Source: an uncultured delta proteobacterium (GTDB lineage Bacteria; Myxococcota; Myxococcia; Myxococcales; Myxococcaceae). Taken from it: a DNA stretch of 64,000 nucleotides. A program made the position numbers and the translations under genes. Below, in pieces: positions 1 through 64,000 of the stretch (position 1 is its first letter; every line of letters begins with the position of its first letter). The notes beneath the pieces are model-generated. The model saw only the letters and a program-made list of their open reading frames with translations. It did not search any database and was not told the origin of the DNA. Location of the stretch: positions 1 through 64,000 of the forward strand of contig CAVYSY010000028.1 of assembly GCA_963771175.1 (NCBI GenBank), in the 5' to 3' direction.

Positions 1-57
1 CACCCCAGACTGGACACTGCAGCAGAGCGCGACGCGGAGCATCCCCGCCTCCTAACC

Positions 58-538
58 CTACGAGTCGTCTGATACCTTTTCGGGCACTGCAGTTCCGCAC
101 AAGAAGCAGGCCAGGGGTCCCTCCCAACTTTCATCCACCTTCAGGGGAGTGTCAGGATGACATGGCACTTCCACGCGCCGCATATCGTTGGGCTCCAGCG
201 GAGGTTTGATGTCCGGCATACGTGTTTGCCTGGTGCGCACTTTTGTTTTTCAAGAGGCCGCCACTGGTGCGCCCCAGACGCTGGAAAGACTTTGCTATGC
301 GATCCAAAGCTGGCTCCATCACCTCCTTGGCGGCCACTCCTCGCGCGTATTCCAGTTGTGCGTGGGTCCACCACGTCTGGTGCCTGTCCATCACAGTGCA
401 GTACGGGCAAGTGTAAAGAGTTTGCTGGTCAATGCGGGTGAGCTTGGCTTTGAATTGGCGCAAGCACTTGGGGCACTCGCGGCGAATGAATCCATCGGCG
501 TCAACGGGGAAGGATACTGGGATATGAACGATGCTCAT
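58..538 (-). CDS. Zn-ribbon (CxxC-rich) hypothetical protein, one frameshift near 241-251
   Basis: From ATG 538: MSIVHIPVSFPVDADGFIRRECPKC...CPYC...WWT; continues in ORF 58..240 (EPNDM..VPCH..CFLCG). The frame switch falls in the T-run ttttgtttttt. Confidence 0.7.
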
Positions 539-674
539 AGGTACTTTTCCTAGTAGGACAGGGCATGTTGAGCATGCCCCAGTGAAGTTGTGGGATGCGG
601 CTGTCACTGCGCTCGCGACATGCCATCGCAAGTTAAGCAAGACGGGTTGATTGCGTGATCTCTCCGGAATTTCC

Positions 675-941
675 CTACGGTTGCATCACGTGCACTGAGG
701 CGTTGACATGGCCACCATATCCTCCCAGGTCAACCGTCACATGCCAATGACCAGGGTGCGGAGGCCGAATGATAGCGGGTGACTGCGTGTAACGCCCCCC
801 CAGGTAGCGATGTCGCGCCCCTCGCCGGAAGGCGCTAAAGTTGGTGCCATCCATTACCCGTACGTTGGCCGCATTGCCCGACAAATTCACGACGATGGCG
901 TCACCCGGCTTGGTGTCCACTTCGAAATGCAGAAATTTCAT
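675..941 (-). CDS. DUF1883 domain-containing protein
   Basis: 88 aa with NAANVRVMDGTNFSAFRRG..YLGG..SP....GHWHVTVDLGGYGG, the pattern I recognise for DUF1883. Confidence 0.8.
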   Translation of the reverse strand: MKFLHFEVDTKPGDAIVVNLSGNAANVRVMDGTNFSAFRRGARHRYLGGRYTQSPAIIRPPHPGHWHVTVDLGGYGGHVNASVHVMQP

Positions 942-1240
942 ACCGCACCCCGAGCCATGAGCTCAGGCTGGCAGTGGCCGCAGTTGCTGTACCTCACCTC
1001 TGCCAGATGCGGATCCGTGGCGGGGTCCCACCGCGTGATGTGGAGCTGCCAGCGCAAGCCATCCCACAGGTAATAACCGGCGAAGAAGTGCATGTGGGCG
1101 GCTACCATCGAATCGAGATTGTGGCTGCCGTGGCAGTTGCTGCCCGTGTAATGCACCTCGTGCGTGTGGTGATTCCACAGCAGGTTGAAGCCGAGCTGGT
1201 GCTTCAGTCGGATGGTCAGGTGATTCTGGTAATTCAGCAT
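938..1240 (-). CDS. Small His/Cys-rich protein, Ada-metal-binding-like Zn finger
   Basis: NHHTHEVH..C...YSNCGHCQP; 4-nt overlap with the DUF1883 gene; GGAG upstream of the ATG. Confidence 0.55.
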   Translation of the reverse strand: MLNYQNHLTIRLKHQLGFNLLWNHHTHEVHYTGSNCHGSHNLDSMVAAHMHFFAGYYLWDGLRWQLHITRWDPATDPHLAEVRYSNCGHCQPELMARGAV

Positions 1241-1380
1241 GATTTACGCTCCAATGTAGGTGGGGGCAGGAGAGTTCGGCCCCTCAACTAGTTGGTGCTG
1301 GGCAGACGGACACTTTCAGCAAGGGGCTGAAAAAAAGTCGCTGGCCAGCACCTTCCCTTGCCGAGGACGGGGCTGTTCGG

Positions 1381-1959
1381 ATGGAACGGGCGGTTGCCGA
1401 GCGGTTTGACAGAGAGTTTGAGAGCGCCCTGCTGAGGACCACTGCGTATGCGGTCCGACTATGTCGGGCGCTACATGGTGGCGAGATGTGGTCACAGGTG
1501 CGACAAAGAGCCGAGGAGTACGTGCATGAGGCCATCGCTCTTACCCTGGAGGGTACGCGACCTTGGATGCATGAGAGCGTGCCCCTAGCCGGTCATTTGT
1601 CAGGGGTAGTTCGTAGTCTCGTGTCCAATGAGGTGAGTAGTTCCTACATAAAGTTGCGTGACGCGAGAGCGTGGGAGGAAAGCGTGGAGATGAACGCAGA
1701 TGCGTCAATCCGGCGCCCCATCACTCCAGAGGAGTTCTACCTCTCGAAGGAAGCATGTGAGCAAATCGAGGAGGACGCCTACGATGCCGCAAGCACCGAT
1801 GACTCGCTCATCGCGTTCGTGCAAGCCGTTGCAGACGGGGCGTTTGAGGTGGGGGAAATAGCGAAGGCAAACAATGTTCCGCCCGAGCGCATTTACCTAG
1901 CTAAAGACAAGCTCAAGAAGCGCTACAAGGCTCTTCTCAAAAAGAGGCAGGCATCATGA
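1381..1959 (+). CDS. Divergent ECF sigma-factor-like protein
   Basis: AEEYVHEAIALTLEG.RPW...LAGHLSGVVRS (region 2-like) and C-terminal HTH VGEIAKANNVPPERIYLAKDKLKKR (region 4-like). Confidence 0.6.
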   Translation: MERAVAERFDREFESALLRTTAYAVRLCRALHGGEMWSQVRQRAEEYVHEAIALTLEGTRPWMHESVPLAGHLSGVVRSLVSNEVSSSYIKLRDARAWEESVEMNADASIRRPITPEEFYLSKEACEQIEEDAYDAASTDDSLIAFVQAVADGAFEVGEIAKANNVPPERIYLAKDKLKKRYKALLKKRQAS

Positions 1960-2396
1960 AAAAGCAGCTTACCTCCTCTCAGCAATTTGTTCAGCGGCTT
2001 GAATTGCTGGACGCGCTCGATGCCGAACTGCCCTCCAGCGATGCTGAGGCTGAGCGTATTCTGCGTGAGGCAGGAATTGACCCCAGGGCGCTTGTCGCAC
2101 GTGCGCGGAAGCATGTGCAAGAGACACGATGCCGCCTATCTCAGTCTCGCTTGGCTCAAGCATCTGAAACACGTGAAGCGGAGAGTTTGCGTCTGGTGGA
2201 TCAGGTGAAGGCATTTGCCTCCCTGAGCACTGAAGAATTGATGACTCGTGTTCGTGCGCTTGTGGAATCGCCACGGGGGCAACATCTTGCTGTGGCTCAC
2301 AAGGGACTGACTGGGCCATCTTCGCGTGAAGAGCTTGTGGCTCTTCTTGTTGAGTATGAACACTTAGCGAGCGAGAAGAGCAGTGGGCAAAAGTGA
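1956..2396 (+). CDS. Helical hypothetical protein, candidate anti-sigma / protease substrate
   Basis: 146-aa ORF with ATGA overlap to the sigma-like gene and overlap with the peptidase gene. Function inferred from position only. Confidence 0.6.
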   Translation: MKKQLTSSQQFVQRLELLDALDAELPSSDAEAERILREAGIDPRALVARARKHVQETRCRLSQSRLAQASETREAESLRLVDQVKAFASLSTEELMTRVRALVESPRGQHLAVAHKGLTGPSSREELVALLVEYEHLASEKSSGQK

Positions 2397-3177
2397 TGCT
2401 GATATCGCACGTGGCGAGAGGCGAGCCCGTGCAGTGCTTGCCCAAGAGGGGCTTGCCCATCTTGGCGACATAAACATCGAGGATTTTGCATATCTTCGTG
2501 GTGCGCTAGTGCGTAATTTCCCGCTCAAGGGCTGCGAAGGTCGTCTTGCGCGGCTCGGCTCTCGTGCCGTCATCAGCGTCAGCGCCTCAATTGAGTATGA
2601 GCCTCGACGCCGTTTCGTTATCGCTCACGAGTTGGGTCATTTGGAGTTGCATGAGGAGCACAATCAATTAGAACTCTCCTTGTGTGATGAGGATGTCATC
2701 AGTGAACTGTATGATCTAGGCACTGAGCAGGAAGCCAACGCATTTGCCTCTGAGCTCTTAATGCCTAGCGAGGTATGGAGAAAATGTTGCGATGTTGCCC
2801 ACCCTTCGCTTGACTACGTGTCTGAACTTGCTCGGAAGTTCAAGGTCAGCTTTACTGCGGCTGCTATTCGCTTTGCAAGGTTTAGTGGCGAGCGTTGCTG
2901 CGTCGTCTATTCTAAAGATGGAGTAGTCAAGTGGGCTGCGGCGGGACCCGACTTTCACTACTGGATAGAGCGTGGCGCGCACCTTCGTCCAGCAACACTT
3001 GCTAGCGACTACTTCCGAAAGGGCGGTTGTCGTGCGGAGCCAGAGGAGGTTGCGGCTTCAGCTTGGTTGGAATCTCCCGATGCTCGTGGCGAAGAGCTAT
3101 GGGAGCATAGTCGAGTCATTTCATCGCAAAAGGCTGTTTTGTCGCTGCTATGGATCCCAGAAGGGTCTGAATTTTGA
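2383..3177 (+). CDS. ImmA/IrrE-family metallo-endopeptidase (DUF955)
   Basis: RRRFVIAHELGH (HExxH), EQEANAFASELLMP, HTH LARKFKVSFTAAAIRF and an IrrE-like C-terminal domain. Confidence 0.9.
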   Translation: MGKSDADIARGERRARAVLAQEGLAHLGDINIEDFAYLRGALVRNFPLKGCEGRLARLGSRAVISVSASIEYEPRRRFVIAHELGHLELHEEHNQLELSLCDEDVISELYDLGTEQEANAFASELLMPSEVWRKCCDVAHPSLDYVSELARKFKVSFTAAAIRFARFSGERCCVVYSKDGVVKWAAAGPDFHYWIERGAHLRPATLASDYFRKGGCRAEPEEVAASAWLESPDARGEELWEHSRVISSQKAVLSLLWIPEGSEF

Positions 3178-3311
3178 AATCGACTTCCACTACTTTAGAG
3201 CCGGCGAGAGTCACGGTTCTGTGGTTTTTGGTTGAGTCGGTGGAATGGGAGCCAAGCTTCACTCATGAACCAATTCCTTGACAATGCTTCAGCAATTCTG
3301 CGTGCTCCGGG

Positions 3312-3369
3312 GAAGGTGTCAAAGGATTCGTTCCGACGCCTCGCGCCCTACGAATCGTCTGACACCTTC
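3312..3369. repeat. REP-like inverted doublet (19-bp arms, 20-nt spacer)
   Basis: gaaggtgtcaaaggattcg-N20-cgaatcgtctgacaccttc; 3340-3369 matches 30212-30241 at 28/30 nt. Confidence 0.8.
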
Positions 3370-3418
3370 GGCCGGCGCCCATGACCATTCGCCGGATGCG
3401 AATCACGGAGCCGGCGAT

Positions 3419-4262
3419 TCACTTCCCGAGCTGGTTCAAGAGCAGGCTCACGAAGCCGACCACGTCGGCTTGGTTGTCGTCATCGGGCCGGCCTTCGAGG
3501 AAGTGAGCGACCCGCATTGGGCCGAGGCTATCCTGGGTCAGGAAGTCCTCGCGGAGGATCGTGAGCGCCTTGATGCAGTGCTCGTCCTGCAAGAGGGGCA
3601 GCATCCGTTGGACGATGTCCTCCACGCCTTGTCCGAAGTATTTGAGGACGTAGAACAGATCGTAGGCGTCCTTGTTCGTTCCCCGGATCCTGAACGCCAG
3701 CGCTTTGAGGACGATGAAAGCACCCGCACCGCATACCCAGAGGTGACGGTGGGCACGCTCCCCCCGGATCGTGATGTCGTTCATCTCCACGCGGACACGG
3801 TCCCTGAACGCCAGATGGAGCCCGCCGGGCATGATGATGGCCGCGAAATCCGGCTCGAGGTTGCGCAGCTTGCCGGGCTGGTCATCAGCGCGCGTGGGCT
3901 GAATAAGGAAGTCCAGTGTCATCCGGCCCTGTTCGTATCGATTCCCCACGTCTGGCGCGAAAGCCGTCCGTTCCCGTTCGGGGCTTGCGTGAAGCCCGCT
4001 CCCCTCAGCCGTTCGGCGATCTCCTGGTATCGCTCCTCGTCGAACACCGCGATAGATAGACCGAGGTCGAGGTCCGGGTTCCGGCGTGCACCTCCACGGA
4101 ATCGTCTTGGGGGGTGATGAGCAGCGAGGGGACGAGCCCACCGACGACGGTGATCTCCTCGATGAGATCACCCAGGACGGTCGCCACGTAGAGACAGGTG
4201 GCTCGGGCGAGCAGGGCCAGCTCCGGCGGATATCCCGCGCGCGTCTGCGGCTTCTCAGCCAT
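3419..4262 (-). pseudogene. Type IV TA nucleotidyltransferase toxin (AbiEii-like), at least 2 frameshifts (real or sequencing error)
   Basis: ITVVGGLVPSLL..HAGT/DLDLGL (across a frameshift)..AFIVLKALAF..KDAYDLFY; start overlaps the antitoxin stop. Confidence 0.8.
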
Positions 4263-5299
4263 GAAGACTCCAGGCGAGCTGCTTGTGGCGGAGATCCTCC
4301 GCCGCCTCCTGTGCGCGCTCGGGCATGGCGAGTAGATCCAGGTAGGTCTGTACGCCGCTGACGCAACGAATACCTCGATGTCGACGGCTCCGTCGAAGAC
4401 ACCCCGGTAATCGGGCAGGATAGCCAGACATCGGCGCCTCGCTCCTCCTGCCTGAAATGGAGCAGGTCCAACGAGGGCAGTTGCTGCACGTCGACCGTCA
4501 CGACCCGGAAACCGGCGAACCCTGCGTGCAGCCACGCGGACGCAAGCCCCGTTGCGGCATGGGGGATCGAGCCTCTCCCTCAGCGAGCCCGTGAGCGTGC
4601 CAGCGGCATCTGGGGAGAGCGCGTCGGGATATGGCCTCGGACAACATTGTGGCGGTTAAACGAGTACGCCTTTCGCCAGGCCTCCAGGAGCAGGCCGGGA
4701 TTCCTGACCCGGAGGGCACCGTCCTCTCGTGAGAGGAACCCCTCGCTCTCGAGCTGTCGAACAATGCGACTGACGAAACCTTCCCCCAGCCCCGTCTCCT
4801 GGGCGAGCTCCCGTTGGCGGAAAACCCGGGTGGGATCGAGCAGCAGGTGGCGTGTCACACGGGCGCTCTTGGGCGCGAAGACATTCGCGGGGCGGCCTGG
4901 CTTTCGATGCCGATTGGGGCGGCCCTCGATCCGGACGCGGAGACCCGACCCATGGAGATTGGCGTTCCCAGCCAAGTCGATCCAGGACACAGCTGCGGAA
5001 CGGCAGAGCTGCTTGCCGACTTCCCCCATGAAGGGGACCGCGATGACGGGAATGGCGGGCTTGTAGTTGCGCCACACGCGCACTCGCTTCAGTTGCTCGA
5101 TTCCCATCTCAAGGCTTCGGGCACTTGCCGAGGGTTTGCACTCCACCAGGAACAGGTGCTCGGGGCCCTCAACGATGAGATCCACCTGCTTCAGAGTAGG
5201 GGGGCCGATGTTGGAGGTGCCCTCGTAGGGACGCAGGGGCTCCTCCAGGACCTCCGTTAGCACGGCAAGGGCTTCTTCTTCAAAGTCCCGGTCCATCAT
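4255..5299 (-). pseudogene. Type IV TA AbiEi-family antitoxin (winged HTH), about 3 frameshifts in the 3' third
   Basis: WIDLAGNA, wHTH FRQRELAQETGLGEGFVSRIVRQLESEG, LLEAW; reconstructed end RCVSGVQTYLDLLAMPERAQEAAEDL..HG* at 4255. Confidence 0.8.
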
Positions 5300-5719
5300 T
5301 TCTTCACTAAATACACCGATTTGAGTACTTAGTAAAGTAGGGACATTAAGTAAAGGTGGCTCCAAGCTATTGATTTTAAAGGAGGTTGTTGGAGCTGCTT
5401 CACTCAATTCTTTAACTTCACGGTGCGGTGTAGAGGAGGATTTAAGTGAAGCGGCCGGGGGAGCGTGCCCCTGGTTGACCGCCGTGAGGCAGCCCGGGGC
5501 CGCAGGGGTTGTGGGGCCGGAGTTCCACCAACCTCCGGCGCAGGTTCTCCGCGAGCGAGGACGGGACCCCCGCGCGCTCCCTCAAGTGAGGGCAAAGCCG
5601 AAGAGTTAGGAGGAATGGGGGCCCTGTTGAGGGGCGGGCTGATGTAGCAGGGGCCGAGAAAGGGCCGCTGACGGGTGTCACGCAGGCTGTGCGCCGGGCC
5701 AGTGCAGAAGCCGTGCAGG

Positions 5720-5869
5720 CCCCTTGGGGCACACCCCGCCCAAGCCGCCCTCCCCTCAGGGGCCGGCAGAAGGTGTCAGAGGATTTGTACAGCCCCCTTG
5801 GGGCACACCCCGCCCAAGCCGCCCTCCCCTCAGGGGCGCCGGCAGAAGGTGTCAGAGGATTTGTACAGC
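5720..5869 (+). repeat. Tandem duplication (74 + 76 bp), each copy ending in the REP-like motif
   Basis: ccccttggggcacaccccgcccaagcc...gaaggtgtcagaggatttgtacagc at 5720-5793 and 5794-5869, differing by a 2-nt indel. Confidence 0.95.
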
Positions 5870-6045
5870 AGGGCGCTCCCGCCTGGCTCGTGGAGAAAAC
5901 GGGGCCCGCCGTCCCCGCGCAGAAGGAGTACACCCTCGCCCAGGTCCGCGAGGACTTCTGACTCCTGGGTGAGCAGCTCCGTCATGAGGGGCACCGCAGA
6001 TGGCAACTGCTCTCCGGCGGCGGGGTCGGTCCCGCCGACTCGGGC

Positions 6046-7327
6046 CTACTTGTCGAGCACCATGGTGCGGATGAAGCCCTTGGGGTGCCGGGCGTAGGAG
6101 CGCAGGTGCATGGCCACGTCCACCATCCACGGCACCCAGTCCCCCGTGTCGATGACCGCGTCCACCGCACGCTCCCGGTTGCGCGCGTACCACTCGCGCC
6201 AGTGCTTCACCTCGTCCGACGACAGCCGGCCCGACAGGCCCTGCGCCCTCAACAGCAGCTCGAAGATGCCCCGGTGGCAGTAGATGTACTGGCCCCCGCC
6301 CTTCCACGACAGCGCCTCGCGCGACACCTCGGCGAGCTGCGCCTCGTGGCCGCACGCCGCCTCGTACACCATCAGCGGCAGCGGGCTTGCCCCGCGCGAT
6401 GTCGAAGCCCATCTGGCTGTAGAAGCGCGGGTTGAAGTCGATGAGGAGCTGCTTGCCTCCGGCTCGGATGAACTCCAACTCGAACGTGCCGTGGTAGCCG
6501 AGCTTCTTGCACAGCGCTCGCAGCTTCTCGGCGAGCACCGGCTCCACCGGCACCTCCTCGAAGCACAGGCCGATGCCCAGCTTGCGCGGACGCTGCAGCA
6601 CCTTCACCGCCCCGCGCGCCACGAACAGCTCGCCCGTCCGGTCCACGAAGCCGCTCAGGCTGAAGATGTTCTGCGCCGCCTCCGGGTAGAAGGCCTGCAC
6701 CATCGGCCGGTTCGCCTTCGGGTCCTGGTCCAGCAGCTTGCGCCCGTACCGGTTGCGCTCCAGGAACTCCCGGTAGCGCGGCAGCAGCTCGCTCGCGCGC
6801 TCCACCTGCGCGCCCTTCACGTGGCTCTCGAACAGAATCTGCGTCTGCGGCTTGAGCAGCACCGGGAAGCGCGCCTCGGCCGCCACCCGCTCGAGGTCCT
6901 TCTCGCCCTCGGGGAACCACGTCTCCGGCACGTCCAGCCCCACGTCCTTGCACAGGTCGTGCAGCCGCTGCTTGTTCAGCAGCCCGTAGATGACGTCCAC
7001 GCCCGGCTGGTACATGAGGAAGTGCCGCCCCAGCTCCTCGCGGTGCAGGGCGAACAGCCACGCCATGTCATCGCTCGTCGGGTAGAGCACGTGGCCGGGC
7101 TCCCGCTCGCCGAAGCGCATCAGCCACTCCAGGAAGGCGTCCGAGTCGCCCACGTCCGGGCACTCCACCCGGCGCGTCACGTAGCGGCTCCAGCGCGCGG
7201 GCGCCAGCAGCTTGGACTCGGCCACCGTGATGGGGATTCCCAGCCGGCCCAGGCAGCGGACCGCGGCCAGCGTGCCGTAATAGTCGGCCATCGTCAGCAG
7301 GATGGGAGGACGGGCCAGTGTCGTCAT
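6046..7327 (-). CDS. ATP-grasp (carboxylate-amine ligase-like) protein, frameshift near 6385
   Basis: LYPTSD, LNKQRLHDLC..VPET, FPVLLKP, GYHGTFELEF, LIDFNPRF; C-terminus continues in ORF 6046..6372. Confidence 0.85.
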
Positions 7328-7349
7328 GGGTTGCATTCCTCGGGTGTGA

Positions 7350-8489
7350 CTAGCTCGGGCTCGCCGGGGTGCTCACCACCGGTTGCGGAGCGGGCGCCGG
7401 CTTCTTCTCGCCGCGCCAGTCGAAGCGGTCCTTCAGCTTCAGGAAGGGAGTCTCGAAGTAGCGGTAGCTCAGCGTGGCCAGCCCGATGCTCAGCGCCAGC
7501 GTCAGCACGTAGTAGACCGCCTCGTTGTGGAACGGCACCACCCGCCGCACGATGTTCAGCGAAATCATGTGCAGGAGGTAGATGCCATACGTGATGGAGC
7601 CCATGTAGCGCAGCCACGCGTGGTCCACCAGCGGCGCCAGCACATGGTTGGGGCGGATGCACATGGCCACCACCATCACCGTGAGCAGCAGCGAGGACAG
7701 CCACAGCGGCGTGTCGTACCGGTAGATGGCCACCGACACCAGCAGCACCACCACCGGCACGCTCCACGCCTGCCCCAGCACCTTCCACGTCCACTCGAAC
7801 GTCTTCGGGTAGTGCGTCAGGTACGCCGCCAGGCACCCCATGCAGATGGAGATGGAGACGCTGGCGAGGATGCGCACCCACAAGTGCGTCGTGTCGAGGT
7901 AGCCCGTCGTCACGCCCCAGTGCGCGAACAGCCCCAGGCCCAGCAGCCCCGACATGAAGACCACCGGCCCCCAGGCGCTCTTGAAGGCGCGCACCACGAA
8001 GGGCCACATCAGATAGAACTGCTCCTCGGTGGCCATCGACCACGCGAAGTAGAAGATGATGCGGCCCTCTTCCAACGGGATGAACCAGTTGGAGGTGTAC
8101 GTCAGGTAGTAGGGCACGTTGTCGAAGAACGCCCCTCGCACCAGCGGGTCCTTCTCCAGGAAGAACACCAGCACGATGTAGAGGAACGTCACCGCGTAGT
8201 AGAGCGGGAAGATGCGCAGCGACCGCCGCGCGTAGAAGCCCTTGAGCGAGATGCTTCCCGTCTTCGCCCGCTCGCGCAGCAGCAGCGTGGTGATGAGGAA
8301 GCCACTGATGGCGAAGAAGAGCGAGACGCTCAGGTAGAAGCGGCCGATGAGCCCCTGCCGAGCCTCCAGCACGTGGTAGAGCACCACCGCCAGAATCGCG
8401 ATGGCGCGCAGCCCGTCCAGGGCGCCAAAGGTCTTCGTACGCAGGAAGGACTGATGAGCGGCTTGGGCGGAGTCCATGTCTTGACGCAT
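7350..8489 (-). CDS. Acyltransferase family 3 (O-acyltransferase), integral membrane
   Basis: LDGLRAIA, FFAISGFLIT, FYARRSLRIFP, WSMATEEQFY, YGIYLLH, SYRYFETPFL. Confidence 0.92.
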   Translation of the reverse strand: MRQDMDSAQAAHQSFLRTKTFGALDGLRAIAILAVVLYHVLEARQGLIGRFYLSVSLFFAISGFLITTLLLRERAKTGSISLKGFYARRSLRIFPLYYAVTFLYIVLVFFLEKDPLVRGAFFDNVPYYLTYTSNWFIPLEEGRIIFYFAWSMATEEQFYLMWPFVVRAFKSAWGPVVFMSGLLGLGLFAHWGVTTGYLDTTHLWVRILASVSISICMGCLAAYLTHYPKTFEWTWKVLGQAWSVPVVVLLVSVAIYRYDTPLWLSSLLLTVMVVAMCIRPNHVLAPLVDHAWLRYMGSITYGIYLLHMISLNIVRRVVPFHNEAVYYVLTLALSIGLATLSYRYFETPFLKLKDRFDWRGEKKPAPAPQPVVSTPASPS

Positions 8490-8555
8490 TAGATACCCCC
8501 TATTCCCCACCGGCCACAGCGGGGAGGAGGGCGGTCCCCCAGCGAACATCCGGCA

Positions 8556-9335
8556 TTACGTCCGGCCGCCCGGCTGCTCACCTTCGCCCACCACCTTCAC
8601 CTCGGCCACGTGGGTGAAGAAGACGGGAATTCCCAGCACGTACCGGCGGAACAGTCGCTTGGGCTCCACCGCCAGGCGGAACAGCCACTCCATCCCCACC
8701 TGCCTCATCACCGCCGGCGCTCGCGGCACCTTGCCGCCCATGTAGTCCAGGATGGCGCCCCCATTCACGATGAGCACCGGGTGCGCGAGGGCCTCGCGCA
8801 GCTTCACCGACACCTCCTCCTGCTTGGGCATGCCCATCGCCATGAGGATGAGGTCCGGCTTCGTCTCGGCCGCCAGCTTCACGTACGTCTCCGGCGGGTC
8901 GAACCCCTCCTGGCACGCCACGATGGTGAGCCCCATCTCCTCCAGCTTGCGCCGCGCGGAGTCCAGCCACGGCGCGCGCGTGCCGAAGAGCGCCGCCTTC
9001 CTCCCCTGGAACCGGCTCGCAATCCTCGGGATGAAGTCCGTGCCGTTCATGTTCAGCCCGAACGGCCGCTGGAAGGCCTTGAGGCCCAGCTTCACCCCAA
9101 TCCCATCGCGCAGCAGCATGTCCGAGCGGAACAGCCCTTCCAGCATGCCTGGTTGATTCCAGCCCAGGTTCATCGCGTGCGCGTTGACGAAGGAGAGGAT
9201 GAAGGGGCGCTCGGGTCGGGCGAGCTCGTCGAGCAGCGCCTCCTCCGCCGCCTCGTCTTCAATGATGCGGATGCGGTCCAGCAGCTCGATGAAGCTGCGC
9301 GCCCGCTCGGACCTCGTGCCCTCCTGGCTCTGCAT
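8556..9335 (-). CDS. WecB/TagA/CpsF family glycosyltransferase
   Basis: FVNAH, LRDGIG, NGTDF, MGMPKQE, GMEWLFRLAVEPKRLFRRY; GAGGAGGAG SD before ATG 9335. Confidence 0.92.
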   Translation of the reverse strand: MQSQEGTRSERARSFIELLDRIRIIEDEAAEEALLDELARPERPFILSFVNAHAMNLGWNQPGMLEGLFRSDMLLRDGIGVKLGLKAFQRPFGLNMNGTDFIPRIASRFQGRKAALFGTRAPWLDSARRKLEEMGLTIVACQEGFDPPETYVKLAAETKPDLILMAMGMPKQEEVSVKLREALAHPVLIVNGGAILDYMGGKVPRAPAVMRQVGMEWLFRLAVEPKRLFRRYVLGIPVFFTHVAEVKVVGEGEQPGGRT

Positions 9336-9534
9336 GACTCCTCCTCGGCCTCCGAGGATAGTGGAGCGGGCCGGACACCGGAACGACTTGTCGCGCGGTG
9401 TGCCCGACTCCACTCCGGGTTGGGGGAGCCCGCCTCCGGGCGCCGAGTGTCCGCCCCCCACTGGCTCCGCCCGAAACCCCGCCGCCGGGTGAACGACTGC
9501 GTGTGCCTGCCCCGAGGTGACGGGACACTGAGCA

Positions 9535-10582
9535 TCAGTCGAGGAAGCGTCTCCACCAGCGCCGTGCCGCGTCCTTGGTGAAGCGCATGCCAGAGTAGCT
9601 CGATGGCTCGTCGGACCAGGCGCTGTCCGATAACCGCAGAGGCTCGAGCCAGGGCTCCAGCATCCGTGCCAGCTCGCGGTACCCGGGAAGGGACTCCCCG
9701 ACGGACAGGTCTCCTGCTTCGGGCCGCTCACCCAGGGCGACAACAACGCGGTCCCCGTCGAGCTCGTGCACCGTGGTTTCTGGGCAGCGAGGCGGGAGCG
9801 AAGGGCAGCGGCTCCACCGAGCTGGCCCAGCACGGGCTGCGCGAGGAAGTTGAGCCAGTGGACACCATCGACTCGCGCGCCCATCCGGTTCGCGTCGAGC
9901 CAGGCGGAGCGTAGGTCGAAACCCGGGTAGCGCAAGAGCTCCGCGCGGAGGGCTTTGTCCTCGAGGACTAGGACCAGTAGAGGTGCAAAGCGAGGCCAGC
10001 GTGCCCGGTGGCGAAACGAAGCTGGGACGCCATTCCCAGGGCGAGCTCGCGCACCCTCGCGGGCCCGTGCGCCTCCAGGTAATCGGTGGGGAGCGTCGCG
10101 GTGAGCAGACTCACTGAATCAGGGGAGGGGGTACGCCAGGGAAGGCGGGCCAGGTAGCAGAGCTCGTAGCCGTTACTGCTGGCAAAGCCTCCATTGAGGA
10201 TGAGTTGGGTGGCGTAGCCCCTCTTTTCCAAGCGATAGACGGTGGGTTCGCTGAGCTCTTCGATGAAGCGAAAGGGCCGCTCGGGCTGGAGGAGTTCGCG
10301 GATGTAGTCCCAGCGATCCTCGGTCAGTGCGTCGCCCTCATCATCGTTGGTGAACGAATGGTCGATTGTCGTGGGACCTTGCCCAACCGCACGCATGTAG
10401 CTCTCGACCGCGTGATTCACTCCAGAGGCGATTTCCGGGTGGTCGTGCGGCATGTAGAAGGCGAAGCGGACAACGTCTCGCGCGAGCAACTCCCGCGGAA
10501 AGCGGGGCGTCTCGCCACTCCAGAGCTTGACGTAACCGGGGCGACGTCCACGGTGGCGGATGCGAGGGTAGTGGGGAGTCAT
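9535..10582 (-). pseudogene. DUF3396 (TsiV-like) immunity protein, two frameshifts (~9970, ~9780)
   Basis: FYMPHDH, LPTDYLEAHGPARVRELAL, GHAGLA, RYPGFD, VHWLNFL, LGERPEAGD, LPGYRELARMLEP, RWWRRFLD spread over three frames. Confidence 0.85.
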
Positions 10583-11442
10583 GGCGCGATGCCGAACTGG
10601 AAAAGCCCTGTGGGAGAGATGAGGGCCGCCGGGCATCGTTTCGTGAGCTTCTGGTAGGCCCCCAATTGCGCCTCTGCACCCGGGGACTTGCGCGGGTCCA
10701 GCTTGTGGTTGGAAAAGCAGGGGAACTTCAACTCGTAGACGCACTGCACGTCGGTGGCATTTCTCGTCCCGTGCACCACGAAGTCGGGATGGAGCGTGTT
10801 GAGCCCCCCGTTGGTGAGCACGACTCCATCTACATCGGGGTCCGGCTTGTAGCGAGGCTCGACGGTGAAGTTGTCTCGGAGCTCCGGGGGCAAGCGAGCC
10901 TTGATGCAGGCAAAGGCCGCGGCGTGCTTGAGCCGCCCGAGTTCCTGGGCGAGGGTGACCCGTTCCCCCGCCGCATCGCGCCCAACGAACTTCTTGCACT
11001 CCGCATCGCTTGGGAACTTCCCGTTCTCGAACCTGGAGCCGCCGTCTCGCTGCTGATAGGCCTCGTTGACGTCGGCGTGGGCCTGCGCCACGCACACCTT
11101 GAGAATTGCTTCGACGAGGTCCAGCTCCGCGCCGGTCAGGGCTCGCTCGAGGGTGTTGAGGCCCTGGGCGGCCTCAGCGACCCGGACGACCGTCTCGAAG
11201 GCCTGGCCGGCCCGAGTCGCCGTCGGCGCGAGGAACTCCCCGGTGCTCGCATTGACCGGGGCGGCACAGACGGCGCCACACGACTGGTCGAACCGAGAGC
11301 GCGCGCCAGAGAGTGAGCCGCGAGGCGCGTATGGAGTGGTGGAGCAGGACAGACAAAGCAGAGCGACGGAACCGAGCGCGAGAAGGAACCGCGTCGATGG
11401 AGAGGCCCGACGCCAAGGCGAGCGAGATTGCAGCGAGGACAC
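10579..11442 (-). CDS. Lipoprotein with C-terminal PD-(D/E)xK nuclease-like toxin domain
   Basis: Lipobox-like LCLSC; PDFVVH...VYELKFPC; stop overlaps the DUF3396 start. Confidence 0.7.
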   Translation of the reverse strand: MSSLQSRSPWRRASPSTRFLLALGSVALLCLSCSTTPYAPRGSLSGARSRFDQSCGAVCAAPVNASTGEFLAPTATRAGQAFETVVRVAEAAQGLNTLERALTGAELDLVEAILKVCVAQAHADVNEAYQQRDGGSRFENGKFPSDAECKKFVGRDAAGERVTLAQELGRLKHAAAFACIKARLPPELRDNFTVEPRYKPDPDVDGVVLTNGGLNTLHPDFVVHGTRNATDVQCVYELKFPCFSNHKLDPRKSPGAEAQLGAYQKLTKRCPAALISPTGLFQFGIAP

Positions 11443-11506
11443 CGAACACCTCCAAGCTATTGCAAAACGCGCATCCGGAATGACACGGAACCACGGAGCC
11501 TCTCCG

Positions 11507-11863
11507 TCAGTCCACCACGAGTCCCGGCTCGCCCTCCCCGAGGGACTCGAGCACCAGCTCCGCCGCCTTCTCCAGGCCGTGCCCCGGCGCCAGCTCCCGC
11601 GCCAAGAACAGTACCGGGTGCAGCCGCTCCGCCAGCTCCCGCGCGCCCAGCGTCTCGCCCTTCACCGCCTCCTCGCACAGCTGCAGCGCGAGGTCCACCA
11701 GCAGCAGCCGCCTCCGGTCCACCCAGCCCTGTGACAGCTTCGGGCTCGCCTGGTCCGGGTAGGCCTCGTGCACGCGCTCGTGTACCTCCTTCAGCGCGTG
11801 CAGGATGGACGCACGGTGCTCCTGCTTCAGCCGCACCTCGGGGTCCGCGGGATTGTCGCTCAT
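11507..11863 (-). CDS. Hypothetical protein
   Basis: 118-aa ORF with host-like codon usage directly downstream of the M28 peptidase. Confidence 0.7.
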   Translation of the reverse strand: MSDNPADPEVRLKQEHRASILHALKEVHERVHEAYPDQASPKLSQGWVDRRRLLLVDLALQLCEEAVKGETLGARELAERLHPVLFLARELAPGHGLEKAAELVLESLGEGEPGLVVD

Positions 11864-11873
11864 CGAGATGGCC

Positions 11874-13331
11874 TCACGGGGCCGAGGGCTTGGGCGTCGC
11901 GAGTGGCGCGGCCGGGGTCTTGGGAGTCTCGGCCGGCGCCTCGGGACGCGGCAGCACGCCGGGCACCTCGGCCAGCACGTAGGCCACCCACGCCAGCGCC
12001 GCCGTGCTCTGCGCCAGGTCCTTCGGGTCCACCTTGTCCAGCGTGTCCGCGTGCGAGTGGTGCACGTCGAAGTACCGACTGCTGTCCACCCTCACCCCCA
12101 CGAAGGGCACCCGCGCCGGTGCCATCGGCGAGATGTCCGCCCCACCCGCATCGCCCTCGAGGAGCGTTCCCGCCCCCAGCGCCTCCAGCGGGCGCAGCCA
12201 CGGGCGCACCAGCTCCTCGCCCCCCGGCGCCGTCCGGAACGACACGCCCAGCGGCCTGCCTCCTCCCGCGTCCATCTCCAGCGCGGCCACGTGGTTGGCC
12301 AGCTCCGCCGCGTGCGCCTCGGCGTAGGCCTTGCCGCCGCGCAGGCCGTTCTCCTCGTTCATGAAGAGCACCACGCGCACCGTGCGCCGCGGCGCTGGCT
12401 TCAGCTTCGAGATGAGCCGCGCCGCCTCCATCACCATCGTCACGCCCGCGCCGTCATCGTGCGCCCCCGTGCCCACGTCCCACGAGTCCAGGTGCGCGCC
12501 CAGCAGCACCACCTCCTGTGGCTTCTCGCGGCCCTTCACCTCGGCCACCACGTTGAAGGAGTCCGCGTCCGGCAGGTTCTGGCTGCCCAGCTTCAGCTCC
12601 AGCTTCACCGGCCCGCCCGCCAGCAGGCGGTGCAGCAGTTCCGCGTCCTCCACGGACACCGCCGCCGCCGGCACCCGCGGCACGCCCTCGTCGTAGCGCA
12701 TGGCCCCCGTGTGCGGCGAGCGCAGCGATGCCGTGGCCAGCGAGCGCACCAGCATCCCCACCGCCCCGCTCTTCGCCGCCACCGACGCCCCTCGCGTCCG
12801 CAGTCCGGCGACCTTGCCGTAGTCCGCCGCCTCGCGCATCGAGTGGTTGAAGAAGACGATCTTCCCCTTCACCTTGTCCCCGAGCGTCGCCACCTCCTCC
12901 AGCGAGCGGACCTCGATGACCTCGGCGGTGACGCCCCCGGCCGGAGTGCCCACGCTGCCACCCAGCGCCAGGATGGACAGCGGGTGCTCCCGGAAGCGCT
13001 CCGAGGCGAGCACTCGCGCGCGCTCCTCCCCGCGCACCCACCGCGGCACCTTCACCGGCTCCAGCCACACCTTCACCCCATCGGCCTCGAAGCCGCGCTT
13101 CGCCCACTGCACCGCGGCCTCCGCGCCCTCGGTGCCGGACAGGCGCGGACCGATGCCATCGGTGAGCTCGGCGAGGCGCGCATAGGCATGGCCCTCCGAG
13201 AGCGCCGCGCCGATGAGCTGCCCGGCCACCTGGGGCGACGGGCCCGAATCCTTCATCGCGGCCACCGGAGCCTTCGGCGCGGCGGTGAGCAGGGAGAGCA
13301 GTGCGGCGGACAGGGGGAGAGCGGAGGGCAC
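11874..13331 (-). CDS. M28 family metallopeptidase (carboxypeptidase Q-like) with PA domain
   Basis: GPRLSGT, GAHLDSWDVGTGAHDDGAG, FMNEENGLRG, HHSHADTLDK; GTG 13331 with GGAG upstream. Confidence 0.93.
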   Translation of the reverse strand: MPSALPLSAALLSLLTAAPKAPVAAMKDSGPSPQVAGQLIGAALSEGHAYARLAELTDGIGPRLSGTEGAEAAVQWAKRGFEADGVKVWLEPVKVPRWVRGEERARVLASERFREHPLSILALGGSVGTPAGGVTAEVIEVRSLEEVATLGDKVKGKIVFFNHSMREAADYGKVAGLRTRGASVAAKSGAVGMLVRSLATASLRSPHTGAMRYDEGVPRVPAAAVSVEDAELLHRLLAGGPVKLELKLGSQNLPDADSFNVVAEVKGREKPQEVVLLGAHLDSWDVGTGAHDDGAGVTMVMEAARLISKLKPAPRRTVRVVLFMNEENGLRGGKAYAEAHAAELANHVAALEMDAGGGRPLGVSFRTAPGGEELVRPWLRPLEALGAGTLLEGDAGGADISPMAPARVPFVGVRVDSSRYFDVHHSHADTLDKVDPKDLAQSTAALAWVAYVLAEVPGVLPRPEAPAETPKTPAAPLATPKPSAP

Positions 13332-13462
13332 GTCGTGACTCCGGGACGAAAGGGGGACTCGCACTCTCGTCCCGGGCGCGGCGCCTCGCAAGCGCTACCA
13401 CGTCACGGGTTGACTCCCCGTGAGGCCCGGCTGCTTCCCCGTGTCGCGGCCTGGCGGCCGGG

Positions 13463-13912
13463 CTACTTCGCGTCGGGCGTGCGGTACGTGAGCACCGGGC
13501 AGGGCGCCAGCCGCACCACCTTCTCCGCCACGCTGCCCACCATCATGTGCGACAGGCCCGTGCGCCCGTGCGTGCCCATGACGATGAGGTCGTACGTCCC
13601 CTCGGCCGCCACCTTCGCGATGACGTGCGCGGGCTCGCCCGACTCCAGCATCTGCTTCGAGTGCGGCACGCCCTTCAGGAAGGTCGAGAGCTGCTGGTCC
13701 GCATGGTTGCGCAGGAACGTGGACAGGGTGAGCTCGGGCTCGCTGCGCGTCAGCATCACCATCTGGTCACCCGCGTACTCGGACGGGCGCCACACGTGCA
13801 GGACGTCCAGCTTCGCGTCGAAGCGGTTGGCGAAGAGGAGCGCGTAGTCGAGTGCCCGCTTCGAGGTCTCGGAGAAGTCGACCGGGACGAGGATGCGCTG
13901 GATGTTGTTCAT
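13463..13912 (-). CDS. Universal stress protein (Usp)
   Basis: ILVPVDFSETS..DLIVMGTHGRTGLSHMMVGSVAEKVVRLAPCPVL. Confidence 0.96.
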   Translation of the reverse strand: MNNIQRILVPVDFSETSKRALDYALLFANRFDAKLDVLHVWRPSEYAGDQMVMLTRSEPELTLSTFLRNHADQQLSTFLKGVPHSKQMLESGEPAHVIAKVAAEGTYDLIVMGTHGRTGLSHMMVGSVAEKVVRLAPCPVLTYRTPDAK

Positions 13913-13948
13913 GGCTTCACTCCATCAGACAGGGATGCCCCATCCTAG

Positions 13949-13964
13949 TGCAACGGGCGTTCCC
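13949..13964 (-). promoter_or_regulatory. Putative sigma-54 promoter for the usp gene
   Basis: Minus strand GGGAACGCCCGTTGCA = GG-N10-GC with TTGCA, about 37 nt upstream of the ATG. Confidence 0.55.
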
Positions 13965-14117
13965 GTGGTGCTCCCTTGGGAGGGCCCTCGCGGCGCGCGC
14001 AAATGCTGCGTGGCCACGCCCCCGACGCAATTCCTGCGGGTTCTTCCGGCCCCCGGCCTCCCTTGGATGACGCCCCTGCCCTCCTGCGCGATACTCCCCG
14101 GCCAGGAGAAGAGACGG

Positions 14118-15272
14118 ATGAGCCGATTTCGCATCCCCTGGCTGCTGCCGGTCCTCGCACTGGCCGGCTGTGAGCCTTTCGACCCCTGGTTCGACTACAC
14201 CGCGGATGACCCGAACCTCCAGTTCATCGGGCGCATGGACCTCACCACCGATGAGGGTCCGACGTACGCCCACCCGGGCACCACCGTGCGCTTCCGCTGC
14301 AACTGCACCGGCGTGGACGTGGCCTTCGAGGACTACGGTGAGGGAGGCGACGAGCACACCAACTTCGTCAGCATCCTCGTCGATGGTGTGGAGGAGGCGA
14401 AGGCCGAGCTCAAGCCGAAGGGCGGCGCCCTCATGTACAAGGGTGCCCGCAACCTCTCCAAGGGCGAGCACATCGTCGAGGTCGTCAAGGCCACCGAGTC
14501 CTATGCCGGCAACATCCGGTTCGTCGGCCTGAGCCTCCAGGGCATCATCCTGGAGCCGCCGCCCCGGCAGGAGAAGAAGATCGAGTTCATCGGCGACTCC
14601 ATCACCTGCGGCTACGGCAACGAGGTGCGCATCTTCGCCCCCAGCAACACCGAGCCCAACACCGGCTACCACACGAAGAACGAGAACATCACCAAGGCCT
14701 ACGGCGCGCTCATCGGCCGCAAGTTCAACGCCGAGGTCTTCCAGACCTGCATCTCGGGCACCGGCGTCTACCGCAACCTCAATGGCAAGACGGACCAGGC
14801 CTTCCCCGTCCTCTACGACCGCGTCTACCCCAACGACCCGGGGAAGCCGCTCTGGGACCCCACGAAGTTCGTCCCCGACCTCATCGTCATCAACCTGGGC
14901 AACAACGACTTCAACGTGCTCGACGAAACCCAGACGCCGACCGCCCCGCCCGGTGAGCCCTTCAAGGCCGCCTACGCCGACTTCGTGCGCAAGCTGCGTC
15001 GGTACTACCCCCAGGCGACGATCGTCTGCTCCATCGGCCCGCTGATGAACGACAACTTCCCGAAGGGCCGCAAGCACTGGACGCTCATCCAGACCTACGT
15101 CTCCGAGATGGTGGCCACGATTCGCAACGAGGGTGACACCAACGTCCACTACTTCGCCTACAAGCCCATCACGGGCGACCCCTATGGCGAGGACTGGCAC
15201 CCCACCGCCGAGGGCCACCAGGTGATGGCCGACGCGATGACCGCCTTCCTCCAGAAGATCGGCGCCCTCTGA
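14118..15272 (+). CDS. SGNH/GDSL hydrolase lipoprotein (CE2-like carbohydrate esterase)
   Basis: Lipobox LAGC; IEFIGDSITCGYG, INLGNND, DWHP. Confidence 0.9.
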   Translation: MSRFRIPWLLPVLALAGCEPFDPWFDYTADDPNLQFIGRMDLTTDEGPTYAHPGTTVRFRCNCTGVDVAFEDYGEGGDEHTNFVSILVDGVEEAKAELKPKGGALMYKGARNLSKGEHIVEVVKATESYAGNIRFVGLSLQGIILEPPPRQEKKIEFIGDSITCGYGNEVRIFAPSNTEPNTGYHTKNENITKAYGALIGRKFNAEVFQTCISGTGVYRNLNGKTDQAFPVLYDRVYPNDPGKPLWDPTKFVPDLIVINLGNNDFNVLDETQTPTAPPGEPFKAAYADFVRKLRRYYPQATIVCSIGPLMNDNFPKGRKHWTLIQTYVSEMVATIRNEGDTNVHYFAYKPITGDPYGEDWHPTAEGHQVMADAMTAFLQKIGAL

Positions 15273-15291
15273 CGTCCCATGGGGGGTGGCA

Positions 15292-16659
15292 CTACCGCCC
15301 GAAGCGCAGCAGGACGGCGGACTCCGAGGGCAACCGCACCGGCCCGGCGCCGACCTCGGCCAGGCCCGCCGCGCTCGAGAGGAGCAGCGCCTCGCCCGAG
15401 CGCGTCATGGCCAGGCGCCCCCCGCGCAGCACCTCATCCGAGAAGAGGCCTCGCGACCACTCGTGCCCGCCGGAGCCCCGGTAGAGCTTCACCACGAAGA
15501 GGTGGTTGTCCGGCGAGCCCCCCGGGCGCGAGGGGAGCCGCGAGCCTCCCACGCTGTCTCCCGGACGGTACTGGCCCGTCACCACCACCCGGTTCTCCGC
15601 GTCGATCGCCACCGCCGTGGCCCCCTCCGCGAAGTGGCGCACCCACAGCTCGTTGCCTTCATCGCCATAGGCCGCCACGAAGGCGTCCCGGCCCTCCGCC
15701 GGCCGCGACTGCCCCCGGAAGGTGAAGTCGCCCGAGTACTCGCCCACCACGAGGATGCGCCCCGGCTCCACCGCCACGCCCGTGACGCTGCCCTCCGCCC
15801 CCACGAGGCCGCGAGACCACAGGTGGCGCATCTCCGGGGAGAAGCGGGCGAGGAACGGGCTGCGCGGCAGCGTCGTGGTGAAGGGGCCTCCGCCAAGGTC
15901 CACCTCGCCCTCGAAGAAGCCCGCCACCGTGAGGCAGCCGGACGGCTCCACCGCCAGCGCCGTCACCGACAGGCTGCCCCAGCGCACCACGGGCTTCAGC
16001 GCGAGCACCCGCCCGTCCTCCACTCGCGCCCGGCCGATGAGCGCGGCGCCGAGAGGGCGTCCCGGGTCGAGAAAGTTCACCGCCGCCACGAGCTGCCCCC
16101 GGCGCTCGTCCACGGCCAGGGCGCTCGGGGGGAGCAGCTCCACGCCCGGCAGCGACGTGCCGTGCGACCAGAGGTGCGTGCCGTCCGGCGCGTACTTCGC
16201 CAGGAAGACCCCCGCGGGCACCGGCTCTCCCCCGAGGCTCAGCGAGGGCTCGCGGTGCGCCCCGGTGACGTAGACGTTGCCCGCCTCGTCCACCGCCATC
16301 GCGGACACGGTGGGCTGGGTGTCGATAGAGGTGGGGAAGGCCTTCGACCAGAGGTGCCTGCCGTCCGGCGCGTACTTCGCCAGCGCGAGGCCACTCTCTC
16401 CGGGCAGCGCGCCGCCTCCGAGGTCCACCCCGCTCCGCTCGTACGTGAGGGAAATGAAGGCGTTGCCCCGGCGATCCACCGCCACGGTCCACCCGAGCAC
16501 CGAGCCCTCCACCGGGCGCACATGGCGCGTGCCGCCCCGCCCCTCGTGTGCCCCTCGCGCCAGGACTCCCAGCGGCTCGACGGGCTCCGGTGGCTGCACC
16601 ACCGCGCTACACCCCAACCCCAGCCACACCCCGGCCCAGACAGCCCACGCCCGTCCCAT
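15292..16659 (-). CDS. Beta-propeller repeat lipoprotein
   Basis: Lipobox LGLGC; repeated AVD..GN / LAKYAPDG.HLWS units. Confidence 0.75.
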   Translation of the reverse strand: MGRAWAVWAGVWLGLGCSAVVQPPEPVEPLGVLARGAHEGRGGTRHVRPVEGSVLGWTVAVDRRGNAFISLTYERSGVDLGGGALPGESGLALAKYAPDGRHLWSKAFPTSIDTQPTVSAMAVDEAGNVYVTGAHREPSLSLGGEPVPAGVFLAKYAPDGTHLWSHGTSLPGVELLPPSALAVDERRGQLVAAVNFLDPGRPLGAALIGRARVEDGRVLALKPVVRWGSLSVTALAVEPSGCLTVAGFFEGEVDLGGGPFTTTLPRSPFLARFSPEMRHLWSRGLVGAEGSVTGVAVEPGRILVVGEYSGDFTFRGQSRPAEGRDAFVAAYGDEGNELWVRHFAEGATAVAIDAENRVVVTGQYRPGDSVGGSRLPSRPGGSPDNHLFVVKLYRGSGGHEWSRGLFSDEVLRGGRLAMTRSGEALLLSSAAGLAEVGAGPVRLPSESAVLLRFGR

Positions 16660-16929
16660 GCGCTCCCCTCCCGTGCGCCTACGGCCCGAGCCGCAGCATG
16701 ACCGCCGAGTCGGTGGGTGCCGTCACCGGCCCGGTGCTCGACGTTGCCGATGAGGCTCGACTCATCCCCACGCATCAGCGCGAGCCCCGCGAGGTTGTGC
16801 ATGCAAGCGGGACAAGGCATCGCCTGCCAGGGCAGGTGGCGCCCACCGGAGCCGGAGCCCCCACCGGGCAGCCGAGCATGGCTTCACGGCGGGGCCGGGC
16901 AGTGTTGACGCGGAGTCGCCACGGCCCGG

Positions 16930-18036
16930 ATGCTGGCCACCCTCACGCCAGGGAGGACTGTGTCGTTCCTCATCATCGTCGCGCTCGCGGTCTTCGTCAT
17001 CGCCGTCACCTACTTCGCGGGGCGGAGGGCCGCGTCCCCGGCACTGCTCCCCGCGAGCCCCTCGTCGGAGCCCTCACGGGTCCGCCACCTGCCGGGCGTC
17101 GATCCCCAGGAGCTCGCGCGGACGGCGGCGCTGCGGGTCCCCGCGCCCGACTCGGTGAAGGGCGGACCGGACCTCCTCGCCCTCCACCTCGTGGACAACG
17201 CGCACCGGTTCCACTTCGTCCTCAACCGGGACGACGCCTGGGCCGTCGTGTTCCACCCGCCCGCCACGCCCGCGCCCATCGGCCTCACCGTCCCCGTCAA
17301 TGACCCGTCCGCCGAGGGGCTCCACGAGGTGCTGAGCAAGCTCGAGGAGCGCGTCCGGCGCTCGGGAGTGCTCGACCTGCCACCGCACCGTGCCGACGAG
17401 GCCCTCCAGCCCGCCACCCTGCGCGCCCCGTCCTCGCTGCACTTCCGCGTCGTGCTCCGCGGCGCACCGGGCTGGACGTCCCTGTACGAGGACAAGGACC
17501 GCCTCCCCGTCGAGCTGCTCACGCTGCTGCTCGACCTGCGCGCCCTGTCCTTCGCGGCGCTGGTGCCCCAACCGGTGCAGCTGCAGGTGCGGACTCCGGA
17601 GATGCTGCACTTCGAGCTCATCGACGAGCGCGAAGGGTTCCGTCTCGCCTCCACGCGAGGCAAGGGCCTCATGCTCACGCACCGCCCCCCGGGAGCCGAG
17701 AAGCGCCACACCTACCTGGTGTCCCACGCGGACAACGGGGCGCGGCTCGACGTGCTGCACCAGCGGCTCGCCACCCTGGTGGACCTGCACCGCATCCCCA
17801 ACGTGGAGCCCCGTGAGCCCAAGCTCGCGATGAGCCCGTCGGCCCACGAGCGCCACTCCTTCGTCGTCCGCATCTTCATGGAGGGCGGCAAGGGCTGGGC
17901 CACCTGCTACGAGCCCCAGGCGCACCGCGCCGACGGGCTGCCTCCCGAGCTCGTGGCGCTCGAGCGCGACGTGCGGACCCTGGCGGAGGAGCAGCTCACC
18001 CAGCTCGCGCCCCTGGCCCGCCCAGGGAACGCCTGA
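16930..18036 (+). CDS. Membrane-anchored hypothetical protein with a duplicated domain
   Basis: N-terminal TM helix; two similar units ending GW..Y....LP.EL..L..D.R.L. Confidence 0.7.
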   Translation: MLATLTPGRTVSFLIIVALAVFVIAVTYFAGRRAASPALLPASPSSEPSRVRHLPGVDPQELARTAALRVPAPDSVKGGPDLLALHLVDNAHRFHFVLNRDDAWAVVFHPPATPAPIGLTVPVNDPSAEGLHEVLSKLEERVRRSGVLDLPPHRADEALQPATLRAPSSLHFRVVLRGAPGWTSLYEDKDRLPVELLTLLLDLRALSFAALVPQPVQLQVRTPEMLHFELIDEREGFRLASTRGKGLMLTHRPPGAEKRHTYLVSHADNGARLDVLHQRLATLVDLHRIPNVEPREPKLAMSPSAHERHSFVVRIFMEGGKGWATCYEPQAHRADGLPPELVALERDVRTLAEEQLTQLAPLARPGNA

Positions 18037-18277
18037 CTCGCCGCCATCGTCCACACGAGCCGGTGAGTGGTCGGTAACCCGGGGCGAGCGGTCGCGCTCG
18101 AGCCGCCGCCGTGCGCGTGGGCACTCCGAGAGAGCCGCGACCACTCGGCTCGTACTCCCGACCGCTCGACCAACGTGGGCCTGCGTGGCGCGAGCAGAAG
18201 GGGCATCTCTGCGCGCACCGAGACGCATCGGCACCCCGTCATGGGCCCGCGCGTCCGGCGGACCCAGGGAGGACGCG

Positions 18278-18985
18278 ATGCAGTGGCGGAGCTGGCGGCG
18301 ACACTTCGAGGCGAATCGTGCACGGGCGCTGCCCGGAGGACTGGAACGGTTCAACGAGGCGGCCCCTGAGTGGCGGGACACGCTGCGCTCATCGCTGGCA
18401 CGGCTGCAACTCGGCGAAACGGGAGAGGGACGCATCGCGCACGAGATCGACTCGGCCCGGCTTCCGGGAATCGACGCGGACTACCGGGCGGCGCTGAAGC
18501 TCTTCGTGGCGGAAGAGGGGCGGCACGCACGCATCCTCGGGCAGATCGTGCGGGAGATGGGCGGGGAGCTGCTGGCGCGCACGTGGACCGAGCGCCTCTT
18601 CGTCTTCGGGCGCCGGCTGATGGGGCTCCGCCTGAAGCTGACGGTCCTGCTCGTCGCCGAGGTGGTGGCCAGCGGTCTCTTCGACCTCCTGGCGTCCCGG
18701 CTTCCGGAGGGCGCCTTGCGACGCGCACTGGAAGAGATCGCCGGGGATGAGACGCACCACCTGCGCTTCCACAGCGACTTCTTCGCGCGGCAGGGCTGGG
18801 GCCCGGCGATGAGAGCGGCGTGGTGGGTGATGTGGTGGCCGTTGGCGCTGGCGGCCTCGGCGGTGGTGCTGCTGGACCATTGGCGCACGCTGCGGGCGCT
18901 GGGCATCCCCCCACACGAGGCCGCGCGGACCTTCATGGAGCGCGCGGCGGAAGCGGTTCGACGCGCCCTGTTCCGGGTGACGTGA
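18278..18985 (+). CDS. Ferritin-like domain protein
   Basis: QLGETGEG, EEGRH, DETHH (two ExxH motifs); GGAGG SD before ATG 18278. Confidence 0.8.
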   Translation: MQWRSWRRHFEANRARALPGGLERFNEAAPEWRDTLRSSLARLQLGETGEGRIAHEIDSARLPGIDADYRAALKLFVAEEGRHARILGQIVREMGGELLARTWTERLFVFGRRLMGLRLKLTVLLVAEVVASGLFDLLASRLPEGALRRALEEIAGDETHHLRFHSDFFARQGWGPAMRAAWWVMWWPLALAASAVVLLDHWRTLRALGIPPHEAARTFMERAAEAVRRALFRVT

Positions 18986-18986
18986 C

Positions 18987-22284
<3,298 letters not shown>

Positions 22285-22451
22285 CGCGGGTCCTCGTCGG
22301 TCTGGCGTGAAGGGGTGCCCAGACTACCCCGACGCGGGCTTCGAAAAGGGTCGCCCGGGGTAAGGGTCTTCACGTTCTAGAAGTTCCCGCTTTTCTCATT
22401 GTACTCGGAATGTATGTTCGCGGGCCTGACGCACTCCCCCTGGAGCTCCGC

Positions 22452-23585
22452 ATGCCCTCGCACGAGACCCCTTCGCGCCGTCCCTGGCTGATGCTGCCCG
22501 TGGCCCTGGCGCTCGCCTGTGGTGGACCCAATGACCTCCCGGAGGAAGTGCGCCTGGCGCAAGAGCCCCTCACGACGCTGGCGGATCCCACGGCGTGTAG
22601 CGCCAACGGTGGGGCCGGACCCTTCCTCGTCTACATGACCACCAGCGGCAATGACGCCAATACCGGGCGAACGTCGAGCAGCCCCGTGCGCACCCTGAGC
22701 CGGGTGCAGGACATCATCCGGGCCGCGGCCCCCACCTGCCCCACCGAGGTGCGCATCGGGACAGGCACCTACTACGGGCAGAGCGTGGCCTGGAGCTACG
22801 TGTCGGGCCATGAGATCAAGTTCATGCCGGCCGATGGGACCAGCGCCGTGCGCCCCGTCTTCGATGGCTGCTCGTCGGCGAGCGGCGCGTGCACGCAGCT
22901 CACGTGGTTCACGCTCAGCAATTCCTCCGGCGTCCACTCGAAGCTGCACTTCTGGTACATCCGCGTCCAGCGCTACAACACCGCCATCAGCTTCAACGGC
23001 CAGCGGGACAACCTCGCGGGCTACAACGGCGGCAACCGCATCTTCGGCTGCTACTTCGATCAGCTCGGCAATGGCTGGGCGGGCTCCACGAGCCATACAT
23101 ACAGCACGGCGGCCGTGCGGCTGGTGAACTCGGACGACAACGTCATCGAGAACAACCACTTCTACAACATCATCAATTCGACCAGCCCGGCCGCCCTGCA
23201 CGCCATCTACGTCGCGCACAAGTCGGATCGAAACTCCATCCTGCGCAATGTCTTCGAGCGCGTGTCCGGGGACGCCATCCGCGTCCGCGACTACTCCAAT
23301 TACAACATCATCAACCAGAACCGCATCACCCGGGCCGGCGCCTATGGGTACTCGGAATGGCTCTGCGACTCGGCGCAGCGCACCGACTGCACCCTGGCCA
23401 CCGAGTGCCGCTCGTACCAGAACGAGTTCCGCGACAACACGCTGGATGGGACCTACTCCTGCCAGCCCATGACCACCTGGGTGTACTACCAGACGGACTA
23501 CCCGGTGAACTGCGCGCGCGCGCAGCTCGACCCCCGCCTGCGCACCAGCGGCAACGTGCAGACCTCCGCGCCCTGCTCGCTGTGA
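22452..23585 (+). CDS. Right-handed beta-helix (pectin-lyase-like) lipoprotein
   Basis: Lipobox LALAC; SGNDANTG..SPVRTL; Asn-ladder repeats NVIENNHF, NSILRNVF, NIINQNRI. Confidence 0.8.
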   Translation: MPSHETPSRRPWLMLPVALALACGGPNDLPEEVRLAQEPLTTLADPTACSANGGAGPFLVYMTTSGNDANTGRTSSSPVRTLSRVQDIIRAAAPTCPTEVRIGTGTYYGQSVAWSYVSGHEIKFMPADGTSAVRPVFDGCSSASGACTQLTWFTLSNSSGVHSKLHFWYIRVQRYNTAISFNGQRDNLAGYNGGNRIFGCYFDQLGNGWAGSTSHTYSTAAVRLVNSDDNVIENNHFYNIINSTSPAALHAIYVAHKSDRNSILRNVFERVSGDAIRVRDYSNYNIINQNRITRAGAYGYSEWLCDSAQRTDCTLATECRSYQNEFRDNTLDGTYSCQPMTTWVYYQTDYPVNCARAQLDPRLRTSGNVQTSAPCSL

Positions 23586-23719
23586 GTCAGTGGAGTGCCC
23601 CCTGCCTGTCGCGAATGCCCCGCGGTCGGAAGTGGGCTGGGTGCTCGGCACACCCCTTCTCCTGTAGAGGCGTGGTTCCGGAAGGCGGCCCCCCCCACTG
23701 AGGAGGGGCCGCGAGACCG

Positions 23720-25378
23720 TCACTCGGCCTTCTTCGGCGCGCGGACCTCGCCCACCATGCGGTGGACCGGGTAGAGCTCTCCCACCGTGATGCCGCCGTC
23801 GAGGAACTGCCAGCGGCAGAAGCCGTCATCGGAGTGCGGCTCGAGCAGGTACACGGCCAGGGTGCCCGCGCGCTGCGCCGTGGGGACGTACAGGGTGCCC
23901 GCGGGGAACTCGCGCGTGGAGCGCTCGGGGGCCACCGTGAGCACGGTCTCGAAGCGCACGGGCTTGGGCTTCTGGCTCAGCGGCACCTCGGCCTCACCGG
24001 GCGGCGGCACGTTCGCCGCCACGTCCGGGCTGAACGTCTCCTCGCGCCGCGCCACCCGGTAGCTGTCCACCGTGAACCGCTGGGGCGCCTCCACGCGCTC
24101 GAAGCGGATGCCGTGCCCCTCCAGGCGCGTGGCGAGCTCCGCCGGCACGAGGTACCCCACCGGCGTGCTCACCGCCTGCGTGGGCACGAACGTCCGGTGG
24201 TGCGGGGCGTCATACGCGCGCCGACGCTTTCCCGGGTAACGCCGCTCGGTGATGCTCGCCTCGTCGAAGGCCAGGAGGTGGGCCGTGTCCCCGGGCTTCG
24301 CATAGGCCGGGTACTCGAACACGAGCGCGCCCTTGTCATCGCGCGTGGCGACTCCGTAGTTGATGCCCACGAGCGTCTGCACGTCCGGCGACTCGCCGCG
24401 CGCGATGATGCGTGCCTCCTCGGCCTCGGTGGCGGCGCGATAGGCCTTGGCGTTCTTGGCCGCGTCGCGGAACAGCTCCAGCAGCCACGCCCGCATCACC
24501 TCGCAGCGGCGCTTGTAGTCCAGGTAGCTGTAGGTCTCGAGCAGCACGTCCATCCGCCCGAGCAACCCGCGGTAGTGGCTGCCGAAGCGCGGGAGCGCCG
24601 GGTAGGTGTGCCAGCCCGAGCGGGGCTCGCCCTCGACCTTGTAGTTGCCGTACCAGAAGCTGTCGAAGTCGTGGCGCTTCTTCACCGCCTTCGCCACCCG
24701 CTCGAGCATCTCGCGGTTGAACGCGCGCAGCTCCGAGAAGAGCGGCTCGTTCGAGTGCGACGTGTCGTAGGTGAGGTCGAAGGCGTGGATGCTGCCGTCG
24801 GTGGTGTGGCAGTCGATGAAGAGGTGCGGCCACCACGTCTGATACAGCTTCGCGATGCAGCGCGTCTCGGGCGCCTCCTGCTTCGTGCTGTCGCGGTTGA
24901 GGTTCCACCCCTCGCCCGTGTAGCGCGTGCCCACGCCGCCCGGAGGGTTCACCTGCCCCTCGAGGTTCTTCAGGTCCAGCTTGCGGTTGTTCGGGCTGAT
25001 GCGGTCGTTGCCATCGGGGTTGAAGTTCGGAATCAGCACCAGGCACAGCTTGTCGAGCAGCGTCTTCCCGAGCTTCGTGAGCGTCAGGTCCCTCGCGAGC
25101 GCGAGCACGGACTCCTTGCCCTCGACCTCACCGGCGTGGATGTTGGCCTCCACCATCACGATGACCTTCTTCTGCTTGCGCGCGAGCTCGGGCGTGAAGC
25201 AGCCGCGGTCACTCACGATGAGCGCCACCATGGGCTGGCCTTCACCGCTCGTCCCGAAGTCCACGCGCCGGACAAGCTTCGAGCGGCGGCAGAGCTCGTC
25301 GACGAAGGAGAGCACGTCGGCGTGACGAGAGGTTTCGGTGTACTTCGAGGCTTCAGCGCGAGTGAGCAGCTCGGTCAT
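23720..25378 (-). CDS. M14 family zinc carboxypeptidase
   Basis: NIHAGEVEGKE, NPDG, NLNRD, DCHTTDG. Confidence 0.9.
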   Translation of the reverse strand: MTELLTRAEASKYTETSRHADVLSFVDELCRRSKLVRRVDFGTSGEGQPMVALIVSDRGCFTPELARKQKKVIVMVEANIHAGEVEGKESVLALARDLTLTKLGKTLLDKLCLVLIPNFNPDGNDRISPNNRKLDLKNLEGQVNPPGGVGTRYTGEGWNLNRDSTKQEAPETRCIAKLYQTWWPHLFIDCHTTDGSIHAFDLTYDTSHSNEPLFSELRAFNREMLERVAKAVKKRHDFDSFWYGNYKVEGEPRSGWHTYPALPRFGSHYRGLLGRMDVLLETYSYLDYKRRCEVMRAWLLELFRDAAKNAKAYRAATEAEEARIIARGESPDVQTLVGINYGVATRDDKGALVFEYPAYAKPGDTAHLLAFDEASITERRYPGKRRRAYDAPHHRTFVPTQAVSTPVGYLVPAELATRLEGHGIRFERVEAPQRFTVDSYRVARREETFSPDVAANVPPPGEAEVPLSQKPKPVRFETVLTVAPERSTREFPAGTLYVPTAQRAGTLAVYLLEPHSDDGFCRWQFLDGGITVGELYPVHRMVGEVRAPKKAE

Positions 25379-25681
25379 GGGCGCGCATCCGAGCGTCCCC
25401 GTCACGCGGCGTCAAGCACTTGGGAGCGACATCTGGGGCCGCATCGACCCGCTCGACCACCCACGGCTCGAGCCGCGCTGAGCCGCCCCCACGTCAGTGG
25501 AATCACGTACTGATGATGTGCCTGTCAGACCTCCCTCACTACGGTTCCCGCCAGCGCACGTCAGGCCGCGGAACATCGCACGTCAGGGCTTGCGCTCCGA
25601 GGAACGGACAGAGGGTCCGCTCCCGGGCAGTGAGCGCACATGCGGCCCCATCCGGGCCGATGATCGAGGGGGAAAATACAC

Positions 25682-27409
25682 ATGAAGATGAAACTGATTG
25701 GAGCGGCACTGGTCGGGGGACTCCTGGGTGCGTCGAACGCCCAGGCCCAGTCGACTCTTTTCTCGGATGACTTCGCCAGCAGCCCGTTCACCAGTGAGAA
25801 GTGGGCGGTGACCCGGAACGGCGACCCGCAAGCGGCCCATGATGCCTCGGGGCAGAGCTTCTACCTGACCCAGGTGGGCGGCGGCGGGGGCGGCATCTCC
25901 ATGTTCGCCAACACCCCGCTCAAGACGCGCAAGTGGGAGGCCTCGTTCCGCTACCGGATCGGCGGCCTGTACCAGGGAGGCGCCGACGGGCTCGTCTTCC
26001 TCTTCTACAAGAAGGGCGGCTACACGCCCGGCGCCGGTGGGTTCCTCGGCTTCAACCCGCCCTACGCCCCCCAGCCCGGCTACGGCATCGCCATCGACAA
26101 CTACTACAACGCGGGGTGGGACCCCTCGGGCAGCTACATCGGGCTCATCTCCAACACCACCTACACCTTCTCGGACAAGCTCGCCTACGCGAACGACCGG
26201 CGGACCGAGGACGGCGTGTGGCACTCGATGAAGGTGCGCTTCATCGACGGTGAGGTGTCCGTGTACGTCGACAGCGGGCTGCTCTTCACCCACAAGATGG
26301 CCACACCCAACTACACCTATGACGGCGTCGGGTTCTCCGCCGGCAGCGGCGCCGACCAGAACTACCACCAGATCGACGACTTCGTCCTGACGAACCTCGA
26401 GGTGCCCGTCTGGACCTCCACCGGCAGGATGAACCTGGAGCACGGCCTCCACACGGCCACGAAGCTGACCGGGGGCAAGGTGCTCGTCGTCGGCGGCTAC
26501 AACAGCTCGGCCGAGCTGTATGACCCGGCCACCGGCACCTGGAGCTTCACCGGCTCCGCGTCCACCTCGCGCATGCTGCCCACCGCCACCCTGCTGAAGG
26601 ATGGTCGGGTGCTCGTCACGGGAGGCGAGAACGACGCGCACGCGCTGGCCAGCGCCGAGGTGTATGACCCGGCCACCGGCTCGTGGAGCGCCACCGGGGA
26701 CCTGGGCACGGGCCGTCGCGACCACACCGCGACGCTGTTGAGCGATGGCCGGGTGCTCGTCACGGGGGGTTACAGTGAGTCCTCCGGGGCCCTCTCGTCG
26801 GCCGAGCTGTACGACCCGGCCACCGGCGCGTGGACGCCCGTGGGCTTCCTGTCCCAGGCGCGCAGCCAGCACCAGACGGTGGCGCTGTCCAACGGCCGGG
26901 TGCTCGTCGTAGGAGGCCAGGGGGCTGACGGCATGCCCCTGAGCAGCGCCGAGGTGTATGACCCGTCCACCCGCTCGTGGAGCCCCGTGGGAAGCCTGAG
27001 CACGGGCCGGCGCTACCACACCGCCACCGTGCTGAAGAACGGCCGGGTGCTCGTCTCGGGCGGGTATGACGCGAACGCCTCCGTACTCGCCTCGGCCGAG
27101 GTGTACGACCCGGCCACCGGCGCCTGGAGCAGCACCGCCAGCCTGGGCAAGGGCCGCCGCCACCACACCGCCACAGCGCTCGGTGATGGTCGGGTGCTCG
27201 TCTCGGGCGGGTACAGCGAGTGGTACGGCATCCTCGGCTCGGCCGAGGTGTATGACCCCTCCACGGGCACCTGGAGCGACACCGCCAGCATGGGGCTCGT
27301 GCGCTACAACCACACCGCCACGCTGCTGAACGACGGCCGCGTGCTGTCCGTGGGTGGCTTCAGCACCGGCGACCAGGCCTCCGCGGAGCTGTTCGGTCCT
27401 CGCAACTAA
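25682..27409 (+). CDS. Secreted L-type lectin + Kelch-repeat protein
   Basis: Signal peptide; GADGLVF (legume-lectin-like); repeated HTATLL.DGRVLV.GG..SAEVYDP. Confidence 0.9.
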   Translation: MKMKLIGAALVGGLLGASNAQAQSTLFSDDFASSPFTSEKWAVTRNGDPQAAHDASGQSFYLTQVGGGGGGISMFANTPLKTRKWEASFRYRIGGLYQGGADGLVFLFYKKGGYTPGAGGFLGFNPPYAPQPGYGIAIDNYYNAGWDPSGSYIGLISNTTYTFSDKLAYANDRRTEDGVWHSMKVRFIDGEVSVYVDSGLLFTHKMATPNYTYDGVGFSAGSGADQNYHQIDDFVLTNLEVPVWTSTGRMNLEHGLHTATKLTGGKVLVVGGYNSSAELYDPATGTWSFTGSASTSRMLPTATLLKDGRVLVTGGENDAHALASAEVYDPATGSWSATGDLGTGRRDHTATLLSDGRVLVTGGYSESSGALSSAELYDPATGAWTPVGFLSQARSQHQTVALSNGRVLVVGGQGADGMPLSSAEVYDPSTRSWSPVGSLSTGRRYHTATVLKNGRVLVSGGYDANASVLASAEVYDPATGAWSSTASLGKGRRHHTATALGDGRVLVSGGYSEWYGILGSAEVYDPSTGTWSDTASMGLVRYNHTATLLNDGRVLSVGGFSTGDQASAELFGPRN

Positions 27410-27452
27410 CAGCCAGCTCGGCGGGAGCACTCATCGCTCCTGAATAAAAGAA

Positions 27453-27479
27453 GGGCGGCGGGCTTCGGACCCGCCGCCC
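27453..27479. terminator. GC-rich hairpin, intrinsic terminator-like
   Basis: gggcggcggg-cttcgga-cccgccgccc with an upstream A-tract; same 26-nt core at 39121-39146. Confidence 0.6.
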
Positions 27480-27563
27480 GGAGCCTCCGTCGGCCTCGCG
27501 CACCCAGTTGCGCAGGGCCGACCCGGGCAGGTCCAGCTCCTTGGCCACCTGGGGCAGGCTCAG
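27478..27563 (-). mobile_element. IS3-family transposase OrfA HTH remnant
   Basis: LSLPQVAKELDLPGSALRNWVREADGG; no start codon or remainder of the element seen. Confidence 0.7.
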
Positions 27564-27658
27564 CGGATGAGTCGGACCAGACGGCCTACCAACCCCTCCT
27601 CGCCAGCTCGCTAAATGAGGGGATGCCTCAGGTCATGACCAATTTACTTGGCCACGTT

Positions 27659-27720
27659 ACCAGAAATGCTGGCTATATCACCAAGATTCTTGGCGAAATA
27701 GCCAAGATTATTGGTAGAAT
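27659..27720 (+). promoter_or_regulatory. 28-bp imperfect inverted repeat (operator) overlapping an extended -10 element
   Basis: Arms 27659-27686 and 27688-27715 (22/28 complementary); TGgTAGAAT at 27712-27720; GTG start at 27727. Confidence 0.65.
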
Positions 27721-27726
27721 TACGTC

Positions 27727-28068
27727 GTGCTCGACCAGAGGTCTCAGCTCTTTGGTACTTCGACCAGGACGGCGGTGCTCGTCGCCATCCGTTTGCTCGA
27801 AGAAACCTATCCCAGCGAACTCGCGGCTCTGCTCGGCGTACGCCCATACACCGTCCAATCCATTCTGGTGCCGCTCGAACGGGAAGCGATCATCGTCAGT
27901 CGGTTGATGGGGCGAACTCGTACGGTCGCGCTGAACCCTCGATACTTCGCGCACGCCGAACTCAGCGAGCTGCTTTGGAAGCTCGGAGAGCACGACGTGG
28001 ATCTTCAGGCCAAGCTCGCCGCGCGACGGCGCCGTCCGCGCCGCGCCGGTAAGCCGGGGCTCTTGTGA
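27727..28068 (+). CDS. Small winged-HTH protein (putative antitoxin / autorepressor)
   Basis: LFGTSTRTAVL..ETYPSELAALLGVRPYTVQSILVPLEREAIIVSR.MGRTR..LNPRYF. Confidence 0.8.
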   Translation: MLDQRSQLFGTSTRTAVLVAIRLLEETYPSELAALLGVRPYTVQSILVPLEREAIIVSRLMGRTRTVALNPRYFAHAELSELLWKLGEHDVDLQAKLAARRRRPRRAGKPGLL

Positions 28069-28601
28069 TCGGGCCCACGTCGTCGCTCACCGACGTTGCC
28101 TTCGCCGTGTGCACGGCACTGGATCGCAAGGGCTTCCACGCAGTGCTCACTGGCGGAAGCGCGGCGACCTACTACGCGCCGGACGCGTACCAGTCGGGCG
28201 ACCTCGACTTCGTGATCACCCTCCATGGAAAGGAAGGCGAAGCGGCGCTGGTTTCGCTCGGCTTCGCCAGGAAGGGAGACTTCTACCGTCACCCACGCTC
28301 GCACTTCCTCTTGGAGTTCCCGAACGGGCCGCTGGCGGTGGGTGACGACTTGATCACGAACTGGAGCACCGTCCGTCGTGGCGACGAGGTGCTGTACGTG
28401 CTGTCGCCCACCGACTCATGCCGTGACCGACTCGCGTCGTATCTCTTCTGGAACGACTTCAGCGGCCTGGAACAGGCGATCGCCGTCTTCCACGCACGGC
28501 CGAATGAGGTGGATCTGAACGTCATCGAGGACTGGTGCCGTCGCGAGGGTCACAGCAAGAAGTTCGCTCTGTTCGCGTCACGCGTTGGTGCATCAACCTG
28601 A
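28065..28601 (+). CDS. Nucleotidyltransferase-fold protein (type IV TA toxin-like)
   Basis: VLTGGSAA.YY..YQSGDLDFV; LSPTDSCRDRLA; GTGA overlap with the wHTH gene. Confidence 0.8.
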   Translation: MIGPTSSLTDVAFAVCTALDRKGFHAVLTGGSAATYYAPDAYQSGDLDFVITLHGKEGEAALVSLGFARKGDFYRHPRSHFLLEFPNGPLAVGDDLITNWSTVRRGDEVLYVLSPTDSCRDRLASYLFWNDFSGLEQAIAVFHARPNEVDLNVIEDWCRREGHSKKFALFASRVGAST

Positions 28602-28771
28602 CGATTCCCCACGGGTCGGAGTGCTGCAGAAGCCATGTGCTTGCCCCTGTTCCGGGCTACTCGCGAGGGCGGCGATTGCGCATGCAGTTCCCCTTGCCCA
28701 TCCGCTTCGTGAGCGCCTCGAGGCGGTCGGTTGCTTCGTCGGCTGCTCGAGTTCTTTGACACCCTCGCTGG

Positions 28772-28831
28772 CGCTACGTGCTGGCCCATGGGGTGAAAGA
28801 GGGGCTGGTGGAGAGGTGCACCGAGTGGCCC
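28772..28831 (+). mobile_element. Y1 HUH (RAYT/IS200-like) transposase remnant
   Basis: RYVLAHGVKEGLVERCTEWP resembles the catalytic-Tyr motif (RYI..NPV.AGLV....WP); abuts the REP-like copy at 28748-28766. Confidence 0.65.
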
Positions 28832-28913
28832 CTCTCGGCGGGCGGCGCCTTCCTGGGTGGGCTCTCCTCCTCCGGCCCTACCTTCTCCCCCACTTTGGGG
28901 AGCGAGGCGCGGC

Positions 28914-29912
28914 CTATTGAAAGAACTCCTCCAGCTCCTGCCTCGCCTTCTCCCGCGCCTTCCTCACGGCCTTCACGAAGGCCGCGGCGCCGTAGACGAA
29001 CTTGGACGACAGCTCCTGTTCGAGGGTGCGCTTCTTCAGCAGGTCGAGTCCCTCTTCGGTGTGGAGGTCCTTCTCGTCATTGGCCAGCTCCTTGACGATG
29101 CTGAACGTTGCCACGCTGGACAAGAGCACCCAGGGAAGGTTCTTTCCCGAGAGCGGTTGGAGGCCGACCTTGGGGTCGACGACGAAGAAGGTCACGGCCC
29201 CCACAAGGGAGATGCCCTGGCTTTGGAAGTAGCTCAGGGTGTCATGGATGGCGTCGGCGTCGGGCCGATAGTGGCCGCTGTGGCTGGTGATGGCCATCAG
29301 CCGGCCATCGAGGATGCGGATCTCGCCTGCGGCCAGCACCGGCCCGCCGCGCACGAAAGTGGAGTGGGCCACATGGTCGCTCTTGTCCAGGTGGTTGAAG
29401 ACATACAGCCGCCTCTTGAGATCGAGGACGAAGGCGCCGAAGTGGGCCTTGCCGTGGGACTCCATGCCCAGGGTGCTGAAGGGGCGCGGACGCCCGTTCG
29501 AGGCGCGCTTGCAGAACCGGCCCCCGGACAGCTCGACCTGGTAGGGGCGTGCCTGCCATTCGGCATACATCTTGGTCTTCCCGCTCGTGAGCCCCTTGCC
29601 CTGGTCGAGCTGTCGCGAGGGCTCGTTGACGGTGAGCACCTTCTTGAAGGTGCCGGATTGGGCCCGCTTCATCATGGTGAATCGAATGTCGGACAGGTCC
29701 TTGATGCCAAGCAGACGCTTGAGGATGGCCAGGTGTCTGGAATGAATCTCCGAGAGCTTGCGGTCCTCGTCCTCGTCGAGCTTGGAGAGGTCCTTGAGTG
29801 CCCTCCTGGTGTTCTCGAGAATCTCCCACGAAGTATCCAGTTGCTCGGGCTCCTCGGTGCACATCATGGACAGTGAATCCAACGACGAGATCTGCTCGAA
29901 TATCTCGGACAT
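28914..29912 (-). CDS. Hypothetical protein with HS(T/S)F..G..V.AAG...SGHYRP motif
   Basis: HSTFVRGGPVLAAGEIRILDGRLMAITSHSGHYRPD; GGAG SD before ATG 29912. Confidence 0.75.
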   Translation of the reverse strand: MSEIFEQISSLDSLSMMCTEEPEQLDTSWEILENTRRALKDLSKLDEDEDRKLSEIHSRHLAILKRLLGIKDLSDIRFTMMKRAQSGTFKKVLTVNEPSRQLDQGKGLTSGKTKMYAEWQARPYQVELSGGRFCKRASNGRPRPFSTLGMESHGKAHFGAFVLDLKRRLYVFNHLDKSDHVAHSTFVRGGPVLAAGEIRILDGRLMAITSHSGHYRPDADAIHDTLSYFQSQGISLVGAVTFFVVDPKVGLQPLSGKNLPWVLLSSVATFSIVKELANDEKDLHTEEGLDLLKKRTLEQELSSKFVYGAAAFVKAVRKAREKARQELEEFFQ

Positions 29913-29997
29913 GTAGGCTCCCAGGCGCGGGGGGAGGTCGACTTTAGTGCCGTACGAGGTGCCTGACACCTTCCCAGGCCTATACGCGGAACCCGTG

Positions 29998-30176
29998 ATC
30001 GCCCGTCCGCTGCCGCGCGAGCCCTTCAAAGGGCAGAAGCGCCCTCCCTGCACCCGCTACGCCGAGGTGGACATAAGCTGAAGGCCCCATGCCCGGACGT
30101 GCTCTACGAGTACCAGGGGGAGTGCTACGTGCCCGCCTTCAGCGCGAAGCCGCCACCCCAGTCGCTCGGGCAGTGA
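29998..30176 (+). pseudogene. Remnant of a Cys-rich C-terminal domain homologous to ORF 46451-47248
   Basis: RPLPREPFKGQKRPPC...LKAPCPDVLYEYQGECY..PQSLGQ*, with internal deletion and frameshift. Confidence 0.8.
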
Positions 30177-30211
30177 GTGGCGCGGGGTTCCTCGCCCCTG
30201 GCACCCGGGTT

Positions 30212-30379
30212 CTCGCGCCCTACGAGTCGTTTGACACCTTCACTGGGACACCTTCACTGGGGCAACCTCTCCACCGATGCGTCCACTGACACGTCAATTG
30301 ACGCGTCAACCGACACGTCCACGAGGTGTCAGACGGCTCGTCAGGGGCGCGGTCCCGGCACGACTCCTCTGACACTTCC
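30212..30379. repeat. Cluster of REP-like copies plus 14-bp and 12-bp tandem repeats
   Basis: REP 30212-30241; gacaccttcactgg x2 (30233-30260); four 12-bp units 30273-30320; inverted doublet 30322-30340 / 30361-30379 with 20-nt spacer. Confidence 0.8.
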
Positions 30380-30402
30380 CCCGCGGCCCCTCGGCCACGC
30401 GG

Positions 30403-30418
30403 GGGCATGTGTCTTGCT
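30403..30418 (+). promoter_or_regulatory. Putative sigma-54 promoter of the Hint-domain gene
   Basis: GGCATGTGTCTTGCT: GG at 30404-30405, GC at 30416-30417, fits GGCAYG-N4-TTGC. Confidence 0.65.
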
Positions 30419-30491
30419 GAGCATGGTGTGCCCTCTTCGAGTGGCATGCCGTCGTACCAACCACAGCAATCGATGCAAGGAGAACTGATTC

Positions 30492-32342
30492 ATGTCAATA
30501 CGTGTGAACGTATCGAAGTCACCATCCATGCTGCGGAAGACGCTCTGGGGGAGTCTGCTTGTGGGGCTCATGGGGCCGCTCACCGCGAGCGCGCTGTCGG
30601 TTGGCGGACAGAACGGCCAGATCGACTGGACGCAGTCCGAGTTCTCGGGGGCGGCTCGTCCCGGTGCGTTGTCCCTGGCCGAGCTGAAGACGTATCACGA
30701 GGATCGCAGGCACGTCCGGAGCATGGTGAAGCCGGACGTCGCCACGAGCCTCGACTACTCGGACCCACAGGTGTTCCGGTTCGTGCTCGCCCGCATGAAG
30801 ATGGCCGGGAAGACGCCGCAGACGGCGCCCCGTCTCTTCGATCTCATCAACCAGCGGCGCGCTGCCGATCAACGGCATCAGCGCACCACGGAGAGCACAC
30901 TGGCTTTCGCAACCGGGCGGAAGGAGCAGCACTTCATCAACTCGAGCAACTTCCTCACCGAGAGCAGCCCGTTCATGGAGGCCAACGCCCTTGTCACCTA
31001 CCCCGGCGTGGCCAGCTACCTCTATATCGACAGTGCCGCCTGGGACAACAACGGCACTCCTCTCGGGGTGATGGGTTATGCCGAGAAGTTCAATGGCTCC
31101 ATCGCGAAGTCGGCTGCGATCGGAGACGTCACCCTGACCGGCGCGCTGGACTACGAGGTGGACTCGCTCGCCTTGACGGACTCGGCCAGCGGCCTGCGGG
31201 AGACTTACATCGTCCGCGAAAACAACAGGAAGTGCCAGTTCGACCTGTCCACACTGAACATCACCGACCCCGTGAACACGACGGGCGGACAGTGCGTGGA
31301 CATCTGCCTGAACCGGACCTGGACGGGTGATTGCGACTACGACCTGACCGGAACCCCGACGGCGTTGAAAATCCCCCTGGGCGGCTCCATCGGCATCTCC
31401 TTCAACAACCCCAATTGCGTCTTCGATGCCGCCAGGATTGCGCAGTACCAGAATGGAACCGTCACGCCCCCGGGAGATATCAAGGTCGTGCTGGCCAACG
31501 TGGGCGGCGGCTGCGACGTGGACAGCTCCAATGCCCTGCACACCCCGATGCAGAACTTCTGGCAGCACGTCACGCTCTCCGATGGAGGCAAGACGCTGAG
31601 CTGGAATCTCACGGGGGCGGACGCAGCGCTCTTCGACTCGAGCTGCAGGCAGGTCCAGGACCAGCTGTTTCTCACCATGATCTTGGGCATTCCGATGAAG
31701 CAGGGGGCCGTTGAGCTCCCGCCTCGTCCCATCGTCGTGAGCAACGACCCCGACTCACAGGCCACGGACTACCAGCTGCCGTGCATGACCATGACGAACA
31801 GCTGCCTCGCCGAGGGCACGAAGGTGCAACTGGCCGACGGCCGTCTGGTGGCCATCGAGTCCATCAAGATCGGAGACAAGATCTTCAACCCCTTCCACTC
31901 GGGCACCCAGGCGCTCACCGTGACGGACATCGCCAAGGGCTTCGAGACCGTTCCCATGGTTCGCATCAAGGACAAAGCCGGGCGGGACCTGCTGATGACG
32001 GAGATGCATCCCATCGCCACGGTGGACCGGGGCATGGTGCAGGCCCGGAAGCTGAGGGTGGGCGACAAGGTCCAGACCCAGACCGGCATCAGCCAACTGG
32101 TGAGCGTCACCCGCGAGTCGTTCTCCGGGAAGGTGCACAACCTCAAGGTCGGCTCGCCCGAGGAAGCCCTGAAGCTGGGCACGGATCAGACCGTGGTGTA
32201 CGCGAACGGCTTCCTCGTCGGTGACGGGCAGATCCAGCAGAAGTACGAGTCCGCCGAGCAGAATGCCAACGCGAAGCTCGACATGCGCACGCGTGTGAAC
32301 AAGCGCTGGCTCCAGGACTACGTGAAGAGCGCCACCCGGTAG
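30492..32342 (+). CDS. Secreted Cys-rich protein with C-terminal Hint (Hedgehog/intein) domain
   Basis: Signal peptide (ASA); S/CLAEGTKVQLADG..IESIKIGD, TEMH, VHNL, ANGFLVGD. Alternative start at 30528. Confidence 0.88.
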   Translation: MSIRVNVSKSPSMLRKTLWGSLLVGLMGPLTASALSVGGQNGQIDWTQSEFSGAARPGALSLAELKTYHEDRRHVRSMVKPDVATSLDYSDPQVFRFVLARMKMAGKTPQTAPRLFDLINQRRAADQRHQRTTESTLAFATGRKEQHFINSSNFLTESSPFMEANALVTYPGVASYLYIDSAAWDNNGTPLGVMGYAEKFNGSIAKSAAIGDVTLTGALDYEVDSLALTDSASGLRETYIVRENNRKCQFDLSTLNITDPVNTTGGQCVDICLNRTWTGDCDYDLTGTPTALKIPLGGSIGISFNNPNCVFDAARIAQYQNGTVTPPGDIKVVLANVGGGCDVDSSNALHTPMQNFWQHVTLSDGGKTLSWNLTGADAALFDSSCRQVQDQLFLTMILGIPMKQGAVELPPRPIVVSNDPDSQATDYQLPCMTMTNSCLAEGTKVQLADGRLVAIESIKIGDKIFNPFHSGTQALTVTDIAKGFETVPMVRIKDKAGRDLLMTEMHPIATVDRGMVQARKLRVGDKVQTQTGISQLVSVTRESFSGKVHNLKVGSPEEALKLGTDQTVVYANGFLVGDGQIQQKYESAEQNANAKLDMRTRVNKRWLQDYVKSATR

Positions 32343-32385
32343 GTGGAACGGCCTCGCGACGAACGCGCGGTCGCACAGGCCAGAA

Positions 32386-35300
32386 TCAGGCCTGCTTCGA
32401 AGCAGCCGGAGCGTGGAGCGTGGCTCGAGGGAGCTCGACGAAGAAAGTCGTCCCCTTCCCGGGCTCGCTTTCCACCCAGATTCGTCCGACGTGCGCCTGG
32501 ACGATCTGCCGCACGATGAAGAGCCCGAGGCCGAGTCCGCCGTAATTGTGCGAGGCCGCGCGCTCGAAGCGCTCGAAGATCCTCGCCTGATCCTCTTTGG
32601 GAATGCCTATCCCGCAGTCTTCGACCAGCAGCCTCGCCTTTTCTCCCTCACTGCACACCTTCATTCGGATGGGGCGATTCGCTCCGTACTTCATGGCATT
32701 CGTCAGCAGGTTCATCACGACCTGCTCGAGGCGAAGCCTGTCCCACTCTCCGACCACCGGGCCCTCGTGCTCCAGCTCGAGAATGCAACCGGCTTTCTTG
32801 AGCTGCTCGGAGAGCCGGTCCGCGACCCCCCACGCGACGGCGGCGAGGTCCACCTGCTCCAGGTGCAGCTCGAGCCGCCCCGTGTTGATACGGGAGACGT
32901 CGAGGAGCTGATCGACCAGTTGCGCCAACCGCTGTATCTGGTCACTGAAGGTCTCGATCATGCTCGAGACCTTGCCGCCGAGCTGCGGTCCCAGCGGATG
33001 GCGTGCGAGGGAGAGCGCCACTTGCCGGGCGCGCAGTTTCATGGAGGTGAGGGGCGTCTTGAGCTCGTGCGAGGCGATTGACAGGAATTCGTCCCTCACG
33101 CGAATGGACTCCTGGGCTTCGCGGTAGAGCAGGGCATTGTCGATGGCGAATGCCGCCCGGCGTCCCAGTTCCTCCACCAGTGCCAGGTCGGCTGGGCCAT
33201 ATCCACGGCCCGGCTTCGTGGAGAAGAGCGACAGTACGCCGAGGCAGCGCCCCCTGGCCCAGAGCGGCACGTACATGGACGGTCTCCCCTCCAGCTCCCT
33301 CAGTGCATCCCACTGCACCTCCTCCGGGATGGGCTGTCCCAAGAACCCGGGCATCTCCGAGGAGAGCTCCGGCTGGCCGGTGCGGCTCACCCGGTACGGG
33401 ACCGTTGAGACGCTGACGTCCAGCGGGTGGCGCTGGAGGAACTCGCGCACGTGCTCGGCTCGAGACGGGAGGACATCGGACACCGCCACCGGGTGGAGCT
33501 GCCCGTCCTCGTGGAGCGCGAAGATGATGCACAGGTCCGCCAGCAAGGGGACCGTGCGCTCGACGACATTCTGGAACGTGGTCTCGTAGTCGAGCGAGGT
33601 CACCAGCTCCCGGCTGGCCTTGGCCAGGAAGCTCTCCGCCATTTCCATCCGTTTGCGCTCGGTGATGTCCGTGGAGATGCTGCAGAGCGAGTAGGAGGGC
33701 AGGGCCGCGTCTCCGAGGGGAAATTTGACGGAGAGGTATGTGTGCGGGCCGTCGTCGTGGGGCATCGCCTCCTCCCATTCGAGCGATCTGCCTGACTCGA
33801 GCACTTCGAGATCATGGGTCCGGAATTCCTCCGCCAGCTCTTTCGGGAAGACATCGGCGTCGGTCTTGCCGATGAGCTGTTCCGCTGTGACCCCGAAGAG
33901 GTTCTCGAAGCGCCGGTTGATCAGGAGAAAGCGCCCCTGGGCGTCCTTGATGGAGACGAGCGCGGGGGTGTTGTCGATGATCGATTGGAGCTGGCGCTGG
34001 CTTCTGCGCAGCGTCTCCTCCGCCTTCTTGACGTCGGTCATGTCCCTGAAGACGGCGACCCCTCCTCGGATGGTGCCGAGGTCGTCCTTGAGCGGGCGGG
34101 CGGTCACGAGCAGCCATACCCCCGCCGGCCTCGCGGGGTGGCGCATGAAGAGCTCCACCCTGTCCACGGCCTCGCCCCGGATGGCCCGGGCGAGCGGCAG
34201 CTCCTCGGGTGGATGGAGGGTGACCTGGTCGTGCAGGTAGAGGCCGTAGCGGTCCGCCCATTGCTCGAAGGGGATGTCCGTCAGACCGATTCCCACGATC
34301 TGTTCCGCTGCCGGGTTGATGAGCACGAGCCGTCCGCGTTCGTCCGCCACCGCGACGCCATCGCCCATGCTCGTGACAATGGACTGGAGGAGCTGGCCCT
34401 TGGCGTGGAGCGCTTGCTCCGAGCGGGCCAGCGCCGCCGCCCGCTCCGAGGCGGCCGCCTCCGCCTGCTTGCGTTCCCGGATCTCCTCCTTCACCTCGGA
34501 ATAGAGCCTGGCATTCTCGAGGGAGATGGCTGCCTGGGACGCCAGGAGCTCGAGCGTCGCCACCCGGTCCGCGGAGAAGGCGTTCTTCGCCAGGTCGTTC
34601 TCCAGGTACAGGATCGCCACCAGCTCGCCCTGCCTCAAGATGGGCAGGCCCAGAGCGGAGCGGGGCCTCCTCGAAGCGGCGGGGTCGTCCGAGCCAAACA
34701 GCCCCGGGGCGGACGCTTCCCCCAGGATGACCCGCTCTCGGGTCCGCTTCACGTAGTTGATGATGGCTTGGGGCGGAGCCCGAGCCGAGGATGCCGGAGG
34801 GAAGAGCCGGACCACGACCTCCCCTCTCTCGAGCCACGCCTCGGCGCTGATGGACAGCTCCTCTCCCCGGCGCAGCATCAGGATGCCCGTCTGGGCGCCG
34901 GCGTGCTCGATGAGGACGCGCATCAGGGTCTCAAGAAGCCTCTCCAGGACGATCTCACCGGAGATGGCCTGCGAAGCCTTCATCACCGAGAGCAGGTCCA
35001 GTTGCTCCGGGCGCGCCATGACCGTGGCGGTCATGGGGATCACGGGCCGTTCCAGCAGGTCCGGGTAGCGCTCGTCGAGCTGCCGGACCTTCCCGTCGGC
35101 TCCCCAGCGCTCGTAGCAGGCGCGGGCCTTCCGGAGATAGGTATGGGCGAAGGACTCGAATCCCCGCTGGAGGTAGAACCGGGCGGCCAGCTCGTAGGAG
35201 ATGCCCTCGTTCTGGACGAAGCCATTTTCCCGCGCTGACCGGATCGCATCCTCATACAGGTGCATCGCCTCCTGATCTCTACCGAGGAGGCGAGCGATCT

Positions 35301-38300
35301 CCGCGGAGACCAGCGCATGGGTGTTGAAGAAGGTCTCCGGGCAGTTGCTCGCCCACTCCTGGAGCTGCCGCTGATGGGTGGCGAGTGTCTCCAGCTGGCT
35401 CGCACGCTCATCGGGTGGAGCCTTGTCATGGATGGCGGCCAGGGTGAGTGCGTAAAAATAGTAGTAGTCGTGGAGCTGGGGGTGGGCCACCGATGACCAC
35501 AGGAGCTCCCGTGCGCGCGACGCAGCGGCGATGGCCTCCTCGTAATCTCCAGACATGAAGCGGGCCTGCAGCTGGAGGATGTAGTACCAGCAGCTCGCCG
35601 TGGTCGTCCGGTTCTCGCTCAGCCGGGCCTCCAATTCCTCCTGGTCCAGCCTCTCGTCGGTGAAGGTCGAGAAGGTCCGGGTGAGGCCTCGCATGTTCCG
35701 GATGAAGCATTGAATGCTGTCGATGACGTCGACGACACTCTGGAACCTGGCCTTGCGCGCGTAGTCCAGCCGCATCTCGGACTCGCGGTAGACCTCGCTC
35801 AGTGGGACTCCCTGGGTGAGCAGATCCGTGATGATGTGATTGCTGCAGTAACAGGAGACGGCGAGATCACCCGTCTCGTTGCCTATCTGAAATGCGGTCT
35901 TGATGTGGTCGAGCGCCTCCGGGAGTGGCCGGTTCCAAAAGGAGAGCAGCTCCATGAAGAGATGGACCTTGGCCGCGCAGGCGAGGAAGTGGTGCTTCTC
36001 GACGAGGTCGCAGGCCAGCCTCCCGAAGCGGTAGCCGTCCTGGTAGCGGAGGAAGACGGGTCCGAGGATGAGGCCGAACGAGGCATAGCCGGGAGGAGTG
36101 GCGTCGGTGGTGCCATGGCGGAGACTGAGGTTCACCATGTGGCACAGGTGGAGGTAGTACAGGTTGCGGTCCGTGTAGGAAGCCGGGGAGAACAGGACCG
36201 ACAGCACCCTCATGGTGGCTTGGATCTCCGGGTCCGTCGCGAGGGGGAGGTCGATGAGCTCCTCGATGCGACGGCTGCCCAGGTTCGTCCAGATCTTCTC
36301 GTACTCCGCCTCGACCTCGCTCCAGCTGGGGTGGGGCGACATGTGGATGCCGAAGAGCTCGAGGCATTCCAGGGCGGCTTCGACTGCTCTTTCGTTCTCC
36401 GATTTCGTGACATGGAGCTCGACCAGGATGCGATAGGCCGCGGCCTTGTCGACCCGCGTCCTGGCCCGTTCGAGGACCCCGGTGAGCAGCCGCTCCGCTT
36501 CTTCGGTGCCGCCGCTGAGGTACTCGCATTCGGCCAGCTCGTAGTGCAGCGCATACGCCAGGGCGTACTGATCTTCCCAGCAGCGCTCGGTGAGCAGCGT
36601 CATGCCGACGGACAGGTACTTGACGGCGGAGCGGTATGCGGTGGAGGCCTTGGCCTTCCTCCCGGCCAGGAGATCGAGGCCCGCGATCCGCTCCTTCTCC
36701 TCGGGGGAGACGGCGGCGGGGGCACCGAGGTTGAGCTGATTCACGACGTCGAAGATCCGCTCCTCGACCTCCGCTGGCGGGAGGTGGGCCAGGAGGAGGC
36801 GGCCGTTTCGCAGGTGCACCTCGCTTCGTTGGTCCTCGGGGAGCAGGGAATAGGCCGCCTGCTGGACACGGTCGTGAAGGAATCGGTAGGTGTCCCCGAT
36901 GCGCAGCATCAGTCCTTCCCGGACTGCTTCCCATACCTCCTGGTGGATCTCCTCCTCCGGCTTGTCACGAATCATCGCGAGCAGCCTGGCCTCGATGCGG
37001 CCACCGACACTGGCGGCGAGCATCAGCGCGTTCCGGGTCGGAACCGCGAGGCGCTCGAGTCTCTTCACCATCAGCTCGACGACGTTGTCCGTATGGCTCT
37101 TGGCTCGGATTCGGGTGATGTCCCAGGTGCCACGCTCCCGCCGTCCGATCGAACTCCACCAGCCCCTCCTGATAGAGCATCGTCAGGAACTGGATGACGA
37201 AGAAGGGATTGCCCTGGGTCTTCTCGTGGACCAGCCGGGCCAGCGGTTGGGCTGGCGTGGCTCCTGGTGCAGGGTGTCGGCGACGAGCCGGTCGAGGTCC
37301 TCGACGGAGAGCGGTGCAGAGGACGAGCCGCGTCACGACCGCCCTCGTCTTGCGGATCGCCCAGGGTCAGCATCAAGGGATGCGAGGGGCTGACCTCGTT
37401 GTCCCGGTAGGCGCCGATCAGGAGGAGGTACGGGTATCCGGGTGCGGTCGATGCAGGTGCTCGAGCAGCCGCAGGCTGGCCGTATCGGCCCACTGGAGAT
37501 CGTCGAGGAACAGGACCAGGGGGTGCTCCGTCCGTGGCGAACACCCCGAGGAACTGCTGGAAGACCAGGTGGAAGCGGTTCTGCGCCTCGAGCGGCGGCA
37601 GCTCCGGAGCGGGCGGCTGCTTGCCGATGATGAGCTCGAGCTCGGGGACGATGTCGATGATGAGCTGTCCGTTGAGCCCCACGGCGTCCAGGAGCCGCCG
37701 CTCTCCAGGCGGCGATCCGCTCTTCGCTCTCGGCGAGGAGATGCTGCATGAGCTCGCGGAAGGCCTGCACGAGCGTGGCGTAGGGCATGTCACGCTTGTA
37801 CTGATCGAACTTGCCCGAGAGGAAGAGCCCCGCGCCCGTCACGACGGGCTTGTGCAGCTCGCGGACCAGCGAGGACTTGCCGATGCCGGAGTAGCCGGAG
37901 ACGAGCATGAGCTCCGGGGGCCCCGCTGGAGACGACCCGCTCGAAGGCGTCCAGCAGGGCGGCGATCTCCGTTCTCGCGGCCGTAGAGCTTCTGCGGGAT
38001 CTGGAGCCGATCCGAGACGTCATGCGCGCCGAGCGGAAAGGGCGCGATGGTGCCCGTGCGCCTCCCACTGCGCGAGGCACCGTCTCGAGGTCGTACTTCA
38101 GGCCGAGCGCGCTCTGGTAGCGATCCTCGGCCGTCTTGGCCAGCAGCTTTCAGGACGATCGCGGGAGAGCGCCTCGGGAACCGCGGGGACGATGTCGGAG
38201 CGGACTCGGCGGCGGCCGGGCGATGTGGCAGTGCACCCATCCCAGCGGGATCGCTGGCCTGGAAGGGCAGGGTGCCGGTCAGCATCTCGTAGAAGGTGAC

Positions 38301-38888
38301 CCCGAGCGAGTAGAGGTCGGTGCGGTAGTCGACGGCCCGGTTCATCCGGCCGGTCTGCTCGGGAGACATGTAGGCGAGGGTGCCCTCGATGAGCTCGAGC
38401 GGTTGCGCGCCGCCGATGTTCGCGGGGGAGGAGGGAGGCGATGCCCGAAGTCCGGTGAGCTTCACCTCGCCGGTGCCGGGGTGGACGAGGATGTTCTGGG
38501 GCTTGAGGTCCCTGTGCACGACGCCGCGCCGATGGACCTCGGCGAGCGCCTCGGGTGATTCGGATGGCGAGCTCGAGAAAGCGCCCGACCTCCATGGGCG
38601 CGCCGAGGAGTTGAGCTAGAGGGAACGGCCGCCAAAGTCCTCCAGCACCAGGATCAGCCGATCCCGGCTGCGCTCCAGGTCGTACGGTTCACCGCCGCCA
38701 GTCCCCCACCTTCTTCCCGATTTCGTACTCGCTCTTCAGCCGCTCGAGATCCCGGCGGGCGGATGCTCCGAGCGGGGCATCTTGAGCATGACCGGCTGCC
38801 CATCCCGCTCCCTCAACGCGCGGTAGATGACGGTCGAGGCCCCTTCCTGGAGCATTTCGGTTGAGGTGTATCCCAGGAGAATTGGCAT
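32386..38888 (-). CDS. Trifunctional Ser/Thr kinase - AAA ATPase - GAF/PAS/PAS/GAF histidine kinase; 5' part (37071-38888) heavily frameshifted
   Basis: HRDLKPQN, GTLAYMSPEQTGRMNR, GYSGIGKS, FLHDRVQQAAY, ASHELKTPL, NLLTNAMKY, GLGLGL. Confidence 0.9.
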
Positions 38889-39120
38889 ACTGGCGGGCAT
38901 CTTGAGGATGTTAACAACTCCTCTTGAGCCACCCTGCCTCTGACAGATTCCAAGGCCGCCGGCTCAGCAGGGATCGTGGCGGGTGCTGCAAGGGCCGCAA
39001 GGGCTTGGTTTGGTCTCATGTGGAGCACCCTCCCGGCCGTCAAGGAGCGCTCAACCGGGGAGACGCGGCAGCAGTACGGACAGCCCGAGCTCCGGAGAGT
39101 TTGGATTGGGCCGGAGTGGA

Positions 39121-39151
39121 GGCGGCGGGCTTCGGACCCGCCGCCCTTTTT
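39121..39151 (+). terminator. Intrinsic terminator-like hairpin with U-tract
   Basis: ggcggcggg-cttcgga-cccgccgcc-cttttt. Confidence 0.65.
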
Positions 39152-39195
39152 CCTCGGCCTGCCTCGGGAAGGGTGTCGGGCCCTCCCCGAAGGGC

Positions 39196-41931
39196 TCAGG
39201 GCTTGAAGACGCCCGTGAACGCCTGCGCGACGTGGTTCGTCACCGAGGACCGGTAGGGATTGCTCGGGTCCGTTCCCGGCCGGTAGTACGAGCTCACCTG
39301 GAGGTAGTAGTTCTCACCCGGCAGGAGGAGCTCGGGAGGCAGGCGAAGCTGCGTCTGGGGCGTGTAGAGGTACGTGACGAGCTGCCGCGAGAGGAAGCTG
39401 CTGCCGGGCGCCGTATAGAGGCGGTACAGGCGCAGCTGGTAGTGGGTCGGCACGCCCAGGGTCGGCGGCGTCCAGCTCACCAGCGGCGTCGTCCCCACTC
39501 CCGTCAGCTTCCCGGTCGCGTCCAGGCCGTTGAGCCGCAGCTCCCGGGCCGGGCCCACCTTCGGGTGGATCGGACGCGTCGCGGCCACCTCCCACGGCTC
39601 CATGGCGAGCACGTAGGACGAGAACGCTCGGGACGAGGAGGTGCTCCCATCCGGCAGCTCGATGGAGTAGCGGACCGAGGCGCTCGCCTGGGTGTAGACG
39701 AACAGGGGCCAGTCTCGCGGGTACGGGTTGCTGAACTCGAAGACCGGGGTGAAGTCCCCCCCACCCGGCGTCCGGACGAAGGCGACGGCGAGATCCGGAG
39801 AGCCCGCGTAGGCGCCAAACTCGGAGTAGCCCAGCAAGGGGTCGATCCCCACGTGCTTGCTCGTCAGCGTCGCGGTGGGGTGGGCGGCGAGCGCCAGGCT
39901 CTCGAACTCGGAGCCGCGAATGTCCAGGGTCTGCGTGGAGGTGGGCAGGGCCTCCATCGTCCCCTGCAGCAGGATGGAGCCCGTGGAGGTGCGCGCCGGA
40001 CCGGAGAACCGGAGGCTCCGGCGCGTCTCCTGGTACTCGATGCCCGTGACCGTGTCGGTGCGGCTGGCGAGCTGGGTGACGTAGAGGGTGTCCTGGGTCG
40101 AGTCGAGCCGGAAGGGCTGGTTGGCGCACCCCCCCGTGAACGCGGCGTAGTCGATGCTGCCCGAGCTGCCCGTGCCGCCCTCGGCGGGAAGGGGGAAGTC
40201 CGTCAGGCCACAGCCGGACGTGGAGATGTAGCCGAGGCCCGCGGTCGCCGAGTGGAATTGCAGGTCATCCTGGGCCTGCCAGGGGGAGAGCCCCTCGAGC
40301 TGCAGCTCGAGCTGCGTTCCCTCGGGCTCGAGCACCTCCTGCGGACGGCCCAACAAGGCCCGGTTGAGGTCGAGGACGCGCTTGTCGGTCCAGATGTATC
40401 TGTTCTCGAGGCGGAGGAGATAGGGCGAGCCTTCCGGCACATCGGGGATGACGAAGGTGCCATGGTCATGGCCGGTGCCTGCACGCCAGACGTAGCCCGA
40501 GCCCTCGGGAACCCAGGCACCCACATCGGAGAAGGACAGGATGTACGGCGAGGGAATGATGGAGCCATCGGGCTGGACGTTGAGGGCGCCGTACTCCCCC
40601 GTCACCATCGTCGGGGCGCACTCGGAGCCCGGGCGCGCGGCGATGGAGAACAGTTGGCTCACCGTGTTGCCGGTCGCGTCCTGGATGGAGGCGGTGACGA
40701 GCACCGGCCCGCTGAAGCAGCCGGGCAGCCGCAGGTACCGCTCGGTATAGGTGGCGCTGTCACGAGGACCCCACATGAAGTCGCCCACGCTCGCCGTCCA
40801 GGAGTAGCGCAGGGGCGTGCCCTCCGGGTCATGCGCGAAGACGCCCATCGTCACCAGCTCGCCCCCGGGGGCCTCCAGGTGGGTCTGCCAGGTGCCATCG
40901 ATCTGGGGAGCGCTGCCCGAAGGGGCCCCGGTGCCAGCATGGAGGATGAGCGAGCCCAGGTGCCGGCCTCCCCGCCCGTCCGAGACTTGCAAACGGAAGG
41001 CGCAGCGGCCGGTGGCCGGCAGGGCGCCCAGGATGAAGGTGGGGCTGGCCAAGGTCGCATCATCGAAGCGGCCCACACAGTCGGAGCCCCAGGAGAAGAG
41101 CAGGGCATCGCCGTCCACATCCGTGACCGAGGCGCTCAGCCGCGCAACACCCCCGAGCACCAGGACGGACGGAACGCCATTCATCGAGGTGATGGTCGGC
41201 CAGGTGTTGAAGCCGGCGGTCACCACGGCGCCCCCGACGGAGCCCGGGCTCACCACGCCGATGTTGATGCTCAGGGTGGCGCTCGCCCCCTTCGAGTCCA
41301 CCACCTCCAACTGGATGCGCTGCGAGCCCTCGGAGGAGGGCGCCGTCCAGGAGGTCACCGCCGACGTGGGCGCGCTGAAGGTGCCCGCGGTGGCGCTCCA
41401 GAGGTAGCGCAGGGTGTCTCCGGTGTTGGCGTCACGCGCGGTGGCCGTCAGCATCACCGTCCCACCCGGCTCCACCGGGTTGGAGGAGACCACCACGGAG
41501 TCGATGCGCGGCGCCTCGTTCTCGAAGGGCGGCGGCACCTCCAGCTGCTGCAGCAGGATGGCGACGCTCGCCGTCCGGCCCGGCTCGATGGACACGGGGC
41601 CCGCCTGGCCCTTGTAGAGGGGCTTCGCGGTCGAATCGAAGGCCGTGGCGACGAAGGTCCGCTCCACGCCCGCCGGGATGTTGGCGATCGTGCCCTGCCA
41701 TGAGCCCCCACTCTGGGAGAGCTCGGCCGACATGGGCAACGAGATACCGGGCCCGGAGACCTCGACGTGGACACGCACCACGTCGGTGCTCGCGAGCGCC
41801 TGCGGCAGCATGACGGTCAGCTCGGCCCGCGCGGTCCGCGTCTCGTTCTCGCCACCACAGGCCGCGAGCACGCCCAGTGCCAGCAGCGTCACCGTGAGCG
41901 CGGCTCGCCTGCTCCAATTGCAATATGACAT
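39196..41931 (-). CDS. Large lipoprotein with tandem PKD/Ig-like domains
   Basis: Lipobox LAAC; three D.(N/D/E)G..L.(Y/F).W units (DANTGDTLRYLW, DVDGDALLFSW, DPEGTPLRYSW). Confidence 0.8.
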   Translation of the reverse strand: MSYCNWSRRAALTVTLLALGVLAACGGENETRTARAELTVMLPQALASTDVVRVHVEVSGPGISLPMSAELSQSGGSWQGTIANIPAGVERTFVATAFDSTAKPLYKGQAGPVSIEPGRTASVAILLQQLEVPPPFENEAPRIDSVVVSSNPVEPGGTVMLTATARDANTGDTLRYLWSATAGTFSAPTSAVTSWTAPSSEGSQRIQLEVVDSKGASATLSINIGVVSPGSVGGAVVTAGFNTWPTITSMNGVPSVLVLGGVARLSASVTDVDGDALLFSWGSDCVGRFDDATLASPTFILGALPATGRCAFRLQVSDGRGGRHLGSLILHAGTGAPSGSAPQIDGTWQTHLEAPGGELVTMGVFAHDPEGTPLRYSWTASVGDFMWGPRDSATYTERYLRLPGCFSGPVLVTASIQDATGNTVSQLFSIAARPGSECAPTMVTGEYGALNVQPDGSIIPSPYILSFSDVGAWVPEGSGYVWRAGTGHDHGTFVIPDVPEGSPYLLRLENRYIWTDKRVLDLNRALLGRPQEVLEPEGTQLELQLEGLSPWQAQDDLQFHSATAGLGYISTSGCGLTDFPLPAEGGTGSSGSIDYAAFTGGCANQPFRLDSTQDTLYVTQLASRTDTVTGIEYQETRRSLRFSGPARTSTGSILLQGTMEALPTSTQTLDIRGSEFESLALAAHPTATLTSKHVGIDPLLGYSEFGAYAGSPDLAVAFVRTPGGGDFTPVFEFSNPYPRDWPLFVYTQASASVRYSIELPDGSTSSSRAFSSYVLAMEPWEVAATRPIHPKVGPARELRLNGLDATGKLTGVGTTPLVSWTPPTLGVPTHYQLRLYRLYTAPGSSFLSRQLVTYLYTPQTQLRLPPELLLPGENYYLQVSSYYRPGTDPSNPYRSSVTNHVAQAFTGVFKP

Positions 41932-42114
41932 GTGAGTGATTCCCCCTCAGACAGCGACTCCCGTGCACCCGGCCGGGCTCGGGAGATCGCTCCTCTATCT
42001 AAGCCGCCACAGGGTGGAGTCGCAAGGCTGCCCTTGTCCCCCTTCCATGGGCTGTTACAAGGGGCAGCAGAGACACCGAGGCACCTCCCGCGCCTCCGTT
42101 CAATCGAGGCCCTG

Positions 42115-43497
42115 ATGGATTTTTCCGCGCTCGCTCTTTCACCGCCGCTGCTGCAGGTCCTCGAGGAGTTGGAGTTCCGGACCGTCACGCCCATCCAGGC
42201 CCAGAGCATTCCCGTGCTGTTGAAGGGCAAGGATCTCGTCGGCCAGGCGAAGACGGGAAGCGGGAAGACCGCGGCCTTCTCGCTTCCCATCCTGGAAAAG
42301 ATTCAACTCCAGCACCGGCGAATCCAGGCGCTCGTGCTCTGCCCGACGCGAGAGCTCTGTGCCCAGGTGGCCGGAGAGCTCCGCCGGTTGGGTCGGCGGT
42401 TGCCCGGACTCCAGGTCCTCGTGCTCGCGGGGGGCCAACCGGTCCGGCCCCAGGTGAACGCGCTCGAGAAAGGCGCCCACGTCGCCGTCGGGACTCCCGG
42501 CCGCATCCTGGACCTCCTCCAGCGCGAGGCACTCGACACGCGTCAGCTCGCCACCGTGGTGCTCGATGAGGCCGATCGCATGCTCGACATGGGCTTCCGC
42601 GAGGACATGGAGCGCATCCTCGGCGCGACCCCTCCGACGCGCCAGACCGTGCTCTTCTCGGCGACGTTCCCCCCGGACATCGAGGCGCTGAGCCGCGCCT
42701 TCCAGAAGCAGCCCACGCGCGTGACGGTCGTGGAGGAAGAAGCGGCTCCCGACATCCAGCAGCTCTGCTACCCCTGCGCGCCCGAGGAGAAGACGGCGCT
42801 CCTGCTGCGCATCCTGCGGCAGTACCAGCCGGCCTCCGCCATCGTGTTCTGCAACCTCAAGGCGACGGTGGTCGAGCTGACGCGGGCACTGATCGCGGCC
42901 GGGGTGAGCGCGGACGGTCTCCAGGGAGACCTGGAGCAGATTGAGCGCGACCGCGTCATGGCGAAGTTCCGCAATCACAGCATCCGCGTCCTCATCGCCA
43001 CGGACGTGGCGGGCCGTGGCATCGACGTCGAGGCCCTCGATGCCGTCATCAACTTCGATCTGCCCTCGCAGTCCGAGCCCTACGTGCACCGCATCGGTCG
43101 CACGGGGCGCGCGGGAAGAAGGGGTCTCGCCATTTCCCTCGTCACCCCGGCAGACGAGCACAAGGTCGAGAACATCGAGCACGACACCAAGGTGCAGCTG
43201 GAGCGCGCGAGCGTGGAGACGCTGCCCCCGGCGGCAACCCGTGGGGCGTCACTGGAGTCGACCTGGGAGACGCTCCTCATCTTCGCCGGACGCAAGGACA
43301 AGATGAGGCCGGGTGACATCCTCGGTGCGTTGACGGGAGAGGCCGGCGGGCTGAGTGCCTCCGACGTCGGGAAGATCGAAATCCACGACCATCTCGCCTA
43401 CGTCGCCGTCTCCAAGCGCCTCGTGAACGTGGCACTCCAGCGGCTGCGCGACGGCCGCATCAAGGGGCGCAAGCAGCGCATCGAACGGGTGCGGTAG
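42115..43497 (+). CDS. dbpA: ATP-dependent RNA helicase DbpA
   Basis: AKTGSGKT, PTREL, DEAD, SAT, HRIGRTGRAG and DbpA RNA-binding domain GRKDKMRPGDILGALTGE..GKIEI. Confidence 0.93.
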   Translation: MDFSALALSPPLLQVLEELEFRTVTPIQAQSIPVLLKGKDLVGQAKTGSGKTAAFSLPILEKIQLQHRRIQALVLCPTRELCAQVAGELRRLGRRLPGLQVLVLAGGQPVRPQVNALEKGAHVAVGTPGRILDLLQREALDTRQLATVVLDEADRMLDMGFREDMERILGATPPTRQTVLFSATFPPDIEALSRAFQKQPTRVTVVEEEAAPDIQQLCYPCAPEEKTALLLRILRQYQPASAIVFCNLKATVVELTRALIAAGVSADGLQGDLEQIERDRVMAKFRNHSIRVLIATDVAGRGIDVEALDAVINFDLPSQSEPYVHRIGRTGRAGRRGLAISLVTPADEHKVENIEHDTKVQLERASVETLPPAATRGASLESTWETLLIFAGRKDKMRPGDILGALTGEAGGLSASDVGKIEIHDHLAYVAVSKRLVNVALQRLRDGRIKGRKQRIERVR

Positions 43498-43506
43498 AAC
43501 GCACGA

Positions 43507-43540
43507 AGGCCCGCCCTGGGGTGCGCTCCAGGACGGGCCT
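43507..43540. terminator. Hairpin between convergent helicase genes
   Basis: aggcccgccctgg...ccaggacgggcct. Confidence 0.55.
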
Positions 43541-43560
43541 CGGGTGAGTGGCGCTCTCGC

Positions 43561-45420
43561 CTACCGGCCCCGACGTCCCCCGCCGCTACGGCCTCGCGAG
43601 GAGGGGCCCCCACGTGGAGCACTACCCCCGCGCCCGCCCCCCTTGCCACCCGGGCGCGCCGAGCCACGAGGCCCGCCTCTGCCCTGGCCGGAGCTCCTCC
43701 CGCCTTCATCCCTCGCTCCACGGGCCGTGTCCCGACCACGCCCGCCTTCACCGCGGCGCGCGGGCGGCCCCCGACGAGAGCCTTCCCGGTCGAATGCGCG
43801 CTCCCCGCGCGGGGCCTCCTCCCTCCCGCGACGAGGTGCCGCGCCACGGGCGGAGCCACGCTCGTCCGTCGCTCGGGCGGAACCCCTGCCACGACCCGGG
43901 GCCTCACGGCGGCTGCCGTCCCTCCCCCGGCCCTCCGAGGCCTCGCGTCTCGGGCCCGCGCCACGGGCGGAGCCACGCTCGTCCGTCCCTCGGGTGGAAC
44001 CCCTGCCGCGACCCGGGGCCTCACGGCGGCTGTCATCCCCGCCGCGGCGCTTCGGGGCCTCACGTCTCGGGCCCGCACCACGGGCCTCGCTCCGGGCACC
44101 GCTGGCGGCCCGGGAAGGTGTGCGCTCCGCCTTGCGTCCCTCGCGGCGGGGCGCCTTCCGGTCGGGCACCGCCTTCTCGAGGCGCTTCTCCGCCGCGCGT
44201 GTCCGGGCCTCGTTGCGCGCCCTCGTCTTTCCGCTCACGGGGGCGGACTCCAGCTCCGCCTCCTCCTGCCCGCCCTCGAACGCCTCCAGTTCCTCGCGGA
44301 AGGCGGGGTCCTCGCGCGGCACCTCGGCGCGTGGCAGGGGCATGCGGATGATGCGCTCGATGGCGTGCACGGTCTCCTCGTCCCGCGCGGTGACGAAGGT
44401 CGAGGCGCGCCCACTCGCGCCGGCTCGCGCCGTGCGGCCGATGCGGTGCACGTAGTCCTCCGGCGAGTGGGGCAGGTCGAAGTTGATGACGTGCCCGACG
44501 TCATCCACGTCCAGCCCGCGCGACGCGATGTCGGTGGCCACCAGGCAGCGGTACAGCCCGTTCCGGAAGCCCTCGAGCGCCTGCCGACGCTGGCCCTGCG
44601 TGCGGTCGGAGTGGATGAGGGCGGCCTTGTAGCCCGCGCCCTTGAGGATCTCCTGCACCTTCTCGGCGCGCTCCCGGGTGCGGGTGAAGACGATGGCGCT
44701 CAGTTGGTCCCTGGCGAGCAGGGAGAGCAGCAGCGGGTACTTCTCCGTGGCCTCGACCTCGTACATCCGCTGCACGGCGCGGGCAGCGGGAGTGCCGCTC
44801 GGAGTGACCTCGACGCGGACGGGCCGGCGCAGCACCTCCTGGGCGAAGCGGGTGACGTTGTGGCCGAGGGTGGCGGAGAAGAGGAGCGTCTGGCGCTCGC
44901 GAGGCAGGGCGGCGAGGATCTGCTCCAGCTCGGGCTGGAAGCCCAGCTCCAGCATGCGGTCGGCCTCGTCCAGCACGAGCATGCGCACCGCCGAGAGGTT
45001 CACCGCGCCGGCCTTCAGCAGGTCGGCGAGCCGGCCCGGGGTGGCGAGGACGAGGGAGGGACGCTGGCGGAGCGCCTCCACCTGGGCGCCCATGTCCGTG
45101 CCGCCGATGACCACCGCCCGGGAGACCCCGCGCGGCTCACCGAAGAAGGTGGCCTCCTCGGCGATCTGCTGCACCAGCTCGCGGGTGGGGGCGAGCACCA
45201 GCCCGGCCGGGCCCGGCTCACCGGCCAGACGCTCGACGAGGGGCAACAGGTAGGCGGCGGTCTTGCCGGTGCCGGTGGCGGCACAACCGATGACGTCCCG
45301 CCCGGCGAGTGCCGGCGGGATGGCCTGGGCCTGGATCGGGGTGGGCGAGGCGAAGCGGGCGCGCCGCACCGCACCAAGCGATTCTTCAGAGAGGCCGAGG
45401 GACTTGAAAGATGAGCTCAC
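43561..45420 (-). CDS. DEAD-box RNA helicase (RhlE-like) with long Arg/Gly-rich tail
   Basis: AATGTGKT, PTREL, DEAD, SAT, HRIGRTARAG; GTG 45420; tail contains a 39-aa tandem repeat. Confidence 0.93.
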   Translation of the reverse strand: MSSSFKSLGLSEESLGAVRRARFASPTPIQAQAIPPALAGRDVIGCAATGTGKTAAYLLPLVERLAGEPGPAGLVLAPTRELVQQIAEEATFFGEPRGVSRAVVIGGTDMGAQVEALRQRPSLVLATPGRLADLLKAGAVNLSAVRMLVLDEADRMLELGFQPELEQILAALPRERQTLLFSATLGHNVTRFAQEVLRRPVRVEVTPSGTPAARAVQRMYEVEATEKYPLLLSLLARDQLSAIVFTRTRERAEKVQEILKGAGYKAALIHSDRTQGQRRQALEGFRNGLYRCLVATDIASRGLDVDDVGHVINFDLPHSPEDYVHRIGRTARAGASGRASTFVTARDEETVHAIERIIRMPLPRAEVPREDPAFREELEAFEGGQEEAELESAPVSGKTRARNEARTRAAEKRLEKAVPDRKAPRREGRKAERTPSRAASGARSEARGAGPRREAPKRRGGDDSRREAPGRGRGSTRGTDERGSARGAGPRREASEGRGRDGSRREAPGRGRGSARATDERGSARGAAPRRGREEAPRGERAFDREGSRRGPPARRGEGGRGRDTARGARDEGGRSSGQGRGGPRGSARPGGKGGGRGGSAPRGGPSSRGRSGGGRRGR

Positions 45421-45525
45421 ACAAGAGGGGCTATCACGCCCGGACGCGCGGGGCGACCCACAACGGCTCACCGGGAAAAGGAGGGCCTCCGCCCGGCCGA
45501 CCCCCTGACACCCATTCCTCCCGGT

Positions 45526-45876
45526 TCAACTCACCCTCGGTAAAGGGGGAAGGTTCAGCTCGTCCACGGTGAGCGACTGGATGCGCACCCACTTCATCCG
45601 GGCGGAGCCGACGCCGAGTGAGCCGAGGCCCAGGGCCCCGATGGAGAGCGCACCGATGCTCAAGGCCCCGAGGGCGAACGCCCCCACGGCCGTCGCGCCA
45701 ATGGCCAGGGCCGGAAGGGCGAGGGACCTGCCTCGCTCACGGAGGCGCCGACGCTCTGTCCAACGGAGGAGGAGAGGCACGGCAATCGTCTGGGCAACGA
45801 GCAAGGGAACAGACGAGAGGAATCCCTCCCGTAGTCGGGACGACAGCTGCATCTTCTGCTGGGTGAGCGCGAGCAT
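45526..45876 (-). CDS. Small membrane protein with GAL(S/G)(I/L) repeats
   Basis: Hydrophobic AVGAFALGALSIGALSIGALGLG followed by IQSLTVDEL; start codon uncertain. Confidence 0.6.
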   Translation of the reverse strand: MLALTQQKMQLSSRLREGFLSSVPLLVAQTIAVPLLLRWTERRRLRERGRSLALPALAIGATAVGAFALGALSIGALSIGALGLGSLGVGSARMKWVRIQSLTVDELNLPPLPRVS

Positions 45877-45978
45877 GTGCCATGGATGGAGCGACCCGAG
45901 CCCCGAGGCAATTGCCCTGGCGGGTCCCCGGACGCTTGCACGAGGCGCACAAGGAGACCTCCCGGGCGCGTTTTCGAA

Positions 45979-46005
45979 AAACCTGTCCGACAGTCGGACA
46001 GGTTT
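45979..46005. repeat. Perfect 27-bp palindrome, dispersed repeat
   Basis: aaacctgtccgac-a-gtcggacaggttt; related copy at 61539-61563 and half-site at 27570-27580. Confidence 0.85.
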
Positions 46006-46450
46006 GCGCGAAGTGCACCCGGGGGGGCCACCGGTTCCACTCCTCATCGGGAAGTCGTTCCGGAAGATGTCCACCACGTAGCCGAGCGCATGGTGCTCAC
46101 GTTTTCGGGTCGTAGAAGTAGACCCTGACCACCTCGGCTGGAGGCAGGATGCCGTGCCTCCCACACCCGTCTCGGACCACACGAACTCCCAACGTCTGGG
46201 CAACTCCCGGCCCGCCATGTCTTCCGCGAAGGCCGTCACCGTTGCGAGCGCCTGCTTGCGCAGCCCCCGCGATGGAGACGAGCGAACTCCGGGGCTTCGG
46301 CCAGGCCTCTGAGGAACAAAGGCCGCGCGCGCCCACCTGGGCAGTAGGACGTCCCGGATGCGCCCGCGCACCTCCTGGATTGGCGGCTCGACTCGGTGCA
46401 AACAGGAGCCTCGGGCCTTGAGCAGACGGGGAGGCCAGGGAGGAGCACGC

Positions 46451-47248
46451 GTGGGCACGGAGAAGAAGGTCGAGTCGAGCAGGGAGGACGTGGAGCAGTT
46501 GGGGCCGTACCAACTCCAGGAGCAGGTGCCGCAGGACGAGCACAGCCGGGGGGAGCTCTACCGGGCCACGCACGAGACGAGCGGGGCGACGGCCCTGGTG
46601 CTCAAGCCCTCCGCCGGGGACGAGGCCCACCCGGAGCCGCTGACCGACTGGCGGGTGCGCTACATCTCCTCGGCCTCTCCCAACTACGTCGCCATGGAGG
46701 TGGAGCACTCTCCCTGGTCCGTTGCCCAAGACAAGCACTCCGTGGAGGCTCTGGTGTGCACGTTCGAGGATATGCATGAGGGGGTGCGGCGCATGACCCA
46801 TGCCTTCCCCGCCACCAAGGAGCCTCGCCCCCGGTGGCGCATGGGGCTGGTGCTGGCTGGCGCCGCCGCCGTGGGTGCCCTGGTCTTCGCCCTGGTCCGT
46901 CTCGCCCCCGGAGCCCAACCGCCCGCCGGCCCGGACCCCGTGGCGAGAATCGCGCCTGCCCCCCTGCGCGACGAGGTGCCGACGGACGGCCTGGTGCCCC
47001 TCACGGAGCTTTCACTCCTGGTTCCCACGGAAGGGTCCCCTGCCCTCACCCACCCCTTGCCGAGCAGACCCTACAAAGGGCAGAGGCGCCCTCCCTGCAA
47101 GCCCCGGGTCGAGGTGGAGCTCAACGGTGGCTGCTGGGTGCCTCACGAGTTGAAGGCACCCTGCCCGGAGGACCTCTACGAGTACCAGGGCAAGTGCTAC
47201 ACGGTCTCCATGCAGCCCCAGCCGCAGCCCCAAGCGCTCGGGCAGTGA
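46451..47248 (+). CDS. Membrane protein with truncated kinase N-lobe-like region and Cys-rich C-terminal domain
   Basis: LGPYQLQE..GELYRATHETSGATALVLK; one TM helix; KGQRRPPC..GGCW..CP..YEYQGKCY; AGGAG SD before GTG. Confidence 0.8.
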   Translation: MGTEKKVESSREDVEQLGPYQLQEQVPQDEHSRGELYRATHETSGATALVLKPSAGDEAHPEPLTDWRVRYISSASPNYVAMEVEHSPWSVAQDKHSVEALVCTFEDMHEGVRRMTHAFPATKEPRPRWRMGLVLAGAAAVGALVFALVRLAPGAQPPAGPDPVARIAPAPLRDEVPTDGLVPLTELSLLVPTEGSPALTHPLPSRPYKGQRRPPCKPRVEVELNGGCWVPHELKAPCPEDLYEYQGKCYTVSMQPQPQPQALGQ

Positions 47249-47713
47249 GGGGCACGGGGCCCCTCGCCAGGGACTCCGAGCCGCCAAGAGCTGAGTCCTT
47301 CCGCACACTTAGAGCCTCACCCTCGGGGTCCACCCTGTCGGGTGGGTCACCCCGACGAGATCGACCTCCAGAGGGGGGCAACAGGGCATCCACGCCCGTG
47401 ACGGCCCGGCCGCTTTTCCGTGGAGTCCTGTCCGGTGCCGCCCCAGGGTTCGCGGTTCCACGGCGGGGGCACGGGCCGGGCGTTATCCCTGGCATTACCG
47501 TCCCCGGTCAGGGAGAGTGCGGAGCGGGCTCCCCCGCCTACCGAGTGAGCAGGCACTTGGAGGCACTGCGGTATAAGGTGGCCCCCCTGTCAGGCTCGGG
47601 ACGAGAGAAGGGCGGACTGCCGTACACATCCGTGTCCGACCCCCTGTCACACCCGAGGGATCTGCCCCACCATTGAGGGGCAAGTCCTGAAACCCATTTC
47701 CGAGGAGAGGCAC

Positions 47714-48421
<708 letters not shown>

Positions 48422-48431
48422 ATGGAACCTC

Positions 48432-48464
48432 CCGCACGCGGTGGACGCGATCCACGGCGTGCGG
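48432..48464. terminator. Hairpin between convergent infC and VOC genes
   Basis: ccgcacgcggtgga-cgcga-tccacggcgtgcgg. Confidence 0.55.
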
Positions 48465-48520
48465 AACCGAGGCGCGGCCCGCTCCGTCACCTGAGTGAGG
48501 GCGGGCCGCGAGCCACGTGA

Positions 48521-49090
48521 CTAGGCGTTCTGCGGCGGCGGTCCACTCATCATGGTCGCGGCGCGGCGAGCCATCTCCTTCGGAGTGACGTTCTCCTTGT
48601 GGGTCGCGATCTGCCAGTCGTGGCCGAACGGATCCTTGACGCGCCCGTAGCGGTCTCCCCAGAACATGTCGGCCAGGGGCATCGAGACCTTCGCGCCCGC
48701 GGAGAGGGCCTGGTTGAACAGCGCGTCCGCGTCCTTCGTGTAGATGAGCATGCTCGCCGAGATGCCGCCGACGGTCTCGGGCGAGGAGGAGCCCATCGCG
48801 GGGAACTCGTCGCTGAGCATCACGATGGAGTCGCCGATCTTGATCTCCGCGTGCATGACCTTGCCCTCCGGACCCGCCATCCGGTTCAGCTCCTTGGCGC
48901 CGAAGGCCTTCTTGTAGAACTCGATCGCCTTGTCCGCGCCGCGCACCACGATGCTCGGCGTGACCACGTGATAGCCCTTCGGAATCGGCTGCACCTTCGC
49001 GCGCTTCTTCGCGGGCACCTTCTTGGCGACCTTCTTCGCCGCAGTCCGAACCCGCTCCGCTGCCTTCTTGGCTGCCTTCTTCAACGCCAT
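48521..49090 (-). CDS. VOC/glyoxalase (PhnB-like) protein with Lys/Ala-rich N-terminal tail
   Basis: AIEFYKKAFGA, MHAEIKIGDS, DMFWGDRYGRVKDPFGHDW. Confidence 0.92.
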   Translation of the reverse strand: MALKKAAKKAAERVRTAAKKVAKKVPAKKRAKVQPIPKGYHVVTPSIVVRGADKAIEFYKKAFGAKELNRMAGPEGKVMHAEIKIGDSIVMLSDEFPAMGSSSPETVGGISASMLIYTKDADALFNQALSAGAKVSMPLADMFWGDRYGRVKDPFGHDWQIATHKENVTPKEMARRAATMMSGPPPQNA

Positions 49091-49329
49091 GGTTCACCCC
49101 TCCGGGAAAGTCACATCCAGCTCCCAGTCCTCGCGGAAGAGCGCGTCACAGTCGACTCGCGCGACCGCAGCGGACCGAGGGCAAGCAGCATGAAATGAAT
49201 TCGAGCGCCCTTCAACACGCCAGCCAGGCCCATGGTCGTCCATCTATCGGGTCGAGGCGGGGCCGCTCGGCGGCGTTGCGAACCTCGGGACCCTGGCCTA
49301 AGACTCGGTGCGCCGTCCGGGAGCCGCTC

Positions 49330-49968
49330 GTGGCCGAAGCCGTCGACTACTTCTCCAATCATCGCTTGAAGCTGCGCTACCCCTGGCGCCTGTACCACGG
49401 GCCTCTCACGGACGCGTTCTCGCGGGCGGTGCGCGAGGCCTCGGGACCCGAGCTCCTCAACGTGGGCTCCGGGCCCTTCTTCGAGCTGGAGCTCCTCCCT
49501 CCGTCCGACAAGCGCTGGACCATCTGCGACATCGACGCGCGCGCCGTCGAGCTCGCCCAGCGGATTCATGGCGGCCGGCTCGCCCGGGCGGATGTGATGG
49601 AGGCCGACAAGCCCCTGCCCTACCAGGACAACAGCTTCGACCTCGTGGCGAGCATGGACGTCATCGAGCACGTGCTCGAGCCGGAGCGGTTCGTCCGCGA
49701 AATCCTCCGCGTGCTGAAGCCGGGTGGCCGGCTGTTCTTCACCACGCCCAACTACCAGTCCCTGTCCCTCAAGGTGCTGGAGTCCACCGTGCTCGAGGCC
49801 ATCGCCCGGGTGCAGGGCTTCAGCCGCAAGAACCTCCACCCCACCAAGTTCAACCCCGACCGACTGCGGCGCATCCTCGAGGACTGTGGCGCCACGCGCG
49901 TGTCGGTGGAGGTCATCTCGTTCGGCTGGGTGCTGGTCGCCGAGGCCGAGAAACCGCACGCCGCCTGA
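49330..49968 (+). CDS. Class I SAM-dependent methyltransferase
   Basis: [37 protein letters not shown] 49330 with GGAG upstream. Confidence 0.9.
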
Positions 49969-49971
49969 GCC

Positions 49972-50781
49972 ATGAGCAACGAAATCACCCTCGACGATTT
50001 CCGGGAGTACTTCCCCTACGCGCCCACCGCGCTCTCCATCAAGGAGTGCGTCCGGCTCTCGCGCACCCGCGGGCTCAACTGCCCCAGCCCCATCCTCGAC
50101 GTGGGCTGTGGCGACGGGCTCTTCGCCAAGCTCGCGTTCCAGAACGCCGAGGTGTGGGGCATCGACATCGACAGCAGGGAGGCCCGGCGCGCGCAGGCCA
50201 GTCGCGCGTATGAGCAGATCGTCCTCGCGGATATTACGCGGGCGAAGCTGCCGGACGGCTTCTTCGCGTCCTGCCTCGCCAACTGCTCGCTCGAGCACAT
50301 CCCGGACCTGGGCGCGGCGCTGCGCAACATCCACCGCGCGCTCAAGCCCGGAGCGCCCTTCTACACCTTCCTGCCGAACAAGGACTGGGCGCGCTACATG
50401 ACGTCCACCCAGACGCTGGCGAAGCTGGGGCTCACGCCGCTCTCGGAGACCCTCCAGGAGAGCATCAACAGCATCTTCAAGCACCGCCACCTCGAGGACG
50501 CGGACGGCTGGCGCCGGCACTTCGAGGAGGCGGGCTTCGTCGTGGACGCCGTGGAACCCATTGGCAGCACCGCGTCCACGCGCGCCTTCGAGGCCTTCCT
50601 CCTGCCCTCCACCCTCGGGTGGCTGAACAAGAAGCTCACCGGCCGCTGGTCTCTCTCCTCCGAGCTGAGGAAGTGGACGGTGCTGCCGGCATATGCGCTG
50701 GTCCGCATGGCCCTCGCCATGGCGAAGGATGAGACGCCCACGGCGGAATTCCTGCTCGCATGTCACAAGCCGAAGGCGTGA
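49972..50781 (+). CDS. Class I SAM-dependent methyltransferase
   Basis: ILDVGCGDG, GIDID, SLEHIPD, RALKPG. Confidence 0.9.
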   Translation: MSNEITLDDFREYFPYAPTALSIKECVRLSRTRGLNCPSPILDVGCGDGLFAKLAFQNAEVWGIDIDSREARRAQASRAYEQIVLADITRAKLPDGFFASCLANCSLEHIPDLGAALRNIHRALKPGAPFYTFLPNKDWARYMTSTQTLAKLGLTPLSETLQESINSIFKHRHLEDADGWRRHFEEAGFVVDAVEPIGSTASTRAFEAFLLPSTLGWLNKKLTGRWSLSSELRKWTVLPAYALVRMALAMAKDETPTAEFLLACHKPKA

Positions 50782-50793
50782 CCCCCCCGCCGG

Positions 50794-53328
50794 GTGCCCC
50801 CTCGCGCGCCCCCTCCCGGAGCGCGCCAGGGCCCCGGTTGGAGCCTCCCGCGAGAAGGCGCGGTGCTGTTGCTGTTCACCGCGCTCTCGGTGGCCATGAC
50901 CTGGCCGCTCGCCTGGCGTCTGTCCACGCACACCGTGGACGTGGGGGTGGATGACCCGCTGCTCTGCGCGCGCATGCTGGACCACCAGCTCGCGTGGCTC
51001 TCCGGCCAGCGGCGCCTGTTCGACCTCAACTTCTTCTTCCCCCACCCGAACGCGTTCACCACGACGGACATCTCGCTCGGGTTCCTCTACAGCGCCCTGC
51101 CCTTCCTGCCGTTCACCCAGGACAGGCTGACGCTCGTCAACCTGGGCACGTTGCTGAGCTTCGTGCTCACCGGGCATGCGGCGTTCCTCCTCGTGCGGCG
51201 GCTCACCCGTCACCCGGCCGCGGGACTCGTCGCCGGGGCCGCGGCCGCCTTCTGCCTCTGGCGCTTCCACCAGCTCGACCACTGGAACGTGCTGCAGATG
51301 CAGTGGTGGCTGTACCTGGCCTGTGCGCTGCTGTGGCTGCGCGATGGGCCGTCGCCCGGACGGGCCCTGCTCGTCGCCGTGCTCACGTTCGTCACCTTCA
51401 GCGCCACCGTGAACCTCGGCATCTACTCGGTGGCGCTCTCGCTCGCGTTCGGGCTGTACGTGCTCGCGAGCCTGCCCGAGGGTCAGCGCGCGCGCGGCGT
51501 GGCGTACACGGTGGGCGCGGTGGCGCTCGGCGGGTTGATGCTCGTCCCCATCTACGGGCCGTACCTCCTGCAGGCGAAGCTGTATGACATCCAGCGCGCC
51601 ATCGGGGAGATCCAGCTCTACTCGGGGCGCGTGGAGCAGCTCGGGGCCGCGCCGACGTTCAGCAGGCTGTACGGTGCCGGCTCCTCGCACCTCATGGGAC
51701 GCGAGAGCCTCACGTTCCTCGGGTGGACGGTGCTCGTGCTCGCGTTCGCGGGGCTCCTCCTCCCGGAGCTGTCGCGGAAGGAGGGCCGGGCGAGGGCGCT
51801 CGTGCTGTCCATCGCCCTCGGCGGTGGCGCGCTCCTCCTCGCGAGGCTGGGGCTCCAGCAGCCGTGGCTGGCCGTGGCGGCGGTGCTGCTGTTGCTCGCC
51901 ACAGCGCTGGCCGGAGGTCGGCTGGGAGCCTCCGAGGCGCAGCGCGCGGCGTGGCTCTTCGCCAGCGTGGCGGTGTTCTACTTCTTCGCGTCGCTCGGCC
52001 CCGAGGTGTACTGGCGCGAGCGGAGCCTCGGCCCCGGCCTCTGGGCCTGGGTGATGAAGCTGCCCGGCTACAGCACCGTGCGCACGCCCGCGCGCTTCCA
52101 CTTCGCCACGTCGCTGGCCGTCGCGGTGCTCGCGGGAGTGGGGACCTCGGCGCTCCTGGGGTTGAGCCGCTCGCGCACGGTCCAGGGGGTGCTCGGTGCG
52201 CTCGCGATGGGGCTCGTCCTCCTCGAGCTCCACAGCGCGCCGCTGCCGCTGCGCAGGATGACCACCTTCCAGGAGGCGCCGCCCGTGTACGCGTGGCTCG
52301 CGCGCCAGCCGGGGAAGGGCGCGGTGGTGGAGCTGCCCGTCATCGAGGGGCTCGAGCGCTACCGCATGTTCTTCTCCATCATCCACGGCCGGCCCACGGT
52401 GGATGCGGAGAGCGGCTTCATGCTGCCCTCGTGCACCTGGGTGCTGCACCCGAACATGGTGACGGGCGCCGCGCTGCCGAAGCTGGAGGCACTGCGCTGG
52501 GCGGGGCTCGAGTACGCGGTGCTGTATCCGGGCTACCTGCCGCCGGACGCGCAGGCGCGCTACCGCGAAGTGCTGGGGCGTGCGGGTGCGAGTCTCGCCA
52601 CGACGTTCCCGGGCGTGGAGGTCTGGCGGTTCAGCGCGCCGGGAGCGCCCCTGCCCTTCACACCGGAGAACGTGGTCGCGAACGTGGCCACCGGGCCCGC
52701 GCTGAGCGTCGGCCAGCCGCTGCCCGTCCGCGTCGAGCTCGCGCCGAAGGGGACTGCGGCGGTGCACGAGCAGGAGGTGCGCCGGCTCACGGTCATCGTG
52801 GAGTCCGAGGGGCGGAGCTTCCGTGCGCCGCTCTACCTCGCGCCGCCGCTGCTCGTGCCCGCGCAGGTGGAGACGCGCTCGGTGGAGGTGCCGGTGAAGC
52901 TCCCGGCCGGGAAGGCGCGACTCGCGCTCCGGGTAGAGGACGAAGAGGGCCGTGTCCTCGCGAGCGCCAGGGGTGAGTTGCTCGTCACCACGCCCGCCGA
53001 GTGGGCCTCGCGGGAGCGGAGCCTGCGCAATGGGCCCTGTGAGCTTCAGGTTCTCTCCAGCACGCGGGCCCCGTATGGCATTGCCCGCCTGCTCGTGCGC
53101 GCCGGCAACCGGACACAGGACGCCTGGGCCGGCGCGGCGCACCCGAGCGTGGGTTGGACGACGACCGGTGGCGAGCAGGGGACCCGCGTGACGCCGCCAG
53201 CAGTCGCCGCGGGCGAGGACGTACTGCTCACGCTGGGCGTCCCGAGGGCCTCGGGTGAGGCGGTCCGCGTGCGCGTGCTGTCCCCGGATGGGACCGAGCG
53301 CTGCGCGGTGGACGCCGCCCTGCCCTGA
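50794..53328 (+). CDS. Multi-TM membrane protein, probable GT-C-fold glycosyltransferase, with extracytoplasmic C-terminal domains
   Basis: Acidic loop DDP after TM1, FFFPHPN, more than 10 TM segments, RTPARF, VVELP. Confidence 0.7.
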   Translation: MPPRAPPPGARQGPGWSLPREGAVLLLFTALSVAMTWPLAWRLSTHTVDVGVDDPLLCARMLDHQLAWLSGQRRLFDLNFFFPHPNAFTTTDISLGFLYSALPFLPFTQDRLTLVNLGTLLSFVLTGHAAFLLVRRLTRHPAAGLVAGAAAAFCLWRFHQLDHWNVLQMQWWLYLACALLWLRDGPSPGRALLVAVLTFVTFSATVNLGIYSVALSLAFGLYVLASLPEGQRARGVAYTVGAVALGGLMLVPIYGPYLLQAKLYDIQRAIGEIQLYSGRVEQLGAAPTFSRLYGAGSSHLMGRESLTFLGWTVLVLAFAGLLLPELSRKEGRARALVLSIALGGGALLLARLGLQQPWLAVAAVLLLLATALAGGRLGASEAQRAAWLFASVAVFYFFASLGPEVYWRERSLGPGLWAWVMKLPGYSTVRTPARFHFATSLAVAVLAGVGTSALLGLSRSRTVQGVLGALAMGLVLLELHSAPLPLRRMTTFQEAPPVYAWLARQPGKGAVVELPVIEGLERYRMFFSIIHGRPTVDAESGFMLPSCTWVLHPNMVTGAALPKLEALRWAGLEYAVLYPGYLPPDAQARYREVLGRAGASLATTFPGVEVWRFSAPGAPLPFTPENVVANVATGPALSVGQPLPVRVELAPKGTAAVHEQEVRRLTVIVESEGRSFRAPLYLAPPLLVPAQVETRSVEVPVKLPAGKARLALRVEDEEGRVLASARGELLVTTPAEWASRERSLRNGPCELQVLSSTRAPYGIARLLVRAGNRTQDAWAGAAHPSVGWTTTGGEQGTRVTPPAVAAGEDVLLTLGVPRASGEAVRVRVLSPDGTERCAVDAALP

Positions 53329-53408
53329 ATGTGCACAGGCGGGGATTTGGGGGCCCGGGAAGGGGCCTCATCCCCATCCTCAGGCGCTCAGCATCGCGCT
53401 ACGGGGTG

Positions 53409-53789
53409 CTAATCCTCTGGGTCGTCCACGTAATCAAGCGCGATTTGGGCCTGTTCACGGTAGAGCGGCACGACCTCAACGGCCAACACGCTCTCCAGCA
53501 CCGTTCGCGCTCCAGTCACGTCATCCGCTTTCTTGCGGCGGGCGGAATCAACGAGCGCCCGGGATAGTCGCCGACTTCCCTCGAAAATCCGGCGGCGCAT
53601 CTCTCGCACGAGTGTTTCCGCGCCCGCCAGGGTGAGCAGTGCGCGTTCTGCGTCGTCATGGCTGATAGCGATGTCCCGAGCCACTCGCCGGCAGAGATCG
53701 CGCACGTCGGCGTTTAGTTCTATCGCCTCGTTCCGCTCAAGCTTTGCATATAGCCCAAGCACCCTGTCCCAATCGTGGGGCTCTCCCAT
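53409..53789 (-). CDS. DUSAM (DUF2379) domain protein
   Basis: DW..V..L, RRIFEGSRRL, GARTVLESVLAVEVVPLYREQA. Confidence 0.85.
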   Translation of the reverse strand: MGEPHDWDRVLGLYAKLERNEAIELNADVRDLCRRVARDIAISHDDAERALLTLAGAETLVREMRRRIFEGSRRLSRALVDSARRKKADDVTGARTVLESVLAVEVVPLYREQAQIALDYVDDPED

Positions 53790-53796
53790 CCCTGCA

Positions 53797-54173
53797 TCAC
53801 CTCGTTTTTTGCCAGCACATTTGGAAGGGCCATTGGTGCTCTGCACAGGACGTAGGTGTCTCGGCAGTGCTCCCGCCATCCCTCGTCAGGGTCATCTGCC
53901 TCCTCCCCTTCGCCCTCACCTGCTCCCTCGTCTGTCCTTCGTTGTAGAGCGTCCTCGACCATCACCCCAGCCTCTATCGCCTCCTCTATGTCCACAGCAG
54001 TGGCGCCACAGGCGCCCACCGGGTCGTATGGGAACTTCTGGATGCAACACGTCATGGTGTTGTTTCCGCAGTCGCTCAGGCCGATAGCAGCTGTTCCAGC
54101 CCGAGCAACCCGACGCGAGCACGATCCACGGTACAGCCGCCCCAAGGCGCAGGACGCAATTCAGGCCTTCCAT
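53797..54173 (-). pseudogene. Cys-rich lipoprotein upstream of DUSAM, frameshifted and apparently internally deleted
   Basis: Lipobox VLASGC, then shifted frame CCIQKFP..ACG..WREHCRDTYVLC, then QWPFQMCWQKTR* in another frame. Confidence 0.6.
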
Positions 54174-54684
54174 GCCTCCGATGCCAGGCAGGTCAACCAT
54201 GGGATGCCAGAAAGGGACAGGGCGTGACAGGCCACCAGCGTGGCCAGAGTGACGTTGACGCCGCCCCCTCGAGTAGAAGTTCATCAACCTCCCCCGCCTC
54301 CGCTCCTCGACGAGGGTCTGCAGCAGGTAGTTGCAGTGGCCCAGCGCCCGGAGCAGGAACCTCCAGCCTCCCGCCTGCTCCTCCCCCACCGTTCGCTCCG
54401 CCATCCCCGCTTCCTCCCGACGCTCCGGGCGCTCCAGACTCCCCGGCGCGCCCCACTGCCTCCCGTTAAAGGAGGCTCCAGCGCCGCTCCCTCCGCCCTC
54501 GCATCCAGCCTGGGCCTCGCCCGGTCGGCTGCAAGACAGAGATGCCTCTGCAGGTCATGATGCGCTGCGGTATAGAAGGCCTCGCCCCAGCGGACCATGA
54601 CTCAGCCACCACCCGGGCTTTTCCGGACTGCAATCTTCTGCTGAAATTGGTCAGAGAGGGCCTGACTTCGTCAGGGGGACGGAA

Positions 54685-57636
54685 GTGGAGAGCCTGAAGC
54701 CGCGACAGCCGGAGCCATCCGCGGCCCTACCCGAGACGGAGGGTCCGCCGCACCCGGACGACTGCCCGGGTTGCGCCCGGTGCGTGTCGGACGCGCTGGA
54801 GCGCGAGCTGCTGCGCGCCCACGCGCTGCTGGTCGACCCCGAGGCCGAGCCCACCCGCGTCGTCGGCGCGCCCCCTCCCCTGCCCTCGGAGACTCCCGCG
54901 GCGCTGCCCCGGGGCACCTCGGTGGGGCGCTACCTCGTGCTGGAGCGGCTGGGCACCGGCGGCATGGGCGAGGTGTACGCGGCGTTCGACCCACAGCTCA
55001 ACCGCAAGGTGGCCATCAAGCTGCTGCTGCCGGGAGGCGAGGGGCTGGAGCCGGGCGAGGCCCATGCGCGCCTGCTGAGCGAGGCCCGCGCCATGGCCCG
55101 GCTCTCCCACCCCAACGTGCTGCCCGTCTACGACATCGGCGAGCACGGCACGCGGGTGTTCATCGCCCTGGAATTGGTGGAGGGCAGCACCCTGCGCCAG
55201 TGGCTCAAGGCGCAGCCGCGGCACTGGCACGAGGTGGTGGACGTGCTCACCCTGGCCGGTCGGGGACTGGCGGCCGCCCACGCCGTGGGGCTCGTGCACC
55301 GCGACTTCAAGCCAGACAACGTGCTGGTGGGCAAGGACGGGCGCGTGCTCGTCTACGACTTCGGCCTCGCCTGCGAGCAGGGCACCGGCACTCCCGACTC
55401 GCCCACCCCGATGGACCTGGGCGCCATCCTCGGCGCCGAGCCCCTCTCCCCGGACGGCTCGCTCTCCCGCCCCACCCACCCGAGCACCCAGCCGCGCGAG
55501 ACGCCGGTGACGCGCGCCGGCAACATCATGGGCACCCCGGGCTACATGGCCCCCGAGCAGTACCGCCAGGAGCCCGTCACCGCCCAGGCCGACCAGTTCA
55601 GCTTCTGCGCCACCCTCTACTACGCCCTCTACCGCGAGCACGCCTTCGTGGGCGCCGGCGCCGCCGCGCTCGCCCGCGCCACGCTGGAGGGCCACGTGCG
55701 TCCCCCCTCCCGCGACTCGCGCGTGCCGGGCTGGGTGCGCGAAATCGTCCTCAAGGGGCTCAGCCTCCAGCCCCAGGAGCGCCACGCCTCCCTGGAGGTG
55801 CTGCTCGAGGCGCTCCATGACGATCCGCGCGTGCGCCGCCGCCGCCGGGTGTTCATCACCGTGGCCGCCGGCTTCCTGCTCGCCACGGTGGCCGGCGCGG
55901 TGGGCGAGTGGCACCAGCGCAAGAGCGCCTGCGAGAGCGTGGACGGGCGGCTGGCCGGGGTGTGGGACGGCGCGCGCCAGCAGGTCGTGGAGAAGGCCTT
56001 CCTCGCCACGAGCCAGCCCTACGCGGCGGATGCCTGGGCCGGGGTGAGGAGCGCGCTCGACGCCTACGCCTCCGACTGGGTGGGCCAGCAGCGCGAGGCG
56101 TGCGAGGCGACGCGGCTGCGGGGAGAGACCAGCGAGGAGGTGCTCACCGTGCGCACCGCGTGCCTGGAGCGCCGCCGCTCCGAGCTGCGGGCCCTCACCG
56201 ACGTGCTCGCCCAGGCGGATGCCTCCGTGGTGGAGCGCTCGGTGGAGGCCGTGCGCGGCCTGTCCGAGCTGGCTCCCTGTCACGAGGTGGATCCGCTCGC
56301 CGCGCGCGTGTCGCTGCCCGCGGACGCCCGGGTGGCCAAGCGGGTGGAGGACCTGCGTGCCTCGCTCTCGCGGGCCCGGGCCCTGCGCATGTCGGGCCAG
56401 TACGCGGCGGGGCTCGCGGTGGTCGCCCCCGTGGCCGCCGAGGCGCGCACGCTGGGCTACCGTCCCCTGGAGGCCGAGGCCCTCCTGGAATGGGGCCAGC
56501 AGCAGGCGGGCTTCGGCAATCCCGAGGCCGAGCGCCACCTCAAGGAGGCCTCGTGGACGGCCGACGAGGTGCGGCTCGACGAGGTGCGCGCCGAGGCGCT
56601 GGTGACCCTCACCCAGCTCGTCGCCTATGACGCCACGCGCGTGCGGGACGGGCACGACTGGTACCACCAGGCCCGCGCCCTGCTGGTGCGCACCCGGCGC
56701 GAGGGGCGGCTGCTCGCGGAGCTCGAGAGCGCCCACGGGCTGGTGTACGCCGCCGAGGGAGATGCGGTCGCGGCCGAGGCCTCGCAGCGCAACGCGCTCG
56801 CCGCGCTGGAGCAGGCCTCGCTCCGCGAGGACCCGGAGCGGGCGATGGTGCTGCGCCGGCTGGGCAACACGCTGACGGCCCAGGGTCGCCACGAGGAGGC
56901 CCTGCCCGTGTACAAGAGCGCGCACGCGACGTTCCGCCGGGCGCTCGGGGCCGAGCACCCACGCGTGGGCAGCACCCTGGTGAACATCGGCACCACGCTG
57001 AGCGCGCTGGGCCGCCATGCCGAGGCGCTGGTGCCGCTGCGGCCGGGGGTGGCCACCCTGGAGCGCACGCTGCCGGAGCGCCACCCGTTCCGCGCGGTGG
57101 CGCTGGACGCGCTGGGCGCGGCGCTGTGGCGGGACGGGAAGGCGAGCGAGGCGGTGCGGGTGCTGCACCGGGCGGTGGAGGCGGCGGAGCGGATGCGCGG
57201 GCCGGAGCACCCGGACGTGGCGCAGCCGTGCAGCACGCTGGGGCAGGTGCTGATGGACCTGGGGCGCCCCACCGAGGCCCTGGGCTTCTTCGAGCGCTCC
57301 CGGCGCATCCGCGAGCAGGCGCTCGGGCGGGAGCACCCGGAGCTGGCCTTCTCGCTGACGGGCCAGGGCGAGGCGCTGCTGAAGCTGGGCCGTGCCGCCG
57401 AGGCGCTCGCGCCGCTGGAGCGGGCGCTGGCGCTGCGCGAGTCCCGTCCGGTGCCGCCGGTGGAGCTGGCCGAGACGCGCTTCGCGCTGGCGCGCGCGCT
57501 GTGGGAGACGCGCCAGGACACGACGCGGGCCCGGCAGCTCGCGAAGCAGGCCGAGAGCACGCTGGAGCACCCCGGCTCCGAGGGCCTGCGCGCCCGCGTC
57601 CAGGCGTGGCTCGGGGCCCGGACGCCTCGCGGGTAG
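54685..57636 (+). CDS. Membrane Ser/Thr protein kinase with C-terminal TPR repeats
   Basis: LGTGGMGEVY, VAIK, HRDFKPDN, DFGLA, GTPGYMAPEQ; TM helix; LG.EHP TPR units. Confidence 0.95.
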   Translation: MESLKPRQPEPSAALPETEGPPHPDDCPGCARCVSDALERELLRAHALLVDPEAEPTRVVGAPPPLPSETPAALPRGTSVGRYLVLERLGTGGMGEVYAAFDPQLNRKVAIKLLLPGGEGLEPGEAHARLLSEARAMARLSHPNVLPVYDIGEHGTRVFIALELVEGSTLRQWLKAQPRHWHEVVDVLTLAGRGLAAAHAVGLVHRDFKPDNVLVGKDGRVLVYDFGLACEQGTGTPDSPTPMDLGAILGAEPLSPDGSLSRPTHPSTQPRETPVTRAGNIMGTPGYMAPEQYRQEPVTAQADQFSFCATLYYALYREHAFVGAGAAALARATLEGHVRPPSRDSRVPGWVREIVLKGLSLQPQERHASLEVLLEALHDDPRVRRRRRVFITVAAGFLLATVAGAVGEWHQRKSACESVDGRLAGVWDGARQQVVEKAFLATSQPYAADAWAGVRSALDAYASDWVGQQREACEATRLRGETSEEVLTVRTACLERRRSELRALTDVLAQADASVVERSVEAVRGLSELAPCHEVDPLAARVSLPADARVAKRVEDLRASLSRARALRMSGQYAAGLAVVAPVAAEARTLGYRPLEAEALLEWGQQQAGFGNPEAERHLKEASWTADEVRLDEVRAEALVTLTQLVAYDATRVRDGHDWYHQARALLVRTRREGRLLAELESAHGLVYAAEGDAVAAEASQRNALAALEQASLREDPERAMVLRRLGNTLTAQGRHEEALPVYKSAHATFRRALGAEHPRVGSTLVNIGTTLSALGRHAEALVPLRPGVATLERTLPERHPFRAVALDALGAALWRDGKASEAVRVLHRAVEAAERMRGPEHPDVAQPCSTLGQVLMDLGRPTEALGFFERSRRIREQALGREHPELAFSLTGQGEALLKLGRAAEALAPLERALALRESRPVPPVELAETRFALARALWETRQDTTRARQLAKQAESTLEHPGSEGLRARVQAWLGARTPRG

Positions 57637-57689
57637 AGAGCGGCCCCCCCCTTGTCGTCCCTCCGCGTGCGGTGACACCCTGCGCGGCA

Positions 57690-60600
57690 ATGACGCACTC
57701 CTGGACTGCCCGCTGTGCCCTGGCGCTGCTCGTGCTGCAACTCGCGAGCGCTTGTGATTCGAAGCCGCCCACTCCCCCTCCGGCCGACACGGACACTACC
57801 GCCCCGAGCACCCGGGCGAGCCCGGCCGGCGGCGCGTACACCGCGGATGTCACCGTCTCGCTGCTGTGCGACGACGGCACCGGCAGCGGCTGCGCGGCCA
57901 CGTACTACACCACCGACGGCTCCGAGCCCTCGCGCGGCTCGCCCACCTTCCGGGACGCGCTTCCCCTCTCGGCCAACACCACGCTCAAGTTCTTCTCGGT
58001 GGACAAGCAGGGCAACGCCGAGCCCGTGAAGTCCGAGCTGTACACCTTCACCTCCACCGGCGGTGACACGCAGCCGCCCACGGTGAGCGCCTCGCCCGTC
58101 GGGGGCACGTATGGCGGCGCGCGCACGGTGACGCTCTCCTGCGAGGACGCGGGCGGCTCCGGCTGCGCCGCCCTCCACTACACACTGGATGGAGCCATGC
58201 CGACGACGGGCTCGCCGCTCTACTCCGGCCCCCTCGCCCTCGCCTCCAACACCACGCTCAAGTTCTTCGCCGTGGATGGCGCCGGCAATGCCTCGCCCGT
58301 CAGCATCCAGGTGTACGTCATCGACACCACCGCCCCCACGACGCTCGTCTCTCTCCCGGGCGACGTCTACGCCCAGTCCCAGCAGGTGACACTCTCCTGT
58401 GACGACGCGGGCGGCAGCGGCTGCACGGCCACGTACTACACGGTGGACGGCTCCACGCCGACGACGGGCTCGCCCCGCTACACCGGCGCCCTCTCCCTCT
58501 CGGCCACCACCACGCTCAAGTTCTTCTCCGTGGACGCCGCCGGCAACCGCGAGTCCGTCCACACCGAGCGCTACGTCATCGACCTCCTCGCCCCCACCAC
58601 CACCGCCCGTCCCGCGGGTGGCGCGTACAACAGCCGGCAGGACGTGACGCTCTCCTGCAATGACGGCGTGGGCACCGGGTGCGCCGCCACGCACTTCACG
58701 CTGAACGGCTCCATGCCCACCACCCTCTCGCCCCGCTACACCGAGGGCACCGTCATTCCCATCTCGGCCAACACCACGCTGAAGTTCTTCTCCGTGGACG
58801 CCGCCGGCAACACCGAGCCCGTCCAGACGCAGACGTACTTCATCGACACCACCCCGCCCACCACCACCGCCAGCCCCGGGGCCGGCACCTATGGTGGGAC
58901 GCGCAACGTGACGCTCTCCTGTACCGACGACGCGGGCAGCGGCTGCAAGGTGACGTACTACACGACGAATGGCACCGCCCCCGGAGCGGGCTCGCCCCAG
59001 TACGAGGCGGGCAAGCCCATCGCCATCACCGCCAACACCGTGCTGCGCTTCCTCTCGGTGGACACCGCCGGCAACGCCGAGCCCGTGCAGGTGCTGGAGT
59101 ACAAGCTCGACGTCCTGCCGCCCGTCACCACCGCCTCGCCCCAGGGCGGCGCCTACAAGGCCGCGAGGGACGTGACGCTGGCGTGCGCGGATGCCACCAG
59201 CACATGCTCGGCCACGTACTACACGCTGGATGGCACCACGCCCGGCACCAACTCCCCGCGGTATGACGGCACGCCGCTGCACATCGCCACCAGTGCCACG
59301 CTGAAGTTCTTCTCCGTGGACGCGGTGGGCAACGCCGAGCCCGTGCACACCGAGGGCTATGTCATCGACACCGTGGTGCCCACCGTCTCGGCCAACCCGG
59401 CGGGCGGCTTCTTCCGTGGCACCCGCGGCGTGACGCTCTCGTGTGACGACGGCACGGGCTCGGGCTGCGTGGGCTTCATCTGGTACACCACCAACGGCTC
59501 CGAGCCCACCACCGCCTCGAGCGTCTACTCCGCCCCCCTCTCCCTCTCCGCCACCACCACGCTCAAGTTCTTCTCCAAGGACGCGGTGGGCAACGACTCG
59601 GCGGTGCGGACGGAGACGTACACCCTCGACGCCCAGAGCCCCACCACGTCGGCCAGCCCGCCGGGCGGCAGCGTCTCGGACACCGTCAACGTGACGCTCG
59701 CCTGCGACGACGCGGGCGGCTCGGGCTGCGACGGCACCTGGTACACGGTGGACGGCTCCACCCCCACCACGAGCTCCACGCGCTACGACTCCTCGGCCAT
59801 CTCCATCTCCGCGACCACCACGCTCAAGTTCTTCTCCGTGGACAAGGTCGGCAACGTCGAGCCCGTGCGCACCGAGACGTATGTGTTCCCAGACCCGGCC
59901 GCGGACACCTCGGCGCAGATCGCCGCCGTGCGCGCCGCGGAGGCGGGCCCGGTCGACCTCCCCATCCAGCGGGCGCTCGTCACCTACGTGAAGCCGCCGA
60001 CGGGCAACGACCCGGCCGGCTTCTTCCTCCAGGCGCAGAAGGATGGCCCAGCCCTCTTCGTCGTGGTGGACGCGAGCACGCTGTCCCCCTCGCCGCTTCC
60101 AGGTGACCGCGTGTCGCTGGTGGCCACCACCAAGGACGTGGTGGTCGGCCAGACGCGCGTAACGAGCCTCCAGTCCGGATCCTTCGTCGTGCACGGCCGG
60201 GGCGAGCCCCTGACGCCGCTGCTCTCCGACGCGAGCGCCGCGGACCTCATCACCCAGGTGGAGGACTACGAGAGCGAGTACCTCTCCGTCTCCGGCACGC
60301 TGAGCGGCACTTTCGGCTCCTCCGGCGCCGGGCACATGCAGGCGAGCCTGTCCACGGTGGGCAACCCCAACGCGCCGGGCGCCTTCACCAACCTGAAGCT
60401 GCGCATGCCCTCGCCGCTGCTCACGACGCTACAGGGCAGGTACGACCTCGCCCTGGGCTGCTCCGTCACCACCACCGGGCCGCTGTGGCGCTTCGGCACG
60501 ACGGTCCAGCCGTCCGCCTGGGTGGAGGAGGACCTGCAGGTGCTGAGCTGCCCCGCGCCCCGGCTGCTGTACGTGGTGCCCACCAGCGGCACCTCGCTCT

Positions 60601-61493
60601 CGTTGCGCTTCGATCGGCGCATCCGCCCGGAGAGCGTGCTCTCCAGCGGCGGCCAGTTCACCTTCGACAACGGGCTGGTGGCCACGAGCGCCACCGTGGT
60701 GGACACCGAGGTGCGGCTGACCACCTCCTCACAGGTGGCCGGGAGCGACTACACGCTGACGGTGGCCGGCACCGTGCAGGACGTCATGGGCACGGGCGTG
60801 GACGCGACGACCCGGAGCAAGTCCTTCGTCGGCTTCGAGAAGCCCGCCCTGCTGAACATCAACGAGGTGGCTCCCAATCTGAGCACCGGGATTCCCTCCG
60901 TCCAGCGAGACGTCGTGGAGCTGTATGTCGTCGAGTCCGGCAGCACCGTGAACATGACGCTGACGACGGACAACTTCGTCGTGGCGACGCTGCCCCGAGT
61001 GCAGGTGACGAAGGGCGACATCATCGTGGTCCACCTGAGCCCGGACACCGCGACGAACGGGGATGCGCCGGCCTCGGAGACGCTCGGCAAGGACGAGTAC
61101 CCCGAGGCCACCCATGGCGCCAACTACGACACCGCGTGGGACTTCCACGGCGCCTCCAACGGCTTCATCTCGTACACGAACGCGGTGCTGCGCGTGAAGG
61201 ATCCGGCGGGCACCACCCTGGACGCGGAGGCCTTCGCCCAGCCCTCCATGTCGCCCCCCGGCTTCCCCGCCCTGCTCCAGGCCCTCCAGGCCGAGGGGTT
61301 GTGGCAGCCCGCCGACTGCGGTGGGGCCCTGTGCACGTACAGCTCCGTCCCCTCGGCGCTCGACGTCTCCGCCAACTGGGCGGGCCTGCCCAACAGCCGG
61401 TCCACCACGGTGTACCGGATCAACCCGACCTATACCCGCTCGGCGGACGACTGGACCACGGGCCCGAGCTCCCTGGGCCTGCCCAACTGGTAG
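57690..61493 (+). CDS. Surface lipoprotein with 8 chitobiase/beta-hexosaminidase-C (Fn3-associated) repeats and a lamin-tail-like C-terminal domain
   Basis: Lipobox ASAC; eight P.GG.Y..VTLSC.D..GSGC..YT.DG..P..TTLKFFSVD..GN units; LNINEV..DVVELY. Confidence 0.88.
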   Translation: MTHSWTARCALALLVLQLASACDSKPPTPPPADTDTTAPSTRASPAGGAYTADVTVSLLCDDGTGSGCAATYYTTDGSEPSRGSPTFRDALPLSANTTLKFFSVDKQGNAEPVKSELYTFTSTGGDTQPPTVSASPVGGTYGGARTVTLSCEDAGGSGCAALHYTLDGAMPTTGSPLYSGPLALASNTTLKFFAVDGAGNASPVSIQVYVIDTTAPTTLVSLPGDVYAQSQQVTLSCDDAGGSGCTATYYTVDGSTPTTGSPRYTGALSLSATTTLKFFSVDAAGNRESVHTERYVIDLLAPTTTARPAGGAYNSRQDVTLSCNDGVGTGCAATHFTLNGSMPTTLSPRYTEGTVIPISANTTLKFFSVDAAGNTEPVQTQTYFIDTTPPTTTASPGAGTYGGTRNVTLSCTDDAGSGCKVTYYTTNGTAPGAGSPQYEAGKPIAITANTVLRFLSVDTAGNAEPVQVLEYKLDVLPPVTTASPQGGAYKAARDVTLACADATSTCSATYYTLDGTTPGTNSPRYDGTPLHIATSATLKFFSVDAVGNAEPVHTEGYVIDTVVPTVSANPAGGFFRGTRGVTLSCDDGTGSGCVGFIWYTTNGSEPTTASSVYSAPLSLSATTTLKFFSKDAVGNDSAVRTETYTLDAQSPTTSASPPGGSVSDTVNVTLACDDAGGSGCDGTWYTVDGSTPTTSSTRYDSSAISISATTTLKFFSVDKVGNVEPVRTETYVFPDPAADTSAQIAAVRAAEAGPVDLPIQRALVTYVKPPTGNDPAGFFLQAQKDGPALFVVVDASTLSPSPLPGDRVSLVATTKDVVVGQTRVTSLQSGSFVVHGRGEPLTPLLSDASAADLITQVEDYESEYLSVSGTLSGTFGSSGAGHMQASLSTVGNPNAPGAFTNLKLRMPSPLLTTLQGRYDLALGCSVTTTGPLWRFGTTVQPSAWVEEDLQVLSCPAPRLLYVVPTSGTSLSLRFDRRIRPESVLSSGGQFTFDNGLVATSATVVDTEVRLTTSSQVAGSDYTLTVAGTVQDVMGTGVDATTRSKSFVGFEKPALLNINEVAPNLSTGIPSVQRDVVELYVVESGSTVNMTLTTDNFVVATLPRVQVTKGDIIVVHLSPDTATNGDAPASETLGKDEYPEATHGANYDTAWDFHGASNGFISYTNAVLRVKDPAGTTLDAEAFAQPSMSPPGFPALLQALQAEGLWQPADCGGALCTYSSVPSALDVSANWAGLPNSRSTTVYRINPTYTRSADDWTTGPSSLGLPNW

Positions 61494-61538
61494 CACCGGG
61501 TCCGAAGAGAGGGGCACCCGCCGGGCGCGATCTCGAGC

Positions 61539-61563
61539 AACTGCTCCGACAGTCGGACCAGTT
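61539..61563. repeat. Second TCCGAC-A-GTCGGA palindrome copy
   Basis: aactgctccgac-a-gtcggaccagtt (one mismatch between arms). Confidence 0.8.
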
Positions 61564-61707
61564 CGTGAAGAACGCGCCCGGGAGGGCCGGGGGTCGCGGC
61601 TGGCGTGGGCGGTGCGGACGCACTGGCACGGGGCAGCGCCCCTGAAGGCACTTCCTCCGGATGGCAGGCGAGCCGCGTAGGATGGGCGCCGTGACGGAGA
61701 GGATGGA

Positions 61708-62445
61708 ATGAGCGAGCGCAAGGGGCGCGAGGCGTGGCCGCCGGAGCTGACCGAGCTGCTGCGCAAGGTGGACCGCCTGCGCCGGAGCGGGCGTTATGAG
61801 GAGGCGCTCTCGCGCATGCGCCAGCTCGCCGAGGCGCACCCCCGCCAGTTGCGCGTCCTGTTGGAGATGGGGCTGACGCTCGGCATCTGGGGCGGTGCCC
61901 CCGCCGAGGCCCTCCCCTGGTTCGAGCGCGCCCTGGAGATGGCACCGGGCCACGTCACCACGCAGCTCCACCGGGCCCTCGCGCTGGCCCGGCTGGGCCG
62001 TCACGCCGAGGCGGTGGCCGACTTCGACGCGCTCGAGGCCGCGGGCTTCCGCAAGGCGCTCGTCCTCCACATGAAGCGCGCCGAGTCCCTGGAGGCGCTC
62101 GGCCGGCACGCGGACGCCGAGCGCGACTGGACGCTCGCCCTCGCCGAGGACCCCGGCAATCCCTGGCTGCTCCACCAGCGGGCCTCGGCACGGGCCCGGT
62201 TGGGCCGGCGGGAGGAGGCGGTGAAGGACCTCACCGATGCGCTCGCCTCGCACGCCCAGCAGGGCGAGGAGGTGGACGCGGAGTTGCTGCGCGACCGGGG
62301 GGTGCTGCGCGAGCGGCTGGGTGACACGGCCGGCGCACGCGAGGACTTCGAGGCCGGGCTCTCCGCCGTGCGCGCGGGGGACCCGCCCGAGCTCGTGGAC
62401 GACCTGCGCCAGAGGTTGTCGGAGCTCATGCCCCGCGCGCCGTGA
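61708..62445 (+). CDS. Tetratricopeptide repeat protein
   Basis: Repeated RA..LA.LGR..EA..D helical pairs. Confidence 0.9.
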   Translation: MSERKGREAWPPELTELLRKVDRLRRSGRYEEALSRMRQLAEAHPRQLRVLLEMGLTLGIWGGAPAEALPWFERALEMAPGHVTTQLHRALALARLGRHAEAVADFDALEAAGFRKALVLHMKRAESLEALGRHADAERDWTLALAEDPGNPWLLHQRASARARLGRREEAVKDLTDALASHAQQGEEVDAELLRDRGVLRERLGDTAGAREDFEAGLSAVRAGDPPELVDDLRQRLSELMPRAP

Positions 62446-62476
62446 CGCCCCCTCCCCGACCGGACCCTCGTGGGAT

Positions 62477-63938
62477 ATGAGGGAGCGCGCCCCGATGTCT
62501 CCCACCGCCTCCTCGCGAATGCCGGGCCCCACCGCCTGGGCCGCGCTCTTCTTCCTCGGCCTCACCTCCGCCACCTGGTGGCCCCACTCCGACCTCGGAG
62601 ACTCGCAGCTCTACCAGGTCGTCTCCCGCCACATGGTCGAGGACGGAAGCTGGCTCGCCCTGCGCTACCTGCCGGACGTGCACGCGCGCTTCTTCGAGCA
62701 CCTGCCCTTCGGCTTCTGGCCCTTCGCCCTCGTCATCCGCCTCTTCGGCGAGGCCGCCCTGCGCCCCCTGTGCGCCGCCTTCTCCCTGGGCACCCTCCTG
62801 CTCACCGGCTCCGTCGCCCGCCGCGCCGCCGGTACCTGGGCCGGTGTCACCGCCATGCTGGTGCTCGCCCTCCCCGATGGGTTCTTCATCCGCGGCGGCC
62901 ATCCCTTCCTCGAGCCCCTCCTCCTCCTGCTCGCCACCGGCTCCGCCGTGCCCCTGTTGCTCGGCGTGCCGCGCCCGCGCGACTGGCTCGTCTGTGGGCT
63001 GCTCGCCGCCGCCGCCTGTGCCGTGAAGGGCCCTTTCGGGTTGTTGCCCTTCGCCGGAGCCGCCGTCGCCCGCGCCTTCGTCGAGCGCTCCTGGAAGGTG
63101 CTCATCGTCGGCACCCTCGTGGGCATCGCCGCCGCCGTGCCCACCGTGCTCTTCCTCGTCTTCAACGCGCAGTGGTGGGAGGGCTATGTCCGCCATCAGG
63201 TCCTCGCCTCCGCCACCGGTGAGCGCACCGACGGGCAGCTCTCCTGGTACATCCCCTTCCGCACCCTCGGCAGCCGCTTCTGGCCCGGGCTGCCGCTGCT
63301 CGCCGCGGGTGGGGTGCTCGCGCTCGGCCGGCCCGCTCGCGCCTTCCGCGCCCTCCTGCCCGAGGGCACCCGGGACGCGGCCGGAGTGCGCCGCTCCGCC
63401 CAGGTGCTCCTGCTCGCGAGCCTCTTCATCCTCACCGCGCTCTGCATCCCCGGGCGCAAGGTGTGGAACCACTCGCTCATCGCCTTCCCGCTGCTGGCCA
63501 TGCTCGTGGGCGTGGGGCTCGGCCCATGGCTGGAGGCCCGGCTCGCCTCCCCCACGCGAGAGCGCCGCGCCCGGCTCGGGCTGGCCGTGCTCGCACTCGT
63601 GGTGCTGGGCGCCTCCGCCGCCGGAGCGGGTCGACTGCTGTTTCCCCGGCCGTGCCCCGCCGCGGGCTCGCTCGCCCCGGCGCTCGCGGACGTGCCGCCC
63701 GGTGCCCATGTGTTGGTGGTGTCGCCGCGCCACGAGTGGACCACCGTGGCCGCGTTCGCCGTGGAGCGGCGCTGGTCTGCCGTGGCGCCTCACCGAGCTG
63801 GGCTCCGAGCGCGCCCCGGGTGGCCCCACCGAGGCCCGCGTGGCCTTCGTCGCGGACGGGGCTCCCGTGAGTGAGCCAGGCTGGCGCGAGGTGGGCCGGG
63901 ACGGTCGCTGGCGGCTGCTGCGCCGGCCTTCGCCCTGA
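62477..63938 (+). CDS. ArnT-like (GT-C) glycosyltransferase, frameshift near 63780
   Basis: DSQLY..VSRHMVEDGSW, FFEHLP, AVKGPFG, many TM segments; C-terminus continues in frame 63186..63938. Confidence 0.82.
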
Positions 63939-64000
63939 GCGCTCCCCAGCCAACACCGGGTGCACATTTCACGGTGGCGCGGGGGTGAAGCTGCTATCCC

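Follow-up and report, generated by a model that had tools for sequence, protein, structure and literature searches.

A dispersed palindromic repeat of Archangiaceae and its probable association with a RAYT-like Y1/HUH gene

The window, by which we mean the whole stretch of 64,000 nucleotides analysed here, carries a short motif in ten copies that lie in two accessory patches and are absent from the backbone, as a preliminary description of this DNA had stated. We scanned it with a weight matrix of 30 nt that was trained only on 91 unique half-sites from other Archangiaceae genomes, the window being excluded. The matrix returned exactly ten sites in the window (18.7-43.7 bits), the same ten copies and nothing else; no further window site exceeded 8 bits, and the top score in 30 simulated sequences was 10.5. 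A 24-mer consensus with up to three mismatches matched the window three times, versus no match in 100 shuffles, and a 10-mer core with up to one mismatch matched 11 times, versus a mean of 2.77 expected by chance. All six exact core matches fall within the two accessory patches, whereas the three backbone matches each carry one mismatch and are at chance level. The repeated motif is real, and this core observation is fully confirmed. The ten copies are half-sites of an imperfect palindrome of 54-60 nt, which consists of a left arm (GAAGGTGTCAAAGGAyTCGT), an 18-nt centre with CTAC/GTAG, frequently with a small hairpin, and a right arm (ACGAATCGTCTGACACC). Two complete palindromes were found in the window with a covariance model (3306-3373 and 30318-30385).

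The first patch contains capP-like and PDC-M14A-like genes, as identified by PADLOC. The solo half-site at 54..83 (minus strand; score 31.5) is of the right-arm type: it includes GTAGGG and a portion of the loop, lacks a left arm, and does not fold alone (z +1.45). It had been thought to supply the end of a zinc-ribbon gene; the zinc-ribbon-like ORF (152-640, minus strand) stops at 152, and the sole frame that ends in the copy at 56-78 is an open-ended one of 23 codons without a recognisable family. The gene previously called IrrE is IrrE-like, though its best match is PADLOC capP (E 1.3e-60). The supposed sigma factor (1381-1959) has no sigma-factor match, and no Pfam or PADLOC AbiE match was found for either of two gene pairs, 3419-5407 and 27727-28601, that are candidates for the AbiE pair proposed earlier. 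Doublet 1, a complete imperfect palindrome (3306..3373, plus strand; covariance model 80.8 bits, E 3e-20), comprises a left arm (3308-3337), the 18-nt centre with CTAC and a small hairpin, and a right arm (3344-3373). Its identity with copies from Archangium and Cystobacter loci is 83-91%, and its minus strand carries GTAG and then a small hairpin, as described earlier. A tandem duplication with a period of 74-76 nt (5716..5869, plus strand; TRF 2.1 copies, 96% match) adjoins the 3' end of the backbone ORF 5852-7336, and each of its units terminates in a GAGGATTTGTACAG-type half-site (5765-5794 and 5841-5870, weight matrix scores 38.1 and 38.2).

In the second patch, the diverged half-site at 28741..28770 (minus strand; score 23.4) is a variant that is found 3' of RAYT-like genes in relatives, namely beside those of loci L027 and L012, and that forms the right arm of an L088 doublet. 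The Y1 remnant said to adjoin this copy is indeed present (28766..28831, plus strand; tblastn with P0001, 86% over 22 residues, E 7e-6). It represents only residues 119-140 of the RAYT-like Y1/HUH gene, with the conserved Tyr motif kept and the HUH part lost, and its DNA is 88-90% identical to L027 and L059. A solo half-site at 29948..29977 (minus strand; score 26.1) lies upstream of the SGHY-motif gene (28914-29915, minus strand) and at the 5' broken end of a frameshifted C-terminal gene remnant (29938..30177, plus strand; approximately residues 219-296 of 296, DNA repeat family D16). This remnant is a decayed paralogue of the gene at 46358-47248, recovered by tblastn with P0121 as two pieces in different frames (E 7e-10 and 3e-5). 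Two 5'-truncated genes, the remnants at 28766..28831 and 29938..30177, start at half-sites. A further solo half-site, formed by a right arm and half of the loop (30216..30261, minus strand; matrix site 30216-30245, score 35.0), belongs with doublet 1 to DNA repeat family D13 (93%), and the 28/30 identity reported between 3340-3369 and 30212-30241 was reproduced; its outer end carries a 14-nt tandem duplication (30233-30261; TRF 14 nt x 2.1, 100%). Doublet 2 (30318..30385, minus strand; covariance model 62.7 bits, E 3e-15) is a complete palindrome 107 nt upstream of the PT-HINT gene (30492). Its half-sites (30318-30347 and 30354-30383, scores 18.7 and 26.0) are more diverged than those of doublet 1 and have the opposite orientation. 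The lower G+C of this patch extends to at least 32.9 kb, which places the cluster at 30216-30383 within the low-G+C region and not at its margin.

The left and right arms differ from each other at the identical two or three positions in every species, and both this asymmetry and the 54-nt core length are conserved across species. Folding backs the hairpin for doublet 1 (-17.4 kcal/mol as DNA, z -3.1) and for locus L060 (z -4.2), while the fold of doublet 2 was not better than shuffles and a half-site by itself forms no hairpin. A compensatory change was seen in none of the 13 predicted pairs, so that palindromy is the sole support for the hairpin. The two doublets in the window have spacers of equal length, as noted before, although this length is 18 nt rather than 20 nt by our arm limits and the spacer sequences match only partially. 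GTAG follows just three of the ten half-sites in the window, and terminal micro-duplications occur both here and in many of the relatives' loci. As a whole, the observation in the preliminary description is partly confirmed.

A pattern scan returned 126 loci; 62 come from Archangium, Cystobacter, Vitiosangium or other Myxococcota, and the other 64 are single matches in unrelated phyla. By our own arithmetic, ~140 chance matches are expected over the whole searched collection. The source genome itself is absent from the loci returned. The 62 Myxococcota loci hold 126 unique half-sites, arranged as 26 doublets and 74 half-sites outside doublets. The repeat family is frequent on chromosomes of Archangium, Cystobacter and Vitiosangium, where copies are dispersed across 12-13.8 Mb.

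Inverted half-sites lie on both sides of intact Y1/HUH genes of ~310 aa in both cases found (L027 and L012). The gene of L027 (1987-3039) matches NCBIfam REP_Tyr_transpos (E 2.2e-13, profile positions 4-144 of 146) with a score of 50.3, which is below the curated cut-off of 80, and its Pfam Y1_Tnp score of 21.4 is below the cut-off of 23. Close relatives of the protein are annotated 'REP element-mobilizing transposase RayT', and N62-H63-x-H65 and Y122 are invariant in 26 aligned family members. In an AlphaFold model (pLDDT 82), the predicted fold has as its top PDB match 4er8_A, the E. coli TnpA-REP bound to a REP hairpin (E 5e-6, TM 0.66), followed by ISDra2, IS608 and IS200 transposases as matches 2-16; by sequence profile, 4er8 is matched weakly (E 0.23). 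The gene is multi-copy, with at least three distinct clusters on the A. lansingense chromosome and at least five in C. fuscus Cbf 10. Gene remnants occur at half-sites in the window, L059 and L012; no intact RAYT-like gene was found in the window by tblastn, which detected the 22-residue remnant only.

The ten copies are thus probably lineage-specific small non-autonomous repeats of Archangiaceae (Myxococcota), tied to the RAYT-like Y1/HUH gene. As inverted half-sites flank this gene and its predicted fold is nearest to 4er8, the repeat and the gene together form a REPIN/RAYT-like system, or "TIRtron". We found no description of a REPIN/RAYT-like system in myxobacteria in the literature searched. 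Because the ~310-aa gene sits between inverted half-sites, the dispersed unit looks like the frame of the gene minus the gene. By analogy with TnpA-REP and the IS200/IS605 enzymes, the nuclease would bind the hairpin of the unit on single-stranded DNA, cut near GTAG, and copy or move the unit into intergenic DNA. Faulty cleavage and rejoining, or slippage during replication, may have generated the solo half-sites, the duplicated termini and the tandem half-site arrays, and the truncated genes beside copies may result from recombination or breakage at the copies. The two patches are low in G+C and decaying; copies may have piled up in them because such DNA tolerates insertions and rearrangements and because patch 2 once contained a RAYT-like copy.

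An unlikely alternative is a miniature transposon that another enzyme mobilises, with the copies as its terminal inverted repeats and the Y1 gene as no more than a frequent neighbour. Candidates for such an enzyme are a YhgA/Rpn-like PD-(D/E)XK 'Transposase_31' (Pfam, E 9e-45 in L014 and 2e-34 in L036) and a DDE transposase, which adjoins the motif in L036. In C. fuscus, four Transposase_31 (YhgA/Rpn-like) paralogues are preceded by a conserved leader of ~235 nt that has the motif exactly at its start, and the lack of a hairpin in a lone half-site fits a double-strand terminal repeat. However, the Transposase_31 units observed lie between direct rather than inverted copies, whereas both intact Y1 genes lie within an inverted pair; target-site duplications are not evident at the relatives' copies listed, and both the central GTAG and the conserved asymmetry of the arms are consistent with a Y1 enzyme that recognises one specific strand.

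The preliminary description had read the copies as recombination sites of a Y1 nuclease and the defence-like gene blocks between them as mobile, integron-like cassettes, which we consider very improbable. Copies do occupy five of nine gaps in the accessory patches versus none of 20 in the backbone (Fisher P 0.001, a post hoc test on our own gene models), a real enrichment that counts for this reading. The two truncated genes at half-sites and the capP-like and PDC-M14A-like genes also speak for it, as do the 11/11 copies that share one orientation over 83 kb in A. lansingense, within a toxin/immunity island (AHH, Imm11, Imm49 and SUKH domains). However, genes between these co-oriented copies point both ways, and two half-sites have broken genes, not intact cargo, on their 3' side. 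In 15 of 22 relatives' loci, the motif has only ordinary or unassigned genes as neighbours. In the sole orthologous pair compared, L017 and L080, the flanks are collinear (94% identity) and the loci differ at the motif only by the number of tandem half-copies (two and six). Among the loci compared, no identical block was found in two contexts, and no integrase-type gene was found among the ORFs scanned. The low-G+C stretch that continues beyond the cluster in patch 2 and the spread of copies over whole chromosomes likewise argue against cassettes. The earlier interpretation is partly supported: its REP/Y1 half holds, with a dispersed hairpin repeat whose inverted copies flank both intact RAYT-like genes, and its integron-like cargo half is unsupported. 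The motif family is an ordinary kind of selfish repeat, and a gene-cassette system is not proven. Least probable of all is a selected, immobile protein-binding or regulatory site (operator, iteron-like array or promoter element): tandem half-site arrays as in L080 and L017, conservation across genera and an invariant TTGACA in the left-arm complement, used by the only promoter-like match in 1-6200, would suit it, but the promoter scan gave one site versus 1.3 expected, the genes on either side of copies may be convergent, tandem or divergent, neighbouring genes have no common function, and truncated copies, micro-duplications and transposase linkage are typical of mobile repeats.

The repeat and its gene resemble several known systems in part. 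Chromosomal integron cassette arrays contain attC repeats such as the Vibrio VCRs, and share with our repeat imperfect palindromes of ~60 nt between short gene blocks and, in the one A. lansingense region, near-identical, co-oriented copies. Unlike such arrays, the myxobacterial copies are dispersed over whole chromosomes with genes in both directions between them, no IntI-type gene was found among the ORFs scanned, and attC core sites are presumably absent from the repeat alignment (A1). IS200/IS605 insertion sequences encode the TnpA Y1 transposase, have subterminal hairpins and move by single-strand 'peel and paste'. They are similar in their Y1/HUH fold, in the structured ends that frame the gene, and in having several copies per genome with decayed remnants. 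However, identity among the myxobacterial paralogues is 82-94%, short of near-identity, and the protein has double the length. The 54-60 nt unit represents ends that have been amplified in the absence of the gene as well, and the best structural match is TnpA-REP and no IS transposase.

TIRtrons (TIRYT) are RAYT-like genes bounded by long terminal inverted repeats, which in addition make up repeat families of moderate abundance (Di Nocera et al. 2013, PMC3733652). The likeness lies in the arrangement of gene and repeat: a RAYT-like gene between inverted repeats of 20-30 nt, repeats elsewhere as singles, dimers and groups, and several different such genes per genome. Unlike TIRtrons as described there, part of the myxobacterial copies have GTAG; myxobacteria are not mentioned in that paper, which contains no occurrence of Myxococc, Stigmatella, Sorangium or Haliangium. 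REPIN-RAYT systems, known from Pseudomonas and Enterobacteria, combine REP doublets that form hairpins with a REP-associated tyrosine transposase, and classical RAYTs are single-copy (PMC5581495). Relative to these systems, the myxobacterial gene differs in its length of ~310 aa, its conserved C-terminal half and its several diverged paralogues per genome, and the protein scores under the curated RAYT cut-off. The myxobacterial half unit is itself not palindromic, and GTAG is found at the inner end of one arm, by the small central hairpin, rather than at the foot of each unit. As in REPIN-RAYT systems, the repeat is short and extragenic, an inverted doublet with a hairpin fold looks like its mobile unit, solo units occur alongside doublets, and the Y1/HUH gene that it flanks has a predicted fold closest to that of TnpA-REP.

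The repeat in the two low-G+C patches of the window is real and significant. The 24-mer consensus has three matches at up to three mismatches and none in 100 shuffles of the window, and a 10-mer core has 11 matches at up to one mismatch (shuffle mean 2.77). All six exact core matches lie within 3312–5854 or 29964–30241, and the three one-mismatch core matches in the backbone are at chance level. A 30-nt weight matrix, built from 91 unique half-sites of other genomes and independent of the window, finds exactly ten sites (18.7–43.7 bits) and nothing elsewhere above 8 bits, the maximum over 30 simulated sequences being 10.5. These are the same ten sites that the preliminary description had reported, likewise with none in the backbone, and the 28/30 identity it gave for copies 27 kb apart was borne out (repeat family D13). 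All ten lie in gaps between gene models or extend no more than 19 nt into the end of a gene. The whole window has no Rfam match at gathering scores and no tRNA or tmRNA as a possible integration marker, and the unit at 3296–3385 has no match in plasmid or phage collections.

Each motif copy is one half of a longer element. At 3306–3373 (doublet 1) and 30318–30385 (doublet 2), two half-sites are opposed across 18 nt, and the 54-nt core, the length of most copies, is also present in Archangium, Cystobacter and Vitiosangium. A covariance model derived from 23 full units found full units well and half-sites poorly, so the weight matrix was used for the latter. The model returns only two full units in the window, at 80.8 bits (plus strand) and 62.7 bits (minus strand), and doublets 1 and 2 are thus oppositely oriented. 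The left and right arms differ at identical positions in all species, which leaves two to three of about 20 stem pairs mismatched. DNA folding favours a hairpin in doublet 1 (−17.4 kcal/mol, z −3.1) and in one A. lansingense unit (L060, z −4.2), whereas doublet 2 (z −0.2 and +0.5) and the solo half-sites (z +0.7 to +1.5) fold no better than shuffles. As compensatory changes are seen in none of the 13 predicted pairs, palindromy is the sole argument for the hairpin. The minus-strand GTAG with a small hairpin, noticed from the sequence at the outset, is indeed found at the centre of doublet 1, where GTAG is followed by a five-pair mini-hairpin; the A. lansingense unit has a different mini-hairpin at its centre. 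GTAG follows three of the ten window half-sites, and its combination with a small hairpin is confined to the doublet centre.

Many copies in other genomes contain short tandem duplications of the outer 11–14 nt or of the inner half. The window copies have the same habit, with duplications at 30233–30261 (14 nt, 2.1 copies) and 5716–5869 (74–76 nt, 2.1 copies, one half-site per unit). At 30280–30319, between a solo half-site and doublet 2, there are 3.3 copies of a 12-nt unit (CGTCAACTGACA). The block 3374–5764 was considered as a composite transposon, but the 36-nt inverted match that suggested it (pair I6) consists of the outer ends of the unit and is present in A. lansingense too. TTGACA is present in the complement of every left arm. 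Within 1–6200 a single sigma-70-like match (10/12) was obtained, at doublet 1 (3295–3322, minus strand), and it is directed outward from the unit; with one site against 1.3 expected, it may be due to chance. A second, unrelated repeat occurs at 45957–46029 and 61516–61588 (73% identity over 73 nt), both backbone intergenic, with a near-perfect palindrome (CCTGTCCGACAGTCGGACAGG) at its centre.

Species-representative genomes were scanned with a degenerate 20-mer, which yielded at least 126 loci; the window's own genome is not represented among those listed. Among the loci listed, 62 of 126 belong to Archangium, Cystobacter, Vitiosangium or other Myxococcota. The remaining 64 are single matches in unrelated phyla and are about what chance would give, as the expectation calculated for the whole collection is near 140. 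The best matches to doublet 1 among the loci listed extend over 56–77 nt at 82–92% identity. In the 62 loci, the weight matrix identified at least 126 unique half-sites, arranged as 26 doublets and 74 half-sites outside doublets. The listed loci contain at least 43 half-sites in A. lansingense and at least 22 and 17 in two C. fuscus genomes, and the copies are spread along whole chromosomes of 12–13.8 Mb. The repeat has subfamily types, namely AAAGGAC..., GACGATTCGTAGG... and GAGGATTTGTACAG. A junction TCTGAC/TCGACTTTCGCC in three loci (L047, L100 and L119) was considered as the edge of an insertion sequence that targets the unit, but a variant arm is the simpler reading. The mean G+C around copies is 0.671 over 8 kb and 0.659 in the central 2 kb (28 loci, some overlapping), which gives no firm indication of accessory DNA.

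In these relatives the repeat is associated with a RAYT-like gene. The 60 nt that follow the weak window copy at 28741–28770 match two loci at 88–90%, and in one of these, L027 from A. lansingense, the matching stretch falls within an ORF (1987–3039). This ORF matches the NCBIfam profile NF047646, 'REP-associated tyrosine transposase' (E 2.2e-13, profile positions 4–144 of 146), with a score of 50.3 bits that is below the curated cut-off of 80, and its score for Pfam Y1_Tnp (21.4) is likewise below the cut-off of 23. A protein search found 729 relatives at E ≤1e-5 among 8000 scored candidates, the nearest from Archangiaceae, and several sources label close relatives 'REP element-mobilizing transposase RayT'. 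The protein is about 310 aa long with a conserved C-terminal half, and 26 aligned members share the invariant HUH histidines H63 and H65 and Y122 within RY[VI]LxHGVKE. A single-sequence search of the PDB gave nothing relevant and the best PDB match of a profile search was TnpA-REP (4er8) at E 0.23; as these searches were weak, we relied on a fold search. The AlphaFold model (pLDDT 82, pTM 0.83) has 4er8_A as its top Foldseek match (E 5e-6, TM 0.66 on the target), followed by the ISDra2, IS608 and IS200 transposases. The HMMER alignment to 4er8 matches HUH with HUH and the Tyr motif with the segment YIYINPVKHG, from which the catalytic tyrosine of the family can be putatively assigned. The predicted structure and the alignment together indicate a Y1/HUH fold with conserved HUH and Tyr.

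A tblastn search of the window and the loci found intact RAYT-like genes in L027 and L012; fragments are present in L012, L059 and the window. Both intact genes lie between inverted half-sites, at 1945 (+), 1976 (+) and 3043 (−) in L027 and at 6579 (+) and 7605 (−) in L012, so that the gene in effect sits inside a repeat unit. The flanking copies are diverged variants, and the window copy at 28741–28770 is the same diverged variant. In L059, a Y1 remnant is fused at its 5' end to a half-site. The proposed link between the motif and a Y1 nuclease is thus upheld by the two flanked genes of relatives; in the window itself tblastn found no intact gene, and residues 119–140 alone are left (28766–28831). 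The gene is present in several versions per genome, with at least three distinct 90% clusters on the A. lansingense chromosome (P0001, P0002 and P0020; contig of 13,758,192 nt) and at least five in C. fuscus Cbf 10 (P0021, P0025, P0033, P0052 and P0080; contig of 11,853,193 nt).

Several labels first given to the genes around the window copies had to be revised. The gene called IrrE-like (2383–3177) does match Pfam Peptidase_M78, and also PADLOC capP (E 1.3e-60). This capP-like metallopeptidase gene lies in a low-G+C block (1381–3235, 57%) that may be a CapH/CapP-type regulatory module with its effector outside the window. The small overlapping ORFs upstream of it (1381–1959 and 1956–2396) have no family match, and the first, taken for a sigma gene, matches no sigma model. 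The copy at 56–78 does not end a Zn-ribbon gene, as had been thought: ORF 152–640 (−), which matches PDC-M14A and weakly YnfU, stops at 152, and the frame that stops inside the copy is a 23-codon open-ended frame. Neither of the two candidates for the AbiE pair, 3419–5407 and 27727–28601, matches AbiE models. At 27727–28601, a 113-aa winged-helix ORF shares 4 nt with the start of a 178-aa ORF that lacks a family match and matches no AbiE or other PADLOC model; the arrangement is reminiscent of a toxin-antitoxin pair. The gene at 30492–32342, immediately downstream of doublet 2, encodes a 616-aa protein that carries a pretoxin-HINT domain close to the C-terminus (Pfam PT-HINT, E 1.6e-6), which looks like a polymorphic-toxin scaffold and for which neither toxin tip nor immunity gene was identified. 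A stretch of about 2.1 kb in the high-G+C backbone (37072–39195) contains no convincing gene, except for a partial protein-kinase domain (37839–38516), and no motif copies; it is probably a decayed gene.

Two gene families recur near the repeat. The first is a multi-copy family of membrane-anchored proteins of about 296 aa with a Cys-rich C-terminus, found in the window (46358–47248 and 29938–30177), L038 (3201–3926), L108, L109 and L069 (7660–8019); in L038, L108 and L109 it lies within about 20–115 nt of the motif. The second comprises four YhgA/Rpn-like 'Transposase_31' paralogues in C. fuscus (L014 2757–4013, L036 3335–3988, L097 and L117) that have in common a leader of about 235 nt starting exactly at a half-site.

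The preliminary description went on to read the copies as sites at which defence-like cargo is delivered or excised, as in an integron, a reading that is unlikely and unsupported. The copies do favour the patches, where they occupy five of nine gaps between genes (2293 nt) compared to none of 20 in the backbone (6667 nt; Fisher P 0.001, and about 0.001 by length for the five occupied gaps, both post hoc and on our own gene models). Yet a survey of 22 loci of relatives, covering 134 ORFs up to about 2.5 kb from the motif, showed nothing but ordinary or unassigned genes beside it in 15 loci, such as a P450, TetR with dehydrogenases, an M28 peptidase beside an MBOAT gene, a penicillin amidase, a glutamate symporter, LysR, kinases and RCC1 repeats. 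The other seven have a transposase-type gene (Transposase_31 in L014 and L036, DDE in L036, a Y1 gene or remnant in L012, L027 and L059) or a toxin/immunity gene (AHH in L001, SUKH-1 in L038, Imm5-like in L027). In A. lansingense, all 11 copies between 1.497 and 1.580 Mb are co-oriented within an island with AHH, Imm11, Imm49 and SUKH domains. The intervening genes lie on both strands, and no recombinase is encoded by the 15 larger ORFs of this array that were scanned, outside the gaps at 1571495–1576096. An orthologous pair from two C. fuscus genomes (L017 and L080) is collinear with 94% identity on both sides and differs at the motif in the number of tandem half-sites only, with two in L017 (3995–4065) and six in L080 (3995–4206). 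This site lies between M28 peptidase and MBOAT genes, and its repeat number is unstable. In the window, patch 2 keeps its lower G+C across the PT-HINT gene and up to 32.9 kb at least, so the copies at 30216–30383 are not the boundary of the low-G+C region, and the 57 ORFs scanned include no integrase or transposase families.

Two window genes that are broken at half-sites also count in favour of the cargo reading, as does the Y1 remnant fused to a half-site in L059. They are the Y1 gene, of which a remnant is left, and a paralogue of 46358–47248 from the 296-aa family, which has been cut down to the frameshifted C-terminal remnant at 29938–30177. Because the copies are followed by broken genes and not by intact cargo, we prefer to read these genes as scars that breaks or recombination at copies have left in damage-tolerant DNA rather than as signs of cargo delivery. 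REP sequences can serve as join-points of rearrangements. It is conceivable, though we consider it very improbable, that runs of co-oriented, near-identical units mark islands in Archangiaceae whose gene blocks the Y1/HUH enzyme shuffles via single-stranded intermediates, with truncated genes as the scars. The A. lansingense toxin/immunity island (11 copies in 83 kb) and the surroundings of the capP-like and PT-HINT genes in the window may be examples. If true, such shuffling would be an HUH-based counterpart of the integron for conflict genes.

A search of the open-access main-text literature on RAYT/REPIN, repetitive extragenic palindromes or MITEs in myxobacteria, Archangium or Cystobacter turned up no account of this family; an apparent mention of RAYT in a Myxococcus paper was the author name Raytselis in its reference list. 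Most work on REPIN/RAYT-type systems has concerned Pseudomonas and enterobacteria, and the Archangium/Cystobacter family would extend their range to Myxococcota, bringing from very large genomes a long, multi-copy RAYT-like gene and a unit with a fixed length of 54 nt. The repeat would serve as a handy marker for strain comparison and would allow one to test whether rearrangements in defence and toxin/immunity islands are driven by repeats of this type. For annotators, it accounts for several small spurious ORFs and for the broken genes in both patches.

The family differs from integrons: no integrase or recombinase family was found among the 57 window ORFs or the 15 ORFs of the A. lansingense array, and genes between copies lie on both strands in L060, L063 and the window instead of forming co-oriented cassettes. 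Like REPs and REPINs, it is a lineage-specific short repeat over-represented in extragenic DNA, with two inverted units and a spacer that fold as one hairpin (in doublet 1 and L060, not in doublet 2). Canonical REPs are described in a passage of Quentin et al. (2018, PMC6006769) as having GT[AG]G at the hairpin foot, whereas the Archangiaceae half unit is not itself a palindrome with such a foot. Single copy and flanking REPINs are given as RAYT hallmarks in a passage of Bertels et al. (2017, PMC5581495). The Archangiaceae gene is flanked by a dispersed repeat, but it is multi-copy, scores below the curated NF047646 cut-off and encodes a protein of about 310 aa whose C-terminal half is conserved. 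Elsewhere in its text, PMC6006769 allows for a genome to have several RAYT genes, provided that a separate repeat family goes with each. TIRtrons, as part of Di Nocera et al. (2013, PMC3733652) presents them, are RAYT-like genes flanked by long inverted repeats, and these repeats also make up moderately abundant families of single, dimeric and grouped copies. The Archangiaceae RAYT-like gene similarly lies between inverted repeats that are also found single, dimeric and grouped, and by that published description the TIRtron (TIRYT) is its best fit. The repeat is best filed as a new representative, in Archangiaceae, of the TIRtron-like kind of REPIN/RAYT system.

Follow-up and report, generated by a model that had tools for sequence, protein, structure and literature searches.

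A conserved three-gene cassette within the 64,000-nucleotide stretch of DNA analysed here (termed the window) probably turns on neighbouring stress or defence genes by activation, and not by removal of a repressor. This cassette, or triad, consists of gene A (1381..1959, + strand; 192 aa), which by homology and structural modelling encodes a divergent ECF-type (group 4-like) sigma factor; gene B (1956..2396, + strand; 146 aa), which encodes an all-helical protein that falls outside known families and that is a candidate both for an anti-sigma factor and for a peptidase substrate; and gene C (2383..3177, + strand; 264 aa, GTG start), which encodes a CapP-type (ImmA/IrrE, M78) zinc metallopeptidase. 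Together these would form a self-contained, horizontally mobile transcription switch. A would be a dedicated ECF-type sigma that brings RNA polymerase to two back-to-back promoters having the same -35/-10-like motif, one of which would drive the triad itself (positive autoregulation) and the other a divergent cargo operon, whose products are 100-aa and DUF1883 proteins, perhaps along with a Zn-ribbon protein. B would keep A inactive through an N-terminal helical module that serves as its sigma-binding part; C, with ssDNA as the trigger, would cut B within a disordered l-x-m-A-a-R linker (LAVAH|K in the window) just ahead of a C-terminal docking helix; freed A would then activate the cargo and amplify its own operon; and newly made B would reset the switch after C turns inactive. 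We infer that A binds B, that C cleaves B, that ssDNA is the trigger and that the motif is the promoter for A; for the four-step switch as a whole--that is, sigma A, inhibitor B, ssDNA-gated C cleaving B, and cargo activation together with autoactivation--the balance tips modestly in favour.

The layout that a sequence-only reading had described for this DNA holds up on closer inspection. The three ORFs are all present on the + strand and are joined by both of the overlaps it had reported (ATGA at 1956-1959 for A/B; 14 nt at 2383-2396 for B/C); the HExxH motif of gene C is intact (H82-E83-L-G-H86; nt 2626-2640, + strand); and an XRE-type HTH is absent from every ORF adjoining gene C, the nearest HTH-like protein being encoded at 4580-5407(-) and having weak winged-helix matches only. 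The low GC content that it had remarked upon is likewise real: 0.55 over 1381-3177 versus 0.683 for the whole window, such that only 4 of 623 sliding 1797-nt windows, scanned over the whole window, reach a value as low. This low-GC stretch extends over 1-1380 (0.58); beyond about 5.4 kb the GC content is 0.69, which is typical of the window, and the ORFs there have weak family matches only.

Gene A is, on the evidence of its relatives and of its modelled structure, a divergent ECF-type sigma factor, and thus has the kind of fold that the sequence-only reading had supposed. The window's own sequence has no direct match in Pfam, NCBIfam or PADLOC and falls below the cut-off of every sigma model; a phmmer search, on the other hand, yields 95 relatives, and 22 of the 60 that were aligned match Sigma70_r2 (best 1.8e-8). 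TIGR02937 (sigma70-ECF) matches five of nine further A relatives from sigma2 to sigma4, below its cut-off (best 2.2e-8), and PGAP labels the first triad gene a sigma-70 family sigma factor in three loci (L005, L011 and L014). The AF2 model of A (pLDDT 89.6) consists of two helical domains separated by a disordered linker (residues 101-107), which is of low confidence in the model and poorly conserved in sequence. When this model is compared to the PDB using Foldseek, almost all of the top matches are to sigma factors or sigma-like domains, with RpoE-NepR and PhyR also among them. ECF sigmas are matched at prob 0.99-1.00 (E=3e-3 to 4e-2), and the alignments to SigH, SigL and sigmaE are whole-length; the match to M. 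tuberculosis SigH (5zx2_F) has a prob of 1.00 and a TM of 0.34 at what is a modest E-value (3.4e-3). The A-family profile finds sigma-H 3mzy (E=0.019; residues 43-191), and the best-conserved portion of the family is the sigma2 core-binding region. Length (192 aa), model, Foldseek matches and profile agree in giving A a sigma4 domain with an HTH and neither sigma1.1 nor sigma3.

Gene C is, by sequence comparison, a full-length CapP. It matches Pfam Peptidase_M78 (PF06114; E=2.2e-18), IrrE (3dte; E=1.3e-3) and, over model positions 4-241 of 242, the PADLOC capP model (E=1.3e-60); moreover, its residues 48-263 align with residues 62-281 of the 291 in Thauera CapP (7t5t_A; E=9e-16), so that the peptidase, linker and C-terminal GAF-like domains are all represented. 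This alignment places the HExxH zinc site on the HELGH of Thauera CapP, the E of 'EQEAN' on the Glu that is the third zinc ligand, and C101 (2683-2685, + strand), a candidate for the cysteine switch, on the Cys of 'QCSDAD'; as in the 7t5t switch loop, acidic residues follow the Cys (C101-D-E-D). HELGH and the Glu of 'EQEAN' are conserved in the 16 triad peptidases surveyed, and 15 of these have a Cys at the C101 column. Earlier work reports activation of CapP and IrrE by ssDNA (Lau et al. 2022 preprint; PMC13228613; PMC13373217), a switch role for the Cys in CapP (Lau et al. 2022 preprint; PMC13228613) and the presence of an internal cysteine-switch loop in roughly one CapP in three (Lau et al. 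2022 preprint). By this homology C, too, would have an ssDNA-activated peptidase activity.

The triad is conserved well beyond the window, as the sequence-only reading had anticipated that it should be. The survey comprises 16 loci, mainly from plasmids and including the window, and covers Myxococcota, Bacteroidota, and Alpha-, Beta- and Gammaproteobacteria; one triad is found in the Cystobacter fuscus chromosome (L001), and a search of genome contigs with a four-sequence A profile returned one locus. Of the inspected plasmid loci, all 14 whose peptidase has a match to 71% or more of C are triads; the two inspected at about 50% coverage are ordinary HTH+peptidase pairs. Control CapH-like proteins from L017 and L018 match HTH_3 and HTH_19 at 1e-9 to 5e-14. 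The plasmid A proteins are homologous to that of the window (hhalign prob 91%, E=1e-6), genes B and C lie no more than 10 nt apart or overlap in 16 of 16 loci, and the triad is divergent from a variable cargo in every triad locus inspected. It is about an even call whether, more broadly, a CapP clade residing on plasmids and islands in three or more phyla has exchanged its repressor substrate for an anti-sigma factor of new fold, such that DNA damage or phage-derived ssDNA would switch on CBASS, Bub-like and unknown cargo in a sigma-dependent manner via a portable promoter.

What occupies the place of the repressor is gene A together with gene B. No XRE-HTH substrate (CapH) stands beside this CapP: none of the 20 B-family members matches Pfam at E<=0.01, and an HTH is absent from all of them. 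A word search using the single B sequence finds no relatives, a two-sequence B profile finds five, and an Atlas search returns only unnamed clusters of 145-149 aa; compared to PDB sequences the B profile yields one chance row (E=1.3), and compared to PDB folds the B model yields no Foldseek match (best E=0.9). (Homeodomain-like Foldseek rows were rejected at a prob of 0.3 or less.) Neither Pfam nor PDB sequence or fold searches detect a recognised anti-sigma domain (class I ASD, ZAS or NepR-like) in B, and its sequences from the 16 loci contain neither a ZAS-type HxxxCxxC nor a conserved Cys/His pattern. Its position, downstream of and co-transcribed with the sigma gene, is that expected of an anti-sigma factor: the B reading frame shares 4 or 14 nt with that of A in 13 of the 16 loci, and a 119-143-aa protein fills the B position in all 15 other triads.

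The B model (pLDDT 78) has helices at residues 7-23, 29-38, 43-88, 92-104 and 124-143 and a disordered stretch at 113-119 (pLDDT<50). The B proteins of myxobacteria and of plasmids are weakly homologous to one another (prob 27%, E=6.6e-4). Conserved across the 16 loci is the motif l-x-m-A-a-R followed by the C-terminal helix; B thus shows sequence conservation in its disordered segment, whereas A does not. In the window this motif reads LAVAHKGL (L111-L118; codons at 2286..2309, + strand), and its linker is a candidate cleavage site, with H115|K116 as the candidate cut position by analogy to CapH, which is reported to be cut at F82|R83 (PMC13228613). By eye, B and the CapH C-terminus look alike in having a hydrophobic-R/K pair, a short spacer and an amphipathic C-terminal helix. 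Homology of B to CapH is nevertheless unsupported, as hhalign of the B family versus two CapH-like proteins gives a prob of 0.1%. On a Bradyrhizobium plasmid (L002) a sigma-like gene is followed by a gene for an 87-aa partner and there is no peptidase; this partner matches the N-terminal module of B only, and lacks both the l-x-m-A-a-R motif and the C-terminal helix. Gene order, the conserved motif in the disordered linker and the analogy to CapH together suggest that B would bind sigma A and be cleaved by C.

The spacer between the triad and the divergent operon contains a promoter-like two-block motif, CTGAAA-N15-GCAC, in two copies: one at 1327..1351 (+ strand), directed toward the triad and ending 29 nt before the ATG of A, and another at 1295..1319 (- strand), directed toward the cargo and 54 nt before the cargo ATG. 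The identical motif occurs in the identical place in Cystobacter fuscus (7944-7968), and in most proteobacterial loci the corresponding motif is GTCCG-N17/18-GCATA. Defined as GTC[CG]G-N14-19-GCAT or CTGnAA-N13-17-rCAy, the pattern has one match per strand within the spacer in 12 of the 16 loci; in the other four (L004, L005, L008 and L015) it is missing or variant. There are 25 matches in about 3.2 kb of spacers (one being a stray extra in L007) versus 34 in the remaining 170 kb or so, an enrichment that is partly circular because the pattern was written after viewing these same spacers. All 24 paired copies are aimed at the adjacent gene, and those on the triad side stop 15-35 nt short of the triad start codon. 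The window's two copies together form a dyad (1294-1352) in which 19 of 30 arm positions match, a score reached by 1 of 300 dinucleotide shuffles; the same kind of test (30-nt arms versus dinucleotide shuffles) is significant in 9 of 15 loci, and core arms of 7-12 nt alone are not significant (the observed score was reached by 2 to 38 of 200 mononucleotide shuffles). The copies of L009 and L012, being about 155-180 bp from each other, are separate sites and not one palindrome. No sigma-70-type promoter was found in the window's intergenic region (1241-1380). (An arrangement in which TTTCAGC served as the -35 or -10 of face-to-face overlapping promoters was dropped, as the 16-locus comparison fits a back-to-back arrangement better.) Hence the operon of A shares a promoter-like motif with its presumptive target genes in these 12 loci; positive control is supported because this directional, -35/-10-like motif fronts both triad and cargo and because, in the window, it does so without a sigma-70-type promoter. 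The motif copies would accordingly be promoters recognised by sigma A.

In the window the divergent operon begins with a gene (938..1240, - strand) for a His/Cys-rich, 100-aa protein that has no match in Pfam, NCBIfam or PADLOC and no usable Atlas match, and that has a 101-aa homologue in the same place in Cystobacter fuscus. It overlaps by ATGA a second gene (675..941, - strand) for an 88-aa DUF1883 protein (Pfam E=2.1e-24), also found in the Cystobacter fuscus cargo. A possible third gene (152..640, - strand) encodes a 162-aa Zn-ribbon protein with weak YnfU-type zinc-ribbon matches; its membership in the module is uncertain because it is absent from Cystobacter fuscus. The proposal that the triad resides in a defence island stands only in part: this Zn-ribbon protein, a PADLOC candidate (PDC-M14A; E=4.8e-13), is the nearest evidence for it, and for the window the proposal is weak, inasmuch as the cargo amounts to three small uncharacterised proteins and the ORFs farther out match families weakly. 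(An AbiE-like pair at 3419-5407 was considered and rejected, as Pfam, NCBIfam and PADLOC searches gave it no support.) Elsewhere the cargo includes Multi_ubiq/E2/ThiF (Bub-like) proteins, SMODS/DncV-like (CBASS-type) nucleotidyltransferases and others, classes that are also reported to be under CapH+CapP control (Lau et al. 2022 preprint; PMC13228613). In the window, the proposed switch marks the 100-aa and DUF1883 proteins as likely stress or defence effectors.

Other explanations for these patterns need to be weighed. Conceivably A is the sigma factor for both promoters and B is not an anti-sigma factor at all, but rather an adaptor, chaperone or peptidase inhibitor, with C acting on A itself (pro-sigma processing) or on a host repressor. 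That B has no anti-sigma fold or motif agrees with this, and the low-confidence, poorly conserved linker of A at 101-107 could be cut; yet it is in B and not in A that the disordered segment is conserved, B always lies between A and C with reading frames overlapping, and in L002, where the peptidase is absent, the sigma still has an N-terminal B-like module beside it, as expected of a sigma-binding partner. This explanation is considered unlikely. Slightly less likely still is that A functions as a sigma4-HTH repressor or decoy upon the divergent promoter sites and is inactivated by B and C, leading to derepression as for CapH+CapP. The long dyad formed by the conserved sites in 9 of 15 loci has the usual look of an operator, Foldseek also matches A to the sigma-like decoy domain of PhyR, and the window's A misses the cut-off of every sigma model. 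Against this, the individual sites are asymmetric, have a direction and -35/-10-like spacing, and stop 15-35 nt short of the triad start codon; the two sites are far apart in L009 and L012; the core-binding region of sigma2 is what A conserves best; and in the window's spacer no sigma-70-type promoter was found for a repressor to cover.

Least credible, and indeed very improbable, is that the cassette belongs among toxin-antitoxin-like or addiction modules (of the metallopeptidase/antitoxin kind) and has no regulatory tie to the divergent genes. Its location on plasmids and in low-GC DNA is in keeping with such a module, as are partial PADLOC matches to RmrA and a weak, partial NCBIfam match (E=1.7e-12, far below the cut-off) to the 'spr1629 family repressor/antitoxin'; these matches, however, span the peptidase core only (residues about 60-165), whereas the capP match is full-length, and both the motif common to the triad and cargo fronts, which ties the two sides together, and the cargo classes, which are those reported for CapH+CapP, argue for a regulatory role. 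The reading preferred here, then, is that B is an anti-sigma factor whose cleavage by C would release A.

To our knowledge, the known regulators of immune operons (CapW/BrxR, CapH+CapP and CapK+CapS) all act by lifting repression. If the switch proposed here is real, then it would be the first cytoplasmic, ssDNA-gated proteolytic sigma switch, joining regulated anti-sigma proteolysis with ImmA/IrrE-type damage sensing; a literature search found no paper on the mechanism of a sigma/anti-sigma/M78-peptidase switch. It would be self-amplifying, because the triad carries the same promoter as the cargo, and thereby reach a sharp ON state; and it would hold basal expression of toxic cargo near zero, because the host sigma would be unable to read that promoter. 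Cargo expression would then be free of host promoter recognition, which suits a module moving between phyla. The model predicts both a defined promoter and a defined cleavage motif, and its components--an orthogonal sigma, its inhibitor, an ssDNA-gated protease and a 25-27-nt promoter core--would be useful for synthetic circuits.

Regulated proteolysis is an established theme among ECF sigma/anti-sigma pairs: RseA is cut by DegS/RseP and RsiW by PrsW, and RsiV belongs to the same group. The proposed triad resembles these in having a small sigma co-transcribed with its inhibitor, an autoregulated operon, and release of the sigma by proteolysis of the inhibitor. Anti-sigmas of the RseA/RsiW/RsiV type, however, reside in the membrane, and envelope signals lead envelope or intramembrane proteases to cut them, whereas the parts of the triad are all predicted to be cytoplasmic, its protease is of the M78 ImmA/IrrE type and the expected signal is ssDNA; moreover, B lacks a class I anti-sigma domain or ZAS motif. 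With IrrE/DdrO of Deinococcus and ImmA/ImmR of ICEBs1 and prophages the triad shares an M78 peptidase that would cleave a transcription regulator after DNA damage; in those systems, however, the substrates are XRE-HTH repressors and no sigma factor is involved, and IrrE, according to the Lau et al. 2022 preprint, lacks the cysteine switch. In CapK+CapS, too, machinery of sigma regulation (an anti-sigma-type kinase with a STAS antagonist) precedes immune operons and is triggered by ssDNA; as described in PMC13373217, however, CapS is itself a DNA-binding repressor, and the system operates by phosphorylation, not proteolysis, and without a sigma factor.

The closest relatives are CapH+CapP, which are reported to regulate CBASS, Bub and other immune operons in response to DNA damage (Lau et al. 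2022 preprint; PMC13228613); the former source also notes, in passing, 24 systems with capH and capP 'alongside a predicted sigma70-family sigma factor'. Like these, the triad has a full-length CapP homologue with the HExxH, the switch Cys and the C-terminal domain; it, too, is placed upstream of a variable cargo operon that runs in the opposite direction and that belongs to the same classes (Bub-like, CD-NTase); and its likely substrate, B, has a candidate cut in a linker before a C-terminal helix, with an Arg or Lys after the proposed cut. Unlike CapH, B has no N-terminal XRE HTH, and homology to the CapH C-terminal dimerisation/cleavage module is unsupported by hhalign. Thus, in place of an XRE-HTH repressor, the triad has an ECF-type sigma and a 119-146-aa helical, non-HTH protein, and, whereas CapH+CapP act by derepression, its predicted logic is activation through release of a sigma factor.

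The three plus-strand genes termed here A (1381-1959; a 192-aa ORF), B (1956-2396; 146 aa) and C (2383-3177; 264 aa, with a GTG start), and together the triad, overlap by ATGA (A/B) and by 14 nt (B/C), in agreement with the three coupled genes described in the sequence-only reading. The lower GC content noticed there is equally real: it is 0.55 in the triad versus 0.683 across the window, is matched by 4 of 623 same-length windows, and extends left over the genes divergent from the triad (0.58). The HExxH motif is intact, as claimed (HELGH, residues 82-86 of C), and the reported lack of an XRE-HTH repressor beside the peptidase stands, inasmuch as a family scan of the window ORFs found no such gene adjoining C.

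Judged by its sequence, C is a full-length CapP, that is, the ImmA/IrrE (M78) peptidase that, paired with the XRE-HTH repressor CapH, regulates immune operons. C matches Pfam Peptidase_M78 (E = 2.2e-18), PADLOC capP (E = 1.3e-60; model positions 4-241 of 242) and IrrE (E = 1.3e-3), and its residues 48-263 match the Thauera CapP structure 7t5t (E = 9e-16), with which the HExxH motif, the third zinc ligand and the 'cysteine switch' loop cysteine (C101) can be aligned. The sequence features that mark CapP are found in C; what is missing is the HTH partner by which the CapH+CapP pair is defined.

Direct searches of Pfam, NCBIfam and PADLOC gave no family match for A. Exhaustive phmmer searching yielded 95 relatives at E <= 1e-3, of which 59 were aligned with A (60 sequences) after three long multi-repeat proteins, one fragment and the weakest 32 were dropped; Sigma70_r2 is matched by 22 of the 60. 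In an AlphaFold2 model of A (pLDDT 89.6), a disordered linker joins two helical domains, and sigma factors or sigma-like domains make up nearly all of the model's best Foldseek matches in the PDB (SigH, SigL, sigmaE, RpoE-NepR, PhyR). The top match has E = 3.4e-3 and probability 1.00 with a TM score of only ~0.34, a value to be expected if the two domains are oriented differently. Together these results favor a divergent ECF-type sigma factor and agree with the sigma-like nature first ascribed to ORF 1381. (The multi-repeat proteins kept out of the alignment--P0011, 956 aa; P0015, 1468 aa; and P0068, 1167 aa--each contain 4 to 7 stretches matching A residues ~47-147, as tandemly repeated sigma2-like segments.)

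The triad is conserved, as the proposed neighbourhood survey was meant to establish. A profile search of genome contigs with the A family found one locus, in Cystobacter fuscus, having the same five-gene layout, in which genes for a DUF1883 protein and one of 101 aa diverge from the triad, and missing the window's Zn-ribbon gene (152-640, minus strand). Searching plasmids with C (tblastn) returned 5 records at E <= 1e-10 and 88 at E <= 1e-4; among these 88 records 16 loci were inspected. The 14 loci in which the match spans 71% or more of C each harbor a triad (A, 180-209 aa; B, 119-143 aa; C, 251-267 aa), and both with ~50% coverage harbor ordinary HTH+peptidase (CapH+CapP-like) pairs. The plasmid triads come from Pontibacter, Spirosoma, Azospirillum, Bradyrhizobium, several Rhodobacterales, Pseudoalteromonas and Polaromonas; their A proteins are homologous to that of the window (hhalign probability 91%), and their B proteins give a weak but colinear match (27%, E = 6.6e-4).

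B is all-helical in its predicted model, and fold, PDB sequence and Pfam searches found no fold, family or HTH match for it. In an alignment of 16 B proteins the N-terminal module is acidic, the long helix after it varies, and an l-x-m-A-a-R motif is conserved, with an amphipathic C-terminal helix some six residues beyond it; the window version of the motif, LAVAHK (residues 111-116), lies in the model's only segment with pLDDT < 50. In the CapH-like proteins of two control loci, residues 82-83 are F/Y-R and precede a C-terminal helix, and one study reports these CapH positions as the CapP cleavage site (PMC13228613). The likeness between B and CapH is architectural only (hhalign probability 0.1%). 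B is read as the likely substrate of C. On a Bradyrhizobium sp. 192 plasmid (locus L002, 4944-5791), a sigma-like gene, whose 194-aa product is 40% identical to A over A residues 5-84, overlaps a gene for an 87-aa partner, with no adjoining peptidase. Because this partner resembles the N-terminal module of B alone, the single case fits a two-part B, one part of which would bind sigma and the other be recognised by the peptidase. (A separate ImmA/IrrE gene, H30, lies elsewhere on that plasmid.)

The genes divergent from the triad, termed cargo, vary: plasmid triad loci carry Multi_ubiq/E2/JAB-ThiF (Bub-like) operons or an SMODS/DncV-like nucleotidyltransferase (CBASS-type), and other cargo includes Beta_protein, DUF2188 and DUF3892. 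Both myxobacterial loci encode, on the minus strand, a 100-aa His/Cys-rich protein (window 938-1240; C. fuscus 7551-7856) and, overlapping it, a DUF1883 protein (675-941; about 7288-7552), a pair that may form a small effector module not recognised before; DUF1883 is named in papers on TIR-domain proteins. Directly 3' of the Pontibacter actiniarum plasmid triad, on the same strand, lie umuD and a Y-family DNA polymerase (4958-6678), so placed that translesion genes of the SOS type may share a transcript with the proposed switch there.

Between triad and cargo, the window spacer (1241-1380), in which a consensus scan found no sigma-70-type promoter, is conserved in C. fuscus as well, around a dyad (1294-1352). 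In 9 of 15 loci such dyads (30-nt arms) score above dinucleotide shuffles, and each arm, read outward from the centre, contains two blocks, GTC[CG]G-N14-19-GCAT or CTGnAA-N13-17-rCAy. In 12 of 16 loci this pattern occurs once per strand within the spacer, and in four it is absent or variant; it was written after viewing the same spacers in which it was counted, giving 25 matches in ~3.2 kb of spacer (one a stray extra, in L007) versus 34 in the remaining ~170 kb. All 24 paired copies are directed at the adjacent gene, ending 15-35 nt before the triad start codon, and most have a third block, TGAG/TTGAG, 7-8 nt 3' of the GCAT block and near the expected transcription start (window, about 1359-1366 on the plus and 1280-1287 on the minus strand). 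Both copies persist in Polaromonas naphthalenivorans pPNAP05 (874-899, minus; 916-941, plus) despite an IS21 transposase (633-966) in place of cargo.

Elsewhere in the window, a ~35-nt element that looks like a REP/MITE-type repeat forms an inverted, hairpin-like pair (3302-3336 and 3349-3384); two more copies (5759-5793 and 5835-5869), 89% complementary to 3349-3384, lie within tandem 74-76-nt repeats (5713-5870), so placed that the element flanks a 3.4-5.8 kb segment. Two long minus-strand ORFs there overlap in different frames (3419-4501 and 4005-4535) and are probably one frameshifted gene; the first (360 aa), whose N-terminal half resembles out-of-frame, low-complexity translation, has no family match in Pfam, NCBIfam or PADLOC. 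A 275-aa protein (4580-5407, minus) gives weak winged-helix (MarR/Crp-like, E ~1e-3) and PADLOC PDC-M05A candidate (E = 2.6e-5) matches, and the 5' end of its gene falls in a second GC dip (0.56 at 5001-5400).

The explanation given somewhat better than even chances is that C, activated by ssDNA, would cut B; that this cleavage would free sigma A; and that freed A would transcribe both its own operon and the cargo. Much less likely is a reading in which A is a sigma factor and B is either not its inhibitor or not the substrate. Somewhat less likely still is that A serves at the spacer sites as a repressor or decoy: the sites form a dyad, but each is asymmetric and directional, and copies in two loci (L009, L012) lie 155-180 bp apart, for which reasons the duplicated motif is read as two putative promoters of one specificity rather than as one operator. 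A toxin-antitoxin-like module having nothing to do with the cargo, toward which one motif copy is directed, is highly improbable.

Full-text literature searches turned up no work on a sigma/anti-sigma/M78-peptidase switch. The preprint of Lau et al. (2022) notes 24 systems in which capH and capP accompany a predicted sigma70-family sigma factor. The wiring proposed for the triad--activation by a released sigma, a partner of new fold and a dedicated promoter--is undescribed in the accessible literature, the parts and the niche being already known. Compared with CapH+CapP, the triad has a peptidase of the same kind, C corresponding to CapP, and differs in the absence of the HTH partner.
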